DNA of 63,673 nt, taken from a virus (lineage: Duplodnaviria; Caudoviricetes). The DNA is taken from IMG/VR virus record IMGVR_UViG_3300045970_000154, positions 1 to 63,673 of that record; one strand, written 5' to 3'. The translations under genes were made by a program, and so were the position numbers. The notes beneath the pieces are model-generated. The model saw only the letters and a program-made list of their open reading frames with translations. It did no database searches and had not been told where the DNA came from. Shown here piece after piece: positions 1 through 63,673 of this stretch (positions are counted from its first letter, which is position 1; the number at the start of each line of letters is the position of its first letter).

Positions 1-2
1 AT

Positions 3-998
3 CCACCTGTAGTTTCTGCTTGTGTTGAAGTCGAACTTGCCGTCAACAAAGCTAGAGATGTTGTATGCGTTGTCCCATGCTTGGCTACCACGAGACGTGT
101 AGTAAATCTGCGGCTTGCAGCAGCAGCCTGTCTCGAAGTAAGTCGTACCGTTCATCGAGTACGTTCCTTCTTTGTGGGTGTGACCCTGGCAGTACATGGT
201 AGCGTTAACGCCCAGCTTCTCGACAATCTTGGAAGCGTTGATGATGGTACGCATAGGAAGGATGGTGAAGCTATCGTGGTGAAGATAGACTGCATCCTTG
301 ATCTGTACCCACCACTTGCAGGGGTAGAGTACGTTCTTGAACTTGTCGCTCATGATCTCAAGAAGGTCGTCTTTAACCAGAAACTTCATGGACTCATATT
401 GGGGGATGACACGATTGCAGAAGGACTTGAGGCGTCTGTCGTGGTTGCCAGAGACAAGCACAACATAGCTGAACTTCTTGGAGAGCCATGCGCAGAGCTG
501 CTCGAACTGACCAAGCTCTTCTTCCGGGGAGATGTGACAGTTCTTCGCAAACTTGCTGAAGGTGTCCTGGTGCATGATGTCGCCGTTGAGCAACACGATT
601 TCGACACCCTCACTCAGGGCATGTTCAACAGCGTGGTTGATCTGCTCGATGTCAGCGTAGGGAAGTTCGATATCCGACAGGCTGAGTATCTTGAAGTCAT
701 GCAGACCTGAGAATATAGCGTCAATGTCAAGCTGGGCCTGCTCTGCCTTGTACATGTCGTAATAGAGAGCGTCATCATCGAGGGAGGTGTTCAGGGTGAG
801 CTTGGTGTTCTTGGATACCTTGTCAGCTTTATAGGCTGACTTGGCTTCTTCCCAGGAGCCGAACTCGCGGGTGAAGGGGGAATCAGAGACGCTGAAGGTG
901 TTACGCATATCTCGTCGGGTGGGCAGTGTTCCGTTGTTATCTTTGGCAAACTGGTCAATCAAATCCAACAACAACTTCCTAGAATAAACTTGAGTCAA
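3..998 (-). CDS. Calcineurin-like metallophosphoesterase with N-terminal helical domain (3' end runs off window)
   Basis: Missing from the ORF track because it has no stop in the window. Manual translation from TTG at 998 (AAGGA RBS upstream) gives MTQVYSRKLLLDLIDQF...SLSDIELP...LNGDIMH...SGNHDRR...QGHTHK, the metallophosphoesterase motif series. Confidence 0.8.
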   Translation of the reverse strand, partial: MTQVYSRKLLLDLIDQFAKDNNGTLPTRRDMRNTFSVSDSPFTREFGSWEEAKSAYKADKVSKNTKLTLNTSLDDDALYYDMYKAEQAQLDIDAIFSGLHDFKILSLSDIELPYADIEQINHAVEHALSEGVEIVLLNGDIMHQDTFSKFAKNCHISPEEELGQFEQLCAWLSKKFSYVVLVSGNHDRRLKSFCNRVIPQYESMKFLVKDDLLEIMSDKFKNVLYPCKWWVQIKDAVYLHHDSFTILPMRTIINASKIVEKLGVNATMYCQGHTHKEGTYSMNGTTYFETGCCCKPQIYYTSRGSQAWDNAYNISSFVDGKFDFNTSRNYRW

Positions 999-1029
999 CG
1001 TAGAGTCCTTTCTTGAATCATTATCAGGC

Positions 1030-1058
1030 ATTATACCATGAAAACCTGAAAGTGTCAA
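1030..1058 (-). promoter_or_regulatory. sigma70-type promoter TTGACA-17-TATAAT
   Basis: Perfect consensus on the - strand upstream of the phosphoesterase. Confidence 0.85.
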
Positions 1059-1085
1059 GTGCATAATTATGCAGTAGTGATTAGT

Positions 1086-1652
1086 TTACGACAAAGTTTG
1101 TCGGTACTTCCCGATGAAGTATGCGTCGGTTAGGTCGTACAGTGCCTTTTCTTGGTGGTCTTTGTTCTTCCTGAGACTCTCTGGGAATTCCCGAGTGTAC
1201 AAGTATCCTTCAAACTGTTTCCGAACACCGTCAGGAAGTTTAGCTACGCAGGCTTTCTTCAGCCCGTCCTTCTTATCTAGTTTTGCTTCTTTCTGCTCCT
1301 CTTTGGTGAGCAGCCAGGATCGCCAACTGGTTACTGGTATGATTCCGATTGGTACCGAAGGATAAAACCGGAACAGGTCGCAACGTAAATTCCAGAAGTT
1401 ACCTGCTATTACATCTTTAGAGGAGCTGAATGAGTTGAACGACAGCCCCTCGATTACAAACCCTCTAGTGGGTACGAACCCTGTGGTGTGTCTGCATGCA
1501 GAGATAAACTCAAGTATCTCATCTGAAATACCACATAGTAGATCTTCGTGAGTCTCTTCTGGGGTAATAAGGGTGAAGTCTTCTAGGGTCCCATTGGGAC
1601 CTAACGCACATACTCCGGTGCTTCTTAAGCTGAGGTCGATACTAATTATCAT
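1086..1652 (-). CDS. ruvC: RuvC-like Holliday junction resolvase
   Basis: IDLSLRSTG, VIEG and DLTDAYFIG acidic motifs of the RNase H fold; start moved to MIISID. Confidence 0.75.
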   Translation of the reverse strand: MIISIDLSLRSTGVCALGPNGTLEDFTLITPEETHEDLLCGISDEILEFISACRHTTGFVPTRGFVIEGLSFNSFSSSKDVIAGNFWNLRCDLFRFYPSVPIGIIPVTSWRSWLLTKEEQKEAKLDKKDGLKKACVAKLPDGVRKQFEGYLYTREFPESLRKNKDHQEKALYDLTDAYFIGKYRQTLS

Positions 1653-1837
1653 AACTCTGTGTATCCCCAGTCGGAGCACGCGAACGCTATATCACGCATA
1701 ACGTCATCTTTCTCGTTTTCAGTAAAGGCGTCCCACTCCTCGTCTGAGTACCCTAACTCTTCAAGGGAGTGGCTGATATTGTACCTACTAAATGCGTTCG
1801 CTCCACTGTCTAACCAAATCATAAATCTCTTAGCCAT
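1649..1837 (-). CDS. small acidic hypothetical phage protein
   Basis: 62 aa, overlaps both neighbours as in an operon. Confidence 0.6.
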   Translation of the reverse strand: MAKRFMIWLDSGANAFSRYNISHSLEELGYSDEEWDAFTENEKDDVMRDIAFACSDWGYTEL

Positions 1838-3410
1838 TATTTGCTTTCCACTCCAAGTATTTTTCTTTACGTGCTGCGTCTTCTACAAATCTCCAACTGC
1901 CATCCTCTCGTGCTTCCAAGTAGGTTCCTTGGAAGTGAACTCCTGCGGCGTTTAACATCTGCGGTTCCCAGCACTCTCGCCTCCGTTTAATAATCATGCC
2001 ACGGCTGGCTTCTATCCACTCCCCAATCTCATGCCTAGCAAAATGGTAGCGTAGATTGATTTCACAGGGAGCGCACAGTCCTTGCGTAGTGTGGGCGTTG
2101 TCTGCTGAACCACACAGAACACACTTCTCAAAGCGGATAGCAGAGAACCTTCTACGTCTAGGTCGCCACGGTAAGGTGTGCCATAGGATCTCCTTACCTA
2201 TGCCTATCAGATGCTCTCCTACTTTGATGTATACGAACTTCAATGGCTTGTTTCTGGTGTTGTGTATGTTGTTGAGTAGGGCTGAATTCCTACCCGAGAA
2301 GTTGTAGGTACAGTTGAAGAGGTGACCGTTGAACCATACCCTAAATCCAAGAGCTTCTCCACCCGCTATCCAGTAGTCCTCGATGATGCCCTGGGTAGTC
2401 CTAACGTCTACCGCAAAGGCTATGCCGGTCTTTGATGTGTTCTTATCACTGAGCACGACATAGGTTTCTTCGTTGTCCTCTACTACCTTCAGTATCTCTG
2501 GTAGCAACTCGGAACTCTTTTCTGCAAAGCCAACGTACGAAGACTTTATCTGAGTCAGGTAGTTGTCCTTTAAGAACTTTCGTAACTTCCCTACCCGCTC
2601 GGGGAAGGGCGGTACCGGAACTTTAAGGTCTCGGAGGTGGCTGTGATACTGCTTGAGACTGTCAAAGTAATCTACCGGATAGAAGAGCTGTGTCTCTACT
2701 ACCTGCTTGTTTCTACACGCCTGGAGGATGTCTGCGTAGCCTACCAGGGTGTAGATCGGGGTGTTTATGTAGGGTCTATCCTTGAATATTGCGTCGGGAA
2801 CCTTGGTGAACTTTCCCTCTTGTAACTGAAACGATCTGTACCTACTCGCTTCCTTAACCGACACCGACAATGGAGCTACCGGAGTTGCGAGGCTGGTGAT
2901 AGCCACCGGATACTCCAGGTCGGTGAAGTCGGTCTTGAGCAGTTGGATAGGTCCGTAAACATCCCCAACTTCTATGCTGTCCAGGTCGAGCACTTTCTGC
3001 ACCTCAGTTAGAGGCAGCACCTTGATAAAGCTCTTAGACATAAGAGCCATGTAGAAGTCGTAGTGCGACTTGTCGCACCGTAGCAAGAACTCTACTAAAG
3101 GTTTCTCTCTGCGTAATGTAATATTGAGTCGGTTGTAATGCTGAATCACCTTTAGAAAGTCGGTAAAGGCTACCTTATTGACCCCCTGTGGGGGCATGTT
3201 GTAGAACCGAGACTCATCAACTTTGTTAAACCGGAAGTTAAATACACAGAACCAAACCGAAAAGGTCAACAGCCATGTTGCCTCTTCCGATAATCCAGGT
3301 ACAAGAAAGGAGAAACGCTTCCGTTTCTCCTTCCAGTATACTGTTTCGCTGAGTTCTGTGTGAGCTGCTATAACTTCTTGGATGTGCTCCTCGGTTATGT
3401 CAGGAAGCAT
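1830..3410 (-). CDS. degenerate ATP-dependent DNA ligase paralog with C-terminal Zn finger
   Basis: Colinear similarity to the ligase at 10167-11546 (LSET, DLEYPV, DYF[DE]S) but no KxDG; CVLC...GLCAPC near the C-terminus. Confidence 0.55.
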   Translation of the reverse strand: MLPDITEEHIQEVIAAHTELSETVYWKEKRKRFSFLVPGLSEEATWLLTFSVWFCVFNFRFNKVDESRFYNMPPQGVNKVAFTDFLKVIQHYNRLNITLRREKPLVEFLLRCDKSHYDFYMALMSKSFIKVLPLTEVQKVLDLDSIEVGDVYGPIQLLKTDFTDLEYPVAITSLATPVAPLSVSVKEASRYRSFQLQEGKFTKVPDAIFKDRPYINTPIYTLVGYADILQACRNKQVVETQLFYPVDYFDSLKQYHSHLRDLKVPVPPFPERVGKLRKFLKDNYLTQIKSSYVGFAEKSSELLPEILKVVEDNEETYVVLSDKNTSKTGIAFAVDVRTTQGIIEDYWIAGGEALGFRVWFNGHLFNCTYNFSGRNSALLNNIHNTRNKPLKFVYIKVGEHLIGIGKEILWHTLPWRPRRRRFSAIRFEKCVLCGSADNAHTTQGLCAPCEINLRYHFARHEIGEWIEASRGMIIKRRRECWEPQMLNAAGVHFQGTYLEAREDGSWRFVEDAARKEKYLEWKANNG

Positions 3411-3826
3411 GGCCAGCCGCCCCTGAGTGTGTCTCGGTATGTGTTGGTTACGGTTAGTTCTGCTAGAGCTAATGCTGCAAACTTATCTGCTTCGGTTTCT
3501 AGCTCGTCTTCTGTCTCGACAGTTATCACCTTACCCTGCGCCATGAATTGATTGCAGTGCCAGTACTCATGGGCCATAGTCCTGAGGATGTGGGCGATAT
3601 GTATCTGGCGGGTAGCCATGTACACCAGAGCCTCGTCCTTCTTTACCGCGCAGTATCCTCCTGCGGTTATGGATACTCCCTTCTTGGTCTGAAAAGGGAA
3701 CCCCGGAAGGGGCATGAAGATGTACTTCAATAGACCCACAACAGGAATAGGGTGGGAGTCTTTAAGGTGCCGGAACATGAGCTGCACTCGTGGATCTTTA
3801 GGCATCGCCTGGGATATTACTCTCAT
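3395..3826 (-). CDS. HExxH zinc metallopeptidase-like protein (ImmA/IrrE-like)
   Basis: MAHEYWHCNQ followed by a downstream E in ETEADKFA. Confidence 0.6.
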   Translation of the reverse strand: MRVISQAMPKDPRVQLMFRHLKDSHPIPVVGLLKYIFMPLPGFPFQTKKGVSITAGGYCAVKKDEALVYMATRQIHIAHILRTMAHEYWHCNQFMAQGKVITVETEDELETEADKFAALALAELTVTNTYRDTLRGGWPCFLT

Positions 3827-3834
3827 GTGACCTC

Positions 3835-5724
3835 CTATTGGGCTACAGACGCTGTTCCGTCTGGGTGCTTAGTGGCGTATATAACATTGTCATATACTTT
3901 GTCGAGAGCCAGCTTAGTATGCGCTATGGTGTAAATGCACTTGTCACGGTTTCGTAAATAGGACAGGACCCGAAACAGCCCTTCTTTGCCATCGTCATCG
4001 AGGGCAGAGAATACTTCATCCAGAGCAAGAACATTGAAACTGACTGCTCCTGCTATTTCCAACAACTCCAGAACAGAGAACAGACAGGCTAACTTCACCC
4101 TGGCCTTTTCTCCTTCTGACCAGCAGACGTACGGTATGGTCTTGTTAGCATCGGTAACGGTGAAGTCGATCTCTCCATCAGTGGTGAAGAAGGAGCAGGC
4201 AATACGACCGTTACTAATCATATCAGCATACTTACGCATTGTCAAGTTGAGGCGGCGTAGGAAGCTATCCATCTTATGTACTCGGTACCCCTTGGCACCA
4301 AGTATGCCACCCCACAGTTTCAACAGGTCAAGCCTTGCTTCGGCTTCTTCAAGCTGGAGCTTAGCAGCTACGAGCTGGTCAGATATCCTAGCATTAGTTT
4401 CAAGTTTCTGAGCGTTGACAGCTACCCTAGCTCGTTGCAGAGCGTTGAATTCAGTTGCGTCCTTCAGAGCCTTGGTTACAGATGCCAGTTCAGCCTCGAT
4501 GCGTTTTAGTTCTGCTGCCTGCTCGCTATACTCTCGAAGCAGGTTGGTGTGTCTGGTGGTGCATGCCTCGATGTTTACGTTACAGGTTGATTCTCCTTTC
4601 AGTTTAGATAGTTCCCTATTGAGATTTCCGTACTTGACCCACTCTGCTAGGTCTTCTGACAACTGAGCCTTATTATCTATTGCTTCTGATTGTGCTGCTT
4701 CCAAAACCACACGCTGCTGCTCTAGGCTATGCAGCAGCTCCGAGAAGTGACCGTACTGAACACCTTGGGAGCAGGTAGGACAGACCCCTCTTTTCATAGC
4801 TTCGTTAAGCGTCTTCAGTTCACCCTCAACCGACTTTAGTTCGGTCTGTTTCTTTACTACTTCCGACTTCCAAAAGCTCAGCTTGTCTTCTACTTCTTTT
4901 AGCGAAAGAGCTGGGAGAACGAAGCGATTAATTCCTTCGCGCAATGCCTCCCTCTTATCCCTCGCCATCTTGTCTTCGTAGTATTCTTCCATAGAAGACT
5001 CTGCTGACTTGATCTCGTTCTTGATCTGAGCCTGTATCCTAATTGACTCATCTCTTCTAGCACCCTCACCAGAGACCAGACGTTCCAGAAGCACTGTCGG
5101 CTTCTCTTCCTGGGCCTCTTCAATAGTTTCCGAGAAGCTGGCAGACAGGTTGCTGACTTGTTGGTTGAGGGTATCAATCACCCCTCTCTTACCGGTCAAG
5201 GCTTTCTCCTGGGCCTTGAGTCGGTCCAGGTGATAGTCGAGTTCGTCCATTCGCAGTATGCGATTAACGAATGCTTTGCGGCTGTTGTCGGTGGATACTT
5301 CCAACAGGTTGATGGAACTCTTTGGGGACTGGTAGGTTAAGTCTACGAACAGTGCGTAGTCGCAACCTACAATATCCTCGATGAGTTTAAGATTGTCGGT
5401 AATTTTCTTCACATGTATGGGCCTATCGTTGCGAAATATACCGATAGTCCCTGTTTTCCTAGAGTTTAAGATGCGAAACTTGTCGTGTCCTTTAGTGAAC
5501 CAAATCTCAATCTCGTACGGACGCATAGTAATGCTGTTGTTAACTTCCTCCAGCTTGGCACCTTTAGGGTTACGATTATATAATCCTTGGCATAAGGTTA
5601 AGAAGATAGAGGTCTTTGATGCACCGTTTACACCCTCAATGGAGTTGATGCCAGTTACGAAATCGAACTCCTGAACAACATAAGCGAAGCAGTCTCGGGC
5701 TACCAACTTGGTGAAGTTAATCAT
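3835..5724 (-). CDS. SbcC/Rad50-like recombination ATPase (T5 D13 / T4 gp46-like)
   Basis: Walker A variant GVNGASKTS, coiled coil with CPTC hook, signature WSEGEK, Walker B/D-loop LALDEVFSALD. Confidence 0.9.
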   Translation of the reverse strand: MINFTKLVARDCFAYVVQEFDFVTGINSIEGVNGASKTSIFLTLCQGLYNRNPKGAKLEEVNNSITMRPYEIEIWFTKGHDKFRILNSRKTGTIGIFRNDRPIHVKKITDNLKLIEDIVGCDYALFVDLTYQSPKSSINLLEVSTDNSRKAFVNRILRMDELDYHLDRLKAQEKALTGKRGVIDTLNQQVSNLSASFSETIEEAQEEKPTVLLERLVSGEGARRDESIRIQAQIKNEIKSAESSMEEYYEDKMARDKREALREGINRFVLPALSLKEVEDKLSFWKSEVVKKQTELKSVEGELKTLNEAMKRGVCPTCSQGVQYGHFSELLHSLEQQRVVLEAAQSEAIDNKAQLSEDLAEWVKYGNLNRELSKLKGESTCNVNIEACTTRHTNLLREYSEQAAELKRIEAELASVTKALKDATEFNALQRARVAVNAQKLETNARISDQLVAAKLQLEEAEARLDLLKLWGGILGAKGYRVHKMDSFLRRLNLTMRKYADMISNGRIACSFFTTDGEIDFTVTDANKTIPYVCWSEGEKARVKLACLFSVLELLEIAGAVSFNVLALDEVFSALDDDGKEGLFRVLSYLRNRDKCIYTIAHTKLALDKVYDNVIYATKHPDGTASVAQ

Positions 5725-5945
5725 TCAGACTTTTCCGGCAAGCGACCTACGTGTGCCAGTATAAACCCTACCTGGAGCATAACCCCGTAATTGATAGGTG
5801 CTCTAAGGTCAACGATAACCCAGTCATTAATGTACCCGAACCATCCCAGGGTAAAGTCAATCCCAAACATCCTACAGAATACAGTAACAGTTCGTTGCTG
5901 GGCATCTGCGTTTCCTCCTACGGCAAACCAATCTTTAAACGTCAT
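5721..5945 (-). CDS. hypothetical protein
   Basis: 74 aa, ATGA-coupled between the SbcD-like and SbcC-like genes. Confidence 0.55.
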   Translation of the reverse strand: MTFKDWFAVGGNADAQQRTVTVFCRMFGIDFTLGWFGYINDWVIVDLRAPINYGVMLQVGFILAHVGRLPEKSE

Positions 5946-6925
5946 TCACTCTCCTTGAATACATCAATCATTTTTGCGATCTTCTCTTCGGTAATTCCCA
6001 TCTCAATCATGTAGGCTATCAGGTCGGACTCTATAGTAAAATCTTCGGTTGGGGCTTCCTCTTCCATATCCGCGTAGCTGTCTTCGATTAACGGGATACG
6101 TTCTACGTTCACATTGGGTGCCGTTGAAGTGATGCTTCTCAGCTCTTCGGGAGTACCCTCAACAGACACCCGATAGAAGTGTTTGGTGTCACACTCTACA
6201 GGCCAGTCAGAAGCTTTTATGGTTAACTGCACTAAGTTGGGTAGGTCGGTGGGGATTCTAAGCACCTGTGTCTTCCCTTTGTTGACGGTCAGCAGTAGGT
6301 ATCCGCAGTCTGGAGCAGCCTCAAAGGAATGATTAAGGGGTGAGTTGGTGTACACCAGTTTGCCAGTAGAGAAGTCACTATGGATGTCTCCTGCTAGGCA
6401 TAAGTCAAACGGCTTGAGTAAGGATGCTACATCAATCTCTTCCTTGATGAATTTTGAAACTGTAGGTCTGAAGTGTGACAGCAGTATGTTGGTATGCCCA
6501 TCTTGTACAGGAAGCTGGTCTGCTTCGTGTAAGCAGCAGTGGCTGAGCATGTGCAGGTTAGTTGCTTCTCCCTGCAAACTGAAAGAGAGTCGGTTGCTGT
6601 AGATGATCTTGCTGAGCAAAGCAGGCTTAAGGTAGTCAAAGGTACACTTACCTTTCTCAGTAGTCTCGTGGTTGCCGCCTATGAGGTAGATTTGGATGCC
6701 TGCGTCATCAATGGTAGTGATGAAGTCCCAAAGTATTTCTTGCTCCAATAGGGACGGTTCCGCTTTTTCAAGTAGGTCTCCAAGAATCAGTAGCGGAGCT
6801 AATTGCTGCTTGCATTTATCTATTAGAACTTCCGCTAAGAGTTTGTAGCGATTTTGCTGCCACTGTAGAGGAATATTCTTCTTTACCTGTAGGTGGATGT
6901 CTGCGGTAACTACGAACTTTTTCAA
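5942..6925 (-). CDS. SbcD/Mre11-like nuclease (T5 D12 / T4 gp47-like)
   Basis: ADIHL, LGDL, GGNHE and AGDIH motifs; next to the SbcC-like gene. Confidence 0.9.
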   Translation of the reverse strand: MKKFVVTADIHLQVKKNIPLQWQQNRYKLLAEVLIDKCKQQLAPLLILGDLLEKAEPSLLEQEILWDFITTIDDAGIQIYLIGGNHETTEKGKCTFDYLKPALLSKIIYSNRLSFSLQGEATNLHMLSHCCLHEADQLPVQDGHTNILLSHFRPTVSKFIKEEIDVASLLKPFDLCLAGDIHSDFSTGKLVYTNSPLNHSFEAAPDCGYLLLTVNKGKTQVLRIPTDLPNLVQLTIKASDWPVECDTKHFYRVSVEGTPEELRSITSTAPNVNVERIPLIEDSYADMEEEAPTEDFTIESDLIAYMIEMGITEEKIAKMIDVFKESE

Positions 6926-6973
6926 ATAGACCTCGATAGAGGAGGCAGTGTTACCTGCCTCCTCATCAGTTAA

Positions 6974-7156
6974 TTAGCAGGGTTTTTTCTTATCGCCACA
7001 GGCTTTTTTCTTCGGCGGGAAGGGAGGAGGAGCTGCCGGTGCTGCGGGAGCAGCAGGATCTACCGGCTTCTTCGGTGGAAACGGCGGGGTACCTGTAGTT
7101 GCTTTCTTTTTTGCCGGATCACCACATGCTTTCTTTTTCGGTTCAGCACAAGCCAT
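6974..7156 (-). CDS. 60-aa Lys/Pro/Ala-rich basic protein
   Basis: AGGAG RBS before MACAEPKKK; internal repeats KKKACGD and PPFPPKK. Confidence 0.55.
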   Translation of the reverse strand: MACAEPKKKACGDPAKKKATTGTPPFPPKKPVDPAAPAAPAAPPPFPPKKKACGDKKKPC

Positions 7157-7157
7157 T

Positions 7158-7400
7158 TTAAACTCCTTTTCTTGGTTGCTCTGACGATCTTCTGTCAGGG
7201 ATGGGGATTGATTTTGCGTACCTTCGCCGGTCAATGAACCTACCGGTTCTCTTGTACGCATCCTCTCTCAGAAGTGGTAGATAGAATAATGAGAAGTACA
7301 AGATACCTGCCACTATAACGCTGACACTAAGAACCACGATAAGAGAGATTAATGCCACCGTAGGTAATGAGATACTCGTGTACCCTCCCATAATACTCAC
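7158..7400 (-). CDS. small membrane protein
   Basis: One long hydrophobic segment followed by a basic tail. Confidence 0.5.
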   Translation of the reverse strand: MSIMGGYTSISLPTVALISLIVVLSVSVIVAGILYFSLFYLPLLREDAYKRTGRFIDRRRYAKSIPIPDRRSSEQPRKGV

Positions 7401-7409
7401 AAGTAACCT

Positions 7410-7616
7410 TTAGCCGAAGATGCCCTTCAGCTTGTTGATTGTTGCGTTGGCTTTTATAACGTCTGCTTCTAACCCAGACTTTACTACCTGTGTCTTGGTA
7501 ATAACCAAGTCGAAGTCGGATATCTTTTTAACTTGGCTTTCTGCATGTTTCTCAAGGTTTCCGATCAGGCTGGTGAAGTCTTTGAGGATAGTATCTGTAG
7601 TCTTTGTAACAAACAT
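7410..7616 (-). CDS. small coiled-coil protein
   Basis: 68 aa with heptad pattern. Confidence 0.55.
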   Translation of the reverse strand: MFVTKTTDTILKDFTSLIGNLEKHAESQVKKISDFDLVITKTQVVKSGLEADVIKANATINKLKGIFG

Positions 7617-7648
7617 TAGGTGACCTTTCTGGGGTAGTTGAGAGTTGG

Positions 7649-7675
7649 AGAAAGGGGACTACTAAGTAGTCCCCT
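7649..7675 (-). terminator. intrinsic terminator
   Basis: AGGGGACTAC-TTA-GTAGTCCCCT hairpin followed by TTCT after the SSB-like gene. Confidence 0.6.
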
Positions 7676-7686
7676 GAGTGTAGCTA

Positions 7687-8547
7687 CTAGAATTTGATAT
7701 CAGAATCGTTATCGAAATCCCTACCACGGTTAGACGTTCCGCCTTCAACTCCCAGCACTTCAATCTCTGGGCTGTAGGCTACCTGCTTCTGAGCTGCTGC
7801 CTGAAGCTTGTAGTCTTCAAGACCTTTAGTGGTCAGTTTAGCCGTAGCGAAGTTCTCCAGACGAGCAGGAAGCGGATAGGGACGAGCCGTATCCAGGAAA
7901 GGGTAGATTTCGTAGTAGTCTACTGCTCCGTGCGTCTTCTCTTTCGTATTCAGCACAGTGGGGAAGAAGAACAGCGGGTTGGCTCCTGCTGCGTCCAGGT
8001 ACTCTTTGAAGGGCATGTAGCTAGCACCCTTAACGTACATGAGGCACTGGTCTTTATCCTTGCCGATCTCCAGGTAGACAATGAACTGACAAGAGCACTT
8101 CTCTTTCTTGTCCAGGTCTTTCTGGCGTCTCGGACACTTTCCACTGTTGCACTCGAATTTGAGGGTGTTGCCGACTGCTTTTTCATTGCGATCAACAATG
8201 ATCTGTGATGAGCAGCGTTTCTCTTTTGAGTCATTGTAGTACGAGTACTGCGTAGCTACCTTCAGGACTGTAATCTCAGGGTTAGCCCCGAAATCCTTAC
8301 CGATAAAGTTACAGGTCTTGACGCTATCCACAATCTTAATGTCCTGCCCCATAACGAAGTTGCCGACATCTACTTTGTTGCCGTCAACGTCCTTCTTCCC
8401 GTAGTAGTTGATCTTGAGGACGGGGGCTTTCTCGTGGCTAGCGTTGTTCGATTGTCCGGTAAGAGCCAGCATTTCTGCGACTTGTTCGGGTGAGAGTCCT
8501 GCGTAGATGTCTTCGATAGCTGCGGTCTTGCTTGTATCTTTTGCCAT
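7687..8547 (-). CDS. putative ssDNA-binding protein (position of T5 D11)
   Basis: Acidic tail ending in Phe (DFDNDSDIKF); upstream of sbcD/sbcC-like genes. Confidence 0.5.
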   Translation of the reverse strand: MAKDTSKTAAIEDIYAGLSPEQVAEMLALTGQSNNASHEKAPVLKINYYGKKDVDGNKVDVGNFVMGQDIKIVDSVKTCNFIGKDFGANPEITVLKVATQYSYYNDSKEKRCSSQIIVDRNEKAVGNTLKFECNSGKCPRRQKDLDKKEKCSCQFIVYLEIGKDKDQCLMYVKGASYMPFKEYLDAAGANPLFFFPTVLNTKEKTHGAVDYYEIYPFLDTARPYPLPARLENFATAKLTTKGLEDYKLQAAAQKQVAYSPEIEVLGVEGGTSNRGRDFDNDSDIKF

Positions 8548-8725
8548 GCTTGGTGATGCTCCTTGAAAGTAAGAGTGAAAGAAATTGGTAAGATTGCTGA
8601 AAGGTGTTTCGTTCTCCTCCTTGGTGCGACATGTCGCACTTGATAATTTTCCAGTAGACTAGCTACCGGTCTACCAGCGGCTTCTGTATAACTTGCGTTA
8701 AGTATACAGATGTGAATATTTAACA

Positions 8726-8929
8726 TTACGCTACATTTATTGCCCAAACATTTTCTTTGTTGATGTATGCGTCACTGATTGCATACAGCACAGCAGTTCC
8801 GCTCTTGTCCCGAATCGGTGTCTTCTCGAAATCCGGTTCAAACATTCTGAATGTGTCGCCCTTCTTGAGATACTCAAAGTCGCACATTACCCACTCTGTT
8901 CCCTTTAATACTTCAACATGTCGATTCAT
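8726..8929 (-). CDS. hypothetical phage protein
   Basis: 67 aa directly downstream of a consensus promoter. Confidence 0.6.
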   Translation of the reverse strand: MNRHVEVLKGTEWVMCDFEYLKKGDTFRMFEPDFEKTPIRDKSGTAVLYAISDAYINKENVWAINVA

Positions 8930-8945
8930 TTATCACCTAAAACCC

Positions 8946-8974
8946 ATTATACCACAGAAACTAGATACTGTCAA
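8946..8974 (-). promoter_or_regulatory. sigma70-type promoter TTGACA-17-TATAAT
   Basis: Perfect consensus; TCACATCTGCATA box upstream of -35. Confidence 0.85.
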
Positions 8975-8996
8975 GTAAATAGTTATGCAGATGTGA

Positions 8997-9968
8997 TTAT
9001 TTCTGAAACGGATAAAGCCACTGATTTATCTTGTCGGCCAGTCCGACCTTACCATCGCGGAACATTAGCTCCTCGATTTCATTTACGTCTACCCTGCCCT
9101 TCGACTCAAAGTCTTGGATAACCTGATCCAGGTACTGCACTCCGTCTTCTCCGATGATCTCTACGTAACCTTCTCGGTCGTGATTGAGGTTGACCAGTTT
9201 GAAATTGAACCAAATCTGGTTGAAGTCTCTCTTGAGTTCTTCGTGGGCGTTTTTAGTAAGCCTGGGAACCTCCAGGTCCTCTACCTGCGCCTCGATGTCA
9301 GCTAACTCGCCGTACTTAACAACCAACTTGAGGGCTGTCTTCTCGCCCAACCCACCAGGAGACTTGATGCTATCTGATGTGTCTCCTGAGAGTGATTTTA
9401 CGTGCGCATAAAGGTAAGGTTCAATCTCCCATATGTCTTTGAACTGCTTGTAGTTCATCCATACTTTGCTAGGTATTCTGTCTGCACTTAATCCCGCTGC
9501 CATTGCCTTGTTGTACCCCGACTGCACAACTCCAGGACGCAGGAGCTGGTGCAGGTCGGAGTCTGTCGAAAGTAGGCAGACGTTCCACTGTTCTAGGTCA
9601 ATATTGTTTATGACGTAGGCAATGCAATCGTCTGCCTCGGTTCCGTCTACCTTAACTACCTCGATCCCGAACAGGTGAGCCGCGTCTATGATGCAGCTCA
9701 CCTCTACCATAAACTTCGCGTAGTCTTTCTTCTCCCCCTCATTCTGGTTAGCCTTACGGGTTCTGCGGTCAATCTTGTAGTCAGGATACATTCCAAATCT
9801 AAACCTGCTTCCTCCCTTTCCCTCCGTAACCATCACTATCTTGTCTATGTTGAACTGCTCTGCCATTGCCCGTAGGTCACCATAGAATCTCCAGAACTTG
9901 TCACGCTCTTTGGTATGGTGTAGGTAGTATACGGTGTTCAGTGTATCTACTAACAGTATGCGCTTAAT
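8997..9968 (-). CDS. 5'-3' exonuclease / flap endonuclease (T5 D15-like)
   Basis: EADDCIA, STDSDLHQL and GDTSDSIKSPGGLGEKTA (H3TH) motifs. The N-terminal ILLVD motif lies upstream of the first ATG, so the start is placed at ATT 9968. Confidence 0.85.
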   Translation of the reverse strand: MKRILLVDTLNTVYYLHHTKERDKFWRFYGDLRAMAEQFNIDKIVMVTEGKGGSRFRFGMYPDYKIDRRTRKANQNEGEKKDYAKFMVEVSCIIDAAHLFGIEVVKVDGTEADDCIAYVINNIDLEQWNVCLLSTDSDLHQLLRPGVVQSGYNKAMAAGLSADRIPSKVWMNYKQFKDIWEIEPYLYAHVKSLSGDTSDSIKSPGGLGEKTALKLVVKYGELADIEAQVEDLEVPRLTKNAHEELKRDFNQIWFNFKLVNLNHDREGYVEIIGEDGVQYLDQVIQDFESKGRVDVNEIEELMFRDGKVGLADKINQWLYPFQK

Positions 9969-9978
9969 GGTTGGTCTC

Positions 9979-10170
9979 CTAAATTACGTTCCAGTTGTCG
10001 TACCCAATCTCGTCCATTAGAGCCTGAGCTGCCAACTCTGCCTCGTTCCGGTTTGTAAACCTTTTATACTGATTTCCTGTACGATCATAGACGGGGAACG
10101 ATCTAGTGTAGTCACACCCGCAAGACGCCTCGCAATACTGTAGAGCGAAAGCTATATAGGTATCCTTCAC
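9979..10170 (-). CDS. hypothetical protein
   Basis: 63 aa, coupled to the ligase stop. Confidence 0.5.
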   Translation of the reverse strand: MKDTYIAFALQYCEASCGCDYTRSFPVYDRTGNQYKRFTNRNEAELAAQALMDEIGYDNWNVI

Positions 10171-11546
10171 ATACCCTCCACGTTTATAGTCGTCTTGTCA
10201 TACCGCCTGCTGACCAGAGTAGCAATACGCAGACTGTTATCAGCCGTTTTGTCCTGGTACTTGACCTCAGCAATACCTTTTAGGTTTCCGCAAAGGTACT
10301 CAGCCCACCACTCGATGCGTTCATCGTCATCTATCCCCGATCCGACTCGTGTGGTTATAACTCCATCAGAGCAGATAAGACCTCCCATCTGCCCTACGTA
10401 CTTCGTATCCGGCTCACCTTCGTAAGCTCCGATGATAGCCAAGTCCATTGTGTAGAACTGCTTGAGTTTCAGGATTGCGTTGCTGCGTTTGAACTCGTAC
10501 TTCGCCCAGATACACTTGACCATGACCCCCTCTCCAGCAGGCATGGTGTAGGTCTGAGTCTTGCCTTTAGGGTCGGTGAAGGCGTAGACTCTGCCTCCTT
10601 GAGCGAGAACCTTATCGTAGACTGCCCATACATCTTTGGAGCAGGTAGCTATGACGTTAGGAACTACCGAGACGTTTGGTAAGTTGAACCCGCAATGCTC
10701 AAACAGAGCAGTGAGTTCCATCTTCCTAGTCGCTAAAGACTTTACTTCGCCCTTCTTACCGGCAGACTCGAAGTAGTCAATGTCCAACACATCCCATACG
10801 AAGTAACCAAGGTACTCCAGGACTTCTTCGGGAGTAGTGTGGCCAGACGTAACCATCGACTTGCCACCTTCAAACTGCCACTTGTGGTCTTTATGCTTGA
10901 TGAAGGTCTTGTTGTAGGGGCAGAACTTGGTGGCTAGAATTTCACCATCAAGCACGAAGTCTTTTCCGGGGTAGAGGTTGAGAATCTGCTTACCCAGAAC
11001 GTCTAAGCCCTCGAACTCGAAACCTTCTCGGGAGTAGAAGTTTACTTTGTCATTCTTGCAGACTGCTATGGTGCGCAGACCGTCTAGTTTCTCTTCAACA
11101 ACAACCGGGTACTCCAAATCATCCAGTTCTTTTACGGTGTTGGCTAGTTGAACTTTGAACTCTGGTATCAGTCCTGGGAAAGCTTTGTTGATGGTGCTGT
11201 CTATGCCTACGTTCAGGTCCCTTTGGATGATTCTGACGACCCACTTCGCACCCTCTTCGGTACACTTGGAGAGTAGTCTTTTAATCATTGCTTTGGCTGC
11301 GTTACTGCCTGTTGTGTGCTCTGAAAGAAGCATGAGAATCTGCTGTAGTTCTTTTGAAATGTCAGGCTGGACTAGGTTATAGGTTTCAGGTAGGTCTAGT
11401 TTACTGACTCGGTAGGTAATGAACTTGTTGTAGGTGAGCCAGAGCAGAAGCCTTAAGGTTGGAGTATCGTTACGCTGTAAAATTGCTAGCTTGTCATTCT
11501 TAGACGCGGTTTCTGACAACGCCTGGAACACTTTAAATTCTTGCAT
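10167..11546 (-). CDS. lig: ATP-dependent DNA ligase
   Basis: EEKLDGLR (motif I), LDGEI, EGVMVK, LKLKQ and a C-terminal OB domain. Confidence 0.92.
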   Translation of the reverse strand: MQEFKVFQALSETASKNDKLAILQRNDTPTLRLLLWLTYNKFITYRVSKLDLPETYNLVQPDISKELQQILMLLSEHTTGSNAAKAMIKRLLSKCTEEGAKWVVRIIQRDLNVGIDSTINKAFPGLIPEFKVQLANTVKELDDLEYPVVVEEKLDGLRTIAVCKNDKVNFYSREGFEFEGLDVLGKQILNLYPGKDFVLDGEILATKFCPYNKTFIKHKDHKWQFEGGKSMVTSGHTTPEEVLEYLGYFVWDVLDIDYFESAGKKGEVKSLATRKMELTALFEHCGFNLPNVSVVPNVIATCSKDVWAVYDKVLAQGGRVYAFTDPKGKTQTYTMPAGEGVMVKCIWAKYEFKRSNAILKLKQFYTMDLAIIGAYEGEPDTKYVGQMGGLICSDGVITTRVGSGIDDDERIEWWAEYLCGNLKGIAEVKYQDKTADNSLRIATLVSRRYDKTTINVEGM

Positions 11547-11577
11547 GGTTTCTCCTTATTTAGTGCGACCTGTCGCA

Positions 11578-11853
11578 CTAGGTAGCAAGCAGTTCTCTCA
11601 TCCTAAAAAAGCCCCGTAGTTCAGGGTAGTATGTTTCGATCAGTCTTACGTACCTGCTTCGGTAGTTGTTGTTCAACTTAAACTTGCTCCCGTCTGACTC
11701 TATGTTGATATGCCAGCGTATCCTTTCAAATATGCCATTGATGGAGTAGTGCGGGTAGCCGCTAGACTTTGCTTCCAGTGCATACTTAATGATGAGTCTG
11801 TAGATGGTAGGGTTATTTCGGTGATACTCGTCAAAGGACTCTTGGATATTCAA
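11578..11853 (-). CDS. conserved phage hypothetical protein
   Basis: ERIRWH...FKLNNNYRSRYVR motif typical of a widespread phage family. Confidence 0.6.
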   Translation of the reverse strand: MNIQESFDEYHRNNPTIYRLIIKYALEAKSSGYPHYSINGIFERIRWHINIESDGSKFKLNNNYRSRYVRLIETYYPELRGFFRMRELLAT

Positions 11854-11869
11854 GCTAACTCCTGTGTGG

Positions 11870-12160
11870 TTATACTACGTGAACGATATGGCCCCGACTT
11901 CCCCACCTAGCCAGAATATCTACAATCTGTTGCACATATACATACAAGTCGTTGTCCAACTTTCTATGTTGTGTAGCAAGACTGTCTAGGTCTTTCTGTA
12001 ACTCCCCGGTATAGTATGTGATCTCTTCTGGAGAGACGACCATCCCTACAGGAAGGAAGTAGGGATCTGGTCGTATGCCTAACTTGAGTAGGCTGTGGAA
12101 GAATAGAGAGGAGCTGACCCAGCCCATCTCGTTTTCTAGGAGGTACCCTGAAATTGCCAA
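11870..12160 (-). CDS. hypothetical protein
   Basis: 96 aa abutting the polymerase stop. Confidence 0.5.
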   Translation of the reverse strand: MAISGYLLENEMGWVSSSLFFHSLLKLGIRPDPYFLPVGMVVSPEEITYYTGELQKDLDSLATQHRKLDNDLYVYVQQIVDILARWGSRGHIVHVV

Positions 12161-14743
12161 TTACGCTGCCTCCTTATACTCGATCTCATCGTCATCGTCT
12201 TCGTCATCATCTTCTTCAATCATTGCCGACAAGGAATCTGCCGTCCAATCACTAGAGAAGTCGCACCAAGCTTCGCCCCACTCACAGTCGGATAACATAG
12301 GGATTTCAGAAGGTACTGGGAACTGCTCCAGATAAAACGCCACCTTCTCTCTGGCAGTCTGCTTGTAGGAGTCTGCTGCCTGAACGTACAAAGCATCGTG
12401 GATCGGACCTAGCATGATAATTGGAAGGTCGTTCTCTTCGATATCATCTAGTAAGCAACACGCGCTTATGAGCAGTCCGTCTGATGCCACGCTTTGAATT
12501 GTTGAGTTAACTGCCTGTCTAATTGCCTTAGCCTTTTCGTAATCATCCTCAGAATTGACGGCTGGAACTCTTCGCTTCCTACCCAAGAGAGAGAGCGAGT
12601 AGCCTGTCTGTTCAGTGAACCGTGTTGTCTCTTTGATGAAGTTATCAACTCCTGCATATTTACGGAAGTAATCATCTAGGATTTCCTCTGCTCGTGCTAC
12701 TAGGATGTTGGCTTTTGCAGCCAGGGTAGAGGCCCCACCACCATACAAGGATAGGAACTGTACCGTCTTTGCTATGTTACGCTCTGCTCCGTACGTCTCC
12801 TTTATCTCTGCATCCGGCATGTCTACCGGAATGTAAGGGAACAGTTCCTTAGCAATGGCGCAGTGAACGTCAACTCCTGCTAAGAAAATCTCGGTAAGCT
12901 TCTTGTCCCCTGATGCTACACAAGCGTATCTCATCTCGGCTGCTGATAAGTCTGAGCCGATAATGACGCTTCCGTCTGGTGCTCTGAACATCTTCTTTAC
13001 GTACTTTGCTGGGTCGAAACCAAGCAACTTAGCCATGCTCTTAGACACCCTGGCCATGATGTTTTGCAGGTTGGGATCTTTGCTGGACAACCGGCCAGTC
13101 TTGGCTCCACAAGCGTTATAGGTCGGATGAATCCTTCCGTTGACGCTCTTGTTGATAACTGCATCGACATACGTAGACCGTATCTTTGTCAGCATACCAA
13201 CGGTCTTGATCGCCATCAAAAAGTCTTCTTGCTCTGGGAACTTCTCTATCCACTTGTCCATCACTTCTTTGTCGGTGGACGGAGTTACTCTCTTTCCTGC
13301 TGCGTTCTTTGTTTTGGTAAACTTGACAACTGGTAGGCCCATTACATCAAAGAACAGAACCTTCTTCTGAACCGAAGAGCCTATGTTGAATTCAAATGGA
13401 GTCTTAAGTTCAGTAAGTTTGTTCTTTCGTTTGGCGTTATCTGCCGCCAGCTTCTTACGAGAAAGGATCTCTATTGCTGACTTAACATAATCAACAGTTA
13501 GCAACTCCGCTTCGACTTTTTCTATGCCTTCTGTCAGTATTTCCCGATACTTAACCGCCCACGGTACGTCCACAGGCCAGCCGTTAATCTCCATTTTGGT
13601 CAGGAGATAGCTGAATCTCATGACCATTTGGAAGACTTCTTCCTGCTCTTCTTGAACCAGCAACTCCAGGAACTGATGGTACAACCGGATGGTTACATCG
13701 GTGTCGGCCAGGGCATACGGGGCTAGTATCTCGAAGGGGATGAACTTGTAGCTGAACTCCTTCTTCTTTAGCTTATGCTCTTTACAGTACGCGTCTTTAA
13801 AGCGTTCAAGTGGTAGCTCGTAATCTCCCATGTCTGTCATCGTGCAGGCCAGATCTTTCAGGCCATTGGGAGTGTTCTCATTACATAAGAATGAAGCAAT
13901 GAGGGTGTCGAATGTTCTCTTCTTGCGAACAGCCACACCCCAATGATGGTACATGAACTTGTCATCGAACTTCTTGTTGTGCCCGACAATAACTTTGCTC
14001 TCGTCAGCGAACAGTCTTCGCAAACTGCACTTGATGGTTGTCCATTCTTCCGGCGACCACAATGCGTAATAGTCGGTAGGAATAAGGTAGCTGTATCCAG
14101 GTTTATGACTGAACTGGATGGTGAGGATCTCGTCTTTATTGTGCTGAAATCCGGTAGTCTCCAGGTCGTAAGCAAACGCCTTTACGTCACTGGATAGGAA
14201 GTAGTCGTAAAACTTATTGAACTTTTCCAGTGTGTCCAGGATGGTGTAGTTGGTGGGCATCTTCTCTGCTTCCACTACCTCAGGGAACTCCATCTCTGTC
14301 TTGATTAGCTCCAGGGTAGAGGCTATGATGCCGGTGATACTCGGCTCGTACTTGGCTTGAGCTGGGTTGGGACAAGGCACTATTTTCCGACCGATAGTGT
14401 CCGAGTACAGGACTTTTCCGAAATACTTGGCGATACCTTTATAGCCGGATATCTTATCGAACGCGGCAGCTCCGATAGGAACTACCACGTTGTACCCGTA
14501 GGTATCTATCAACTCAGTTACGTATTCCGACTTTTCTTTGTAATCTGATGCCTTAGGTTTTGTAGTTACATCAGCTAGGCAGACTGCGGATACCGCCGAC
14601 AAAGGTATCCCAGCAGCCATGATAGCTTTTATCAGGGGTCCTATCCCCTTCTCCGACACCACCCCGTTTTCTATCCAGGTGGATACAGCACCATCAAACA
14701 CCAGCAGCAACTTCGCTTCTTTACCTACCCTTGCCTTAACCAC
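12161..14743 (-). CDS. polA: family A DNA polymerase with 3'-5' exonuclease and N-terminal UDG-like domain
   Basis: YDLETTG (ExoI), TGRLSSKDPNLQNI, SDLSAAEMR (motif A), RNIAKTVQFLSLYG (motif B), IHDALY (motif C). Confidence 0.95.
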   Translation of the reverse strand: MVKARVGKEAKLLLVFDGAVSTWIENGVVSEKGIGPLIKAIMAAGIPLSAVSAVCLADVTTKPKASDYKEKSEYVTELIDTYGYNVVVPIGAAAFDKISGYKGIAKYFGKVLYSDTIGRKIVPCPNPAQAKYEPSITGIIASTLELIKTEMEFPEVVEAEKMPTNYTILDTLEKFNKFYDYFLSSDVKAFAYDLETTGFQHNKDEILTIQFSHKPGYSYLIPTDYYALWSPEEWTTIKCSLRRLFADESKVIVGHNKKFDDKFMYHHWGVAVRKKRTFDTLIASFLCNENTPNGLKDLACTMTDMGDYELPLERFKDAYCKEHKLKKKEFSYKFIPFEILAPYALADTDVTIRLYHQFLELLVQEEQEEVFQMVMRFSYLLTKMEINGWPVDVPWAVKYREILTEGIEKVEAELLTVDYVKSAIEILSRKKLAADNAKRKNKLTELKTPFEFNIGSSVQKKVLFFDVMGLPVVKFTKTKNAAGKRVTPSTDKEVMDKWIEKFPEQEDFLMAIKTVGMLTKIRSTYVDAVINKSVNGRIHPTYNACGAKTGRLSSKDPNLQNIMARVSKSMAKLLGFDPAKYVKKMFRAPDGSVIIGSDLSAAEMRYACVASGDKKLTEIFLAGVDVHCAIAKELFPYIPVDMPDAEIKETYGAERNIAKTVQFLSLYGGGASTLAAKANILVARAEEILDDYFRKYAGVDNFIKETTRFTEQTGYSLSLLGRKRRVPAVNSEDDYEKAKAIRQAVNSTIQSVASDGLLISACCLLDDIEENDLPIIMLGPIHDALYVQAADSYKQTAREKVAFYLEQFPVPSEIPMLSDCEWGEAWCDFSSDWTADSLSAMIEEDDDEDDDDEIEYKEAA

Positions 14744-14990
14744 TCACATGCTCCAACTCGCACTTCCTGACTTTCCTGTCAGCACTATCCCTCTTATAGT
14801 CCAGGATGTTGTACGCTTGGGTAAGGGCATATACCTGCGCCCACGGAGTCAACTCCTCTGAAGAGAGGAACTTACGGTTCTGGGAATCGTACGTTCCGTG
14901 GTTGATTGTGTAGTCCTCGTAGACCTTCTGGGCTGCTGCTTCAGGAACCTTAACCAGCTCACCATTAGGCAGCTTCACTTTGATTACCAT
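14736..14990 (-). CDS. hypothetical protein
   Basis: GGAG RBS and TAATG overlap with the primase stop; start moved to MVIKVK. Confidence 0.55.
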   Translation of the reverse strand: MVIKVKLPNGELVKVPEAAAQKVYEDYTINHGTYDSQNRKFLSSEELTPWAQVYALTQAYNILDYKRDSADRKVRKCELEHVSG

Positions 14991-16018
14991 TACTCCTCCG
15001 TGTTGGTGCAGGTACATTTCTTGTTGAAGGGACATTTTCGTTCGTAACATCTTAACCCTGCTGTGGCTTTCATGTTGTGCAGGAAGGGATGGTTGACTCG
15101 GCATTGCGGCAATTTAGGCTTAGTCTTATTGGCTATAGCATAGTTAATCTGCTCACTGTATAGGTCGCCCAGGTCTTTACCTTCCGGCACTTGGTCTGTG
15201 CAGGCTGTGTAGACATCGAAGAACGGGTCTAAGGTTGAGCAGATGAACTGTTCTGCCTTTCGTCCGGCTTTATCGTTGTCCTTGAAGTAGATGATCTCGC
15301 TTGCCCCGGTTGCCATCATCATGAGCAGTTTGGTTTCTGACCAGTTATTTGCTCCAAAGTAGCAAAGTCCAGAGAAGCCTTTGTCTATCGCATTTATGCT
15401 GTGGAAAATTCCTTCTCCAAGCAGGATAGTATACGGTTTCTGTGACTTTACTAGGTCGTAAGGGTAGAGCCAGTCTGTCTTGCAACTGCATTTGCTGTTG
15501 CGTAAATACTTGGGCTGCTCATCCCCGAGGGCACGAGCGTCTACGCCTTTAAGCATTCCGTTGATGTAGATAGGGAAGCAGATACGGTTCTGGTACCTGC
15601 CTTGAGTGACGTAGAGTGCGTCAAGGGTTTCGTAGGTTTCGATAGAGATACCCCGGTAGCCGTCGATGTTCCACGGTGTGCCGATCGGTGTGAATACTTC
15701 CAGAGCCACGCTCTCTGTGCTTTCGTCGCTGCCATAGTTTTCCTTTATCCTTCTTAGCTTGGCTCTGATGCTGTGCCCTTGAAGCTCTAGCTCGTCTAAG
15801 TCCTCACCTCCCGCCCAGCGGCGGAAGGTGATCTCTCCCATCTTGTAGTTGCAAGCGAAGCAGTGTCCCACCAGCTTGACAATGTTTATTCGGAAGCTTG
15901 GCTTATCATCCGAACCGTCTTGGTGATTAACTTGGTTAGGACATACTATCGCTACTTCATTATCGCCAGCATGTATGTACTCAATTTTTCGTTCGTCAAG
16001 TAACGCTAGTACGTCCAT
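14990..16018 (-). CDS. DNA primase (Zn finger + TOPRIM)
   Basis: CP..H...HCFAC zinc finger, EGIFH, DNDKAG, KDLGD. Confidence 0.88.
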   Translation of the reverse strand: MDVLALLDERKIEYIHAGDNEVAIVCPNQVNHQDGSDDKPSFRINIVKLVGHCFACNYKMGEITFRRWAGGEDLDELELQGHSIRAKLRRIKENYGSDESTESVALEVFTPIGTPWNIDGYRGISIETYETLDALYVTQGRYQNRICFPIYINGMLKGVDARALGDEQPKYLRNSKCSCKTDWLYPYDLVKSQKPYTILLGEGIFHSINAIDKGFSGLCYFGANNWSETKLLMMMATGASEIIYFKDNDKAGRKAEQFICSTLDPFFDVYTACTDQVPEGKDLGDLYSEQINYAIANKTKPKLPQCRVNHPFLHNMKATAGLRCYERKCPFNKKCTCTNTEE

Positions 16019-16027
16019 TGGTTTCTC

Positions 16028-17410
16028 CTACAGCAAGTTACTTGCTATCTCAGCCAGTTCGCTGCGCTCACCCTTGGTCAGAGTAATATGCCCCGCAATG
16101 GCTTCCGCTTTCATTCTCTCCACTACATACGTAAGTCCGTTACTTGACGCATCGAGGAACGGGTGGTCAATCTGGTAGGGGTCACCAGTAAGAACAATCT
16201 TGGTGCCCTCCCCTGCCCTTGTGATGATCGTCTTGACTTCGTGCGGGGTCAGGTTCTGCGCTTCGTCAATAATCATGTACTGCTTTGGTATGGAACGACC
16301 ACGAATGTACATCAGAGGCTCAATCTGCATGATGCCCAGAGCTACCAGCTCCTTGTGGCAACCAGAGTAGCGACCTTCTTCTTTCTCTTCCTCCACGGAA
16401 GGTGAGAACCCTTCCCGCTTAACTCTCTTCTTAGGCTTAGGAAGCTTCGGAGTAGGTGAGGAGTAACCACCGAGCAGGAACTCTACGTTGTCGTAGATAG
16501 GCTGCATCCAAGGGTTGAGTTTCTCTTCCAGATCTCCAGGCAGGAACCCAATGTCCTTGCCCATCGGGAAGACTGGTCTGGATACCAACATCTTGCTGTA
16601 CTTGAAGTCCTCAGCTACCTTGTTGAGTCCTGCTGCAATAGCCATCAGTGTCTTGCCTGTGCCAGCCTTTCCGACCAACGTAACGAGCTTGATGTCATCA
16701 TTAAGCAGCAGATCCATTGCCAGCATCTGCTCGGTGTTTCTTGGAGATAACCCCCACGCAACCGGATTAGGGTCGATTCTGACCAGGATGTTATCCTTTT
16801 TGGAGTACCGAGTAGGTATCACCAACTCGGGATGTGAGGGACAAGTGAGCAAAATATACTCGTTGTCTAGGCAACTGATGTCACTAGGAACTGCGTACAG
16901 GCTTTCCACTGGGGTAGTGGTTATGAACCCACTCTCATACGAAACTGTCCTGAACCCTGGGTACAGGTCGTCTACCGCTATCTTGTTGTTCTCAAAGTCT
17001 TCGGCTTCCAGCCCTAAGGCGTCAGCTTTTATTCTGAGGTTGATGTCTCGGGAGACAAGAATTGCATTGTCTTTTCTCGGGAGGTCAAGAGCTACCGCCA
17101 AGATTCGATTGTCAGCTACACTAGGATCGAGGCTTGGGATAGCCATGTCGGAGGTGTATAACGCAATCCTCAGCGTTCCACCCTTAGAGTTAACCTGTAC
17201 TCCCTCGACAAGTGAACCCGCCATACGCAGAGTGTCTAACTGACGCGCTACTTGACGAGCGTTCCTACCCAGCTCGTCCTGGTTCTTTTTAAAGTTATCG
17301 AGTTCCTCAAGTACGGTGATCGGGATAATTACGTTGTGTTCGTCAAACTTGTAGATGCTCTCTGCTGACAGCAGTAGAACATTCGTGTCTAGGACGTAGG
17401 TATAAATCAA
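16028..17410 (-). CDS. phoH: PIN-domain PhoH family ATPase
   Basis: VLDTNVLL PIN motif, GKAGTGKT, RGRS, DEAQN, GDPYQID. Confidence 0.93.
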   Translation of the reverse strand: MIYTYVLDTNVLLLSAESIYKFDEHNVIIPITVLEELDNFKKNQDELGRNARQVARQLDTLRMAGSLVEGVQVNSKGGTLRIALYTSDMAIPSLDPSVADNRILAVALDLPRKDNAILVSRDINLRIKADALGLEAEDFENNKIAVDDLYPGFRTVSYESGFITTTPVESLYAVPSDISCLDNEYILLTCPSHPELVIPTRYSKKDNILVRIDPNPVAWGLSPRNTEQMLAMDLLLNDDIKLVTLVGKAGTGKTLMAIAAGLNKVAEDFKYSKMLVSRPVFPMGKDIGFLPGDLEEKLNPWMQPIYDNVEFLLGGYSSPTPKLPKPKKRVKREGFSPSVEEEKEEGRYSGCHKELVALGIMQIEPLMYIRGRSIPKQYMIIDEAQNLTPHEVKTIITRAGEGTKIVLTGDPYQIDHPFLDASSNGLTYVVERMKAEAIAGHITLTKGERSELAEIASNLL

Positions 17411-18015
17411 AGGGTCTCCTTTACTTGAAATTTATGCAGTTCATCATGCTCAAGCGTCTTCTTCATTCCAAAGTTACCTGCCGTATGCCAGATTATAATA
17501 CCTTCGGCCTTCATGAACCCTGGCGATGCCACGCTACCTTCTGTGCGTAGCCTATTGACTACCTTGTCAACCTCACGAGTATCAAACGCCCCCGAGTACA
17601 GGACAGGAACCACTGAGCAGCACACAGGCCGGTCGTCGCCATACCACCTGGAAACATTGAACAGGGAGAAGATCTTCTCTTCAACTAGGTAGCGCCTAGC
17701 AATCCCTTTTCCCCACCACTCTCCCGTATGGTGACCTACGCCCAACTTGAGCAGTTCGTCTTTGTTCCTTTGGCACCACCCAGCAAAGCCGTAGTTATCA
17801 GTCTTTATAGTCAACCATCGGTTACGACTACCTGCTAGCATAATCAAACCTAGCTCTCTACTCTGCTCAACAGGGAGTAGGTTGAACTCACTGTTGTAGT
17901 CTCCTTCTTGTGATATACAGACTGAGGAGTTTGTTCCGTCCAGTTTTTCGGTAATTATGATGTCCCTAGAAAACCTAGCCATCTTAGGAAACGGTGTGAA
18001 TTCAGGTGTTGACAT
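17407..18015 (-). CDS. RNA ligase (Rnl2-like nucleotidyltransferase)
   Basis: TEKLDGTN, GEWWG and EGIII motifs. Confidence 0.8.
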   Translation of the reverse strand: MSTPEFTPFPKMARFSRDIIITEKLDGTNSSVCISQEGDYNSEFNLLPVEQSRELGLIMLAGSRNRWLTIKTDNYGFAGWCQRNKDELLKLGVGHHTGEWWGKGIARRYLVEEKIFSLFNVSRWYGDDRPVCCSVVPVLYSGAFDTREVDKVVNRLRTEGSVASPGFMKAEGIIIWHTAGNFGMKKTLEHDELHKFQVKETL

Positions 18016-18017
18016 GG

Positions 18018-18782
18018 TTAACCTCCCAATTCTTTGATGAGTGCTTTAATACTCTTTGCCAGTCCTTCTTCTTCGAACTTCAGTGGTACGCCTCCAGACT
18101 CGAAGCCGTATCTTTCGGTAAACTCAGCCGGAGTTAAATGGCTACTGATGATAGTCACCTTGTTCTGTACTCGCCGCTTCGTTATCAAATTGGTTATGTA
18201 GGACTTGTTGAAGTCTGATGCGTATTCCTTCCCAACAAAGTACAGGCAGCATATGTCTCTTCCTTCTATGTTCTTGATACGGTCGGAGTCTTGCCACGTC
18301 TTTATTTCCGACATGTAGGTTGGCATGTCCAGCATGTAGCCATAGATCCCGCTTCTGATAGCCGCCTTGATGACGTTCGACGCAGCCAACAAGCAGGCTG
18401 TCTCACTGGCAGAATGGAAGTAGAGGATTCGTCCACTGTGTTGCAGTTTCTTTAGGTTGTTGATGATTAAGCTGTAGGCTGACAAGGTTTCTGCTGAGGC
18501 TAGGGGAAGTGAGTCATCCCTGATGAACATAGGAGGAACTCCTGCTAACTTACACAGTATGTCGGTTCGTTCGGTATTGGCCATGCGACTCCATGCTGCG
18601 TGGTGGATGGTTTCAATGATTTTAGGTAACTCGTCTAGGACTCCATATAGAGTCCTTCGGTGGATGCGAAAGATGAACTTTACATAGGATGGAGGTAACC
18701 TAAGGTGGTCTCGGAACTGATAGTAACTCTTCCAATCGTAGCCTAATTTGCTGAGCGGATTCTTCGGGATGTAATCTGACAC
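18018..18782 (-). CDS. DnaC-like helicase-loader homolog with degenerate Walker motifs
   Basis: C-terminal half fits the DnaC/IstB pattern (VGKEY...LITKR...TIISSHL) but there is no GxxxxGKT. Confidence 0.55.
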   Translation of the reverse strand: MSDYIPKNPLSKLGYDWKSYYQFRDHLRLPPSYVKFIFRIHRRTLYGVLDELPKIIETIHHAAWSRMANTERTDILCKLAGVPPMFIRDDSLPLASAETLSAYSLIINNLKKLQHSGRILYFHSASETACLLAASNVIKAAIRSGIYGYMLDMPTYMSEIKTWQDSDRIKNIEGRDICCLYFVGKEYASDFNKSYITNLITKRRVQNKVTIISSHLTPAEFTERYGFESGGVPLKFEEEGLAKSIKALIKELGG

Positions 18783-19072
18783 TAGGCTCCACGAGAAAAA
18801 TAAATCTCTCCAGTTGGTGTTGTTGTTCTAACTGTCCTGTTGGTTATTGAGCATTTAACTTTCCCCATCTCTATCAGCAGTCCATCTTGTATCAGTCTGG
18901 TTATCTCTGGCCTAACAAGATTTACATCGGTTGCTTTTAGTCCCACTATGACATCTCTGTCGGTTAACACTCTATCCTTTGAATAAAAGTCAAACACGTT
19001 GCTTCTCCAGGTGTCATGCGACCCTCCGTGTTTATGTTCGGTGTAACTTAAACTGCTGTTATCATGGATCAT
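18782..19072 (-). CDS. winged-helix-like small protein
   Basis: LTDRDV...VRPEITRLIQDGLLIE pattern. Confidence 0.5.
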   Translation of the reverse strand: MIHDNSSLSYTEHKHGGSHDTWRSNVFDFYSKDRVLTDRDVIVGLKATDVNLVRPEITRLIQDGLLIEMGKVKCSITNRTVRTTTPTGEIYFSRGA

Positions 19073-19081
19073 CTAATCTCC

Positions 19082-19552
19082 TTAGGGATATTTGCTCCTA
19101 GCTTCAGCCATTTGCGACTTGGTTCTCCTGGTACGCTTCTTCTTTTCCTCAACGACAACCGGTGCGACATGTCGCACCTTCTTTTTCTTCTTGGCTGCTA
19201 GAGCTTTTGCCTTACGTGCTTTCTCTTTCAGCTTGTCTTCTTTTGCCTTTTCCTTCGCCTCTTTCTTCTGCCTTCGTTCGTTTGCAGCATCATCTTTCAC
19301 CTTCTTTGCTGCATCTATGATGGCCTGTGCTTCAGCTTTGATCTGCCTCTTCTCTCGGTTGATTATGGCAAGGGGTACGTGGTAGATAGGTTGACCGTAC
19401 TTAGTGATGTATTGCTCTTGGATGAGTTCTTCTTTGATCTTGTCGAAGCTGTTTAGGTAGGCTTGGCAGCGCACCTTAGTGTGAGTTGGGCATACATAAA
19501 GGCACACCAGTATATTCTTACGGCAGTCATCTATTGGGCAGTTAAGTAACAC
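19082..19552 (-). CDS. Cys-rich N-terminus, Lys-rich C-terminus protein (possible DNA-binding)
   Basis: Cys cluster and poly-K/R tail; contains an in-frame palindrome (VRHVAP). Confidence 0.6.
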   Translation of the reverse strand: MLLNCPIDDCRKNILVCLYVCPTHTKVRCQAYLNSFDKIKEELIQEQYITKYGQPIYHVPLAIINREKRQIKAEAQAIIDAAKKVKDDAANERRQKKEAKEKAKEDKLKEKARKAKALAAKKKKKVRHVAPVVVEEKKKRTRRTKSQMAEARSKYP

Positions 19553-19571
19553 TGGTGTCTCTCCTTAGTTA

Positions 19572-20417
19572 TTACCCTGAAAGTTCAATACGATTACGCA
19601 ACCCTTTGTTAAGCACTTCAAGGATAGCAGACGCGTATACCTTTGGGCCACCTTTAACATAGAATAGGCAGGCTTTGGTAATGCTAGACTGTATAGTAGC
19701 GTATCCTGCCCCGGCAAGCTTATCGTATAATTTTTGGTCAGTAAGACTGGTACCTTTAGGAAGCCTGGACTCTATGTATACTACCCCTTCAACCACTCTA
19801 GAAGAAAGTATTGACCCCTCACAAATGTCGGTAATTAGGGGCCATACTCTCTGTAGCACTTGGGGAGTTGATTTTGAAAGTTTTACTAAAGTTCCCACAC
19901 ATGATATAGTACCGGGTCCTGTATAGGTGCTGATTGTTCTACCTGTGGAACGTATAAGATTGTTAGCAATAACGGTACTATCTGCCCCTGTTACCACTGC
20001 TGCTTTGAATCTTGCAAGACCTGACAAAGGACCCCTGTTTACGTTAGATGCTAAGAATCCCGCTGCCTCTTCTTTAACCTCGCACGTAGGAAAGACCAAG
20101 CAAGGTAGTACTGTTATGTCACTACGGCGCATAGCTGCCTGCCATCTATGTTGTCCGTCAACAATCTTATAACTTCCGTCCCTATTTGCTACGGTCAACG
20201 CAGCGCAAGCAATCCAGGACCAGTCCCTAGCTATAGCCACACATTTAGGAACCCTTAGTGCTCTTTGATATGTATCATCTACGGATAGGTCGTTCTTATC
20301 TACCCACTCCAGAGAACATGGTGCGTTTTGCATCCTCCATTTATACCTGCTCACCTTAGATACTTCTACTCCATTTCCCATATCCACATACGCTAAACCT
20401 ACCTCCTGCATTGCCAT
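19572..20417 (-). CDS. ParB/sulfiredoxin-like N-terminal domain protein (DUF6551-like)
   Basis: VDDTYQR and IVDGQHRWQAA motifs. Confidence 0.75.
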   Translation of the reverse strand: MAMQEVGLAYVDMGNGVEVSKVSRYKWRMQNAPCSLEWVDKNDLSVDDTYQRALRVPKCVAIARDWSWIACAALTVANRDGSYKIVDGQHRWQAAMRRSDITVLPCLVFPTCEVKEEAAGFLASNVNRGPLSGLARFKAAVVTGADSTVIANNLIRSTGRTISTYTGPGTISCVGTLVKLSKSTPQVLQRVWPLITDICEGSILSSRVVEGVVYIESRLPKGTSLTDQKLYDKLAGAGYATIQSSITKACLFYVKGGPKVYASAILEVLNKGLRNRIELSG

Positions 20418-20432
20418 CTGTAGCTCCTTTAA

Positions 20433-21755
20433 TTAAAATCGTACATAGTGGAACCGGCTCTTGTCGAACTCCTTCATAAGACAGAAATCTTCCAGGACCG
20501 GTTTTCCTGGAACGCTTAGGAAGTTGCGGTAGGCACCGAACGCTATGGTAGCCTGATTCAACTGCTTGTCCTCATCAGAGCAGGACATTTTCAAGTATAG
20601 GTCGCAGTCGTTCACTGCGTTGGATACGAATCTTAAGGTGTCACCTTTAGAATCGTATTGTGCTGGTGTTATGATGCACAACTTGTGCTTGTGAGCGAAC
20701 GACTTTAGCTTCCTATTCTGCAACAGTGCATACTCCCAACTTGCTAGGTTAGGGTCGGAAGCTCCCCGAGGAATCAGATACGGGTAGTCTACTACGAAAG
20801 TCTTTACTCCCTGCGTGCTGCGTAACAACTCCATCTTGACAAACAGGTTGTCCCAATCGAGCCGTTCGTCTATCAAGAAGAACTTGTTGTCCCGTTTTGG
20901 GAACTGGTCAAACAACATAGTAAAGAAGGTTTGGTCGTCTTCTTTGGCAGTAGAGTTACAGAACGCTTCTATGTCGTCAGATGGGGCGCAGTAGAACTTA
21001 GCCTCTGCAATGCGCAGAATAAGCTCGTCTGCCTTGGTGATAGAGCCATCCACTATGGAGCCAAGATCGACTCCACTGTTGGCGCTCAGTATCCTGGCTC
21101 GTAGTTCCTCTTTGGATTGCTCGTAGGAGGTTATTGCTATCGAACCGGGGTAGTTAAGGTATTGGTAGTTGGCGAACTGTGTAGCCAGAATGGTTTTTCC
21201 CGACTTAGATTCACCCCCGATGATAGTCAATCCGCCTTCTATCAACCCACCACGTTCGTCTAAGGGTTCCAGCCCCGTCTTGCGGAAGTTGAACTTTACC
21301 TTCTTTCCTGCCATGTTAGCCATGTCGCATTCGGCTAACTTGTACTCACTCTCTACGAAGATCTGCTCGTAGCCCTTCTTGTACAGAGCCTTGACCTTCG
21401 AGGCATCCTTAGTCTCTACTGCGGTCACCAGCTCTTCTGAAATATCCATGACAGCTCTCAGGCTGCGGAAGTCTTCCAGCTCTGCGGTGAGCAAGTCAGC
21501 CGTTAGTCCGTCTACGTCGCGCTCCCTGATCTGGAGCAGGTACTTGGTCAGGAACTCTGCCCTACCTGGAGATTCACAGGCTCGATTGACAACACCGACC
21601 AGGGTATCCCAGCCGATGAACTCTCCGTTTTCAAGGTAGAATCTTTTTATCAGCAGGAAGAACTTTCCCAGGTCGGTGTTGCCAAACATCTCCGTTCCCA
21701 AACGTACAAGAAGCTCTGGATTTTTATCATCCATGAGCTTCTTGATGGCATTCAT
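20433..21755 (-). CDS. replicative DnaB-like helicase
   Basis: GGESKSGKT, SYEQ, VVDY and PAQ motifs. Confidence 0.85.
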   Translation of the reverse strand: MNAIKKLMDDKNPELLVRLGTEMFGNTDLGKFFLLIKRFYLENGEFIGWDTLVGVVNRACESPGRAEFLTKYLLQIRERDVDGLTADLLTAELEDFRSLRAVMDISEELVTAVETKDASKVKALYKKGYEQIFVESEYKLAECDMANMAGKKVKFNFRKTGLEPLDERGGLIEGGLTIIGGESKSGKTILATQFANYQYLNYPGSIAITSYEQSKEELRARILSANSGVDLGSIVDGSITKADELILRIAEAKFYCAPSDDIEAFCNSTAKEDDQTFFTMLFDQFPKRDNKFFLIDERLDWDNLFVKMELLRSTQGVKTFVVDYPYLIPRGASDPNLASWEYALLQNRKLKSFAHKHKLCIITPAQYDSKGDTLRFVSNAVNDCDLYLKMSCSDEDKQLNQATIAFGAYRNFLSVPGKPVLEDFCLMKEFDKSRFHYVRF

Positions 21756-21779
21756 TTCAGTTTGTACGTTATTGATAGT

Positions 21780-22085
21780 TTACTCCTTCTCCATCGTACC
21801 CAGTCTACGGTTCAGATAGAAGACAGCTTTCTCCAGATCTTCCCGTACCTTATTGGGGTCTTTCTTGCCACACCTCCAGATGTACTTGAAGGCATTCAGT
21901 AGATAACCATCCTTGTCTATTCCCAGAGACTCGGCTACATCCAAGCATTCGTACTTTCCGTCAGCATAGTGGGGTGGATGGTTGACCATGTCAGTCACTA
22001 CGTAGTCAGGGCTAACTTTACGAACAGGAGGCGGGTAGTCAGGTACTTTGTAGTAAGGATCGTCTGTAATTCCTGACGCCATCAA
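21780..22085 (-). CDS. DUF3310 family protein
   Basis: DMVNHPPHY...ECLD...NAFKYIWRCGKK...DLEKAVFYL. Confidence 0.85.
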   Translation of the reverse strand: MMASGITDDPYYKVPDYPPPVRKVSPDYVVTDMVNHPPHYADGKYECLDVAESLGIDKDGYLLNAFKYIWRCGKKDPNKVREDLEKAVFYLNRRLGTMEKE

Positions 22086-22311
22086 ATAACCTCCACAAGC
22101 TCAATCTCACCAGGAGTCAGGCAGCACTCGTACCCCTCAAGTTCGTAGGGGTAATTCGTATCTATTGACCTGTCCTCGATGTCATCCCAAACCGCAACGA
22201 TCTTTGCCATCGTCCCGATAGGTATATCATGGGGATTATTTGGGTCCAAGTTAGCGATTACCCTTACCAGTTGTCCTTCTTTAAACTCACTCAAATTTAA
22301 TCTCCTCTCGA

Positions 22312-22593
22312 CTAGCGGTTAGGGTGGTACTGAAGGTAGGCATGCCACACATAAGAACCCTGCACAAAACTTCCAACATGCTCGGTATTTTCAGGGATTG
22401 GCTGTCCGGTTCCTACCACAAAAATAACAAACAGCTCGTTTATAGGTCCTGGTCTATTTTCCACCCACACACACGGCATACCTGTAGGGTCAAGACCTAC
22501 ATGAACTATCTTGCTACTAACTCCTACCTCTCTACTTACTCGAATAGTCTGCTGGTAGTCTACATGCAACGGATATTTGTATACGGTTCTCAT
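22312..22593 (-). CDS. conserved phage hypothetical protein
   Basis: MRTVYKYPL...VGTGQPIP...VWH motif. Confidence 0.65.
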   Translation of the reverse strand: MRTVYKYPLHVDYQQTIRVSREVGVSSKIVHVGLDPTGMPCVWVENRPGPINELFVIFVVGTGQPIPENTEHVGSFVQGSYVWHAYLQYHPNR

Positions 22594-22601
22594 ATACCTC
22601 C

Positions 22602-23918
22602 TTAGCGGTTATCTACGAAAAAGTAATCTTCAGCACCTAGTGAATACTTCTGTTTCTTGTACCAACGCATTCGGTTCCTAGCAAACGTCCCAGCCAGCTT
22701 GCCGCTATCAGCCAAGTCGTAGACTACTGGAGTAGGTTTACCCACAACCGGTCGAACAATACGCCCCACTAACTGAATAATAGCCGCTTCATTGTTGCTT
22801 GGTTTAGCCAACACTAGAGTATCCAGCATCGGCAAATCTAGTCCCTTGTCCGCTTTCTTAACGGTCAAGATTACGTCTATCAATCCCGCTGCCAAGTCAC
22901 TCCGAAGCTTCCGGTCTTGAATCATCGAGGTCGTTCCACAGTACAAAACAGATCGGCAAAATTTCGACAATACGACATGTATGTACTTTAGTTGGGCAAT
23001 AGTGATACCAATGACAAGTATACGGCGCTTTAACAATACCGCTTCTCGAACCAGTTCGATGATGATTCCATTCCGTATGTCACTATCAGCTAACCCACTG
23101 CAAATCTTAGTGAACATGTCTGGAGTGTCGTACTCGAACTGCACTCTAGTCGGAACAAAAACCACCGATGGTACCAAGGCATGCTCGTCAATCATCTCGA
23201 CCGAAACATCGGCAATAAGATCGGTAAGAACTTCGTTGGTGAAGCCTTTTCTCATCACGGTAGCTGAGGTTCCTATGCGGTATTTGTTGTTGAGACGGAA
23301 CAGTACGTTCCGGTACGTTCCGGCTGCTGCGGTGTGGAATTCGTCTACTAAGACCATTCCAAATTCTTCTTTGATCTTTCGTACTAAATCAGGATTTCGA
23401 TGCAGGAATTGGAACGTAGCTATTGTGACATCGCCAAACGTATCCGTATCTTTGTCCAGAATATGCACCGTCTTATTCCAGACAATTTGAAACGCCTCTT
23501 GCCATTGCGAAACCAGACTGCCCATGTCCACCAGGACTAAGGTTTTACGTCCCACCATTCCAGCAGCATAGGTAAGTACGACAGTCTTTCCGCAAGAGCA
23601 GGGCGCTCTCAGTACAGCGTATAGGTGTGAATTGCAGAATTCTACAAGGTCTTTCGAGGGATTTGTTTGGTGGGGGCGGAACGTGAACGCAGGGTTGAGA
23701 GTGTACGGCTCAGATACAGGCTTGCCAAAAGAACGGTCATCAATAATCTCCTCATTTAGTAGGTGAGCAACCTTGTTGAGCTTGGTTGCATTCAGGGGAA
23801 GGTATGCGACTCCGTCGCAGTACAGGTAGTTTCGGATTGAGTCTCCGTTGTACGCCTCATGGCAATAGAGTCGAAGCACTTCCGCTGTGTGTTCCGCTGG
23901 AAGGTTGACCTTTGCCAT
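22602..23918 (-). CDS. SF2 DExH helicase (T5 D10-like)
   Basis: APCSCGKT, VDEFH, GTSAT, GLDLP, QLVGRIVR. Confidence 0.9.
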   Translation of the reverse strand: MAKVNLPAEHTAEVLRLYCHEAYNGDSIRNYLYCDGVAYLPLNATKLNKVAHLLNEEIIDDRSFGKPVSEPYTLNPAFTFRPHQTNPSKDLVEFCNSHLYAVLRAPCSCGKTVVLTYAAGMVGRKTLVLVDMGSLVSQWQEAFQIVWNKTVHILDKDTDTFGDVTIATFQFLHRNPDLVRKIKEEFGMVLVDEFHTAAAGTYRNVLFRLNNKYRIGTSATVMRKGFTNEVLTDLIADVSVEMIDEHALVPSVVFVPTRVQFEYDTPDMFTKICSGLADSDIRNGIIIELVREAVLLKRRILVIGITIAQLKYIHVVLSKFCRSVLYCGTTSMIQDRKLRSDLAAGLIDVILTVKKADKGLDLPMLDTLVLAKPSNNEAAIIQLVGRIVRPVVGKPTPVVYDLADSGKLAGTFARNRMRWYKKQKYSLGAEDYFFVDNR

Positions 23919-24156
23919 GTTCTTCAGTTGTATGCTCAGTTAGCCTCCTTCGGAAAGAGTATAAACACTTCCGTAGCCTGGGTTACTGACGGTAACTGTC
24001 CCGTCCTTGAGTGCCTTTCCCAGCAACGAGTAGGTGAAGATTCCACCCAATGCCCAATATGTAGCTGAGTTGCCTTTGCTTTTCAGGTAGGTGGTTAGGT
24101 CTTCCATAGTCTTCTTTGGGTCGGGCATTCGTTACCTCTTTCGTTTATGATGGTGC

Positions 24157-24185
24157 ATTCTATCACGACTTTCTATTCTTGTCAA
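24157..24185 (-). promoter_or_regulatory. sigma70-type promoter TTGACA-17-TAGAAT
   Basis: Near consensus; TCACATCTGCATA box upstream. Confidence 0.75.
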
Positions 24186-24683
24186 GCTAAATATGCAGAT
24201 GTGATTATTTAATCTTTTTCTTCGTCCTTGAACTTTACAGGAAACGTATACGTTCCGATAGCCACAAATACTGCTACGAATAGCATGTATGCGTTAAGTG
24301 GATTCCTGTTTAAAAAGTCTGCTCCACCATACCAGAACATAAGTACAATTACTGAGAATGCGGAAATGGAGATCCAGTATCTAGTTTTCATGTTACACCT
24401 CACCAGTGATGAATGTTAGTTACAATAATTACTTTTCTTCGCCTATGATTTGTTGCATTTTCCGGGTGGTGAAGGTTCCTTCTTCTTCTCCGTCATAGTC
24501 ACCGAGAGTGATTGCGTCCAGGGTCATAGCTACCGGAAGGGTAGCTACGTTGATGGCTGTGCTTATTAATGCGCTAAATAATCCCATTTTAAACTCCTTA
24601 CCAATGATGTATGTTAGTTACAATAATTGCTACGTTCGTGACAATGTTGAGAACAGTTACGACTACCATCAACCACTTACTCA

Positions 24684-25385
24684 CTAGACATAACTCCTAA
24701 GCGAAGCAAATACCATCTCATACCCCTTCGGACTCAGGTGAATTCCGTCGCACCAAAGATCTTTACGTAGCCAGCTATACGAGTCTACCAAATCTGAGTA
24801 GTCCCAGGACATAGCGAGTCCGTTCTTACTAGCTACACTCATGATGAACATGTTGTAGTTTCGTATCCTAGCACGGATGTTCTTATGGTAAGCATCAAAA
24901 GGCTTGCCAATAGGACAGATTGGCAGTAGATACAGCCGTGGCTTATTAGCACTAGGGTTAGTCAGGATAGCATTAACCAACTGCGTGTACGTCTTCTCGT
25001 ACTCACACGGCAGTATTCCTGCTTGGAGATCGTTGATGCCGACCCTCAAGAAGATCTTACTAGGGTTGGAAGCGAGGATAGGTCCTATCCGTTTAAGTAC
25101 ATCTTCGGTGGTGTTACCGCCGACTCCTTGGTTGCTTGTCAGAACCAAAGGAAATGCCTTGGAGAAGTTTCCCAAGTAGGTAATCGAGTCTCCCAAGAAA
25201 ACTACTGCTCCAGGAGCCAAGGTTCTTACGTCTGTGTCGTTCAGCTTGCCATCAGAGAACGGCTTAGGTAGGTTGATTTCAGGTGGAAGATCTCGCTGCC
25301 CTCTGAAGACAAGGGAGATCCAGTAGGCGAGGTGTTTCGGGAAGCATTTAAGGGTCAATTTCATTCTCCAGGTTGCGTAGTCCAA
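24684..25385 (-). CDS. SGNH/GDSL hydrolase
   Basis: FLGDSIT, NQGVGG, GINDL and DGIH blocks. Confidence 0.9.
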   Translation of the reverse strand: MDYATWRMKLTLKCFPKHLAYWISLVFRGQRDLPPEINLPKPFSDGKLNDTDVRTLAPGAVVFLGDSITYLGNFSKAFPLVLTSNQGVGGNTTEDVLKRIGPILASNPSKIFLRVGINDLQAGILPCEYEKTYTQLVNAILTNPSANKPRLYLLPICPIGKPFDAYHKNIRARIRNYNMFIMSVASKNGLAMSWDYSDLVDSYSWLRKDLWCDGIHLSPKGYEMVFASLRSYV

Positions 25386-25777
25386 ATCTGTCGCTAATAC
25401 TTTCCGCTTGGATCTTACAACATATCGTCCAAGACATAGCTGCTACTCCGCTGAATTGTTGTTCAGTATTCGAGGTGTCCGTCAGCATCTTTACAACGGC
25501 CTGAGCAGTTTCTTTGACTCCAAGGTTATACTCTGCTTTGTTCTCGGCAATGGCAGACGCTTGTCCAGCTTCAAACGCTAGGCGCATATCATCAATGTAG
25601 AGAGTCTCCTCAGGTACTTGGTACGTATCCCACCACTCGGCAAAGTTCATAAATCCTCCTTAGCTTTCATTCTCCAGGTCACAACCACAGTAGGGACAGA
25701 ACATAAAGTCGTCCGTTTCAATAAACTCCAGCATACGTTGGGCGTAGTCCCATTCCAAGCAATCGTTCGTGCATATT

Positions 25778-26212
25778 TTAGGCATACTTCCTCCAGATAG
25801 TGTCATAAGCTGCTCGGTATTTAAGGTATCTCTTGTCGTCAGCAGAAGTAGGATTAGGTATCCGTTCCGTATTCATGTTGTCTTCCAAGTCATTCAGTTT
25901 AACAATAGAAGCCAACTCATTCTGAGACACTCGCTGGATGTACTCCGTGTAGTTTTCTCCTTGCACCTTGGTCAGCGCAGCAATGGCTTCGATTACTGTT
26001 GCGGAGAAGCCTTCACTACTCAGCCGTTCCAGCGGCCAGTTCTGCGGGTTATCCTCAACAACATCATGAAGAACAGCTACGATGCGTTCCTCGTCTGTGG
26101 ACATTCCGCACATCACCCTAATGGGATGCAGGATGTAAGGCTCTCCTGCTTTATCTACCTGTCCGTTGTGCGCCATAGTTGCAATGATGATTGCCTGACT
26201 AAGCTGATTCAT
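25778..26212 (-). CDS. HD-domain protein resembling the RelA/SpoT (p)ppGpp hydrolase domain
   Basis: AHNGQVDKAGEPYILHP, VLHDVVED, VKLNDLEDN. Confidence 0.85.
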   Translation of the reverse strand: MNQLSQAIIIATMAHNGQVDKAGEPYILHPIRVMCGMSTDEERIVAVLHDVVEDNPQNWPLERLSSEGFSATVIEAIAALTKVQGENYTEYIQRVSQNELASIVKLNDLEDNMNTERIPNPTSADDKRYLKYRAAYDTIWRKYA

Positions 26213-26228
26213 AATCTTCCTCCTAATT

Positions 26229-26560
26229 AGAAAGGGCGAGGTTTCCCTCGCCCTAGTAGCTTACTGGTTAGCGCATCGACTCCAGCCCTTGTAGCCCATG
26301 CAGTCGCTGAACGCACCCTGCTCTTCAAACGGATTGTATACGTCACCGAATTGGGCCATCTGTCTCGCCCGAAGGCTGCAATCAAACTTGTCCTTGCTGA
26401 AGTCTTGTGACACAGCCCCAGGCTTGCACAATCTCGTGGGGGCGCATCCTGCCAGAGCAGAAGCAACAATCAAAACACAAAGTATCCTTTTCATGTGGTT
26501 CTCCTTTAGGTAGGTGCGACATGTCGCACCAAGTAGAAAGGGCGAGGTTTCCCTCGCCCT
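26229..26560 (-). terminator. two identical terminator hairpins (26229-26254 and 26535-26560) flanking a lipoprotein gene
   Basis: AGGGCGAGGGAAACCTCGCCCT followed by TTCT occurs twice. Confidence 0.7.
26261..26494 (-). CDS. small lipoprotein
   Basis: Signal peptide with LAGC lipobox. Confidence 0.75.
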   Translation of the reverse strand: MKRILCVLIVASALAGCAPTRLCKPGAVSQDFSKDKFDCSLRARQMAQFGDVYNPFEEQGAFSDCMGYKGWSRCANQ

Positions 26561-26565
26561 TCGGC

Positions 26566-26937
26566 CTATTCTCCTGCTGCAACTATCTCCATCTCCGACA
26601 AGAGCTTTTTACCTTTTGGGGATAGAAAAACTGCCTTCCTTCGGGGGTTGTCCAGGTCAGGCTCCATGACCACCAGCTCATAGCCTTCTACCTTTCTGTC
26701 AGGACCCGATCCCTTGACGTATCGGTACAGTTTGCGAATGTTACGGCTGACCGTACCTTGAGGCATTGATGTTAAGTTCTGCAACTCTGTGAGGGTTACT
26801 CCCTCTTGCTCCGCTACTTTTAGGAATAGAATGATCTGCTGTACCGGTAGGTCCACAGCATCCAACTTTTTCCTGAAAAACTGCAATACTTCGTACAGAT
26901 TCTTTCCGACTCCGCCAACTGCCGCTGCTGCTGTCAT
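26566..26937 (-). CDS. MarR-family winged-helix regulator
   Basis: TLTELQNLTSMPQGTVSRNIRKL and DNPRRKAVFLSPKGK. Confidence 0.85.
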   Translation of the reverse strand: MTAAAAVGGVGKNLYEVLQFFRKKLDAVDLPVQQIILFLKVAEQEGVTLTELQNLTSMPQGTVSRNIRKLYRYVKGSGPDRKVEGYELVVMEPDLDNPRRKAVFLSPKGKKLLSEMEIVAAGE

Positions 26938-26975
26938 TTGTAGTTCCTCCCTTAAAAGTGGTATGTCATGGGCTA

Positions 26976-27003
26976 AGTATACACGGTGCGCATGTCATGT
27001 CAA
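26976..27003 (-). promoter_or_regulatory. sigma70-type promoter TTGACA-16-TATACT
   Basis: Directly upstream of the MarR gene. Confidence 0.6.
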
Positions 27004-27029
27004 TATGTTTTTTTATGCAGAACTGATTT

Positions 27030-27629
27030 TTAATGTTTGTGAAAAACAACGTCTCGCTGGAACTTTTTGATGTACCAACAAGCACCACATGCTTCGCACT
27101 TACCGGGACACTCCAAAGCATCTACCGGAATCCTTGTCTCCGTTCCGTCCTGCATCCAGGCCACAGGGAAGTTATGAGGATTGTCCATAGGCAACCCAGG
27201 CCAACCAGAGAACATCATAACAAGGTTTTCAGGTAGAGTATTGAACGGCTCGTTGTGTACCTTGTTCACGATAGCGTACTGCTTGGTGAAGCACAAGAAC
27301 TTTACCGTGGGATGCTCAAGAGCAGTCTCACACATATTAATGTAAAAACGAGGCGAAATGATATCGCCGCCAACGAACCAGCGGAAAAATAAACCCCTCT
27401 TGTAACCCTCCAGATACGCCTTAAGTTCATTGAAAAATCCTTCGATGTCTTCGGTAGCCTGCTTGAAGTTGTGGTCCCACGCCGCTCTGGTCTGAGGATA
27501 CTGCTTGTAAGGCTGAATAGCATAGCAATCCTTACCGCAGATACTAGAACACCCATTGCAGGATGCGATGGGTGTCAGTGAGATGTTAACGGTTGCTCCT
27601 AGCTTGGTGTTGCCTTGAGAGATTCTCAA
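27030..27629 (-). CDS. Gp88-like Cys-rich (radical-SAM-related) phage protein
   Basis: GNTKLG, C..C...C...CYA, FRWFVGGDI, FTK, C-terminal CxxCxxC. Confidence 0.65.
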   Translation of the reverse strand: MRISQGNTKLGATVNISLTPIASCNGCSSICGKDCYAIQPYKQYPQTRAAWDHNFKQATEDIEGFFNELKAYLEGYKRGLFFRWFVGGDIISPRFYINMCETALEHPTVKFLCFTKQYAIVNKVHNEPFNTLPENLVMMFSGWPGLPMDNPHNFPVAWMQDGTETRIPVDALECPGKCEACGACWYIKKFQRDVVFHKH

Positions 27630-28690
27630 GTGGATTCACCTCCTTAACCTCGGTGTTTGTCAGGCCAAAGTAAGAAATCTCCTTCTTCATAGTTGCTCGG
27701 GATAATGCAAGAACTCTTTTCTATGTTGACTATCTGGTAGTCAATTAAGCACGAGCCAGGAGAGAAATCCCTCTGGTGTTCTCTGAGGACCTCGTTAATG
27801 CCGTCCGACGCCTCACAATCATCGTCAACGTCCAACAGAATTTCTAGCGTAAGTATGTAGGCCATGATGTTCTCCTCTACTACTCGGTTAGTATACCCTT
27901 CCCTCAGGCATACCGTGAAAGTGCGCTCTCATTGTTGACTCGTCATAGTAGTGACACTTAGGGCATACCTTGATAGCTACCCTACCGATGTCGATCTCGC
28001 TATCGTTCTCGTAGTCGTTGGCCGGTACGTCCTTTCCTGTGATGTGCCAAGTCAGTTCATGTCCATCGTTAGGGCAGACCATATCTGTCTCCGTTCCAGG
28101 CTCCATTCTGCCCGTCCTCATACCCTCGGGTATATGCCGTAAGCTCAGCTCCTGGTGTAGTGGTTAGTGTAGCTGCTAGCAACACCCGCAGCGCGGTACG
28201 CATCTGCTGTCGAGTCGCACCGTACTCTTCTTTCGCAATCTCTACTGCTACTCCGAGTGTCATAGCACTACTCCTTTGCCCACCTCAGGGCCTCTTCTAG
28301 TTTCATGTCAAAACTTACGTCATAACCAATGATATAGGAGTCCATATACCTAACTTCCCCAGTCCTTAAGAAGGTAAACCACGCTGAATCAAGCATAAGT
28401 CCTTGCCATATCTCGTCAGAGCGTCCGGCAAACAGTGTACTAGGGAAGTTGGTAGTGGGCATCTCTATCTCCTTTATCTCAAGCGTAGTCGGTTGATTTC
28501 ATCCACCAGCATCAGTTGTATCTGGTCTTTCTAGTTGTCCTGAATAAACTTCAGGGCCTTGTAATCCAGCACTCTAATCCTGTCCATCCCTACTTCTGAC
28601 AATACGCCGGTAGCAAACTTCTCGTCTTCGGTCAGTTCGGGAGCATCCTCTTCATCTGCCAGTTCTATCATCTCTTCTAACTCGTCCATG

Positions 28691-29308
28691 TCAGCTCCAG
28701 TCCACTTCGATGTCATCGAACAGGCAACCGTAATCACTCAGTTGCAAATCTTCCAACAGGCACAGCATGAGATCTCTTAGGTCAGGATGAGCAGCTTTGG
28801 CTGTTCTTTGCAATAGTACAGTACGCCAATGGCGTATGTTTCCAGACATTCTGAGAACAGTCTTGGTACACAGGGGAAGAACAGACCTTGCTTCCTGTGC
28901 TGTTGCTCCTGCCCCGACCAAAGCGATGTAGGCTTCCTCTGCTGCTTCTACTGCCTTCCTCCAGGTAGTCAGTATTTCTGGTGTGATGTTACGAAATGTA
29001 GGCATTACTACAGATATGCCGTCAAATTTAGCCTGAGCGTAGCAAACGTACCGAGTTGACTCTTGGCTGAAGCTATTCAAGCGGTGCCTTACCAACTCGT
29101 TAGCTATTGCTCGGTCTGTCACAATATCCACAGTCAGAGAAGCATGTTCGAGCACGCTCTCGTGCTTACTCTTAATCAACCTTCTGATAAACCCCTCAGG
29201 GTCACCTTTAGGTTCCGACAGGTAGCAGATTCGGCCAGCTTCTTCTATCACCTCAAGCATGTTCGGGGTGTATGTAACTATTGTTACGCTAGGTTTTACG
29301 ATTCGCAC
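28691..29308 (-). CDS. thyX: flavin-dependent thymidylate synthase
   Basis: HESVLEH, ELVRHRLNSFSQESTRY (RHRx7S), ARSVLP. Confidence 0.93.
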   Translation of the reverse strand: MRIVKPSVTIVTYTPNMLEVIEEAGRICYLSEPKGDPEGFIRRLIKSKHESVLEHASLTVDIVTDRAIANELVRHRLNSFSQESTRYVCYAQAKFDGISVVMPTFRNITPEILTTWRKAVEAAEEAYIALVGAGATAQEARSVLPLCTKTVLRMSGNIRHWRTVLLQRTAKAAHPDLRDLMLCLLEDLQLSDYGCLFDDIEVDWS

Positions 29309-29533
29309 TGCGTTCCTCCATCATTCTATCTGCGGTAGCCAAGGCTACTTTAACAGCCGTGCCCAGATGGTCAGCCTTCTCGTGGTAGTTAAAGTTCTCA
29401 GCCCAATACACGCTGGATGCCATGCCCTGCATAACTACTCCAGCATACCAATCTCTAAGTTCCATATCCTTGGCTCGTAGAGTATGAACAGTTGTCGAAC
29501 CTTCAGGTGGTTTAGGTGGCGGTGGAGACATCC

Positions 29534-29881
29534 TCATGCAGCCATCTCCAATTCTGGTTCCAGCTCCAGAAACAGTTCGTGCTCTTCCTGTAGGAAGTAA
29601 ATATCATAAGGCTCGGAAATATCTTCCTTCTCTTCCTCGATGACTTCTCCAGCTACCAGCTCGTCGTTGATAGGGTAGTTGGCCTGCATCCACTTCTTGA
29701 ACTTACAGGCCAGCTCTTCACTAAAACAATGACCAGCTATGAGTTTTCCTAGCTGGTCATTTAGTGCCATCCCTTTCAGGGACTGGCCTACGTACTCTTT
29801 GGCATCTTGAATTTCGATGAACAGTGGTGAGTTAGGGTTTAGCGTCTCGGATAGGAATGAATCAACATTGATATAAAGCAT
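29534..29881 (-). CDS. acidic hypothetical protein
   Basis: 115 aa with AGGAG RBS. Confidence 0.5.
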   Translation of the reverse strand: MLYINVDSFLSETLNPNSPLFIEIQDAKEYVGQSLKGMALNDQLGKLIAGHCFSEELACKFKKWMQANYPINDELVAGEVIEEEKEDISEPYDIYFLQEEHELFLELEPELEMAA

Positions 29882-29911
29882 TGAACTCCTTAGAAGAATT
29901 TAGAGTAGTAT

Positions 29912-30514
29912 TCACGGTCGGAAATATTCGTAGTCGGTGGCATTACCCAGGACGGTCGTAACGTATTTGTTATTTCTCTTTCCTTTGCTGAATGCCGTAG
30001 CACCCAGGTTATATATTTGTAGTGAATTACGGACTGAATGTGTCTTGAGGTATCCCGAAAGAAGATACGTACCGCATGCAATGTTGATTCGAGGGTCATA
30101 ACGATCACACTCCTTTCTTACGCCGGGAAAGTCTTCGGCATGGGCTTTAAAGTCCACTTGGGTGCTACCTTTAGCGCCAGTATGACTTACTGCAAATGGG
30201 GAGGCATCTGACTCTCCACTTACGATTCCAACAACCAACTTCAAAGGAACCTTGTACTTGATGCTAGCGTCTATGGTAGCCTCAGCCATGTAGGTAGCCA
30301 GTTGTGGCCACAGTTTCGGGTTGGTTTCCATGTAGTAAGCTGACACTTTACGCACTGAGTAGCTTTGCTTCTCTTGAGTACGTTCTTGCTTCGTCTCTAC
30401 CTCAAGTTTATAGACCTTGTCCGTCTGGTATCCCAGGACTAGCAGGGATATGAACAGTACGGCTCCCATGAAGTAGATGATTCGGAACGGGTTAATCAAA
30501 TTACGCCTCCTCAT
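29912..30514 (-). CDS. lytic transglycosylase (SLT) with N-terminal membrane anchor
   Basis: GES catalytic motif, AVSHTGAKGSTQV, NIACGTYLL, YNLG. Confidence 0.8.
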   Translation of the reverse strand: MRRRNLINPFRIIYFMGAVLFISLLVLGYQTDKVYKLEVETKQERTQEKQSYSVRKVSAYYMETNPKLWPQLATYMAEATIDASIKYKVPLKLVVGIVSGESDASPFAVSHTGAKGSTQVDFKAHAEDFPGVRKECDRYDPRINIACGTYLLSGYLKTHSVRNSLQIYNLGATAFSKGKRNNKYVTTVLGNATDYEYFRP

Positions 30515-30867
30515 TTTCCGCCTTTCTCAGCTCAGCATAGTTCACTTCGATGAGACGCTCGACAATGTTGGACTTGTTCTTGTTGCTGCGCTTGGCGGTT
30601 ATGTAGTTAAGTTTCTCGATGACTTTTTCGTCAAGGGTGAAGGAACACAGTCGTTTCACTTTAGGCTCCTGGTGCGACATGTCGCACTACGTTCTCATTC
30701 GTCAATCTCTTCGCCTTCCCAGATGATCTTCTTGCCACAGTGGTAGCAGTACTTGAAGTTTCTAGCCACAGCGTGACAACAGTTAGGGCAGTGCCAGAAT
30801 CTACACCACCACTCATCCATATCTGAAGAATCTTCCTTGGTGTTGATTACCACTTGTCGCTTAGTGG

Positions 30868-31194
30868 TCACTTGATGTCCTCCAAAAAGATACCTTCATC
30901 GAACGCTCCACGCTCATGATACTTCTTGTTGCTGGCCATTACGATGTCGGTAAAGGAGATGTCAAATTGAGCAGCGATGGCTTTAACCACCTCGACTACA
31001 TCGACGCATTCGTCCAGAACCTGTGCCGCACCAACACCTACCGCTCCCTCCAGCTCGTCGGACTCTTCCGTCAGTTTGTCGAGCAGGGCATTCATCAGCA
31101 TCCCAGGCTTACCTTTGAGCACCGAGTACACAGGGACTCGACCGTCTTGTCGGATCATTCCAGGAATCTTGTCTCTAACTAATTTGTTGTACAT
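30868..31194 (-). CDS. MazG-like nucleoside triphosphate pyrophosphohydrolase
   Basis: YNKLVRDKIP, KLTEESDE, DECVDVVEV, KYHERGAF. Confidence 0.85.
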   Translation of the reverse strand: MYNKLVRDKIPGMIRQDGRVPVYSVLKGKPGMLMNALLDKLTEESDELEGAVGVGAAQVLDECVDVVEVVKAIAAQFDISFTDIVMASNKKYHERGAFDEGIFLEDIK

Positions 31195-31431
31195 TCGTCT
31201 CCTTGTGCTCGGTTAGTGGTTTTAAAGGTTCCGTAAGTTAGTATAACCTCTACGTACCCTATGTGTGGTAGCAAGCCATAACCATAAGTAGAGAACGCCT
31301 CGCCAGTGTGTATGTCGCGCACCGTGCCGTGTCGGTCACCGGTACTACCTACCATAACGACCTGCCTACCCTGACATAGGTAAACTCGTGCTACGGTTGT
31401 GATTTCCATATAGGTCTCCCAGGTTGAAAGG

Positions 31432-31460
31432 ATTATACCACGGTAATCTAATCTTGTCAA
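31432..31460 (-). promoter_or_regulatory. sigma70-type promoter TTGACA-17-TATAAT
   Basis: Perfect consensus; TCACATCTGCATA box upstream. Confidence 0.85.
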
Positions 31461-31761
31461 GCTAAATATGCAGATGTGAGTAGTTGACTACGGGTCAAGA
31501 TCCTCAGTGAACTGCAAAGAAGTCTGGTACCCTACTACCTCCCACACTCTACCTTTAAGACGTGGCTCAATCTCAAAGGCACGAGTCCAGAATCGGATTC
31601 GTGCTGCGTTTAATCCCAGGTCTTTTGGGACACGGTGAAATACGTCCAGCAGTTCCGCTAACTCCAGACCATCAGCGCCTCCGATCCTGATGAACTCCGG
31701 TTTTTTAGGAGGTTCTGCTTTCTTCCACGGCATAAGTTTTGACATGTTCATGGTACGCTCC

Positions 31762-32880
31762 TTATCCTTTGACGTTGATGATAGGTCTGACATAATGCTT
31801 TATCTCAATCATATCCGCCTGTTGACGGATGACCTCGAAAATATCCTTATAGGCCAGAGGAGACTCGTCCAGGGTTTCTGCATCCACCTTGGCAACTATG
31901 TCTCCCATAGTCGCCTTGAACTCTTCCAGGTTCAGTAACTGCTGCGCAGCCTTTCGACCCAACACGCGGCCTGCCCCATGTGAACTTGACCACAGAGCCG
32001 GAGCATATCCTTTACCTTCCACGATGAAGGAGCCGTACTTCATGTTACCTGGGATGACACCCATCATTCCTGCTTCGGCATGGGTAGCGCCTTTTCTGTG
32101 AATCCAAAGACCATCCTTGAGTTCAGCATGGTTGTGGTTGCGGTTGATAAGGTCGCGCCAAGTAACCTCTCCCTGGCAGAACCTTATCATCTGTGACGCC
32201 ACCTTTCTAACTAACTTAAGGCGATTCTCAAGGGCAAACTCAAGGCAGAAGTTCATGTCCATGAGGTAGTCTCTACCGTTGTCGGAGTCTACCTCAAATC
32301 CAAAGTGACCTTCTCGGGCCTTTCCATCACCAGACGCAAGCTTCATGTAGTGCGTAGCAACTGCATGCCCAATACCGCGAGAGCCAGAGTGGATGATAAT
32401 CCAAACAACCTCTCGCTCATCGTAGCCAATCTCGATGAAGTGGTTTCCACCACCCAAAGATCCTAGCTGGCGCAGTCCGTTCTTCTGGAATATGTCGGCA
32501 AGGTAGTCAGATCCAGGAAGTGAGCATCCTTTATCCCATACTGAGTCATGCTGGTTGTGGTTGAAGCCGACTGGTATGTTGTCATAGATACCCTTGAAGA
32601 TACTCTGCGCCTTGCACTTTACTGTGTACAGCGGGAAGGTGGTAGGTACGGCGCACATCCCGCAGCCAATATCGTAGCCTACAAAGCTAGGATAAATATA
32701 GTCTTTTACCGCTACTACAGCACCAATCGGCAGTGTGTACCCTACGTGAACATCGGGCATAAGTGCTCCCTGCACAACAGTATCCAGGAGCATAGCCTCA
32801 CGAAATTGTTCGAGAGCCTTGGGGTCTACCGTCTCGGAAAATATCCGGTAGGGCTTATCTATTCCATCGAGTAGTTGCAT
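31762..32880 (-). CDS. rtcB: RtcB RNA 3'-phosphate ligase
   Basis: MPDVHVG, VGYDIGCG, GGGNHFIE, HSGSRG, HRKGAT, SHGAGR, DESPLAYK. Confidence 0.95.
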   Translation of the reverse strand: MQLLDGIDKPYRIFSETVDPKALEQFREAMLLDTVVQGALMPDVHVGYTLPIGAVVAVKDYIYPSFVGYDIGCGMCAVPTTFPLYTVKCKAQSIFKGIYDNIPVGFNHNQHDSVWDKGCSLPGSDYLADIFQKNGLRQLGSLGGGNHFIEIGYDEREVVWIIIHSGSRGIGHAVATHYMKLASGDGKAREGHFGFEVDSDNGRDYLMDMNFCLEFALENRLKLVRKVASQMIRFCQGEVTWRDLINRNHNHAELKDGLWIHRKGATHAEAGMMGVIPGNMKYGSFIVEGKGYAPALWSSSHGAGRVLGRKAAQQLLNLEEFKATMGDIVAKVDAETLDESPLAYKDIFEVIRQQADMIEIKHYVRPIINVKG

Positions 32881-33362
32881 CAGTATTCTCCTCTATGAAT
32901 TATAAGGTGGCAGTTTGAGCACACAAGGTCGCACTTAGTAATCTCCGCTACTACAGCATCCCACGCATAGGTCATAAGACCTGAGCCAACACCTATTTCT
33001 TTTTGTTCTGGATCTCTATGGTGAAAACTAAATACTGCCCCATTTAGTCCATCATATAACAAACCACACCGTAGGCACTGTCCTGTAGTATGATTGGATA
33101 TAAGTTTTATTTTTAAGCGTTGACTCCTTGCCGTCCTAGCTTTATTTACACTCTTACGGTTTCTAGCAACCCATGCTTTTTTATGTCCATTCTTGTCGGT
33201 ATATATTCTGTTGTTGTGTCCAGATATGTAACGCCTAGGTCTACCATAGTCATCCATGTTTAGGATCTGTTCTCCACACCCGCAACCACAATCAACCATA
33301 CAAGCAGACTCTTTTTTCTTATCCCAGTTCCGTTGTTTAATCTCTTTCCTAATAAATGCCAC
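32880..33362 (-). CDS. HNH endonuclease (free-standing, homing-type)
   Basis: CGCGCG N-terminal motif, CLRCG, FHHRDP, KCDLVCSNCH. Confidence 0.85.
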   Translation of the reverse strand: MAFIRKEIKQRNWDKKKESACMVDCGCGCGEQILNMDDYGRPRRYISGHNNRIYTDKNGHKKAWVARNRKSVNKARTARSQRLKIKLISNHTTGQCLRCGLLYDGLNGAVFSFHHRDPEQKEIGVGSGLMTYAWDAVVAEITKCDLVCSNCHLIIHRGEY

Positions 33363-33371
33363 TCATACTCC

Positions 33372-33611
33372 TCACACAATTATTAACCACCGCTTCCCTT
33401 TTACGTTCCGATTATTCCAAGAAAAGGTTTCCCAACAAGAAGCTACCAATGATCCACTGAGCGATAGCACACGACCTGCCACAAATTGCAGAGTGCGGGA
33501 GCGTGGTTCAATCTCATTCCTATTGTGGTACGCGAATTCATAGCATACACCTACTGCCAACATGTTACGCAGTTCCGCTGTATCAACGTACGTTCCTACC
33601 AAGCTCTTCAT
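33372..33611 (-). CDS. small paralog family member 1
   Basis: AELRNMLAVGVCYEF ... WLIIV. Confidence 0.7.
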   Translation of the reverse strand: MKSLVGTYVDTAELRNMLAVGVCYEFAYHNRNEIEPRSRTLQFVAGRVLSLSGSLVASCWETFSWNNRNVKGKRWLIIV

Positions 33612-34285
33612 AAACTCTCCGATCTGTTCAGCACATTGCGGACCTTGGTAGCGTCCCAGACTCCGAGCCTGCCACCAGCAGTCAACACCCTAGCCTTATT
33701 TAGTTCATCAGCAATGCTCTTCAAAGCATAACCTCTCAAGCAGTACTCCGCTATCAAAGGTTTCACCTTCTCGGCAAACTTATCCGCTGACTCTTTCCGT
33801 CGAGTATTGCATAACTCTCTACCTATTGAAGCGGATTCTTTCGACAGGTTCTTCGGATTACCCAGCACCACACCACGCGCTCTGGCAGCTTTCAGAGCAG
33901 CTAAGGTACGCTCAGAGATCATCTCTCGTTCGCGCTCTGCCAGAGCAGCGTAGATGTGGATGGTGAACTTGTCAGCCTGTGGCATGTTGCAGATCGTGAA
34001 CTCAAGTCCAGACTTCATCAGAGAGGTTATGAAGTGGACATCTCTCGATAGCCGGTCTAGCTTGGCTATCAGCAACTTAGCACCAGTCTGTCGGCACATA
34101 ATTATGGCATCATCGAGGAGTGGTCGGTTGTCATTGGTGCCCGACTCTACCTCTTCAAATGCCGTAACAAGCTCACCTGGATTGGATGCTATGTAGTTGG
34201 CGATGTCGTACTGTTGTGCCTCTAGTCCCAGACCTGAAACGCCTTGTCTGTTCGTAGATACCCTGATGTAGCTGACGTACTTCAT
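33608..34285 (-). CDS. serine recombinase (resolvase family)
   Basis: YIRVST catalytic Ser, ESG, KLDRLSR, EREMISERT. Confidence 0.92.
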   Translation of the reverse strand: MKYVSYIRVSTNRQGVSGLGLEAQQYDIANYIASNPGELVTAFEEVESGTNDNRPLLDDAIIMCRQTGAKLLIAKLDRLSRDVHFITSLMKSGLEFTICNMPQADKFTIHIYAALAEREREMISERTLAALKAARARGVVLGNPKNLSKESASIGRELCNTRRKESADKFAEKVKPLIAEYCLRGYALKSIADELNKARVLTAGGRLGVWDATKVRNVLNRSESL

Positions 34286-34633
34286 GACTGCCTCCTACTG
34301 GTGGGTACAATCCGTTAGCACTTCACCAAACTTAGCCTCTCCTGTCCAGAATACTAATTCTGCGGAGGAGCAGGAAGTTATCAAAGCTTCCTCTTCTGCT
34401 CTTCTGCCAAGACATTCCAAGTTCCTCATGATCTCTTCCGGGTTGGTTCCGTTGAGGTCTACTCCCACGGTAAGGGTGTAGGTAAACATCTTCGTAGCCA
34501 GACACTTGCACTCAGCAGCCGGAGCTGCTCCTTCGACGGGGTGACCACAGATGGGACAGCCAATTCCTTTACACTCTGCACACATAGCATTCTCCTTTTG
34601 GTTAGGGTTGTGGTGCGACATGTCGCACCTGGA

Positions 34634-34939
34634 TTAGTATTCCGAGGGATACAACACGGTCGTAGCTGACCTGTCAGATTCCGTGATGATCCATACCTTA
34701 ACATCAGTTCCGGCAACTTTAAGGAACTCTCTAGGCATAGAATAAGCAGACACCATTCTTTCTCCGTTAACCATAGCTTCATCGTTCATTTCTTTGTCGA
34801 AGGCATCAACGTCACCCCAATCGGCTGCAAGGTGGCGCTTAAGGCTCTTAGTAACAAAATCATGGAACCCGAAGATATCTATCATATCACTGCTGATGTT
34901 GAACGTGGTTACTATCTGTCCTGCTGCGAATCTTGACAT
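34634..34939 (-). CDS. conserved phage/plasmid hypothetical protein
   Basis: RHLAADWGDV...WIITESDRSATTVLYPSEY motif. Confidence 0.7.
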   Translation of the reverse strand: MSRFAAGQIVTTFNISSDMIDIFGFHDFVTKSLKRHLAADWGDVDAFDKEMNDEAMVNGERMVSAYSMPREFLKVAGTDVKVWIITESDRSATTVLYPSEY

Positions 34940-35212
34940 GGTATCCTCCTGCCTTATGGCCTGTTAAGATATTCCCTTCCCTCTTACTACGTTCTGCTTA
35001 GCATGGTTAAGTCTTGCCTTGTAGTGGTGCAGGGTCTGTAGTTGTAGATTAAGTAGCTCCTCCGCATTCCTAATAAGCAATTCCACTCGCGCTATTTCTT
35101 CCCTCGCTCTCCACTTATCCCCAGACTTTTTAAGTAGCACGTACCTACAACTAATAGCACAAGCCCCTATGACTTCACAGTGTAGGTCTTTGCGTTTCAT
35201 GGCTATACCGCC

Positions 35213-35422
35213 TCAAGAAAGTATGTTAAAGTGTGGGTCGTCTTCTCGGTAGTCGTTTGTTTTAATGTACTTAGTTAAGGTAGTTGGTCCTGCGTGGCGT
35301 TCAATTTTTCCACCTGGAAGTACCTCAAAGCCTGGGTATTGTTTCCAACAAAACGTCTTACATAGCCCAATAGCTATCATGTTTCTAAGCTCTCCAGAGG
35401 TTAGTCCTTTAGTTTTTATCAT
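35213..35422 (-). CDS. small paralog family member 2
   Basis: KTKGLTSGELRNMIAIGLCKTF. Confidence 0.75.
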   Translation of the reverse strand: MIKTKGLTSGELRNMIAIGLCKTFCWKQYPGFEVLPGGKIERHAGPTTLTKYIKTNDYREDDPHFNILS

Positions 35423-35634
35423 GACACTACCCTCCAGGTTGACGAATAAACTCCGCAAGTGGATTGCCTATACTCATCTAAGCTGTAAACCCTTGCTATG
35501 TTGCTATTGTAAGTGCGAATACCACCCTTGCAAAACTCCCGAATAGTGCAGCTTTCGAGCCGGAAGGTCTTACACAGACCAACAGCACCAAGATTGTAAA
35601 TCTCGTCTAGGGTAAGTCCATCAGTCTTCATCAT
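35419..35634 (-). CDS. small paralog family member 3
   Basis: KTDGLTLDEIYNLGAVGLCKTF ... TWRVVS. Confidence 0.75.
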   Translation of the reverse strand: MMKTDGLTLDEIYNLGAVGLCKTFRLESCTIREFCKGGIRTYNSNIARVYSLDEYRQSTCGVYSSTWRVVS

Positions 35635-35837
35635 GACACTACCCTCCAGTCCGCCATATCAGCACACCACACAGCAACCTTGTAGTTAGTTAAGGAATCT
35701 GTATACCAATCTCCTACTGCTCTTACTCCTCCGTTGTGAAACTCTCGCAGGGTGCAGTCTTGGAACCTAAACGTCTTACATAGCCCAACTGCTCCGAGGT
35801 TAAAGATTTCGTCTAGGGTGTACCCTGTCTTTCTCAT
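35631..35837 (-). CDS. small paralog family member 4
   Basis: KTGYTLDEIFNLGAVGLCKTF ... DMADWRVVS. Confidence 0.75.
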   Translation of the reverse strand: MRKTGYTLDEIFNLGAVGLCKTFRFQDCTLREFHNGGVRAVGDWYTDSLTNYKVAVWCADMADWRVVS

Positions 35838-36064
35838 ACGAACCCCCTACCCTCTAGCTTGTAGAGATGCTTATTTCTTCGTTCAGGATTACTGCGCTCG
35901 TACTCCTCAAAAGTTCTTTTGACACCTTCCCTATAATCAACCTTTATCTTTCCGTTAGGAAGTAAAACCCAGGCGTGTCCCATGTCGTTATACCTGAACT
36001 TTTCTGCAAACCCAACTGCTAGGCAGTTCTTAACTTCGTCCCAACTAAGCCCAACAGTTTTCAT
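35834..36064 (-). CDS. small paralog family member 5
   Basis: KTVGLSWDEVKNCLAVGFAEKF. Confidence 0.75.
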   Translation of the reverse strand: MKTVGLSWDEVKNCLAVGFAEKFRYNDMGHAWVLLPNGKIKVDYREGVKRTFEEYERSNPERRNKHLYKLEGRGFV

Positions 36065-36348
36065 AGCACACCCCACGATACAAAGTTAGGCTGGTGGGTA
36101 GAATAAGGAAAACATGTCAGGTACTCCTTAATTGTTTTAGGGTCGCAGGCACAACCAACTCCTATAAAGTGGACTACTCCATCCAATATCTCCAGGTGTG
36201 GGTCAGCTCTTCTACTGTTACCAGGAATGTCAGCAAAGGTGGACAACCCAACCGCACTTAAATTTGCCAGTTCTGGGAAAGTAAGATTACTTTTCATGGC
36301 CAGACCCTTGCAGATTTCTCTAGCTTCGATGTATGTGTGTGGTTTCAT
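36061..36348 (-). CDS. small paralog family member 6
   Basis: KSNLTFPELANLSAVGL ... SWGVL. Confidence 0.65.
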   Translation of the reverse strand: MKPHTYIEAREICKGLAMKSNLTFPELANLSAVGLSTFADIPGNSRRADPHLEILDGVVHFIGVGCACDPKTIKEYLTCFPYSTHQPNFVSWGVL

Positions 36349-36609
36349 GTTACCCCCAAGAAGACCATCTAGTATATTCACTGTCGTAGCGTATCTGCAC
36401 TACCCTGGCCGGATCAATAACTCTCCTACGCAGAAGGTTGAATGTAACCCCGTCCACATTCTCATACTCAGGAGTGCAGTCTCGTCCAGCAAACCTATCC
36501 GTGCCTGCTAGTATCCGATTAAAAGCCTCGCTAAGAAGTAGGCCGCGCGTCTGGTCTAGTTTATCGGAGCAGATTCTTTTGGCATGTTTAAGGGTAACAG
36601 GTGTGGTCC

Positions 36610-36828
36610 TCATAAGGCTCTCCAGACTGGTTGTAATCCAGATATAGGACAACGGTGGAGTAATTCCGAGGAAGAGGCAGAGGAACTTCCTCCATCTGAC
36701 CTGATTAGTGTTCCGTCGCTAAGCATGTGGTAACTGTTATGATTCTCTGCGAACCTAAACTGAGTAACCAGCCCCACAGAAACGAGGTTGAGCATCTCAA
36801 CTAACGTAATGTTCTTTGTCTTTAGCAT
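36610..36828 (-). CDS. small paralog family member 7
   Basis: KTKNITLVEMLNLVSVGLVTQF ... VWRAL. Confidence 0.75.
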   Translation of the reverse strand: MLKTKNITLVEMLNLVSVGLVTQFRFAENHNSYHMLSDGTLIRSDGGSSSASSSELLHRCPISGLQPVWRAL

Positions 36829-37043
36829 ACGGCGCTCCATAGAGGTGCTGGCCCTGATGTAGGACGATCGCGTAAAAAGTCATAGGCAGATAGGTGGCGC
36901 TTCTCTCTACAAGAGTCGAGAACGCCACCTTTGGAGTCTATCCAGTAAAAGTTACTGTTCGTTGAGTAGTGGAACTTTTCAACCAATCCCACTGACACAA
37001 GATTCAGCATCTCAACTAACGTAATGTCCTTTGTCTTTAGCAC
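36822..37043 (-). CDS. small paralog family member 8
   Basis: KTKDITLVEMLNLVSVGLVEKF ... LWSAVC. Confidence 0.75.
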   Translation of the reverse strand: MLKTKDITLVEMLNLVSVGLVEKFHYSTNSNFYWIDSKGGVLDSCREKRHLSAYDFLRDRPTSGPAPLWSAVC

Positions 37044-37052
37044 GACAACCTC

Positions 37053-37871
37053 CTATTCATCTTGTAGTATCAGCATCGCCGCATTGACAAAGCCCTTCAA
37101 GTATTGTCCGTCACATGTAGAGCTGTCAGAAGACAAGTCCAGCAGCCTTTTAAGCACCTTCTGCTTTAATGGCAGACCCTTACCCTCTTTCTTTTTAATA
37201 ATCGTTCCTGGGGCATCCTCAGGCTCCTGAGTAGCCAGTACAACAGGTTCCGACGCTACTTCTACAGGTGGTGCGACATGTCGCACTGAACAAGCAGGGC
37301 AGAGCCACTTCTTACTGCCTTCTTTCCTTCGAGTAGCATTGGAATCTGCCGGTATGAAGGACTGCGCACGGCTTATCATGTCGTTCTCGCCAAGTGACAA
37401 CCGCTGGAAACCTTTTACGACACTTTCACACGCCTCTCCTGAGCAGGGAACCTCTCTCTCTATGTAGTAGCCTCGACCGTCTTGCTTGACCGGGAAGCCG
37501 CTCCATTCGGTGACCTGAACTTTACCTATTCTGGATTCTCTGGCACGCTCGATGAGGTGTTTCATCTGCACGCCGAACTCTTCCATTGTCAGATCGGAGC
37601 TTTCAGCGATGAACAGTTTCTTGAAGAAGTTGTACCGCCGAGTAGCGTCAGCAATCTCTTCGTGCTGAACGTCGCGGTACGTGTCGCCTACTAAACGGTA
37701 GGCCAGTAGTTTAGTCACTCCCTGGCCTGCCGTAAGCAGCACGTCTTGGATGTCGTCAGCGTTGACATCCGGTGGAACATCGAACATATACATGTTGCCT
37801 TGCTGGTCAATCAGTTTTCTTCCTAGATAACGTGGCATTTCTGTACCCTCCCATAGATTGAGTTGGTTCAT
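37053..37871 (-). CDS. hypothetical protein with Zn-ribbon cysteines
   Basis: 272 aa, C..C and WLCPAC; in-frame palindrome (VRHVAP). Confidence 0.65.
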   Translation of the reverse strand: MNQLNLWEGTEMPRYLGRKLIDQQGNMYMFDVPPDVNADDIQDVLLTAGQGVTKLLAYRLVGDTYRDVQHEEIADATRRYNFFKKLFIAESSDLTMEEFGVQMKHLIERARESRIGKVQVTEWSGFPVKQDGRGYYIEREVPCSGEACESVVKGFQRLSLGENDMISRAQSFIPADSNATRRKEGSKKWLCPACSVRHVAPPVEVASEPVVLATQEPEDAPGTIIKKKEGKGLPLKQKVLKRLLDLSSDSSTCDGQYLKGFVNAAMLILQDE

Positions 37872-38461
37872 ACTCTACCTCCTACTTAGTGGAAGGTCAA
37901 GACTTAACGCATAAATAGTCTGGCTTTACCCGCTCGTAACCAAAAACTATCTGATGTTGAACGTCGAGCAACTCTTCATAGATGCGGTGAATTTCCTCTG
38001 CCTGATCCGGTGTACAGGGCAGGTGCGCTTCGATACTCTTGATAGTCGCAGACATACAACTCAGGGTTAGTTGCTGGCGATAAACAGTCATAATTACTCC
38101 TCCTAAAGTCCCGCTAGCGTTCCCTTAGCCTCAGCTATACAGGCTCGGAGCTTGTCGTTGTTGTTAAGAGCTGGATACATCTCACGGATGCGAGAGATCT
38201 TCTCCAGTGACCCGCTCAACTTGTTGTTCTCTTCTTCTTGCAGCATAGCGTCAGCGTTCCTGAACTCATCCAGGTGAGCCATCACTGAGGAGCCGTTGCA
38301 GACAGCCGTTACTGCGTCGAGTGAGTCCTTGAGTTTCTGACACTTGTAGCGACACACAGATAGTTCCGCACGAGTAGCTAATAATTCCTCATAAAGCTGG
38401 TCAAGCATCTGGTAGTTTCCGCTTAGGATGAACTCTCGTCTTTTCATGGCGTCTCCTTCGA

Positions 38462-38692
38462 TTAGTTCAAGGCTGTCCGACAATGCTTGCAAATCGTTGC
38501 TTCCAGCGGGACAAACTCTGTACATGCGGGGCATTTCTTACCGGACTGATTGCTTACCAGCAGAACACACGGTAGTGCCACGATGAACAGCATCCACCCG
38601 AAGAACCACCAGCCTACGAAGCTTCTACCTTTACTCTGTGCGATTGCGCCTGTGATGAGTCCAAGAATTGCTGCGAAAAATAGAATTTCCAT
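38462..38692 (-). CDS. membrane protein with zinc ribbon
   Basis: Two TM segments with KGRS loop, CPAC...CKHC. Confidence 0.7.
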   Translation of the reverse strand: MEILFFAAILGLITGAIAQSKGRSFVGWWFFGWMLFIVALPCVLLVSNQSGKKCPACTEFVPLEATICKHCRTALN

Positions 38693-39308
38693 TTGTGTTC
38701 TCCTTTTCTAGGTTGAGGGTTAGTATCGTTCCGTTAGAATAGTTTACCAAGTGGGTAGTACGCCCAACTCTTTGTCTGTGGTTTTAAAGCTATCAATTCG
38801 TCTGCGGACAGTTCTCTCGGTAGGGGATGTTGGTAGTCGAAGACAACTTGCTGCCCACCCATGCCGTAATAGGTATAACTACCATGCCTACGTCCTCCAT
38901 AAAACTTGCCATAGGGTTCCTTGACTTCAGCCATCTCAGGACTCCTTCTTTGGGCACGAACCGGCACCGTCCAGGCACTTCTTCTTGAGCAGCAGACATT
39001 TCCCGTAAGCGTTCTTGTTGTCACATTTTGGCATGATTATCTCCTTAGTAGATTGGAATCTTGGATTGTATACATGGTTCTCAGTATCGCTTCGCATTGT
39101 TCAAACCTGAGTCCTGTTGAGTATTGGATAGCCGATGGAGATGATCCGTCGCATACCTGCATGAGGGCATTGGATACCTCGGTGTAGGTTGGTAGTCCGA
39201 GGTTGAACAGTTGATTGTTTATACTACTCATCTTTTGCCAATCAGAAAGTCCCATAATAGCCTCCTAGAGTATTTGTAAATTATAATAACATACATATAA
39301 GATTTGTC

Positions 39309-39378
39309 TTGACAGAACTAGGAATCCGTGGTAAAATAGAACCTGTTCTGCCGGAAAAACCTAATAGGGAATTATGCC
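39309..39378 (+). promoter_or_regulatory. antisense-oriented sigma70 promoter, copy 1 of a 70-bp duplicate
   Basis: TTGACA-17-TAAAAT with TG extension; near-identical to 54325-54395. Confidence 0.7.
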
Positions 39379-39803
39379 CCAACTCGGTTAGGGAATGCAG
39401 CTTCGTATTGCTGTACCCAGCCAGGATGTCCTATCCCATCATCCACAACTCCTCCCCATGCTAGACCTGCGTAGGGGTTAACGTAATCCTGTATCCGTAC
39501 CCTCCTTGCTGGTACTGGTGTTGGTAGCACATAGCCGTAATCCTCCACAATGTTACTACCCCACGTAGGTTCCCTCCTACGCTTCCCAAAGCCAAAGTCC
39601 CTGCTGGCATTCCAGATCATCCTACTGTCTTCTTCCATCCACTTCCACTGTTCCCACATCTCTTTCATATCGCCACGGATACGACCATCAGTAGTCTGCA
39701 CCACTTGACCTTCCTCGTACCGATAGGCGACAGATTCGTTGTTTAGTTTTATCTCTCTTACCATGCCCACTGCCAGCATATTCAGTGCTTCACTAAGTTT
39801 CAT
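39372..39803 (-). CDS. small paralog family member 9 (C-terminally extended)
   Basis: MKLSEALNMLAVGMVREI. Confidence 0.7.
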   Translation of the reverse strand: MKLSEALNMLAVGMVREIKLNNESVAYRYEEGQVVQTTDGRIRGDMKEMWEQWKWMEEDSRMIWNASRDFGFGKRRREPTWGSNIVEDYGYVLPTPVPARRVRIQDYVNPYAGLAWGGVVDDGIGHPGWVQQYEAAFPNRVGA

Positions 39804-40045
39804 TTCACTACCCTCCAGCCCAGAGCACATCCCTGTAGCCACTCTTTCAGCATATATTCCGGGCTTCCCCTCCACTCATCAGAGTACTCAATATCTTCCT
39901 CTTTATCGTAGTAGCTCTCCCCAACAATCCTACCGCCTCGGTATATGTAGTTAAAAGATTCCTTCTGGAACTTGATCTTCTCGGCATACCCTACCACCAG
40001 CATATTCAGAGCAGCACCTACATGTAGGTTCTTTGTCTTTATCAC
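39800..40045 (-). CDS. small paralog family member 10
   Basis: KTKNLHVGAALNMLVVGYAEKI ... GWRVVK. Confidence 0.75.
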   Translation of the reverse strand: MIKTKNLHVGAALNMLVVGYAEKIKFQKESFNYIYRGGRIVGESYYDKEEDIEYSDEWRGSPEYMLKEWLQGCALGWRVVK

Positions 40046-40347
40046 TCGTAGCTCCTTACAGTGTTAGAGAATACAACTTGCCACAGTTTTATACTGCTGG
40101 TATAAACCCAATCTTCAATGAATTCTTCCGGTGACCCTTGTGGTTCATCGTCGGTGCTTTCATCTATCCAGTCTCCGTAGTCGTCTTCGTACTGATTTTC
40201 ATCTTCGTGGCCTTGTTTAATTATCTCCTTCGTGTACTTATCATAGTGGTAGTAGTCTCCCTCATACGTATGGTGTATTTCGCAGGTCAGCCCCAAGACC
40301 AGAGCATTTACCGCAGCAGCTACGTCCATGTTCTGTATTCTTGTCAT
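40042..40347 (-). CDS. small paralog family member 11 (acidic insert)
   Basis: NMDVAAAVNALVLGLTCEI ... LWQVV. Confidence 0.7.
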   Translation of the reverse strand: MTRIQNMDVAAAVNALVLGLTCEIHHTYEGDYYHYDKYTKEIIKQGHEDENQYEDDYGDWIDESTDDEPQGSPEEFIEDWVYTSSIKLWQVVFSNTVRSYE

Positions 40348-40529
40348 GACTATCTCCCTAGTCGTCGTCAAGTAGCTCTTCCATGCCACACTCTGTGCAT
40401 ACGAGAGTCACCGTAGTTTCGTTTGCCCGAGAGTTGTAGTCACGATTTTCTGTTATCTCAGTACACCCGCACCGGTTACAGGTTAAGCTGAAGTGTGTCA
40501 TGGCACCCTCCTAGTGCGACATGTCGCAC

Positions 40530-40775
40530 CTATTCAATAAGCTCGTAGGTAAACTCCCAGGCGTTTAGGTTGTGTGGCTGGCGCATAGATGCGGCATAAC
40601 TACCCAAAGCCTGCCCGTACACTCCGCACTGAACCCTTAATTCCAGTCCTCCACCTCCTGATACTTCCAGCCAGGGATACCCACTGCCTCGGGAAAACTT
40701 ACGGCATAATCCTACACTAGCAAGATTCATAATCTCGTTGAAGTCCCTGGTTGTACCTACGTTGCCTGACATCAC
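40530..40775 (-). CDS. small paralog family member 12
   Basis: TRDFNEIMNLASVGLCRKF. Confidence 0.7.
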   Translation of the reverse strand: MMSGNVGTTRDFNEIMNLASVGLCRKFSRGSGYPWLEVSGGGGLELRVQCGVYGQALGSYAASMRQPHNLNAWEFTYELIE

Positions 40776-41103
40776 AGCACCAGATTGCAGACGGGAGTGG
40801 AGTTGGCAGAGTACATGTCGATGGTTCTGTTTCCACCGTAGCCGAACACCAGCTCACCAGCATGTAAGGACATAAGAGCGTCCCCAATCTGATCCGCCAT
40901 GAAATACGTACCCTTTAGTTCTTTACCGGTCTTTTCCAGTATCTCCAGGCTGCTCAGAAAGTCGATAGCTTTATTTGCAACGTCCTTCTCAGTGATGCCG
41001 GTCACGGCAACCAGAACGTCACCGAGTCGCTTGCCCTTAATCACCACGTAGAAGTCGTCGTCGGTGTCAATCTCAATCATGTAGGTCAGCATTGGTAGTT
41101 CTC

Positions 41104-41850
41104 CTAAAAAGTCACTTCGAGCATCTTCCTCGTCTCGATATCGTCTTTAAACTCTGGCAACATGAAGTCCTCAAACGTCCCCGTCTTTGTGTTGAAACAG
41201 TACCAGCCGGGAGCATCCACACAGACGTGAACGGTAATATTCTTAAACATCTGCTTACCGACAGGTATGATCTTAGCCTTAGGTCCGTGGTTGTGGCCGA
41301 AGACTTGGTTGAACCTTCGGTCAACCTTCTCCTTCCTATAGTCCAGCCAGAAGATGCCACCAAACTGATGCCACCCTCCCCTACAACTGCCTATGTTAAA
41401 GATAGGTGGAAGTGTCTCAGGTACGGACGGTAAACTAACATACCAGAACAACTCAGAGTTTAGGTACTCATCGACATCATGCAGGGTATCAAAGTCTTTT
41501 ATCAGCCACGGATGCGCCCCAGCGTGGGTCAGAAGATAATCATCACGAACCAGTGAGGCTTGAAGTTTGTACTTGTGTTGCTCCATCAGCCCAACAAACT
41601 TCTCATTGTAGCGCATTCCGCTGCATTTCATTTCCCTGTGTGTATTGTTCAGGTACTGGAGGTCATGGTTGCCCATGAGCAGTTCAGCCCCTGACTCGAA
41701 GGCAAGGGTAGCAGCACGCAGCATCTCAGAATCTGTAGCATGGTAGCTGTCGAAGAAGTCGCCCAAGATGCCGTGCTCAACATCAGGTCGATAGTTGAGG
41801 AAGGCTTCGAGCTTCGGGTAGTTTCCGTGTATGTCGCTTATTACAATCAT
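41104..41850 (-). CDS. calcineurin-like metallophosphoesterase
   Basis: SDIHG, LGDFFD, MGNHD, THAG, FGHNH. Confidence 0.88.
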   Translation of the reverse strand: MIVISDIHGNYPKLEAFLNYRPDVEHGILGDFFDSYHATDSEMLRAATLAFESGAELLMGNHDLQYLNNTHREMKCSGMRYNEKFVGLMEQHKYKLQASLVRDDYLLTHAGAHPWLIKDFDTLHDVDEYLNSELFWYVSLPSVPETLPPIFNIGSCRGGWHQFGGIFWLDYRKEKVDRRFNQVFGHNHGPKAKIIPVGKQMFKNITVHVCVDAPGWYCFNTKTGTFEDFMLPEFKDDIETRKMLEVTF

Positions 41851-42065
41851 TAAGACTCCAGTATGTAGAAGGTGGTTTCACCGACTTTCCAGCACGAAAA
41901 ATAGTTACTAACGGATTCTCTATTTGAAACTTCGCTTCTAGCCATCAGCGTGGGGTTACGATAATCAATCAACCAGGGGTCGCACGCTGTCGCTTTAAAC
42001 TTCCGGCACAGACCTACTGCGATGAGGTTCTGCATCACTTCAGGATTTCTAGTTGAGGTTATCAT
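41850..42065 (-). CDS. small paralog family member 13
   Basis: TRNPEVMQNLIAVGLCRKF. Confidence 0.75.
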   Translation of the reverse strand: MITSTRNPEVMQNLIAVGLCRKFKATACDPWLIDYRNPTLMARSEVSNRESVSNYFSCWKVGETTFYILES

Positions 42066-42274
42066 TCTGTACTCACTATGTGGAAGGTAGTGTCGTCTTC
42101 GCCCCAGGATCTGAAGTAATGACTAACCGAGTTACGTTCAGATTTACGCCTCATGGTTTCTCGGTCTCTCCTGTCAATAATCCAGGGGTCGCAAATGTTA
42201 GCACGGAAAGAAGTGCATAACCCCACTGCAATGAGATTCTTAAGGATTGCCGGACTTCTCGTCTGGGTTATCAT
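42062..42274 (-). CDS. small paralog family member 14
   Basis: TRSPAILKNLIAVGLCTSF. Confidence 0.75.
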   Translation of the reverse strand: MITQTRSPAILKNLIAVGLCTSFRANICDPWIIDRRDRETMRRKSERNSVSHYFRSWGEDDTTFHIVSTE

Positions 42275-42301
42275 ACAGCCTCCTAGTGCGACATGTCGCA
42301 C

Positions 42302-42706
42302 CTACCTCAAGTTTACCACAACATTCTTCTTCGCGGCTTTAGCCACCACGATACCCGCAGTAACCGCCGCCGCTTCTGCCAAGGTAGGCTTGGTCTTCAC
42401 CAGCCCAGGTATGACCTTCATAGGAGCAGCATTTTTCTTCGCCTCAGAGATGCGATACAGCCTGTCCTGTTCCTTCTCGTACGCCTTGACAAAAGCGTCG
42501 AAGTCAGCATCCTTCATCTTGATGTAGAGTTCTCGCTTTCTTACGTGCGAGATGATCTCCAGGAACGAAGAACGATAGAGGTTGATTGCAGGCACCAGAA
42601 CTTCGAAGCCATAGACCTCTTTGTAGACGGCTACTTCAACCCGGAGTGCCCTTTGCAGCATGATGGTGGAGTTGATTTCTGTCTTGATGATAGGCTCAGT
42701 TTTCAT
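42302..42706 (-). CDS. hypothetical basic protein
   Basis: AGGAG RBS before MKTEPII. Confidence 0.6.
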   Translation of the reverse strand: MKTEPIIKTEINSTIMLQRALRVEVAVYKEVYGFEVLVPAINLYRSSFLEIISHVRKRELYIKMKDADFDAFVKAYEKEQDRLYRISEAKKNAAPMKVIPGLVKTKPTLAEAAAVTAGIVVAKAAKKNVVVNLR

Positions 42707-42731
42707 GGCTCTTCTCCTTGGTTGATGTTGG

Positions 42732-42968
42732 CTAGAAAACAATTTTCCAGTTGCGGTCTTCGTCACGTAGTGCCGGTGCTCCACCTTTTACGGCTTCTTC
42801 GTAGGTCTGCGAATAGGTAAGACCTCTTGAGTTGTCATAGTCAATGTACATACGCTCACCTTTAAGAGCAAAATACACGCTACCTTGAGTATGGTAATTG
42901 AACCCCTTAGACCCAAGGACTAGGTGCAGGTTAGCGGCTTCTTTGAAGTTCAGGTCTGTAGTTTTCAT
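42732..42968 (-). CDS. small paralog family member 15
   Basis: KTTDLNFKEAANLHLVLG ... NWKIVF. Confidence 0.75.
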   Translation of the reverse strand: MKTTDLNFKEAANLHLVLGSKGFNYHTQGSVYFALKGERMYIDYDNSRGLTYSQTYEEAVKGGAPALRDEDRNWKIVF

Positions 42969-43180
42969 ACTAAGACTCTCCAGCGTCGGTAGCTATCTTT
43001 GGTAATGTCGTGGCACCGCTTGCATATTTCTGCCAAGGTTCCACAGTTTTCACTACCAGAATACAAGCACCCATTGTTTATCTTATACCTGGAGTCATAC
43101 GGTCCGTGCAACATCTTAGAACCGGGTAGGACGCTGTGGATGTTACACGCCTCAGCAAAGGTCAAGTCCGTAAGTTTCAC
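42965..43180 (-). CDS. small paralog family member 16
   Basis: KLTDLTFAEACNIHSVL ... RWRVLV. Confidence 0.7.
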   Translation of the reverse strand: MKLTDLTFAEACNIHSVLPGSKMLHGPYDSRYKINNGCLYSGSENCGTLAEICKRCHDITKDSYRRWRVLV

Positions 43181-43410
43181 AGCTCTACCTCCCACTCTCT
43201 GTAGGTGTCGTTCATGCAGCCTCTATTGTTCTCGATAACATCAAGCGTATTTCCATGAGTATACCCGACATCACCATACCTAGTTAGGTCACAAAATTTA
43301 CCGTTAGATAATATGTACTTATAGGCGTGTCCCCCAAACCTCAGGCTCTTCCCACCCATAACCAAGAACACATTTACCGCCTCCAAGTAGGTCAGGCCAG
43401 TGGTTTTCAC
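43177..43410 (-). CDS. small paralog family member 17
   Basis: KTTGLTYLEAVNVFLVMG ... EWEVEL. Confidence 0.75.
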   Translation of the reverse strand: MKTTGLTYLEAVNVFLVMGGKSLRFGGHAYKYILSNGKFCDLTRYGDVGYTHGNTLDVIENNRGCMNDTYREWEVEL

Positions 43411-43649
43411 AGCTCAACCTCCCACTTACGATAGGTGTCTTTTGTAAGTCCGGGATTGTTGCGAAGGACGGTTAATATGTCACCATGTACGTACCCATCT
43501 GCACTACCGCCATTACTTCCGAAAGAGCAGAAGTTTCCGTCGCGCACCGTAAATCTGGAATACGGGTACTTAGAGTCTACTATGCTCTTCCCTCCCATAA
43601 CCAAGAACACATTTATCGCTTCCAGATAGGTCAAGCCAGATCTCTTCAT
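43407..43649 (-). CDS. small paralog family member 18
   Basis: KRSGLTYLEAINVFLVMG ... KWEVEL. Confidence 0.75.
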   Translation of the reverse strand: MKRSGLTYLEAINVFLVMGGKSIVDSKYPYSRFTVRDGNFCSFGSNGGSADGYVHGDILTVLRNNPGLTKDTYRKWEVEL

Positions 43650-43677
43650 GCTTCCCCCTTAGCTCTACTTAGATTAC

Positions 43678-43721
43678 TTCGGCCTAGCTTTTCGCACCGA
43701 ACCCATAGGGCCTTGTAGTTT
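43678..43721 (-). ncRNA. copy of a five-copy structured RNA motif (others at 51648, 59343, 60222, 61451)
   Basis: AAACYAC(G)AAG-hairpin-UYYGGUGCGAA-N3/4-CUAGGCCRR with compensatory changes. Confidence 0.55.
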
Positions 43722-43748
43722 GGTGCGGCAGTATTGCCGCACCGGTTG

Positions 43749-44129
43749 TTATGCTACTTCTGCCACCACTACATCAGGAGGAGCTACCTCCAGCTTAGCA
43801 GTAGCGATTTCGTCCAATACATCATCGGCGGCATCTTCCTCGATGAGTTTGGTCTTGTAGCAGGGATTAGGTGTCCCCTTCCGTTCCGCTACACCATCTG
43901 CGGTCAACGAGGGGGAACCTTTTCTGCCCCAGGAAGGGCTGAGCACTTCGCCAGCCACTTCCAGCGAGTCAGGGTTTTCCTCGAACTTGTCCAGGAAAGC
44001 CTGGAGCAGGAACACTACCGCTTTGCCACCAGCCGGGATTACTCCGCCTACTGCGTCCGGGTTGTTAGCGATGAGGTTGGACAGGTCAATCGTCGTGCCT
44101 TTTTCCGCCTTCAATGCGACTTTCTTCAT
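43749..44129 (-). CDS. acidic hypothetical protein
   Basis: GGAGG RBS before MKKVALK. Confidence 0.6.
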   Translation of the reverse strand: MKKVALKAEKGTTIDLSNLIANNPDAVGGVIPAGGKAVVFLLQAFLDKFEENPDSLEVAGEVLSPSWGRKGSPSLTADGVAERKGTPNPCYKTKLIEEDAADDVLDEIATAKLEVAPPDVVVAEVA

Positions 44130-44257
44130 TTGTACTTCCTCCGTAGTGTGCTGCGTTGTGGTGCGACAAGTCGCACCGGTTAGGATGTAGAAACCCTCGT
44201 AATAACTAGGTACACTGAGCCACATTCGTGATACCACCTCCTCTTAGTTGGTTAGGA

Positions 44258-44506
44258 TCACCGCCACCCTACCGGCAACTTGTTCCTGGCTTTGTAGCCA
44301 CGTTCCATGTCCTCTACTGCGAAGGTAGGAGTGAGCTTCCCGTTGTCAGTAAAGAACCAGAACTCGCAGAACTTTCTGGATACCTCTCTCTCCTTAGTTT
44401 TCTTCCACCACAGGAAGCCTGTAGTAACGTCTACTACGGCAGAGAACTCCCAGTTCAGGGGGCTGGTTCCGGTATGCACCATGCTTCTGAAGTTGGTAAT
44501 TTTCAT
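44258..44506 (-). CDS. conserved phage hypothetical protein
   Basis: VDVTTGFLWWKK...WFFTDNGK motif. Confidence 0.6.
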   Translation of the reverse strand: MKITNFRSMVHTGTSPLNWEFSAVVDVTTGFLWWKKTKEREVSRKFCEFWFFTDNGKLTPTFAVEDMERGYKARNKLPVGWR

Positions 44507-45702
44507 ACGAACACCTCATTCTCAGTATCCATCGTAGGAATCATCAGAGGCGTAACATTTCCCGCCCCGATGATCTCGTCCCAGACCTTAGTGAAGCAAT
44601 CATCAGAGCCAAATCCGTGGTTATAGTAGTAGACATAGGATGTTTCCAAGTCTTCCAGCAGAGCCAACAGGTCGCCGCACTCAGGCTCACCAAAGATTAT
44701 CGGAAGCAGAAGGTCAAGGTTCATAGCCTTGACCAGAGCCGATTCCACTTCCGACTTAAGGCCCCGGAGCTTCATGATGGCGATGCAGTAGCTGCTTATG
44801 TCTTTGACCGGCAACTTGCTTGCTTCCAGCTTGTCCTGATTGATAGTCCCACCAGCATTGACCAAGGGGATTACCTTGGCCGGGAGGTTGGTCGTAGCAG
44901 TTGTCTTCTTGGTGTAACCATCATCAGCCCAATCATCCCACTGATTGCCGTACATTCCGCCGCCCCAATACTTCGAGGAGAAGCCATGACCACGCTTATA
45001 GTTCGGTTTAGCTAGTGGAAAGAGCGCACCGACCGGATCTTGAAGCATGTCGATTACACGGTTGATGGTGAGGTACATCTCGTCAATGTGCAGGACCTCA
45101 GACGCTGAGTGCTGCCGGTAGTAGCCGATGGACAAGTTGACGGACGGAATCAGCAGCTCGTCAGACAGGTCAGATATGTCAGAGTAGGAGCCGTGACTCT
45201 CTTTGAAGCCGAAGCACTCTACGTACTGCTTGCACTCCTTGGGCAATGAGAGGGAGTAGAACACGTAGTCGTTACAGCCCTGTCGGTCGAGTTCCAGGAA
45301 CATGTGGATGTGGTCACTGACCAGTGCCTTATCCGACAACAGTTTGCTGACTCCCCTGCCCCCGCTTTCTTCGTAGTTGGTGAAGATTACTGTCGGAAGT
45401 GGGATGCCATTTTTAACGCAATGCTCGACAACTTCGAGGATACCGAACACTCCGGCCCTATCGTCGGCACCAAGCACGCCGGTAGTGTTCCAAATCAGGT
45501 TTCTGTACTGAACAATGTTGACCGCATCAGTCCTTCTGACGGTATCCATGTGGGCAACCAGGGCCATCGTATTAGGACCAGTGGCCACGATGTAGTTATC
45601 GTGGTCGGTGACGATTTCCGGGTAGTGTTTCAGAAGCTCACCTTTGAGGTACTCGATGAGTGCCTTATCCTCCATCTCCAAGACTGCTAGTAACTTTTCC
45701 AC
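44503..45702 (-). CDS. M28/M20-type zinc peptidase-like protein
   Basis: AHMDTV, GADDRAG, EESG, LDRQG, SYSD, GYYRQH. Confidence 0.8.
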   Translation of the reverse strand: MEKLLAVLEMEDKALIEYLKGELLKHYPEIVTDHDNYIVATGPNTMALVAHMDTVRRTDAVNIVQYRNLIWNTTGVLGADDRAGVFGILEVVEHCVKNGIPLPTVIFTNYEESGGRGVSKLLSDKALVSDHIHMFLELDRQGCNDYVFYSLSLPKECKQYVECFGFKESHGSYSDISDLSDELLIPSVNLSIGYYRQHSASEVLHIDEMYLTINRVIDMLQDPVGALFPLAKPNYKRGHGFSSKYWGGGMYGNQWDDWADDGYTKKTTATTNLPAKVIPLVNAGGTINQDKLEASKLPVKDISSYCIAIMKLRGLKSEVESALVKAMNLDLLLPIIFGEPECGDLLALLEDLETSYVYYYNHGFGSDDCFTKVWDEIIGAGNVTPLMIPTMDTENEVFV

Positions 45703-45773
45703 GATTTCTCCTTTATAGGTGGAGCGGTGCGACATGTCGCACCGCTCGTTAGCGTAGCAGGTTGGGTTGATGG

Positions 45774-47993
45774 CTAGAGGATACTCGCCGCCAACTGGAT
45801 GCCATACTCGTCAGCTACAACGAGGTCGGCTGAGAACCCCTGCACAGTTGCAGAGATGGTAGGCATCTTCTTACGTGCCACCTTCGGCTTAGCGACAGGA
45901 GCTGCTACCCGCAAGTCCATGTCAGCAATCACCACGAAGCGGGTCTTGCCGCTGCCGGAACAGTGGTAGAAGAACTTCCCGCCCTGAGTAATAACCTCAG
46001 CAACCGTCACCGTGGAGCCGCTATCGAACGTATGGACAGACGAGTCCGCTACGATTCGGACCGTATCGCCCACCTCGAAGTAGGGAATCAGACCAGCTTC
46101 CCTATCCGCGTCCAGTTTGACCCTACGCTTGTGCTCGACAACCTGAACACGAGTCTCGTGGAAGGTCAGGAACTCCTTGTGGTAGGTAGCCTGTTGCTTG
46201 TCAGACACCCGAATAGTGTCAGTCAGGCACCCCGAACAAGTCACCTTTGCTCCGTAGAGCAGCAGATCCTTGATGTGGAAGGTCTCAGAACAGTCACCAC
46301 AAACATCGTAGTTGACCGAGCAAGGCAGGCACATGGAGTGCTTACCAACGGTTTCCAGCTCGGTGCAATACTTGCCACAGTCGGGGCAGTGCTGATAGTT
46401 GGTGATGCAACCATCACAGACCCAACCAGACTTGCCCCGCTCCTTGACGATCTCGTGGATGCCAGAAGCGAAGTGCTTGCGGCAGTCGGCACACTCGTGA
46501 ACGCTCATCAGGTCAGCATGAGCCTTGCACCACGTCGCGTCGATGTTCTCAACCGTGACGAAGGTGGTATCGGTAGAGCGGTGATGAACCCCGCAACCGT
46601 CGCAGTAGGTGTACCGAGAGGTAGAACAGCCGTGGCAAACACACTTGCCATTGTCCACATGAACTCCCTCCTCTCCAGTGTCCCTACGAACCTTGATATG
46701 GCACTCCTGGCACTCCCAGAAGATCTCGTTGAAGCAATCCCGGCAGAAGTATTCGTCTCCTACAGAATGCTCTCTACCACTGGAGATGATTTCCTCGCAC
46801 TCTGAGCAGCAATACTCTCTCGCCTTCTCCGCGCAACAGATGCAGCAGCCAGCAGAGGTGTAGTTGGTCTCGTCACCGCAGCGGAGACAGATAGCCTCAC
46901 CGAACTCCAGAGGGGTAGTAAGACCGTTCGACGCCAGATTGTCTGGAGACGAGTGAAGAGACTTCGGATAGGAGATGTCAAACGCATAGTTGTCGAGGTA
47001 GACTACGCCCCGAGACTTGACGTTATCCAGGCCCCGAGCGTGGTGCATAGAATCATACCCACCAGCCGGGATACCGTGCTTAGCAGCAAGCAGCGGTTCC
47101 ATGTAGCCACGGATGATAGAACGCTCACGGTTCGTGAAGGTTCCGTAGGACTTGGGCTGGATGATGTAGGGGCCGTTGGAATAAATCCAACTGCGCCCCT
47201 CTTTGTAATCAGGACGGGCAATGCTGCTCTTGTAGGCCAGCAGGGTTATGTCGTCCAGCAGGTACGCAATGTTCCCGTTGAAGTGGCAACCCGAAGTCGA
47301 GTAGCAGCTCGTGTAGCTGCTGTACTTGCCGCCAGCCGATGAGGTGAAAAAGTCAAAGAGGGTGGTCGATAAAGTAACCATCGAGTCCTTCTTGAGGCTG
47401 ACCAGCTCCCCGAACTGCGGCACGATAGCAGCCGGATTCTTGACCTTCAGGCGCTTGACAAACTCGTCAATGATGGCCTGATCCATCGTCGGCATCTGCT
47501 TAGCCAGCCAGCGGGTGATCTTGACAGACTGCTTGGCACCTTCCGGCATGAGCATGCCTGAGGTAAACTCAATGCCGGTGGTTTCGACGGTGTACTCGTT
47601 GTGGCAGATGTACCGAGTTTCGCCAGACTCCTTGTTACGAATCTTCCACTCGTAGCCGTCCTGTGGGTAGGCTTGGATGATGTCGCAGCGGGTTCCCTCT
47701 CTCCAGCCGGAACGGTTAATCTTGGCATTGAGTATGATGATAGAACCTACCGCAGCCGGTACAGCCTGCGGAACCCACCCCGGAATCTTATCGAATAGGG
47801 GAGCAACCCACGGATTGAGAGCATGGAACTCATGCTCTTCCTGCGTTACGGGGAGAGAGATCTTGCCCTCATCACCCAAGTTGTACAGCTCACGGAGGCC
47901 AGCTTTAGCCTCCAGCGACTGTTCCATTACCTGCTGAAGATACTGCACCGGGATGCCCTGGCCTGCGAGGAACCTGCGAGTTTTCTTGAACAT
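45774..47993 (-). CDS. large protein with tandem CxxC zinc-finger repeats
   Basis: About 16 CxxC-type pairs in residues ~365-590; adjacent to the M28-like peptidase. Confidence 0.8.
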   Translation of the reverse strand: MFKKTRRFLAGQGIPVQYLQQVMEQSLEAKAGLRELYNLGDEGKISLPVTQEEHEFHALNPWVAPLFDKIPGWVPQAVPAAVGSIIILNAKINRSGWREGTRCDIIQAYPQDGYEWKIRNKESGETRYICHNEYTVETTGIEFTSGMLMPEGAKQSVKITRWLAKQMPTMDQAIIDEFVKRLKVKNPAAIVPQFGELVSLKKDSMVTLSTTLFDFFTSSAGGKYSSYTSCYSTSGCHFNGNIAYLLDDITLLAYKSSIARPDYKEGRSWIYSNGPYIIQPKSYGTFTNRERSIIRGYMEPLLAAKHGIPAGGYDSMHHARGLDNVKSRGVVYLDNYAFDISYPKSLHSSPDNLASNGLTTPLEFGEAICLRCGDETNYTSAGCCICCAEKAREYCCSECEEIISSGREHSVGDEYFCRDCFNEIFWECQECHIKVRRDTGEEGVHVDNGKCVCHGCSTSRYTYCDGCGVHHRSTDTTFVTVENIDATWCKAHADLMSVHECADCRKHFASGIHEIVKERGKSGWVCDGCITNYQHCPDCGKYCTELETVGKHSMCLPCSVNYDVCGDCSETFHIKDLLLYGAKVTCSGCLTDTIRVSDKQQATYHKEFLTFHETRVQVVEHKRRVKLDADREAGLIPYFEVGDTVRIVADSSVHTFDSGSTVTVAEVITQGGKFFYHCSGSGKTRFVVIADMDLRVAAPVAKPKVARKKMPTISATVQGFSADLVVADEYGIQLAASIL

Positions 47994-48064
47994 TTGTTAT
48001 CTCCCTTTTGGTTGTTGGTGCGACATGTCGCACTGGTTAAGTAAGCAGTTGTGAGTAGTTGAAG

Positions 48065-48292
48065 TTACAAGTAGGCGTTCCATCTGACATGCCATGTTTT
48101 AATGGCGTATTTAGGCGTCACAGTCTCTGCATCGAATTCCCAAACCTCGTCCCATCCTAAAGGTTTAACAGGCAATAGCTTTCCTCTATGAAATACATAG
48201 TGGTACGCATCATAATTATACTTAATACGCTTCGCTACTCCCGTAACAATCATGTTTACGGCTTCTTCTGTGGACAGGTCGGTTAGTTTCAT
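48065..48292 (-). CDS. small paralog family member 19
   Basis: KLTDLSTEEAVNMIVTGVAKRI ... RWNAYL. Confidence 0.75.
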   Translation of the reverse strand: MKLTDLSTEEAVNMIVTGVAKRIKYNYDAYHYVFHRGKLLPVKPLGWDEVWEFDAETVTPKYAIKTWHVRWNAYL

Positions 48293-48513
48293 AGTAGGTT
48301 CCACCTGTACGAGCTAGATGTCCAGAAGCCAGTGAACGCTGCGTGTAGCTCTTCAACATGTTCCGTAGTAGGATAGTCACCACGCCGGTACCTTATCTGA
48401 CCATTCTGGACCACATAGACTCCGCTAGTGTCACCAACATAGGAAAACTCAGTTGCTACCCCACATACTAGAGCGTTATACAGCTCCTGGTTGGTAAGAT
48501 TTTTAGTATTCAT
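48289..48513 (-). CDS. small paralog family member 20
   Basis: TKNLTNQELYNALVCGVATEF ... RWNLL. Confidence 0.75.
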   Translation of the reverse strand: MNTKNLTNQELYNALVCGVATEFSYVGDTSGVYVVQNGQIRYRRGDYPTTEHVEELHAAFTGFWTSSSYRWNLL

Positions 48514-48758
48514 ATCTTCTCCCAAGGTAGACGGTTAGACACTACCCAGTCTCGGGAACTTATTGAGTAGCTTAGCAGAGACTTCAGGGGCGCATCTCTT
48601 AGAGTATAATCCGGGTCGTGCTTGGAACAACTCTGCGTACCTCCTGTAGCCTCATCATTACAGTACCACCGAGTCCGAGTACCCCACGATAGCCACGGAA
48701 ACATTCCGCACATGACTAAGTTGATCGCTTCAGCTCCAGAGATATTTTCTATCTTCAT
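48510..48758 (-). CDS. small paralog family member 21
   Basis: NISGAEAINLVMCGMFPW ... RDWVVS. Confidence 0.75.
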   Translation of the reverse strand: MKIENISGAEAINLVMCGMFPWLSWGTRTRWYCNDEATGGTQSCSKHDPDYTLRDAPLKSLLSYSISSRDWVVSNRLPWEKI

Positions 48759-48760
48759 AA

Positions 48761-49006
48761 CTACCCCCACGACAAATCATCTGCGACTTCCCAGTTATGC
48801 CTACCCCCACCTCGCGTTATTAACTCAGCAAAGGGATAGCCCTGTTCCTTGCTGTCAGGGTAGATATACTTATCAGTCTCAACGTGATCGCCGTTCTCCC
48901 TGTCCAGGCCAAACCAGTAATCCTTAGTCCCCCAGCTAGCCCACTTAAACATCCCGCAGGCAACCATGTTTACGGCTTCTTCCGCAGTAAGGTTTTTCGT
49001 CTTCAT
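48761..49006 (-). CDS. small paralog family member 22
   Basis: KTKNLTAEEAVNMVACGMFKW ... NWEVA. Confidence 0.75.
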   Translation of the reverse strand: MKTKNLTAEEAVNMVACGMFKWASWGTKDYWFGLDRENGDHVETDKYIYPDSKEQGYPFAELITRGGGRHNWEVADDLSWG

Positions 49007-49275
49007 TCCTTAACCTCCAGCAGGTTCCATCGGTAGTCTGGGTTAGTCAGAGTCCACCTACGGGCGAAAATGAGCGGTAACATCTTGCACTCGTTGCCTC
49101 TATACCCGCCCTCACTAAAAATGTCCTGGTAGTAAATATCCCCGTCGCGGATAAAATATTGAGTGGTATGTTGATCCTGCATGGGTATATCTGGCTGAAA
49201 GAAAGTGCACCTATCAGCTACCCCACACACAAGCGCATTTATCATTTCCGCCGTTGTCAGATTAGTGGTTTTCAT
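49003..49275 (-). CDS. small paralog family member 23
   Basis: KTTNLTTAEMINALVCGVA ... RWNLL. Confidence 0.75.
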   Translation of the reverse strand: MKTTNLTTAEMINALVCGVADRCTFFQPDIPMQDQHTTQYFIRDGDIYYQDIFSEGGYRGNECKMLPLIFARRWTLTNPDYRWNLLEVKE

Positions 49276-49277
49276 AG

Positions 49278-49520
49278 CTACCCCTTCTTTTTATAAACCT
49301 TCCATCTGGCAGTAGGATAGTGTCTGTGGTCGTGAGCGTTTTTGGTGGTGATGTTGGCGTACCTCATGCAAAACTTATCATCGCAGGAGGTGTATACCGA
49401 TAAGTTTCCGTCACTACTAGCGAAGTAGTAAGTAGCTATTCCAATCATCTGGACATAATCACAAACCCCAACTTCGAGCATGTTCATGGCTTCTGCTGTT
49501 CCCATCCAACTATCGGTCAT
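49278..49520 (-). CDS. small paralog family member 24
   Basis: MGTAEAMNMLEVGVC ... RWKVY. Confidence 0.75.
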   Translation of the reverse strand: MTDSWMGTAEAMNMLEVGVCDYVQMIGIATYYFASSDGNLSVYTSCDDKFCMRYANITTKNAHDHRHYPTARWKVYKKKG

Positions 49521-49731
49521 ACACAATCCAATCCCGGTCAGGGTACTTTGAGGGCAAGTTGGCAGTTTTTGTGGTGGTATTGTTGGTGTGTCTGATCTCT
49601 CCAGTTTCCTTCAATCTCCACACCATAGTCTTGCCTTTCCCCTCAAACGAGCAGTACATCCTATTCCCAGGGAAAGTAAGGTGCTTCGCAAGACCAACCT
49701 CGATCATGTTCATCGCTACTTCCGTAGTCAT
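49510..49731 (-). CDS. small paralog family member 25
   Basis: MTTEVAMNMIEVGLA ... RDWIVY. Confidence 0.75.
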   Translation of the reverse strand: MTTEVAMNMIEVGLAKHLTFPGNRMYCSFEGKGKTMVWRLKETGEIRHTNNTTTKTANLPSKYPDRDWIVYDR

Positions 49732-49760
49732 TATAGCCTCCTTGGTGCGACATGTCGCAC

Positions 49761-49967
49761 TTACCAGCCACTCCACCTTGGGTACATCCCGCTCCAAACA
49801 TCAAAGGCTTTCTCCAGCGTTCCATAACTATTCCCATCTCGGCTTGCACGGAGGTGCTTCCCGTCCCAGGTGTAGTGCTGTTCCTCTGTTCCGTACCGGA
49901 CTGACGTTATCACTCCACACTTGAGGGCATTACACGCCGCCTCTGAGGACATATTTTTGAATTTCAT
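49761..49967 (-). CDS. small paralog family member 26
   Basis: KNMSSEAACNALKCGVI ... RWSGW. Confidence 0.75.
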   Translation of the reverse strand: MKFKNMSSEAACNALKCGVITSVRYGTEEQHYTWDGKHLRASRDGNSYGTLEKAFDVWSGMYPRWSGW

Positions 49968-50191
49968 ATGGAGCCGCTCCATTTGTTTCCGTACCTGTCT
50001 GTTAGTTCCGACCACACCTTCAGCATGTACTTAAGGCTTCCTCGATCCTGCGCTCTATCCATATCCCACACGCAGCCGTCTTTTAAGCTGTAGAACCTAT
50101 CCTCCGTGTCCCAACAAATCTCCCTAACTACCCCAGTGGCAAGAGCATTGAGCGCCTCAGCCGTTGACATATGCTTGAACATGATAGTCAC
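49964..50191 (-). CDS. small paralog family member 27
   Basis: KHMSTAEALNALATGVVREICW ... KWSGSI. Confidence 0.75.
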   Translation of the reverse strand: MTIMFKHMSTAEALNALATGVVREICWDTEDRFYSLKDGCVWDMDRAQDRGSLKYMLKVWSELTDRYGNKWSGSI

Positions 50192-50421
50192 CTCTTATCT
50201 GGATCGTCCGAGACGTGCCACTCGGCACCAGCCCAATCTGAAAAGTCCTTCTTGGTCATGAAATAGGTGCCGGTGCATACTGTAGGGTTACTGTATGGGT
50301 GGAACGTCAGCACTCCCTTTCGCACCTGACAGTAATGTGCCTCATCCCAGTAGGTCAGCTTATCTATCAACCCACAGGCCAGCATGTTGAAACCCTCTTC
50401 GGTTGTTAGAGTTTTGGCCAT
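50188..50421 (-). CDS. small paralog family member 28
   Basis: TLTTEEGFNMLACGLIDKL ... EWHVS. Confidence 0.75.
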   Translation of the reverse strand: MAKTLTTEEGFNMLACGLIDKLTYWDEAHYCQVRKGVLTFHPYSNPTVCTGTYFMTKKDFSDWAGAEWHVSDDPDKR

Positions 50422-53022
50422 ACTAGCCCCCGATAACGTAGGTGTAGTGTTCCAATGACAAAGAGTAGGCGGTAACGGCTAAGGTAGCCAGGATGAAGCC
50501 TACCATTATGTTGACCAGGAGTTTAGAGTTGAGGTCGTAATCGTGATTTTCAACCTTCTTGAATGGCATGGCTACATCCCCCAGATGTTGTGAACCTCAA
50601 GAGAAGTGAACGACGCACCTTCCTTGCTGTGGCAGTTATACACATAGAACTCGATGTTGCCGCTTTCCGATTCCTCGGGGCAGAAGTCGAGTATAGCCGC
50701 AGGACAGTGAGCGATTCTGGTTTTCATGGTGGACAGTTTTCTTATGAACATGGATTCCCCTTTATTGGTTGAGCCATCCCTCTCGGAGCATCTGAGGGCT
50801 TGGCCAGCTCTCTTTTGTGTTGAACATCTGGTCTTGTATGTCGGTAGGGAACTCAGTAAACATACCCTGATACTCCCAGACCTCGACTTCATCTTCTCCT
50901 ACTCGGCATAAGCACTTGTGTGAGACTGCGTACACTTTTTCATCAGTTCCAGGTATTCCTACTACTAATATTAGATGTTTCATTTTCCTGCCTCCTCGGT
51001 GCGACATGTCGCACTACAAGTTGAAGGTATGAGCTATGTTAGACCAAAAGCTGTGGCCTTGTGGGGGCATCATCCCAGATGAAACAACTGCTTAAATTAG
51101 AATTAGGTTCAAATTGTGGGAGATGCGGTGCTTCGTACCTCAAGTACCTTCCCGCAGATGGCAGTATCTCTTCCACCTTATTACACAGAGTTTCATATCC
51201 TCGTGGAAATTTCATAACTACTCCCTGATCGCTACATCGAAGTATCTGCCGCACAACAAGCACACCACATCTTCTTCTATGCTTGTAGGGGAGTGGGCAT
51301 TCTCTGTCGTGACTCCGTTCTCGATGGAGGTGTACGTCAAGATGCGCTGCTGTATCGCTATAGTTCCTTCGCAATCCGGGCACTTGTCTGTTGTCATTTT
51401 TCTTCCTCCTAGTTGGGTATCTAAGGCTCCACCTTCTCCAGCTTAGCTAGATAGGCTTTTCCTTTAGCGGTGATGGTAGCTTCGTAGTGGTATCTTCCTT
51501 CCGCCAGCCCTCGGTGCATAAGCGCATGAATAGCGTTTGCCATACCGACAGGATAGTCAGCCTGAGTTACTCCTTCGGACAAAGCCAGAAGTCTCATTAT
51601 TAGTCGCGGGTCCATGTTGCCTCCTATGTGGCTCCAGATTACTTGCGTCGGCCTAGCACTTCGCACCGAACCCTGAGGGCTTGCTGGTTTGAGGTGCGAC
51701 ATGTCGCACCTATTTGTCGTTGCCTTTCGGCTAGAACTTTTTCATGGCATTCTCCTTGATCTCTTTACATTTGCAGGATGGGCAGGGCTTCTGGCAGTTG
51801 CAAGCGTTCAAAAACAGTTCGTAAGCGGTAACACCGTTAGTCTCACCTATTGGGGTATAGATTCTCGGTATCATCACTTCTTCGCTTTGCAACAGGTGCA
51901 ACGCTTCTCGGTCTTGTCCTTGCGGTCAATGACGTTGAAGACGCGCATGTTCTTGCCATAGAGTGAGTCTTGTCCTGGGTTGGCACAGGTACACGGCATG
52001 ATTACGGGTTCGGCCATTTCGCTCTCCTTTCAGATGCGGCGACGGATAACGTCGCCGGTTCGTGACGCCTTCTTCGGGTCAGAGATGGGGTTGGTTGAGA
52101 TGACCAGACGGGGCTTGTCTGCGTTGGCTAGTCCTTTGGTCAGGAAGGATATGCCTTGCCCAGATAAAGTGACGTGTTCGTGACAGCCCCAGATCATCAT
52201 TCCGTAGCTCCTTGTGGTTAGTTATGCAGTTATGAATATTTCCGTTTGCAGAAGATACTCAAGGGCATCCATAGCGTCATTGATTCCGCCGATCCTGCCG
52301 TCGCACTCGATCACTTCGCCGTAGTTTTCGAGGAGAAGTGCAGAAGCTCGGTCTGCCTTGGTAGCGTTGATGTCGTTCTTGTACTCCAAAAGAACATTTT
52401 CCAGCAGCTCGATTACTTTCTTCCGTTTCATTTGATCTCCCTTGGTTGGTGCGACATGTCGCACTTACTGCTTCTTTCCCACGAGTGCTTCCAGGTCGTT
52501 GAGAATCTCGTTCACCAAGAAGTTGACGTTAGCGTCGTTTGTGAAGGCCAGGATGGTTGCTACTTTGCTTGCTACTGAATCGAGGCTTGCCATGTTGATC
52601 TCCTTTGTTGCGACATGCCGCAGTTGTTATATGGAACGCAACACCACAAAATCGTTACCGGTGATTTCCTTCAGGGTTTCTGCCACAGTTTTTTTACCTG
52701 CTGCCCGTTTCGCCGCAATCATTTCGTCGTACATAGGGATAAACTTCTCAGCGGTACTGGCATACCTGCTGTAGGGAATCTCCTCACGCTTTCTGACCAC
52801 AAGGAGGCATTTGTCCCTAGCCACTATGAGTTCGTCCAAGTTAAACCACTTTTTAGCGTAATACGGTGACTCGATCATAGGTTCTCCTTAGTTGTTCCAG
52901 CAATCTATCGAAGACCCGACCCTATGCGAACAGGAAAGGGGGATAACCTGTATACACCAGACCGGATATTCGATACATTTCTGGAATAACTTGAGGGGGC
53001 TTGCGCCCCCTCGTTGTTGAGG

Positions 53023-53229
53023 TTATACCAGCGGTACTACCGGCAGCGCCCCGATCAGGCGGTACTCGTTGCCACCTTTGGAGGTAGCAATCCGACCGTT
53101 CAGCTCGGCCAGCGGCTTGGTGCGGAATTTCCGTCCGTCCGGGGTGTTGGCGTGGTTGTACACGCGGCCTTTTGCTACGGTACCGGCGGGGGTTACTTCC
53201 AGAACTGCATTGTTGATGTAAACGCTCAT
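53023..53229 (-). CDS. beta-rich small protein, triplet member A
   Basis: KGRVY...DGRKFRT...Y.LIG, similar to 53318-53509 and 53611-53814. Confidence 0.7.
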   Translation of the reverse strand: MSVYINNAVLEVTPAGTVAKGRVYNHANTPDGRKFRTKPLAELNGRIATSKGGNEYRLIGALPVVPLV

Positions 53230-53317
53230 GGCGTCTCCTTTTACCAGCTCGACCTATGGGTCATGGCTTGGCGGTTGATGCTGTCCTTACTACTCAATGT
53301 GAGAGTGGCCGAAGAGG

Positions 53318-53509
53318 TCAGTGCTTCACGCGAGAATCACTCCAAACTACGCGGTACTTCTTGCCGTTGGAGGCTGTGATAAGATTCCCGTTTATATGTT
53401 CTGCTCTGACAGTGCGCAGGCTACGAGTTCCATCGTACGAGACGGTTCCCTTCACAACGACGCTACCAGCGAGGGTTTTAGAAACCCAGGCGTTTTGCAA
53501 ATTAATCAT
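53318..53509 (-). CDS. beta-rich small protein, triplet member B
   Basis: KGTVSYDG...LRT...INGNLIT...KYRVV. Confidence 0.65.
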   Translation of the reverse strand: MINLQNAWVSKTLAGSVVVKGTVSYDGTRSLRTVRAEHINGNLITASNGKKYRVVWSDSRVKH

Positions 53510-53610
53510 TACGTCGAACTCCTATTACCTGGGTCCCATAAAGGACCTCGCGGCGGTTGAGGTTGGCTTGAGGAGGGCTTACGCCCTCCTACGGTGTGCC
53601 GAAGTTGATG

Positions 53611-53814
53611 TTAGTTGAAGGGGACAGCCGGAACGTCACCGATTACGGTGTAGGACGCTTTTCCGGTGGTGAAGACCTTACCAGAGATGCTCTGGATGGC
53701 GCGGGTCTTGAACTTGGCACCATCAGCGGTGCCGTCTTTGCCGTATACTTTGCCACGAGCGCAAAGCTGGCCATTGTCGTTGCGGAAGAATGAAGCCTGG
53801 AAGAGATAACGCAT
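53611..53814 (-). CDS. beta-rich small protein, triplet member C
   Basis: RGKVY...DGAKFKT...ISGKVFT...YTVIG. Confidence 0.7.
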   Translation of the reverse strand: MRYLFQASFFRNDNGQLCARGKVYGKDGTADGAKFKTRAIQSISGKVFTTGKASYTVIGDVPAVPFN

Positions 53815-53958
53815 TTGAAACTCCTTTTACCTGCTCACCCTATGGGGCGAGTCGAGGCGGGTTGGTTGATTGTGGGAGGGACGGGTTGAAGTGGCCGAAG
53901 ATACTAGAATGGGAGCAATCACCGCCTTTCGATGTAGTAGCTGGTGCGACATGTCGCA

Positions 53959-54252
53959 CTAAGCGAACAGATGAACTATCCAGCCGATGCCAAGGGCTAC
54001 GGCAGGGGTAAAGACGGCATTGTTGGCGGCTCTCCCTACAAGCTCAGCCGTAATGTCTTTGTTGTCAGATTCTTTGTGCGTTAAGAAGGACACCACAAGC
54101 ATTACGCCGATGGCTCCATTCAGGGACAAGATTGGGGCGTTGAATGAGTAGGCTATGAACCAGCCCCACAATTTACTCAGCACGAACCCTGCCCACGCTA
54201 GCCTGCCTACCGCCAGACACAGCACCGTAACAACCATATACGTGTATCTCAT
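53959..54252 (-). CDS. membrane protein (about 3 TM)
   Basis: Hydrophobic segments, LWGWFI motif; bracketed by two palindromes. Confidence 0.65.
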   Translation of the reverse strand: MRYTYMVVTVLCLAVGRLAWAGFVLSKLWGWFIAYSFNAPILSLNGAIGVMLVVSFLTHKESDNKDITAELVGRAANNAVFTPAVALGIGWIVHLFA

Positions 54253-54324
54253 TTCCTCCTCCGTGGTGCGACATGTCGCACTATCTGGTTAGTTATTTAT
54301 AATATTCACTACTGCATATTTATG

Positions 54325-54395
54325 TTGACAGATTCAGGAATCCGTGGTAAAATAGAACCTGTTCTGCCGGAAAAAACCTAAAGGGGGATTATGCC
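54325..54395 (+). promoter_or_regulatory. antisense-oriented sigma70 promoter, copy 2
   Basis: TTGACA-17-TAAAAT, preceded by a TCACTACTGCATA box; duplicate of 39309-39378. Confidence 0.7.
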
Positions 54396-54400
54396 TGTTC

Positions 54401-55612
54401 CTACTTCCCCCTGACGACCATGTAGACACTCGTGTATCTCTGATTAACCCAGTCCTGGATGTAGCACTTATCCTTTCCCTTGATGTGCTCCGGTATAACT
54501 ATGACTGCCGTAGATAGTGACTGATGGAGATCCTTCACTGTCTTCCAGTGTGCTGTCTCGAACGCATGGTCACAGTTACATGCTGAGAAGAAATCCTCCC
54601 TGATAGGCTCCCTGATACTCCTAAAGAACCTGACCAGTTTCCCTGCCCTAATGTCGAGCATGTTCTGCGCTTTCATGTGGTACTCAGCCACCAGAAGAGA
54701 TAACTGCATAGACCTTGCTGAGAACCTATGATCCTTGAACCAGTTGACAGCCAAGTCCTTAGACCGTGCTTCATGACCGTGGTGTGCAGGCCACTCTTCT
54801 GATGGAGTATGCCCCTTGCCGAAATCATGGCAGAGAACAGCCAGGAACACATCGAAGCTGTACTTGAGAGTCTTACAGCGGTCGATAGCCTTCATGGTAT
54901 GCCCATAGGCAGTATCGTAGCCATGATGCTCAATCGGACCAGCAGGAACCTTCCGCAGCAAGTCAAGGGGTGCGAAGTGATAGTGTAAGCAGTCAGCCGC
55001 AGCGAGTATGTCGAAGAACTTGCTGGGCTTGGCGCACTGCTCGTATACCTTCCGCAGCTCCTTCTCGACCCTCTCAGCGTTCACATGAACGATCTGAGGG
55101 CCGTACTCTTTCATTTTGTCATAGGTCTTTTCTTCTATGACGAAATCCAGCTTAGCTGCGAACCGCGCAGCTCGGAATATACGCAGGGGGTCGTCGGCAA
55201 AGGCAGTCGTGCCTATCGCCCGAATGGTCTTGTTTTCGATATCCTTCACACCTCCTGTAGGGTCGATGATTCTGCCATCGTAAACACTCTCAGCGATGGC
55301 ATTGATGGTGAAGTCACGGCGGTGAAGGTCTTCGATCAGGGTGGCTCCTCTCCACCCGAAGTCCTTATAACCAGGACCTGTTGATTTTTCAGAACGGGTG
55401 AGTGCTACTTCGTTCCCGTCCACCAAGTATACGGGGAAGTCGTTGCCAACTCGTTTAGCGGTAGGAAATACCCGCTTAAACGTGTAGTCGGCGCACTCCA
55501 TTACATAGTCAATGTCCTGAATAGGCAGACCGAGTATTGAGTCTCTGATGCAGCCGCCTACCTTGTAAGCGTAGCAGCTTGCATCTTTGAAATTGACTGG
55601 GGTAGGCGGCAT
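54401..55612 (-). CDS. cca: CCA-adding tRNA nucleotidyltransferase with HD domain
   Basis: VGGCIRD, DIDY, DLHRRDFTINAIA, DDPLRIFRAARF, ER, LCHDFGK; start moved to MPPTPV after AAGGAG. Confidence 0.9.
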   Translation of the reverse strand: MPPTPVNFKDASCYAYKVGGCIRDSILGLPIQDIDYVMECADYTFKRVFPTAKRVGNDFPVYLVDGNEVALTRSEKSTGPGYKDFGWRGATLIEDLHRRDFTINAIAESVYDGRIIDPTGGVKDIENKTIRAIGTTAFADDPLRIFRAARFAAKLDFVIEEKTYDKMKEYGPQIVHVNAERVEKELRKVYEQCAKPSKFFDILAAADCLHYHFAPLDLLRKVPAGPIEHHGYDTAYGHTMKAIDRCKTLKYSFDVFLAVLCHDFGKGHTPSEEWPAHHGHEARSKDLAVNWFKDHRFSARSMQLSLLVAEYHMKAQNMLDIRAGKLVRFFRSIREPIREDFFSACNCDHAFETAHWKTVKDLHQSLSTAVIVIPEHIKGKDKCYIQDWVNQRYTSVYMVVRGK

Positions 55613-56040
55613 GTTGCTCTCCTTTCTAGTTAGTGATTGGTGCGACATGTCGCACCGGCTACAGAGAAACCACGAAGTCTCCCTGATCGAACACAAGGTC
55701 AACGGTAAGGATTTCTTCGTTACAGTCGTAGTGCTCGTTGTACTTCACAGCCTCAAGCAGCCCATTCTCCTCTGACTCCTCGATTAAGGCGGATAGCTTG
55801 TTCATAAGATCGTTTACTGTCACTCGGCACTCTCCTTTCTTGGTTACACGGCTAAGACCACAATGTCCTTTCCGGCTCGTGTGCTAGACTCGACGTAGGC
55901 ACCGGAATTAGGAAAAGTGTCTATAACAGTAACTACGTCAACGTCTTCCGTATCGAAGAACGTGTCGAGTGTCGCATCATAAACGGCGACCTTCATCTTA
56001 GGGTCGAGTTTTTTGAGTTTAGCTATAAGCTCTTTTACTG

Positions 56041-56493
56041 TCACGCCACACTCTCCTTCGGTGCGACATGTCGCACCTGCTCTTGGCGGCTGAAGTTGCC
56101 ACAGATATTATCGAAGGCATCAATTCCAGCCTCAACATCGAACTCTTCTGCGTAGCTTTCCAGTAATAGACAGGTTCCTATTCCGTATGACCCAAGTTCG
56201 GAGCAATGCACACAGAAGGCACAGCATTCAGGACGTGATCGGTCTCTGGGCGCAAAGCACAACTTACCTTCACTGTTGCGAAGAGCAAATCCGGTAGGTT
56301 TCGGGTTCCTAGGAGGAAATACATCTTCCGAGTAGTAGCTGACGAACTCCAGTTCTTCTTCCACACAGCCCCACTCTTCTGCCAGAAGGACGATAGCTTC
56401 CTGTGCTGCTTCCTTCCAATTCTCAGCCTGCACAGGGATACTTCTGGTGCGCTTGAAGTTGATGTGGAAGATCATAGTAGCTTCGGCACTCAT
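56041..56493 (-). CDS. hypothetical protein with Cys cluster
   Basis: CCAFCVHC...GTC...C; palindrome+RBS cassette upstream. Confidence 0.6.
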   Translation of the reverse strand: MSAEATMIFHINFKRTRSIPVQAENWKEAAQEAIVLLAEEWGCVEEELEFVSYYSEDVFPPRNPKPTGFALRNSEGKLCFAPRDRSRPECCAFCVHCSELGSYGIGTCLLLESYAEEFDVEAGIDAFDNICGNFSRQEQVRHVAPKESVA

Positions 56494-56528
56494 GCTGCGC
56501 TCTCCTTCGGTGCGACATGTCGCACCAG

Positions 56529-56861
56529 TTAAACTGGGTTGATTATCCTTCCGACATAGTGGTCGTAGAAAGCCTGTGGGAGCCGGTCACCAAAGTAATT
56601 TGCGGCAGCTTCCACGTCCGAGAAACGCGTGATGAACAGGTCAGCAAACTGGTTGTCTATCGAGCAGGAATTGCTCTGAGTTGTGGTGTACTCTTTAAGC
56701 TCACCAGTCGTCATGTTCTTGACCGTATGCTCGAAGTTGGTACTAGCCAACACCAGTTCTCCGTTAACCACGTTCGGAAGGTCGGAGTCCAGGAGAGGTA
56801 TCTGATACCGAGGTTGACCCCACCCCATCTCGCCTTTCTGTGCTACTGCCCTATACTTCAT
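56529..56861 (-). CDS. hypothetical protein
   Basis: 110 aa; palindrome+RBS cassette upstream. Confidence 0.6.
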   Translation of the reverse strand: MKYRAVAQKGEMGWGQPRYQIPLLDSDLPNVVNGELVLASTNFEHTVKNMTTGELKEYTTTQSNSCSIDNQFADLFITRFSDVEAAANYFGDRLPQAFYDHYVGRIINPV

Positions 56862-57442
56862 GCTGCACTCTCCTTTGGTGCGACATGTCGCACCATCCGT
56901 TTGACAATCAAGGCGATGGTTTCGAGGCTCACGCCCCGAGTCAATAACCAGCAGGTACGGAAGGTTGCTACTTTGGTATTAGAAACTTCTCGTGCGCTCA
57001 TGTCCGTGCCTCCTTTTGGCAGTCCTCACAGACTGTCTTGTTGGTCGTGGTGAACCATTTGTCGCAACAGCAGCATTGTCTGCGGTAGCGTTTCATACCT
57101 GCTCCGGGTGATTCTTGTGCCAGTGAGCGTCTGCTGCTTCGATAGACACTCCCATTTCGGCGGCGAACAACATCCAGTCGATGTACATAACGTCTTCCAT
57201 AATTAACCCCCTTAGGTTGGATGCTCTAAGAGCGCAAAGGCTATCTTGTAGGCTTTACGCTCTTGCAGTTCCCAATCTGATTAGTCACCGAACACGCTCA
57301 TAACGTGTCCAGCATCGCCACCTTTTGAGTATGGCTTAGGTCGTGTGTTGGTGGGCGGTTATCGCCGTATGTGTTGAGGTGGATTCAAACGTCCTCCATT
57401 GGTGCGACATGTCGCACTAAGTAGACAGATGTGAATTATAAT

Positions 57443-57760
57443 TGCCCAGCACGACAGCCTAGCGGGAACCAGAAGGGCAATAGACCAGCCCCTATGAACC
57501 GTGACCCTAGGATTTTATCGAGCTTTAATATCTGACACATGATCTCTGACGCAAAGAGAGTTGATACTTGAGGTCTGAACTCTGACCTCTGAACTCTGAA
57601 CTTTAACGGGAAGGTCGAGGCATTTTAGGCACCAGCTTCAAAGGGTCTATGCCCTCCACCGATGCCTACCTCACCTGTTCGTTATTGTCTTTCGCGCATG
57701 AGTCCCGGATAACCCTCCGGGAAGGGGAGTCTAGTTCTCCAGTTTTCATCGTGCTGGGCA
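57443..57760 (-). ncRNA. putative ~320-nt structured ncRNA with heptamer repeats
   Basis: 12-bp terminal inverted repeat TGCCCAGCACGA/TCGTGCTGGGCA, internal hairpins, AGTTCAG repeats, no ORF. Confidence 0.6.
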
Positions 57761-58002
57761 GCACCGTTAGTGCGACATGTCGCAGTAGTGAGCGATAATA
57801 CCCTCAGCTACATGTCTCTGCATGTCTCCTGTGATCTCGTGACCGGTATCAGAGATGAATATCCAGTACTGCTTGAACAGATCCAAGGTAATGTAGCCGA
57901 CCTCTCGTCCATTTAGTCGCGCAGCCCTTTCAGCGTACTTCTCTCTATAAGCAGGCTGAAAGGTTACGTAGTTCTTACCCACATCGTACCGGCTGTTAGC
58001 CA

Positions 58003-58620
58003 TTAGATCTCAACCTCCGTTATGGCATTAGAGGTGGACAGGGCGAGGTCTACATTCGCCTCGAACACATCAATCTCCTCCTCCATGCTGATGATGAACT
58101 CTCTCATCTTGAGCGGGTCGAGAAGAGTGTACTCGTTGTTGGCCAGGAAGCCCTTGCTGAAGGCAGCGTCACCCTCAACGTCAGCCTTGCCGTCCTTGCC
58201 GCGAGAGGCCAGGAGCTGCTGGTCGAGCCTCTGTTTGACTTCGAGGTTCCCCCGATCAACCTGCATGGTAGCCTTGGCGTAGGCACTCTTTGCAGCCTTG
58301 AGGGTCTCTTTCTGGTACTCGATGGAGGATTTCCTCTCGATAGCCTCCGCGACGGTCATTTTGACACCGCCAACTTCAACGGTCGTGGTGGCGTTGCTCA
58401 CCACGATAGCTGATTTGGCAGTCATGCGGTTGGCGATCAGGGCCTTGAGGGAGTCAACGCTGGCCAGAGCGGTCCTGTTGAACTCTTCCGCCGAGTTGAA
58501 ACCGGTAGGGAAACTCGACCCGATCTTTACGCCGCAGAACGTGGCATCCTGCGTGGCAGATTTGATACGCTTGTCGAGCAACTTGAGGTCGTTGAGGAGT
58601 GCTGCAATGGATTTCTTCAT
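58003..58620 (-). CDS. coiled-coil protein, distant DIP1984/DUF6847-like
   Basis: SNATTTVEVGGVKMTVAEAIERK and C-terminal SNAITEVEI resemble that family (from memory, not searched). Confidence 0.6.
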   Translation of the reverse strand: MKKSIAALLNDLKLLDKRIKSATQDATFCGVKIGSSFPTGFNSAEEFNRTALASVDSLKALIANRMTAKSAIVVSNATTTVEVGGVKMTVAEAIERKSSIEYQKETLKAAKSAYAKATMQVDRGNLEVKQRLDQQLLASRGKDGKADVEGDAAFSKGFLANNEYTLLDPLKMREFIISMEEEIDVFEANVDLALSTSNAITEVEI

Positions 58621-58692
58621 CGGTTAATCTCCTTGAGTTTTGAGGGTTGATGTTGGCGGCGGTTAGTGCGACATGTCGCAATACTGTGAAAT

Positions 58693-58780
58693 TGGCAGAG
58701 AGTAGAGGATTCGAACCTCTGTGAACCTTGCGGTTGTCGGTTTTGGAGACCGATGCTATCGACCACTAAGCGAACTCCCT
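58693..58780 (-). tRNA. tRNA with CCA (Trp) anticodon and long variable arm
   Basis: AGGGAGT/ACTCTCT acceptor, TCGGT-CTCCAAA-ACCGA anticodon arm, AGAGG-TTCGAAT-CCTCT T arm, encoded GCCA end, 88 nt. Confidence 0.85.
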
Positions 58781-58786
58781 GTAAAT

Positions 58787-58861
58787 TGGCGTCTGTCCTA
58801 GGAAGTTTCATCCTAGATTTCCCTTCGGGGGTTGGGCGTTCTGGTTTAAACTACACAGACG
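58787..58861 (-). ncRNA. aberrant tRNA-like element ending in CCA
   Basis: CGTCTGT/ACAGACG stem followed by CCA; D-like and T-like hairpins without TTCG. Confidence 0.45.
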
Positions 58862-58872
58862 TAACTGGGTAA

Positions 58873-59154
58873 TTAGAAGTAGTGCCGCTGGGCGTCGCTC
58901 AACAGCGTCGGTCCGGGATTGTACGGGAGAACTGAGTCAATCCCGCAAGCGGGGCATATTGCGGTTGCTCCCATATCCTCATAGGTGATGATCTCAGAGG
59001 GAAGGAAGACCCTCAAACAGTGGTAGCAGGTACACTCTTTGGCCTCCATAACCTTCTGATGATTCTTGAAGGAATGCTGAGACATATTTGCTATGTCGGG
59101 AGTAGTCGGTGGTGGGTTGCCCCAAACACGTTGCATAATGCTTCCGAGTGTCAT
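58873..59154 (-). CDS. Zn-ribbon hypothetical protein
   Basis: CTCYHC...TAICPACGIDSVLP, a conserved family motif. Confidence 0.7.
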   Translation of the reverse strand: MTLGSIMQRVWGNPPPTTPDIANMSQHSFKNHQKVMEAKECTCYHCLRVFLPSEIITYEDMGATAICPACGIDSVLPYNPGPTLLSDAQRHYF

Positions 59155-59206
59155 GGCCTATCTCCTTATCTTGAGTTAGTGCGACATGTCGCAATGATTA
59201 GTTATC

Positions 59207-59280
59207 CATCCGTAGTCAGGCTCGAACTGACATTTCCCGCTGGGAGGCAAGGCGACCGATTCCCGTTAGTCGATACGGAC
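59207..59280 (-). tRNA. degenerate tRNA-Gly(CCC)-like element
   Basis: GTCCGTA/TACGGAT acceptor, GTCAG-TTCGAGC-CTGAC T arm, 6-nt anticodon loop CTCCCA, no encoded CCA. Confidence 0.5.
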
Positions 59281-59342
59281 ATGGGTTGTGGCTCTACTTT
59301 AAATGGCGAGACATACATCTCAGCGTCGCCGCTTTTAACCAT

Positions 59343-60100
59343 CCTGGCCTAGCACTTCGCACCAGACAATTCCCGACTAGTCGGGAAATTGCTTCGTAGT
59401 TGACCGATGTTAAGGACACCGGACGAACCTTTACTATATGTGACTCCTTGCCGTTCCTGTACGTGCGTTCCCACTAAAGAGAAATGTCGCACCTCATTGC
59501 TACTAGGCAGGTTGTCAGAGCTTGCGCTCTAATGTCAGGTGTTACCTGACTCGTTGGCTATCGCCGGTAGTGGGACTGTTAGGGCAACCCACTACTATAT
59601 TCACAGATTTCATCATCTATACCGCGCTGCGTTGAAAGCGTAGCACTTATTTTTAGCTACGTAGTTTGACGTAGCATTCCAAAAAGAGCATGACGTAGGT
59701 CTCTTTTCAACTCCCCCGCTGTTAAGCCCCGGAGCAAGACAAAGGCGGAAAGATTATCCTTCAGGCGGTGGTCAGGCGGCTTTGTAGGCCGACAACCATT
59801 CGACTGTCATAGCTTGCGCTATGAGGATTGGGTACCAAGTAATACCCTTCCGTGTCTAAGGTCGCACATTAATTAGTGTGCTAGTCTGTTTGGTTATGGT
59901 GTGATGTATCACCATGCCTAATCGTTCGGGACTTACGCGAAGATGCCTCACGGCAATGTCGCTTTGCCCTATCTAAGGAACCGCTTAAGTCGGCGGTTAA
60001 ACCAAAGACCTTTTGGCTATTCAGTTGAGAAAGACCATGTTCCTAGTGGCGCGGCAAGTCTCCAGTAGTGACCCCGAAAGGTTCTGTTGACGTTCGTTGT
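59343..60100 (-). ncRNA. putative large structured ncRNA (~700 nt)
   Basis: ORF-free, own promoter, boxA-like GTCTTTCTCAACTGAATA, many hairpins including GNRA loops, upstream of tRNAs. Confidence 0.55.
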
Positions 60101-60106
60101 GAGATA

Positions 60107-60135
60107 ACTATACAGAAGCGACTAACTACAGTCAA
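60107..60135 (-). promoter_or_regulatory. sigma70-type promoter TTGACT-17-TATAGT
   Basis: Points into the ncRNA/tRNA cluster. Confidence 0.75.
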
Positions 60136-61632
60136 GCAATTTATTTAGGGTACACCGTTTTTTATTTCGACCTCCTGTTTGGTGCGACATATGTCGCACC
60201 GGCAAGCTCTACATTAGTTACCCCGGCCTAGCAAGTTCGCACCGGACATTTGCGTCCGGGACGCAAATGCTTCGTGGCTTACCTGCTTGACGGAGCAGGC
60301 ACCGGTAGATAATGGTTTAGGCGGGAGTAACGAGAGCCGGTGCGAGACCAGCAGCGGCTTTCTGGACGATAATTTCCAAGCACCGGGAGATAACGTCTTC
60401 GGAGGTGATAAGCCCCTCTTCAAACTCCAGTTCCGCCTCTTCCATCCGGTTGAACATTTCCTGGAACAGGCTGATCTTCTTTTTATAATCTTCGTTGCTC
60501 ATTTCAGTCTCCTTGGTTTGCGTCCGGGACGCAAAGAGTTACTTGATGATTTTGCCCTTGACGATCACATCGTTCGGGAACTGCCCCACTTCGCATCCTG
60601 CGGCCCAGAGGATCTGACCGATCTTTCCGCGTTTCGTTTCCTTGGCCCAATCTCTCATCGAAGGTTTCATCGCTTGCTCCTTTTGGTGCGACGTGTCGCA
60701 CCTGTGATCTGATACTCCTTAGACCAGCACTGCCCGACCTGAGACGCACCTTTAGTGCAACCAGCAGCAGCGCGACAGGTAGTGCAGAGTTCCGCAACTG
60801 CGGAAGCATAAGATTGCGGGAACGAAGACAACTTTGGTGGATTGAATTTCACCGTAGCCGGTAAGTGTCTGCTCTTCGCAACGTCGAACGTGTTATCGTG
60901 AAACGCAGTTGAAACACTCATGTCAGTCTCCTTGGTTTGCGTCCGGGACGCAAAGCTTGTACCGTTTAGCGTAGCGTTTCCACTTCAGTTCCTTCGCGCC
61001 AACCCCAGACAACTCAATAACGCACTTGGCGAGGTCAAGCTGGATGGACTCCACGAGAGCCGACAGTCGCTCGATCTCTTCGGTCAGGTTTTTCCTTTCA
61101 GTTTCGCAAATCCACATACGGTAATCAAACAGCTCTTTCGGTGTCGCTCTCTGGTACTTGCCTCGTCCTTCGTAGCTGCGAACTTCGCTCATCTCATCTC
61201 CTTTGCGTCCGGGACGCAAACCGTGTTGTTGTCGTTGGTGCGACATTTGTCGCACCTACAGGATATCCCGAAGCTCGAACGAGTAGGTGTCAGTCACGGC
61301 GGACGTAGACATACCGGTGAGGCAACTCATCTCGATGATGGCGTCGTCCAGGTCGATGCACTCTCCCCTAAGCACTTCCTTGTCAGTAGCTTTACCGCGA
61401 ACAATTACATACATCATACCTACCCCTTTCGTGTCCTCCACATTAATTGCTCCGGCCTAGGATTTCGCACCGGACGTTGCACAAGCGCAACGCTTCGTGG
61501 TTTGAGCGGGATGGTTAATCCCGCTATTTGTACCCATCACCAAGGACAGGCACCGTCACATTATAAACATAGGCAGCTCCTTTAGGGTAGAGGCTTGAGG
61601 TGCGACATGTGTCGCACCTCTCAATCAGTGGG

Positions 61633-62184
61633 CTAGGCAGCGGCAACCGTAGCCTGGGCACGCAGGGCGATCTCCGCCTGAACCTGATGCAGCAGGGCGG
61701 TCAGTTCGGCGTCGGTCAGGGACGAGAGGGACTTCGTCTCAGAAGCGGCTTTCTGGAGTTCATTAGCGGCCTCAGCAGCAGCCTTTTCAGCAGCTTTTTT
61801 GGCAACTTCGGCGGCTTTTTCGGCGGCTTTTTCGGCACCCGTCAGCTCAACCGGCTTCGGTTTTTCGATCATGAGTCCGGTGACAGGGTCGGCAACACAG
61901 TTGCGCTCGAACATCTTGGAGAGCGAGCGGTGAGCGGCCCACGCGTCGGGATTCCCTTTGAGGGAATCGACGGAGAAAGCCAGCCGGAAGCGGTCTTTGG
62001 CGAAGTTGAGGAAGTCGACGTGCTTGACTTCATCTTCTTTGGCCATTGCGATGAACAGTGCGTTGCCGTTGGCGATCTTGCCGTGAGCGACGGACAGACC
62101 TTTGGCCAGCTTGCCGTACTCATCGACCCGAAGAGCGTTGATGGTAGTAGCGACGGACAGGACGATCTCGATTTTAACGGACAT
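61633..62184 (-). CDS. early protein with Ala/Lys/Glu-rich helical C-terminus
   Basis: AAGGAG RBS before MSVKIEIV; first substantial gene after the terminal promoters. Confidence 0.7.
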   Translation of the reverse strand: MSVKIEIVLSVATTINALRVDEYGKLAKGLSVAHGKIANGNALFIAMAKEDEVKHVDFLNFAKDRFRLAFSVDSLKGNPDAWAAHRSLSKMFERNCVADPVTGLMIEKPKPVELTGAEKAAEKAAEVAKKAAEKAAAEAANELQKAASETKSLSSLTDAELTALLHQVQAEIALRAQATVAAA

Positions 62185-62320
62185 GACATTCTCCTTTTTG
62201 GTGCGACTTGTGTCGCACTTGGTTGATGTTGCGTGAACTTGATTTGCGTCCCGGACGCAAAGGATAACCTCACTTGATGCGTCCCGGTTGCGGTGACTTG
62301 CCTCTCTTGACCGTGAATAC

Positions 62321-62929
62321 ATTATAACACAACTGGATTCTTAGTCAAGCATTACTTTTTAAGCAGTTGTGATTAGTTTAGCAGTAAAAAAATTCAGCGA
62401 ACTTCTCATAATTCTCTTCCGTCATACAGCCAGACTGGTACAGCTCAAAAATGTTGTAGCGGATAGCCTGCTTTCCCTCTTTAGTTTCGCCGTTGTAGTA
62501 CCCTTGAAAAGACGCCGTGATACTCATCTCATCCCCCTTTGCGTCCGGGACGCAAACCGTTGCGACAAGTGTCGCACCGTCCAGCGTCCCTGTTAGTTGC
62601 CTCTCTCCAGCGTGAAAACATTATACCATAAGTAGATTTTTAGTCAAGCTATTTCTTTTATCATTCCAAGCACTTACTTTGCGTCCGGGACGCAAATGCT
62701 GACGCATTTGGCGACCAAGGTACGCAAACCACATTTTTTTCCTTTTCGACACCTTGCACATTCTTTTCCTATCAACGCTTGCGCGATATAGTGGTTATCC
62801 TTTAATCATCCTACTGAATACTGAAAAGCTTTTACTTTGCGTCCGGGACGCAAATGGTTCTGGGCAGTTACTCGTTGCGTGATACTCTCCATCGTGAAGA
62901 CATTATACCACAACTGGATTCTTAGTCAA
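62321..62929 (-). promoter_or_regulatory. three tandem early promoters TTGACT-16-TATAAT (62321-62348, 62620-62647, 62902-62929)
   Basis: Shared module CTTGACTAARAATCYAsTT.TG.TATAATGT.TTCACG at 280-300 bp spacing. Confidence 0.8.
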
Positions 62930-62995
62930 GTTTTATTATCTATCCTATAGCGGATAGTTAAACATTTTATTTTGGTATGCAAAGCGGCCTTTCTT

Positions 62996-63106
62996 TTTCG
63001 GTGACAGTTTCGGTGAACCATCAAAGACATTTTCGGTGAACCATCAAAGACATTTTCGGTGACGGATTCGGTGAACCATCAAAGACATTTTCGGTGACGG
63101 ATTCGG
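62996..63106. repeat. iteron-like tandem repeat with TTCGGTGA core
   Basis: Six TTCGGTGA cores, three followed by ACCATCAAAGACATT, spaced 11-12 or 23 bp. Confidence 0.85.
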
Positions 63107-63434
63107 CTTGTCCCGAATTCTCGCCTTTTCTTATTCCTAGTCAATTTCTACATACCTTTGCGTCCGGGACGCAAACCATACGCGAATAATCCGTACAGTG
63201 CGACAAATGTCGCAACATATTCCTTAAAAGACACTTATAATACTCCAAGCAAGTCACTTGTAACACAGTCAACGGGTGTTGACTGTTTTACATCTTTACT
63301 GTTCTACAAGTAAATTGGTTGCGCTCTTTAAAATGTGTATCATACACGCGTAGAGAATTATGAAAAATGTCTATTATGCGCGCGCGCCTTATGATGGCTG
63401 GTATAGTTATGTTTTGCGTCCAGGACGCAAATAA

Positions 63435-63673
63435 GGCATCGCCCAGGGCATCGCCTGTGCCTCGCCCAGGGCATCGCCTGTGCCTCGCCCAGGGCATCGC
63501 CTGTGCCTCGCCCAGGGCATCGCCTGTGCCTCGCCCAGGGCATCGCCTGTGCCTCGCCCAGGGCATCGCCTGTGCCTCGCCCAGGGCATCGCCTGTGCCT
63601 CGCCCAGGGCATCGCCTGTGCCTCGCCCAGGGCATCGCCTGTGCCTCGCCCAGGGCATCGCCTGTGCCTCGCC
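63435..63673. repeat. perfect 23-bp tandem repeat GGCATCGCCTGTGCCTCGCCCAG, about 10 copies, runs off window
   Basis: Read directly; the spurious ORFs here have a matching 23-aa period. Confidence 0.95.

What the first reader, a model, noticed from the sequence alone, without database searches (positions are those of the whole stretch)
8624..63215. About 34 copies of a 16-bp palindrome placed before ribosome-binding sites, denser toward the genome end
Seen: GTGCGACATGTCGCAC occurs 7 times in the first 40 kb and about 27 times in the last 24 kb. On the coding strand most copies lie 0-15 nt 5' of an AGGAG-type RBS. A few are in frame inside genes (VRHVAP at 19162, 37271, 56061), so the sequence is kept even at a protein cost. 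Flanks sometimes extend the symmetry (26 bp at 45722). Known: ParB-family proteins bind 16-bp palindromes (parS), mycobacteriophage stoperators are multi-copy repressor sites, and T4-type PeSL stem-loop cassettes promote modular shuffling. Inference: a genome-wide binding site (candidates are the ParB-like 19572-20417 or MarR 26566-26937 proteins), an mRNA processing/stabilising hairpin, or a recombination handle.
Basis: partly seen in the sequence, partly recalled or inferred. Interest (0 to 1): 0.8.

Follow-up and report, generated by a model that had tools for sequence, protein, structure and literature searches.

The report
Phage-specific palindrome tagging early gene starts
An uncultured phage of about 100 kb carries some 36 copies of one 16-base palindrome, mostly wedged between a stop codon and the next gene's ribosome-binding site in its early operon, and its distant relatives carry different palindromes in the same position, so this looks like a lineage-specific control tag whose reader is still unknown.

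Summary
GTGCGACATGTCGCAC occurs 21 times exactly (0 expected). A looser pattern for the arms gives 36 copies: 29 of 16 nt, 6 with a 4-nt centre, and 1 with a 6-nt centre and a compensated arm. Eight lie in the first 40 kb and 28 in the last 24 kb.

All called genes are on the minus strand. 19 of 36 copies are followed within 15 nt by an SD-like site and a start codon.

The window ends in a tandem repeat that also begins record G001. G001 holds the structural genes, an integrase and 3 more copies, so the "genome end" is a divergent control region.

Relatives with 42-50% identical PolA lack this motif. Each has its own 12-16-bp palindrome before ribosome-binding sites.

The ParB-like and MarR-like candidates are not supported.

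Best reading (0.42): a sequence-specific stem-loop in early transcripts, acting in mRNA processing, mRNA stability or translational control. Close rival (0.35): a stoperator-like DNA operator. No RNA data were available.

The closest known cases are the Cluster O 17-bp dyad repeats and Cluster K ESAS/SAS of mycobacteriophages, both of unknown function. Notes from this scan (e1-3484076) describe a similar feature on other phage DNA.

The parts
3063..3078 (-). A16 copy, 1 centre mismatch, deep inside gene 1830-3410
8624..8639 (-). A16 exact, intergenic, SD-like site 2 nt after but no start found
11563..11578 (-). A16, 1 centre mismatch, 16 nt before DNA ligase start
19162..19177 (-). A16 exact, in frame (VRHVAP) in gene 19082-19552
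26514..26529 (-). A16 exact, after MarR-like gene's terminator hairpin, 19 nt before next start
30672..30687 (-). A16 exact, 12 nt before start of RHH-like gene 30501-30659
34613..34628 (-). A16 exact, 27 nt before start
37271..37286 (-). A16 exact, in frame (VRHVAP) in gene 37053-37871
40514..40529 (-). A16 exact, stop codon abuts, 12 nt before start
42286..42301 (-). A16 exact, stop abuts, 11 nt before start
43723..43742 (-). A-like hairpin GTGCGGC-N6-GCCGCAC (compensated arm), hairpin 1 of composite element
44161..44176 (-). A16, 1 centre mismatch, SD 18 nt after
45727..45742 (-). A16 exact, centre of 26-bp palindrome 45722-45747, 24 nt before start
48018..48033 (-). A16 exact, 24 nt before start of 739-aa gene
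49745..49760 (-). A16 exact, stop abuts, 13 nt before start
50999..51014 (-). A16 exact, 15 nt before start
51694..51709 (-). A16 exact, stop abuts; hairpin 1 of composite element
52449..52464 (-). A16 exact, stop abuts, 17 nt before start
52608..52623 (-). A16 variant, 3 mismatches; the internal change gives a G.U pair in the sense RNA
53944..53959 (-). A16 exact, overlaps stop of 53959-54252, 129 nt before next start
54266..54281 (-). A16 exact, at the start-proximal end of a 148-nt gap, 13 nt before start
55640..55655 (-). A16 exact, 27 nt before start of CCA-adding enzyme gene
56061..56076 (-). A16 exact, in frame (VRHVAP) at 3' end of 56041-56493, 16 nt before next start
56510..56525 (-). 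A16 exact, 16 nt before start
56878..56893 (-). A16 exact, in frame (VRHVAP) at 3' end of 56858-57001, 16 nt before next start
57402..57417 (-). A16 exact, in a 566-nt region with no called gene
57770..57785 (-). A16, end mismatch, at 3' end of gene 57767-58003
58666..58681 (-). A16, end mismatch (T1), 11 nt after the 3' end of tRNA-Trp 58693-58780
59179..59194 (-). A16, end mismatch (T1), 11 nt after the 3' end of tRNA-like 59206-59281, 24 nt before start
60182..60199 (-). A18 (4-nt centre), just after a composite element
60686..60701 (-). A16, 1 centre mismatch, 15 nt before start
61238..61255 (-). A18, stop abuts, followed by a B palindrome and then the RBS
61600..61617 (-). A18
62201..62218 (-). 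A18 in the 5' UTR from promoter 62348, 16 nt before start
62560..62577 (-). A18 with end mismatch in the 5' UTR from promoter 62647, followed by B and the RBS
63198..63215 (-). A18 with end mismatch, in the control region upstream of B 63158
60250..63430 (-). Span holding all 10 copies of a second palindrome B, TTGCGTCC-S-GGACGCAA (starts 60250, 60518, 60937, 61203, 62244, 62539, 62679, 62837, 63158, 63414); 4 lie directly before an RBS
62321..62348 (-). Early promoter TTGACT-16-TATAAT with TG; B and A18 in its leader
62620..62647 (-). Early promoter, near-identical copy
62902..62929 (-). Early promoter, near-identical copy; B at about +45
63436..63673 (.). 23-bp tandem array at the contig end, also found at the start of G001

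Best explanation
The palindrome is a cis-acting tag on the early transcripts of this phage. On the sense RNA it folds into a stem-loop of 6-7 bp (GUGCGA/UCGCAC around CAUG). It sits between the upstream stop codon and the downstream Shine-Dalgarno site, in 5' leaders 20-60 nt after the early promoters, and directly after the two tRNAs. I propose that a sequence-specific factor, probably phage-encoded, reads this stem-loop. It would punctuate the long early transcript (processing and/or capping of RNA ends against exonucleases) or set the translation of the tagged cistrons.

Shown: the copies, their placement, their co-orientation with genes, the arm conservation with variable centres, the predicted folding, and an equivalent layout in relatives.

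Inferred: that the RNA rather than the DNA is read, that a protein reads it, and the outcome (stability, processing or translational control).
For: (1) The arms stay the same while the centre varies. 28 copies in window plus G001 have the exact arms GTGCGAC/GTCGCAC with a 2-nt centre and 4 have a 4-nt centre. Two further 18-nt copies differ only at the end pair. The six 18-nt copies have six different centres. A stem-loop tolerates this; a dimer on duplex DNA normally does not.

(2) Only two copies change an internal arm position, and both keep pairing. Copy 43723 has A>G with T>C plus a 6-nt loop. Copy 52608 gives G.U in the sense RNA only.

(3) Four copies of a roughly 100-nt element share conserved linkers. 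Their two hairpin slots are filled by A16, the A-variant, B or unrelated hairpins. A closing helix covaries: CUAC/GUAG, CCAG/CUGG, CCAC/GUGG.

(4) The core folds at a median of -7.0 kcal/mol. In +-40 nt of context the stem pair forms with median probability 0.95; 31 of 39 copies exceed 0.5.

(5) No copy overlaps a -35 or -10 hexamer of the three strong early promoters. Copies lie downstream in the leaders.

(6) The flank follows gene direction. On G001, where genes are on the plus strand, all 3 copies carry the C on the plus-strand 3' side, and one is followed by AAGGAG-ATG.

(7) 20 of 39 copies lie <=30 nt upstream of a called start, against 6% of 20,000 random positions.

(8) Both tRNA genes are followed at exactly 11 nt by a copy.
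Against: 24 identical 16-mers (21 in the window, 3 in G001) is far more conservation than a stem needs.

The end pair is broken without compensation in 6 copies.

The relatives' palindromes are weak hairpins. Median core energy is -1.6 to -1.7 kcal/mol in G005, G007 and G009, and the median probability of forming in context is 0.06 and 0.00 in G007 and G009.

Spacing is rigid in the relatives and in B. Dyad symmetry 12-16 bp wide with conserved arms is the classic signature of a dimeric DNA-binding protein.

G000+G001 looks temperate (integrase), and temperate phages are where multi-site DNA operators are known.

The support from internal arm changes rests on two copies.

No RNA-binding or RNA-cutting protein could be tied to the motif.
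Confidence: 0.42

Rival explanations
1. The palindrome is a multi-site DNA operator. A phage-encoded dimeric DNA-binding protein binds the duplex 16-mer at the cistron boundaries of the early operon and blocks or slows transcription elongation. This would silence the early lytic genes in a lysogen, or shut them off later in infection. It would work like stoperators or other dispersed repressor sites.
For: Perfect dyad symmetry with conserved arms and a less conserved centre.

Five diverged relatives each have a different palindrome 12-16 bp wide in the same place, as expected if site and protein co-evolve.

Spacing is rigid in G005, G006, G007 and in palindrome B.

The relatives' hairpins are too weak to matter as RNA.

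G001 encodes a tyrosine integrase and an Xis-like HTH, and G005 also has an integrase.

Several small DNA-binding candidates exist: an RHH-like gene at 30501-30659 directly preceded by a copy (E 0.0018, below the Pfam cut-off); Ros/MucR+HTH at G001 418-1086; and the MarR-like protein.

The authors of the Cluster O paper predict a dimeric DNA-binding protein for their similar 17-bp repeats (PMC4351075, passages read).
Against: Six copies keep the arms but have a 4-nt centre, and one has a 6-nt centre with both arms changed in step.

No copy overlaps an early promoter.

No candidate protein follows the trait. The ParB-like gene is only in G000, and the MarR-like gene and the integrase are only in G000/G001 and G005. 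G007 is rated 100% complete, has 14 copies of its own palindrome and has none of the three.

One copy in G001 and one in G005 sit between the stop codon of the same structural-operon gene and its terminator, where a roadblock has no obvious use.
Confidence: 0.35
2. The palindrome is a recombination or mobility handle. It marks junctions at which small early gene cassettes are gained, lost or shuffled, or it is a small selfish hairpin repeat that spreads into intergenic gaps. It would have no regulatory role.
For: The copies flank small, fast-evolving early genes. None of the genes called between 34.3 and 53.9 kb has a homologue in G005-G007.

Copies within one genome are near-identical, as gene conversion or recent spread would give.

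Two Bryobacterales MAGs carry many copies of the same 16-mer inside a dispersed repeat of about 100 bp, which shows that such a core can ride on mobile repeats.
Against: The start-proximal and gene-oriented placement recurs in five diverged phages with different sequences. This argues for selection on position.

Many adjacent members of the large paralogue family at 35-50 kb abut one another without a copy.

No transposase of the kind that moves hairpin repeats was seen among the proteins I scanned. I scanned 46 of the 129 called window genes and 19 of the 46 called G001 genes.

The Cluster O authors saw few if any of their repeats at indel borders (PMC4351075).

I could not compare close relatives, so breakpoints remain untested.
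Confidence: 0.1
3. The palindrome is a binding site for a host factor, a host transcription factor or nuclease whose own sites carry the same motif.
Against: The Bryobacterales copies lie inside a longer repeat. The Armatimonadota/Chthonomonas hits share near-identical flanks and look like one conserved gene (read by eye). Most other hits are single copies in a genome. The motif resembles no operator consensus that I can recall.
Confidence: 0.05

Closest known systems
Cluster O mycobacteriophage 17-bp dyad repeats (TGTTCGGNNNCCGAACA; Corndog and relatives), PMC4351075, passages read
   Same: About 34 copies in a phage genome. The 7-bp inverted arms are invariant and the centre is variable. Copies are denser toward one end, within a long leftward non-structural operon. 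About a third lie in coding regions. The genome also holds a ParB-like domain protein. The function is unknown.
   Different: The authors state that the Cluster O repeats are not closely linked to translation starts. Here about half the copies abut an RBS. The centre is 3 bp there and 2 (or 4) bp here. The sequences and phage lineages are unrelated. Cluster O phages lack an integrase, whereas G001 has one.
Cluster K mycobacteriophage start-associated sequences with extended inverted repeats (SAS/ESAS), PMC3203893, passages read
   Same: The repeats are restricted to the non-structural half of the genome and lie immediately upstream of start codons. The ESAS are inverted repeats just upstream of the RBS-like SAS, and their consensus differs between subclusters, as the palindromes here differ between relatives. 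The function is unknown.
   Different: The SAS itself is asymmetric and contains the RBS. The ESAS arms are 17 bp, imperfect, and 4-13 bp apart, and the authors found little support for RNA pairing. Here there is one short perfect palindrome, the ordinary AGGAG follows it, and the few arm changes keep pairing.
Stoperators of Cluster A mycobacteriophages (L5 gp71 type); PMC9283540 abstract seen in the listing; description in PMC4351075
   Same: Dozens of identical short sites in short intergenic gaps across the transcribed genome of a temperate phage.
   Different: Stoperators are asymmetric, bound by a monomer, and work only in one orientation. One site overlaps the early promoter (recalled). 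Here the site is a palindrome and none overlaps a promoter.
T1/Stevie 22-bp repeats, PMC4319613, passage read
   Same: 16-20 dispersed intergenic repeats of unknown role in a phage.
   Different: They are asymmetric, 22 bp long, and the phage is lytic.
T7 early-region RNase III sites; T4 RegA/RegB control of early mRNAs; PeSL stem-loops of T4-like phages (all recalled from memory, not read here)
   Same: These are intercistronic RNA signals next to RBSs that set the processing, stability or translation of early messages, or that flank early gene cassettes.
   Different: None is a single identical 16-nt palindrome repeated dozens of times. RNase III sites are long irregular hairpins, and RegB cuts at GGAG itself.

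Membership tests
Cluster A stoperator system | Site is asymmetric and oriented with transcription | tested here: not met
   The 16-mer is a perfect palindrome. Only the 3' flanking C follows gene direction.
Cluster A stoperator system | A cognate immunity repressor is encoded, and one site overlaps the early lytic promoter | tested here: not met
   No copy overlaps the -35 or -10 of the three early promoters. No repressor was identified. The promoter-overlap criterion is recalled from memory.
Cluster A stoperator system | Protein binding stops transcription elongation | not testable with these tools
   Needs EMSA, ChIP and transcript mapping.
Cluster O-type dyad repeats | 30 or more copies of a short inverted repeat with invariant arms and a variable centre, spread over the genome and denser at one end | tested here: met
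   36 copies; 8 in the first 40 kb and 28 in the last 24 kb.
Cluster O-type dyad repeats | Sequence and phage lineage shared with Cluster O | tested here: not met
   The motif is different. The best cultured PolA relatives are at 28% identity and are Bacillus and Klebsiella phages.
Cluster K SAS/ESAS | Repeat lies within a few nt of the start codon and contains the RBS | tested here: not met
   The motif lies 11-27 nt before start codons, and the AGGAG lies outside it.
Cluster K SAS/ESAS | Inverted repeat directly upstream of the RBS, with a lineage-specific consensus | tested here: met
ParB/parS (or KorB-type) system | A ParB-family protein co-occurs with the palindromic sites | tested here: not met
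   DUF6551/ParB_N is found in G000 but not in G005-G008, which have the same layout. 5 of 80 loci around homologues have a palindrome family of >=4 copies, against 1 of 24 control loci.
ParB/parS (or KorB-type) system | ParB binds the site (CTP-dependent loading) | not testable with these tools
   Needs biochemistry.
REP/REPIN-type selfish hairpin repeats | A cognate RAYT/IS200-type transposase is present, and copies sit mainly after genes in either orientation | tested here: inconclusive
   No such transposase was found among the 46 of 129 window genes and 19 of 46 G001 genes I scanned. The rest were not scanned. Placement is start-proximal.
Intrinsic terminators | GC-rich stem followed by a U-run | tested here: not met
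   On the sense strand the motif is followed by C/T and then the RBS. The terminator scan hits that overlap copies are on the antisense strand.
Known RNA families (Rfam 15) | Match to a curated covariance model | tested here: not met
   Only the tRNA matched, at gathering score over the whole window and at E<=1 over 43000-63673.

The most novel reading that the evidence does not exclude
A whole family of uncultured phages of about 100 kb marks the starts of early cistrons with a short lineage-specific palindrome. A cognate phage factor that co-evolves with the palindrome reads it. This would form a post-transcriptional regulon (hairpin-tag punctuation or translational gating of early genes) comparable in scope to T4 RegA/RegB but built on a sequence-specific stem-loop. 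The same logic could explain the unexplained Cluster O and Cluster K repeats.
Probability: 0.3. Interest if true: 0.8.

Novelty: new variant of a known kind. Interest (0 to 1): 0.6.

Why it matters
Dispersed identical repeats at gene boundaries have been described in several phage groups (Cluster O, Cluster K, T1-like) without a known function.

This case adds three things:
- A lineage in which the layout is conserved while the sequence is replaced in each branch.
- Internal evidence in one member (variable centres, a compensated arm, interchangeable hairpin slots) that points to a stem-loop rather than a duplex site.
- A short list of testable readers.

It would also give a handle on how large temperate phages time their early genes.

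Tried and rejected
RNA evidence. No RNA holder was listed for 50800-60700. The two DNA runs, laid as contigs, showed only the same phage plus short pieces of a diverged variant and repeat-induced joints. They gave nothing on RNA ends or breakpoints.

The exact motif elsewhere. There are 10 stretches in IMG/VR, 3 of them in G001 and the rest in single-copy stretches. It gave single copies, one conserved gene in Armatimonadota (read by eye), and a roughly 100-bp repeat in two Bryobacterales MAGs. None of this gives a host or a function. Palindrome B has no exact match in IMG/VR.

Close relatives. A single-protein PolA search of IMG/VR found none. Megablast of 44000-52000 against cultured phages found none. 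PolA homologues at 61-64% identity exist (P0002-P0005), but their contigs could not be fetched, so positional conservation at short distance and breakpoints are untested.

ParB-like candidate: rejected.

MarR-like candidate for motif A: rejected.

Serine recombinase 33608-34285: only in G000 and G005; not pursued.

Isolated half-sites. GTGCGAC occurs 9 times on the sense strand and 0 times on the antisense strand outside the palindromes, with about 6 expected on both strands together. This may be codon bias and I did not use it.

Literature. Searches found no description of this phage family or motif. One search (PeSL) failed on a term that was too short and was not repeated, so PeSL is cited from memory. 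Supplementary files were not opened.

Earlier notes of this scan on this genome: none.

Full report
THE OBSERVATION

GTGCGACATGTCGCAC occurs 21 times exactly in the window, and none of 100 dinucleotide-preserving shuffles gave a single copy. There are 28 copies at up to 2 mismatches and 30 at up to 3.

The arms GTGCGAC/GTCGCAC also occur with a 4-nt centre at 60182, 61238, 61600 and 62201. A pattern that allows a 2-6 nt centre and end mismatches finds 36 copies:
- 29 of 16 nt
- 6 of 18 nt, all between 60182 and 63215
- 1 of 20 nt at 43723, in which both arms carry a matching change (GTGCGGC...GCCGCAC)

Eight copies lie in the first 40 kb and 28 in the last 23.7 kb.

GENOME CONTEXT

The window is a virus record rated 56% complete. 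A simple gene caller of my own put all 129 genes on the minus strand.

Coordinates 1-34 kb hold replication and nucleotide genes:
- PolA, ligase, SbcC-like, primase, DnaB-like, helicase, FEN-like exonuclease, ThyX
- RtcB, an RNA ligase, a PhoH-like protein

Coordinates 34-63 kb hold small genes, most without homologues in the relatives. This stretch also carries a CCA-adding enzyme gene and two tRNA genes.

The window ends inside a 23-bp tandem array. The same array starts record G001 at 100% identity. G001 has:
- the same G+C content (0.48)
- a roughly 96-bp repeat shared with the window
- 3 exact copies of the motif
- terminase, portal, major head and tail genes on the plus strand, a tyrosine integrase and an Xis-like HTH protein

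Window and G001 together are syntenic with the relatives G005-G007. I therefore read G001 as the continuation of the same genome. The "genome end" of the finding is then a divergent control region.

That region holds three near-identical strong promoters (TTGACT-16-TGnTATAAT at 62929, 62647 and 62348, minus strand), tandem repeats, and the start of the early leftward operon. Whether it is also a physical terminus cannot be told. G005 and G007 also break there.

PLACEMENT OF THE COPIES

On the coding strand the usual order is stop codon, motif, C or T, 0-25 nt, AGGAG, start codon.
- 19 of 36 copies have an SD-like site starting within 15 nt, followed by a start codon. 23 of 36 have this within 30 nt.
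- With my gene calls, 20 of 39 copies (window plus G001) lie <=30 nt upstream of a start, against 6.0% of 20,000 random positions.
- In several long gaps the motif sits at the start-proximal end, for example 54266 in a 148-nt gap.
- The three G001 copies carry the flanking C on the plus strand, where the genes are. One is followed by AAGGAG and ATG. The flank therefore follows gene direction.
- Both tRNA genes are followed at exactly 11 nt by a copy.
- One G001 copy lies between the stop codon of gene 17360-18421 and a terminator hairpin. In G005 that phage's own palindrome lies between the homologous gene and its terminator.

OTHER REPEATS IN THE SAME REGION

A second palindrome B, TTGCGTCC-S-GGACGCAA, has 10 copies, all between 60250 and 63430. 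Four lie directly before an RBS, and the others lie in the leaders of the early promoters.

Four loci (about 43645-43745, 51615-51715, 60195-60305 and 61430-61540, minus strand) share a composite element:
- Conserved linkers and a conserved 3' part, GGTGCGAA-N-CTAGGCCG.
- Two hairpin slots. Slot 1 holds A16, the compensated A variant, or unrelated hairpins. Slot 2 holds B or unrelated hairpins.
- A closing helix that covaries: CUAC/GUAG, CCAG/CUGG, CCAC/GUGG, with one mismatch in the fourth copy.

Rfam has no match for any of this.

RELATIVES

The exact motif is found elsewhere only as single copies, in one conserved gene of Armatimonadota, or inside a dispersed repeat of about 100 bp in two Bryobacterales MAGs.

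PolA homologues define a clade of phage contigs of up to about 112 kb. Five IMG/VR members with 42-50% identical PolA were searched for motif A (G005-G009) and then read in full. None has motif A at up to 3 mismatches.

Each has its own palindrome family above Markov shuffles, which reached at most 2-3 copies:

| Record | Palindrome | Exact-arm copies | Copies at looser match | <=30 nt upstream of a called start | Random positions |
|---|---|---|---|---|---|
| G005 (and G008) | AATTCA-N4-TGAATT | 10 (8 in G008) | 53 at <=2 mismatches | 22 of 53 | 5.6% |
| G007 | (YR)TTAGATATCTAA(YR), all between 93 and 112 kb | 10 | 14 at <=1 mismatch | 9 of 14 | 5.0% |
| G006 | AGCTAA-N4-TTAGCT | 6 | 14 at <=1 mismatch | 3 of 14 (gene calls poor there) | 6.5% |
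| G009 | TWGGTAATTACCTA | 4 | 16 at <=1 mismatch | 7 of 16 | 5.1% |

Placement figures are and motif contexts.

In G009 the commonest form is asymmetric (TTGG...CCTA). It occurs 7 times, always in that orientation on the coding strand, and never as its exact complement.

The layout is thus conserved and the sequence is lineage-specific.

RNA OR DNA?

For RNA, in this phage:
- The arms are invariant while the centre is 2, 4 or 6 nt, and the six 18-nt copies have six different centres.
- The only two internal arm changes keep pairing.
- A and B act as interchangeable hairpins in the composite element.
- The core is stable (median -7.0 kcal/mol) and is predicted to form in context.
- No copy overlaps an early promoter.

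For DNA:
- The 24 copies are identical over 16 nt.
- The end pair is broken without compensation in 6 copies.
- The relatives' palindromes are weak hairpins (median -1.6 to -1.7 kcal/mol in G005, G007 and G009, rarely formed in context in G007 and G009).
- Spacing in the relatives is rigid.
- The phage looks temperate.
- From memory, most dispersed phage palindromes with a known function are repressor sites.

I put the stem-loop reading slightly ahead (0.42 against 0.35), because it rests on what this sequence shows directly. Both readings need a sequence-specific reader.

WHO READS IT?

ParB-like protein (DUF6551). It is absent from G005-G008. 80 viral loci around its homologues show palindrome families no more often than controls: 5 of 80 against 1 of 24 with >=4 copies. 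Only +-10 kb around each homologue was examined.

MarR-like protein. It has its own promoter and terminator and occurs only in G000 and G005. Its putative recognition helix is nearly the same in both, although their palindromes differ. What the two phages do share is a box, CACAWCTGCWT. In G000 it lies 7-13 nt upstream of the -35 of promoters at 62371, 31478, 24203, 8995 and 1079. It resembles G005's palindrome, AATTCACATCTGAATT. I infer that the MarR-like protein reads that box, not motif A.

RHH-like 52-aa gene (30501-30659). Its Pfam RHH_1 match has E 0.0018, below the cut-off. It is directly preceded by a copy and is a new candidate, but unproven.

No candidate follows the trait across the family. 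G007 is rated complete and lacks the integrase, the MarR-like gene and the ParB-like gene.

COMPARISON WITH WHAT IS KNOWN

The nearest described cases are in mycobacteriophages.
- Cluster O phages have 34 copies of a 17-bp dyad repeat with invariant 7-bp arms. The copies are denser toward the right end, about a third lie in genes, a ParB-like protein is present, and the function is unknown. The authors stress that the repeats are not closely tied to translation starts (PMC4351075, passages).
- Cluster K phages have start-associated sequences, half of them extended by inverted repeats just upstream. The consensus is specific to each subcluster, the repeats are confined to the non-structural half of the genome, and the function is unknown. 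The authors saw little support for RNA pairing (PMC3203893, passages).
- Stoperators are asymmetric and oriented.
- T1 and Stevie have 16-20 asymmetric 22-bp repeats (PMC4319613).
- A T4 review notes a stable hairpin just upstream of an RBS, not sequestering it, in Aeromonas phage 25 (PMC2988022).

The present case combines the dyad symmetry of Cluster O with the start-proximal placement of Cluster K, in an unrelated uncultured lineage. Notes from this scan describe similar palindromes before RBSs in other phages (e1-3484076, e1-2300639; not checked here).

VERDICT

The feature is real, highly non-random and functional-looking. It is a new variant of a known but unexplained kind of phage repeat. 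The mechanism is open between an RNA stem-loop tag and a DNA operator.

Noticed in passing
window 43645-43745, 51615-51715, 60195-60305, 61430-61540 (minus strand): A four-copy structured element of about 100 nt in leaders. It has two hairpin slots filled by different hairpins (A, B or unrelated), conserved linkers, a conserved part GGTGCGAA-N-CTAGGCCG and a covarying closing helix. It has no Rfam match.
   Followed up: partly
window 63436-63673 and G001 (L019) 1-127; window about 63010-63133: A 23-bp tandem array of at least 10 units at the contig end, shared with the start of G001. Beside it are 3-4 repeats of about 23 bp (CACCGAAAATGTCTTTGATGGTT). These are iteron-like repeats in the divergent control region and might be an origin or a terminus.
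   Followed up: partly
window minus strand at 62371, 31478, 24203, 8995, 1079 (also 48053, 8714); G001 2036: A box CACAWCTGCWT lies 7-13 nt upstream of the -35 of TTGACA/TGnTATAAT promoters. In G001 it lies inside the promoter spacer. It resembles the G005 palindrome AATTCACATCTGAATT and is a likely site for the MarR-like regulator that only these two phages share.
   Followed up: partly
window 54297-54392, 39302-39375; G001 6495-6590: A repeat of about 96 bp (91-93% identical) carrying a strong promoter-like site (TTGACA-17-TAAAAT with TG) on the plus strand, antisense to the flanking minus-strand genes in the window and in G001.
   Followed up: no
window about 35200-50400: A large family of small paralogous proteins of about 65-100 aa (N-terminus like MKT..LT..EA.N...VGL, C-terminus W.V). 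I counted about 20-25 members by eye, many abutting each other. None has a homologue in G005-G007.
   Followed up: no
window 58693-58780 and 59206-59281: Two tRNA genes. The second is called by ARAGORN with an undefined anticodon and is not found by Rfam. Each is followed at 11 nt by a T-variant of the palindrome. The phage also encodes a CCA-adding enzyme, RtcB, an RNA ligase and a PhoH-like protein, which together look like a tRNA/RNA repair set.
   Followed up: partly
G001 (L019) 4328-5389 and 5749-6021, minus strand; 418-1086, plus strand: A tyrosine integrase and an Xis-like HTH_17 protein, plus a Ros/MucR zinc-finger + HTH protein as the first rightward gene. The phage is probably temperate. 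G005 also has an integrase; G006, G007 and G009 show none.
   Followed up: partly
loci L181, L185, L193 and others (two Bryobacterales MAGs): The same 16-mer is the centre of a dispersed repeat of about 100 bp that is present at least 20 times in one 8.5-Mb Bryobacterales chromosome and in many copies in a second MAG. This is probably an unrelated REP/MITE-like element. Several single-copy hits elsewhere use the 16-mer as the tip of terminator hairpins.
   Followed up: partly
window 53023-53229, 53318-53509, 53611-53814: Three paralogous small genes (63-68 aa), each preceded by a leader of about 90-140 nt with similar hairpins.
   Followed up: no
window 30501-30659: A 52-aa ribbon-helix-helix-like protein (RHH_1, E 0.0018, below the cut-off) with the palindrome 12 nt before its start codon.
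   Followed up: partly

Follow-up and report, generated by a model that had tools for sequence, protein, structure and literature searches.

The locus considered here lies in a virus record of IMG/VR that is 63,673 bases long and 56% complete by estimate, and that whole stretch of DNA is what we call the window. Its long open reading frames (ORFs) are all carried by the minus strand, and its genes cover early and replication functions, with a DNA polymerase, SbcCD, a ligase, PhoH, a DnaB-like helicase, a primase, an RtcB RNA ligase and a CCA-adding enzyme. The virus is a large, uncultured lytic phage from a pond. Within its genome, the initial annotation had singled out a stretch of about 700 nt (59343-60135) as an ORF-free, hairpin-dense transcript with its own promoter and a boxA-like element. 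In the direction of the minus strand, the following features are found there:

60208 to 60282, minus strand: copy of a boundary motif upstream of the unit, just upstream of the promoter.
60160 to 60199, minus strand: untranslated-region (UTR) palindrome GTGCGACATATGTCGCAC plus AGGAGG, without a start codon behind it, upstream of the promoter.
60107 to 60135, minus strand: sigma70-type early promoter TTGACT-17-TATAGT, matching at 10 of 12 positions, with its predicted start near 60100.
59396 to 60100, minus strand: putative untranslated, hairpin-dense RNA body of about 700 nt.
59335 to 59404, minus strand: boundary motif at the 3' end of the unit, made of ACGAAGC, a variable hairpin (59370-59387) and GTCTGGTGCGAAGTGCTAGGCC.
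59206 to 59281, minus strand: tRNA-like element, called "tRNA-???" by ARAGORN with a 2-base anticodon, and doubtful.
58693 to 58780, minus strand: tRNA with anticodon CCA and a long extra arm (Rfam, 55.3 bits at 58696-58780; also ARAGORN).

Downstream of the RNA thus come, in this order, the tRNA-like element, the gene for a 93-aa zinc-ribbon protein and tRNA(CCA). By eye, the tRNA-like element has good acceptor and T arms; the Rfam tRNA model gives no match to it at E<=10. It may serve as a processing handle. The tRNA at 58693-58780 has the Trp anticodon CCA, yet its extra arm is a GCAA-capped hairpin. Long extra arms are normal in the Leu, Ser and Tyr tRNAs (class II), and not in tRNA(Trp).

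The boundary motif is composed of CAAaCCACGAAGC, a hairpin of variable sequence, and GTCCGGTGCGAA..CTAGGCCGG. Five copies are present on the minus strand, always between genes:

61505-61437, 60282-60208, 59404-59335, 51692-51633 and 43721-43673 (the last one weaker), minus strand: copies of the boundary motif.

Their flanks are kept as CCACGAAGC and GTCCGGTGCGAA..CTAGGCCGG..TAATGTGGAG, while the hairpin differs in each copy yet always pairs. Elsewhere the copies follow protein genes. Here, one of them (60282-60208) stands before the RNA and another (59404-59335) directly behind it, and because the motif brackets the RNA in this manner, the latter can be said to fill a "gene slot." The motif could be a terminator or a processing site fused to a phage-specific promoter.

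The promoter reported in the initial annotation is present at 60135-60107. Taken alone, such a match is not above chance, since one was found in 58500-60800 against 1.9 expected. Between 44 and 63.7 kb, however, the three best promoters (at 62929, 62647, and 62348) line up with it, and all four have in common CTTGACT, TATA.T, an equally spaced downstream TCAC and an A-rich stretch upstream. Because of this alignment it was accepted as the fourth member of an early-promoter family, which makes it credible as an early promoter. No intrinsic terminator was found on the minus strand between this promoter and the downstream genes, and a discrete RNA of about 700 nt would therefore need processing. 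The boxA-like element that had been noted just behind the promoter stood up in part: the word GTCTTTCTCAACTGAATA is indeed there, while its boxA reading is at chance frequency. The boxA-like TGGTCTTTCTCAA at 60037-60025 carries 3 mismatches in 13 positions and is not above chance; in the window, 24 matches with at most 3 mismatches were counted against 19.3 in shuffles, using a consensus that may not be that of the host. A boxA (Nus-factor) antitermination leader was thus rejected, the boxA word near the 5' end being no commoner than chance.

The absence of any ORF of 60 aa or more inside the stretch, on which the initial annotation was built, is borne out, the largest frames reaching 47 aa on the minus strand and 41 aa on the plus strand. 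Stop codons of all three kinds occur in each of the six frames (13-21 per 300 codons). Since every frame holds all three of them, stop-codon recoding rescues no frame and was ruled out. No Shine-Dalgarno sequence (SD) followed by a start codon was detected in 60213-59200 with a script that does pick up the genuine starts 59154 and 60502, nor did the 10 stop-to-stop frames give any convincing protein-family signal (PHROGs; best E 0.006). A protein-coding gene or a pseudogene was rejected, with neither an SD-led open frame nor residual protein-family similarity to speak for it. Could the stretch nevertheless encode one or more very small proteins, of under 30-47 aa? Frames of 30-47 codons that could start at GTG or TTG do exist, but they lack an SD, which in the neighbouring genes reads AAGGAG, and they match no family, making this reading highly improbable. 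The stretch, which stands out in this genome, is probably a non-coding RNA.

What it does contain is a dense succession of hairpins. The six stems that the initial annotation had listed on the minus strand are all present, and the main hairpins, from the 5' end of the RNA to its 3' end, are these:

60071 to 60082, minus strand: hairpin ACCU[UUCG]GGGU.
60043 to 60068, minus strand: hairpin CUACUGGAG[ACUUGCCG]CGCCACUAG.
59979 to 59998, minus strand: hairpin AACCGC[CGACUUAA]GCGGUU.
59944 to 59955, minus strand: hairpin UGCC[GUGA]GGCA, with a GNRA loop.
59896 to 59915, minus strand: hairpin AUGGUG[AUACAUCA]CACCAU.
59807 to 59824, minus strand: hairpin UCAUAGC[GCAA]GCUAUGA, with a GNRA loop.
59682 to 59707, minus strand: hairpin AAAAGAG[12 nt]CUCUUUU.
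59639 to 59675, minus strand: GCUACGU/ACGUAGC/GCUACG, two mutually exclusive hairpins (59656-59675 and 59639-59661) with a common middle arm.
59567 to 59595, minus strand: hairpin GUAGUGGG[13 nt]CCCACUAC.
59515 to 59550, minus strand: hairpins GUCAGGU[AAC]ACCUGAC and UUAGAGC[GCAA]GCUCUGA.

Perfect hairpins with stems of at least 6 bp number 9 in the stretch, where segments of 763 nt hold 2.8 on average (sd 1.8), and the maximum of the whole 63.7-kb window (11 perfect hairpins) overlaps the stretch, which is the densest place in it. The comparison of folding energy with shuffled controls, suggested as a check in the initial annotation, came out clearly: on the minus strand the minimum free energy (MFE) is better than that of 100 out of 100 shuffles (z -4.72). 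The plus strand also folds well (z -3.99), again beating each of its 100 shuffles; when 20 shuffles were used, z was -5.29 for the minus strand and -3.31 for the plus strand. In sliding windows of 200 nt, z runs from -4 to -5.5 at 59400-59700 and is -4.7 at 59800-59999. The loops distinguish the two strands: four hairpins capped by GNRA or UNCG loops lie on the minus strand and none on the plus strand, for a mean of 0.9 and a maximum of 4 per 800 nt in the window. Most stems are perfect Watson-Crick palindromes; several hold G.U pairs, which exist on the minus strand only and become A-C mismatches on the plus strand, while the stem at 59626-59644 is better on the plus strand. There is no internal duplication beyond two copies of the 16-mer AGCGCAAGCT.TGACA, whose alignment score of 28 is inside the shuffle range (mean 23.6, maximum 36).

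These strand comparisons bear on whether the hairpins act in DNA instead, as a replication origin, a site for packaging or for a pause in injection, or an inverted-repeat recombination hot spot. That most stems are perfect palindromes and that both strands fold better than shuffles would fit such an element, and so would the second allele described below, in which the centre is wholly different, as at mosaic recombination joints. The GNRA and UUCG loops and the G.U pairs are however specific to the transcribed strand, and the promoter reads into the stretch. The latter also holds no iterons, no tandem repeats and no AT-rich block, the repeat arrays of this phage lying 3 kb upstream (63003-63106 and 63439-63673), and none of the window's 13 DnaA-box-like words falls within it. 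A function at the DNA level is accordingly judged improbable, if somewhat less so than very small proteins.

Large structured RNAs are known from phages, and the initial annotation had proposed GOLLD or ROOL, as a divergent member, or else a new class. None of the 4227 Rfam models matches the stretch at the gathering score, and only the tRNA at 58696-58780 was recognized in wider scans. At E<=10, a search of 1801 bases returned this tRNA plus three chance-level matches outside the RNA body; with permissive filters, 951 bases (59190-60140) gave 0 matches at the same threshold, and membership of GOLLD or ROOL was not confirmed. RNase P RNA, group I and II introns, OLE, 6S and riboswitches were rejected for want of an Rfam match. 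The same applies to tmRNA, which neither ARAGORN nor Rfam finds in the window, the same tools detecting it in the related locus L013, and to a decayed tRNA array, the tRNA model giving 0 matches at E<=10 on 59190-60140.

ROOL and GOLLD are described as large phage RNAs of unknown function "often near tRNA islands" (PMC12286853), and the phage context of ROOL is reportedly also given in PMC5737381. Like ROOL, the stretch is a helix-rich, non-coding sequence of several hundred nucleotides that a phage carries beside tRNA-type genes. It differs in having no Rfam-model match (E<=10) and no known homologue family, and its hairpins appear to follow one another as local units, with no sign of pseudoknots or of a multi-domain fold that is conserved. 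With GOLLD it has in common a comparable size, a phage origin and the adjacency of tRNA genes. The GOLLD setting (a phage, near a tRNA island, about 600-900 nt) is also that of this ~700-nt stretch, as a matter of context that does not define the family. GOLLD is often longer than 800 nt, with one conserved and one less conserved part (PMC12286853), and a partition of this kind is seen here too, the two alleles sharing their flanks and not their centre. The variable part is however central here, whereas in GOLLD it is the 5' half, the conserved domain being the 3' one; there is no Rfam match, and no tRNA lies inside the stretch. Size, phage origin and the place beside tRNA-type genes would thus suit a very divergent GOLLD or ROOL RNA, but with 0 Rfam matches at E<=10 to either family over both 951 and 1801 bases, and no sign of a long-range, pseudoknotted architecture, this is the least credible of all the readings considered. 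A further trait of both families is the formation of homo-oligomeric cages. By analogy, then, the stretch resembles the large RNAs of tRNA islands in its context, and it is no member of those families. At a much smaller scale, a survey lists 10,006 candidate viral RNAs averaging 67 bases (PMC10690425), and a short module of the stretch could be among them.

Homologues are similarly elusive. The nhmmer search proposed in the initial annotation returned none for 59200-60200, at E<=10 and then at E<=100, in 35 and then 86 loci, and sensitive blastn of the same interval gave no match in these two sets. The 86 loci surround the relatives of the neighbouring 205-aa gene (at most 47% identity) and come from viral and metagenome contigs. 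With a setting for distant matches, blastn of 59300-60200 against 50,697 phage records gave no match either, and four exact words from the RNA were found in 0 stretches each in viral contigs. A covariance model built on 59512-59680 alone (R1; 169 positions, 49 pairs) found only itself in the window and 73 of the 97 other loci, a set from which L001, L015, L017-L032, L036, and L078-L083 (the locus of the window itself, and T5-like loci that are nearly identical) had been left out.

In the distant relatives, the syntenic place is occupied by tRNA arrays, tmRNA or skipping-rope RNAs instead. A tmRNA (113 bits; L013 1443-1791) and skipping-rope RNAs (L008 4651-4738; L009 4639-4726; L013 2188-2266) lie just upstream of the gene of family phrog_1491, the 205-aa neighbour. 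Skipping-rope RNAs and phage tmRNA thus share with our RNA the same neighbourhood upstream of that gene (L008, L009, and L013), but neither of them matches the stretch, which is far longer. Its novelty is plausible, but unproven because the stretch is an orphan.

The only comparison available comes from the pond itself. The stretch is present in two pond-metagenome DNA runs (no RNA run is among the listed holders), and in the assembly graph of run X1 a bubble opens at 59403-60121, with the window's form of 719 nt at depth 55 and a second form of 720 nt at depth 13. The two alleles have identical 30-base ends. Between these, they are about 85% identical over 307 nt, and 352 of the 719 nt are unalignable at 80%. 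The second allele aligns at 59535-59716, with 25 substitutions and 10 gap positions, and at 59967-60121, with 20 substitutions. It is unalignable at 80% over 59433-59534 (102 nt), and it has 259 other letters in place of 59717-59966 (250 nt), which include the hairpin at 59807-59824. The aligned RNA parts bear 13-14% substitutions, for 41 substitutions in 244 nt of neighbouring coding DNA. As they are about as diverged as the coding DNA, constraint on the sequence is weak: the RNA is no better conserved than the genes, and over half its length it is worse.

Do the substitutions at least spare the pairs? Those listed are set back by more than some 30 nt from either end of their aligned piece, namely 16 of the 20 and 17 of the 25, which is why many partner bases in the second allele are missing from the comparison. 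In the UUCG hairpin, A60082>U and U60071>A (minus-strand letters) keep the pair. In the hairpin at 60043-60068, U-A becomes C-G at 60067/60044 and A-U becomes U-A at 60066/60045, while G-C becomes U.G at 60060/60051. Because this hairpin was chosen after the changes had been seen, unbiased nulls were run as well. An adjacent compensatory doublet occurs in 2-5% of random mutants (P about 0.02-0.05), whereas a loose count of compensatory pairs in any 3-bp helix gives 7 against a null mean of 4.1, which is not unusual. The fold of the second allele's 5' 103 nt is no better than that of random mutants (P 0.37). The hairpin at 59567-59595 shows no listed change in its 22 stem bases and one change in the loop, at 59582. 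Some other, well-predicted pairs are broken: A-U becomes G-A at 59616/59607, and at 59656/59675 an end pair goes from C-G to A-G (C59656>A), with indels at 59639-59675. The long-range helix of the MFE structure, 60084-60077/59432-59425, is also broken. Read from these two alleles, the evidence for structure is suggestive at best, and it speaks for hairpins that form locally, one after another, more than for a single "giant" fold closed globally.

Such a chain might also be a collection of independent parts, that is, several small RNAs or cis elements (attenuator-like alternative hairpins, hairpins bound by phage regulators) and not one RNA. The preference of the allele data for local hairpins over the long-range MFE helices would agree with this, as would the two exclusive hairpins formed by GCUACGU/ACGUAGC/GCUACG and the heavy use of hairpin motifs elsewhere in the phage. 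A single promoter-like site in the stretch speaks for one transcript instead, and the hairpins have no repeated motif in common except the 16-mer AGCGCAAGCT.TGACA, whose score is within the shuffle range. We regard such a cluster as unlikely.

More weight must be given to a structured leader or spacer without a function of its own, in other words just the untranslated 5' part of an early transcript that serves to express the tRNA-like element, the 93-aa gene and the tRNA. The stretch may then be the remnant of a lost gene or tRNA array, with hairpins that only guard against Rho and RNases or are incidental. No terminator separates the promoter from the downstream genes, and the UTR palindrome with its AGGAGG and no start codon is what gene loss would leave behind; in the relatives of the 205-aa gene this position is taken by tRNA arrays, tmRNA or skipping-rope RNAs; the two co-occurring alleles cannot be aligned over half of the stretch, and some of the predicted pairs are broken in the second one. 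Against this, 700 nt of junk are rarely kept by phage genomes, and the two alleles, at 720 and 719 nt, have kept almost the same length. Nowhere in the window are hairpins denser, the special tetraloops are on the transcribed strand only, and there is no tRNA remnant at E<=10 and no protein remnant. Such a leader remains a serious, if distinctly less than even, prospect.

The explanation that we put first, and still tentatively, since it falls somewhat short of an even chance, is that of an early-transcribed, untranslated RNA made of a chain of local hairpins, which sits in a "gene slot" marked off by two boundary-motif copies, ahead of a tRNA-like element and a tRNA. The host's sigma70 RNA polymerase would start near 60100, at the fourth member of the early-promoter family, and about 700 nt would be transcribed, folding co-transcriptionally into at least 12 stable local hairpins, several of them capped by GNRA or UUCG loops. 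Transcription would probably continue into the tRNA-like element, the 93-aa zinc-ribbon gene and tRNA(CCA), and processing, at the conserved boundary motif and/or the tRNA-like element, would free a discrete RNA. It would then act at the RNA level early in infection, as a stable scaffold or decoy that binds proteins or RNAs, and not as a protein-coding gene or a DNA site. That the RNA is transcribed, processed and stable, and that it has any role in trans, we infer.

A bolder version of this proposal would make the RNA the founder of a new class of large phage RNA. In such an early, modular hairpin chain of about 700 nt, the 5' and 3' parts would be conserved around a centre that is hypervariable and specific to each strain. 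Maturation would take place at the phage's own boundary motif and/or the tRNA-like handle, and the RNA would work in trans, for instance as a decoy or scaffold to which RNA-binding host factors of defence or decay attach, in a lineage equipped with RtcB and a CCA-adding enzyme. We hold this to be rather unlikely, and the stretch is a lead, not a demonstrated RNA class. Biology has few RNAs as poorly understood as the large structured ones that phages encode next to tRNA genes, ROOL and GOLLD, and each independent example from an unrelated phage lineage helps to tell whether a "big RNA beside tRNAs" is a general phage strategy. The present stretch would be such an example, from a pond phage whose lineage is little sampled, and an unusual one in that two co-existing alleles share their ends and not their centre.

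The lineage of this phage is indeed poorly sampled. The best relatives of its phrog_1491 neighbour (conserved, 205 aa) are at most 47% identical, no relative of the CCA-adding enzyme was found in the related-locus search, and a 739-aa protein has no match in the phage collection by tblastn. The window closes with repeats:

63439 to 63673: perfect 23-nt tandem repeat, 10.2 copies (also at 1 to 127 of locus L096).
63003 to 63106: further repeats of 23 and 35 nt.

A second record, ending in _000147 (37,134 bases; locus L096), opens with the same 23-nt tandem repeat. As this repeat is common to both ends, the window and that record are taken to be one phage genome split at the repeat. The repeat is the sole sequence that L096 and the window share; past the repeats, the genes of the second record run the opposite way, so that transcription diverges from the repeat region. 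As for the RNA, BLAST finds only a 14-nt word of it in this second contig (E 0.31).

The UTR palindrome upstream of the promoter belongs to a family that is widespread in the phage. The palindrome GGTGCGACATGTCGCAC(C/T) sits just 5' of the SD in about 20 genes, with 21 copies (family D2) in the minus-strand 5' UTRs of 48000-63300, for example at 59175-59190, 57398-57413, and 56506-56521. An 18-nt variant whose centre is 2 nt longer has 6 matches at 60.2-63.2 kb, against 0.03 expected. It looks like a phage-wide operator, or an RNA hairpin for a regulator of translation or processing. A second palindrome, TTTGCGTCC(G/C)GGACGCAAA, has 10 copies at 60247-63433 among the promoter-proximal small genes (families D7 and D8), and it is often immediately 5' of the SD. 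The UTR palindrome was found in 10 viral stretches, of which only L096, L093, and L089 (all from one 37-kb record) belong with the window. The 18-base form also occurs in 101 stretches of prokaryote genomes; 56 of the 80 listed come from three metagenome-assembled genomes (MAGs) of Bryobacterales (Acidobacteriota), in which a repeated element of about 150 nt is built around it. This may possibly be a clue to the host, or a coincidence. A BLAST search for the RNA in these three genomes has a best E of 0.49, and model R1 found nothing in 151 genomes of the order to which they belong, in a search run without a positive control.

Two further observations concern RNA in this phage. An RtcB-type RNA ligase (31762-32880, minus strand) and an HD-domain CCA-adding enzyme (54401-55702, minus strand) are both phage-encoded; together they make up a tRNA repair kit, with a possible bearing on the role of the RNA and of the tRNA-like genes. 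Lastly, a second ORF-poor stretch lies at 57400-57766 on the minus strand, where the 7-nt tandem repeat TCTGAAC has four copies (57574-57602) and the folding z-score is -3.4 (57600-57799); it may be another non-coding element.
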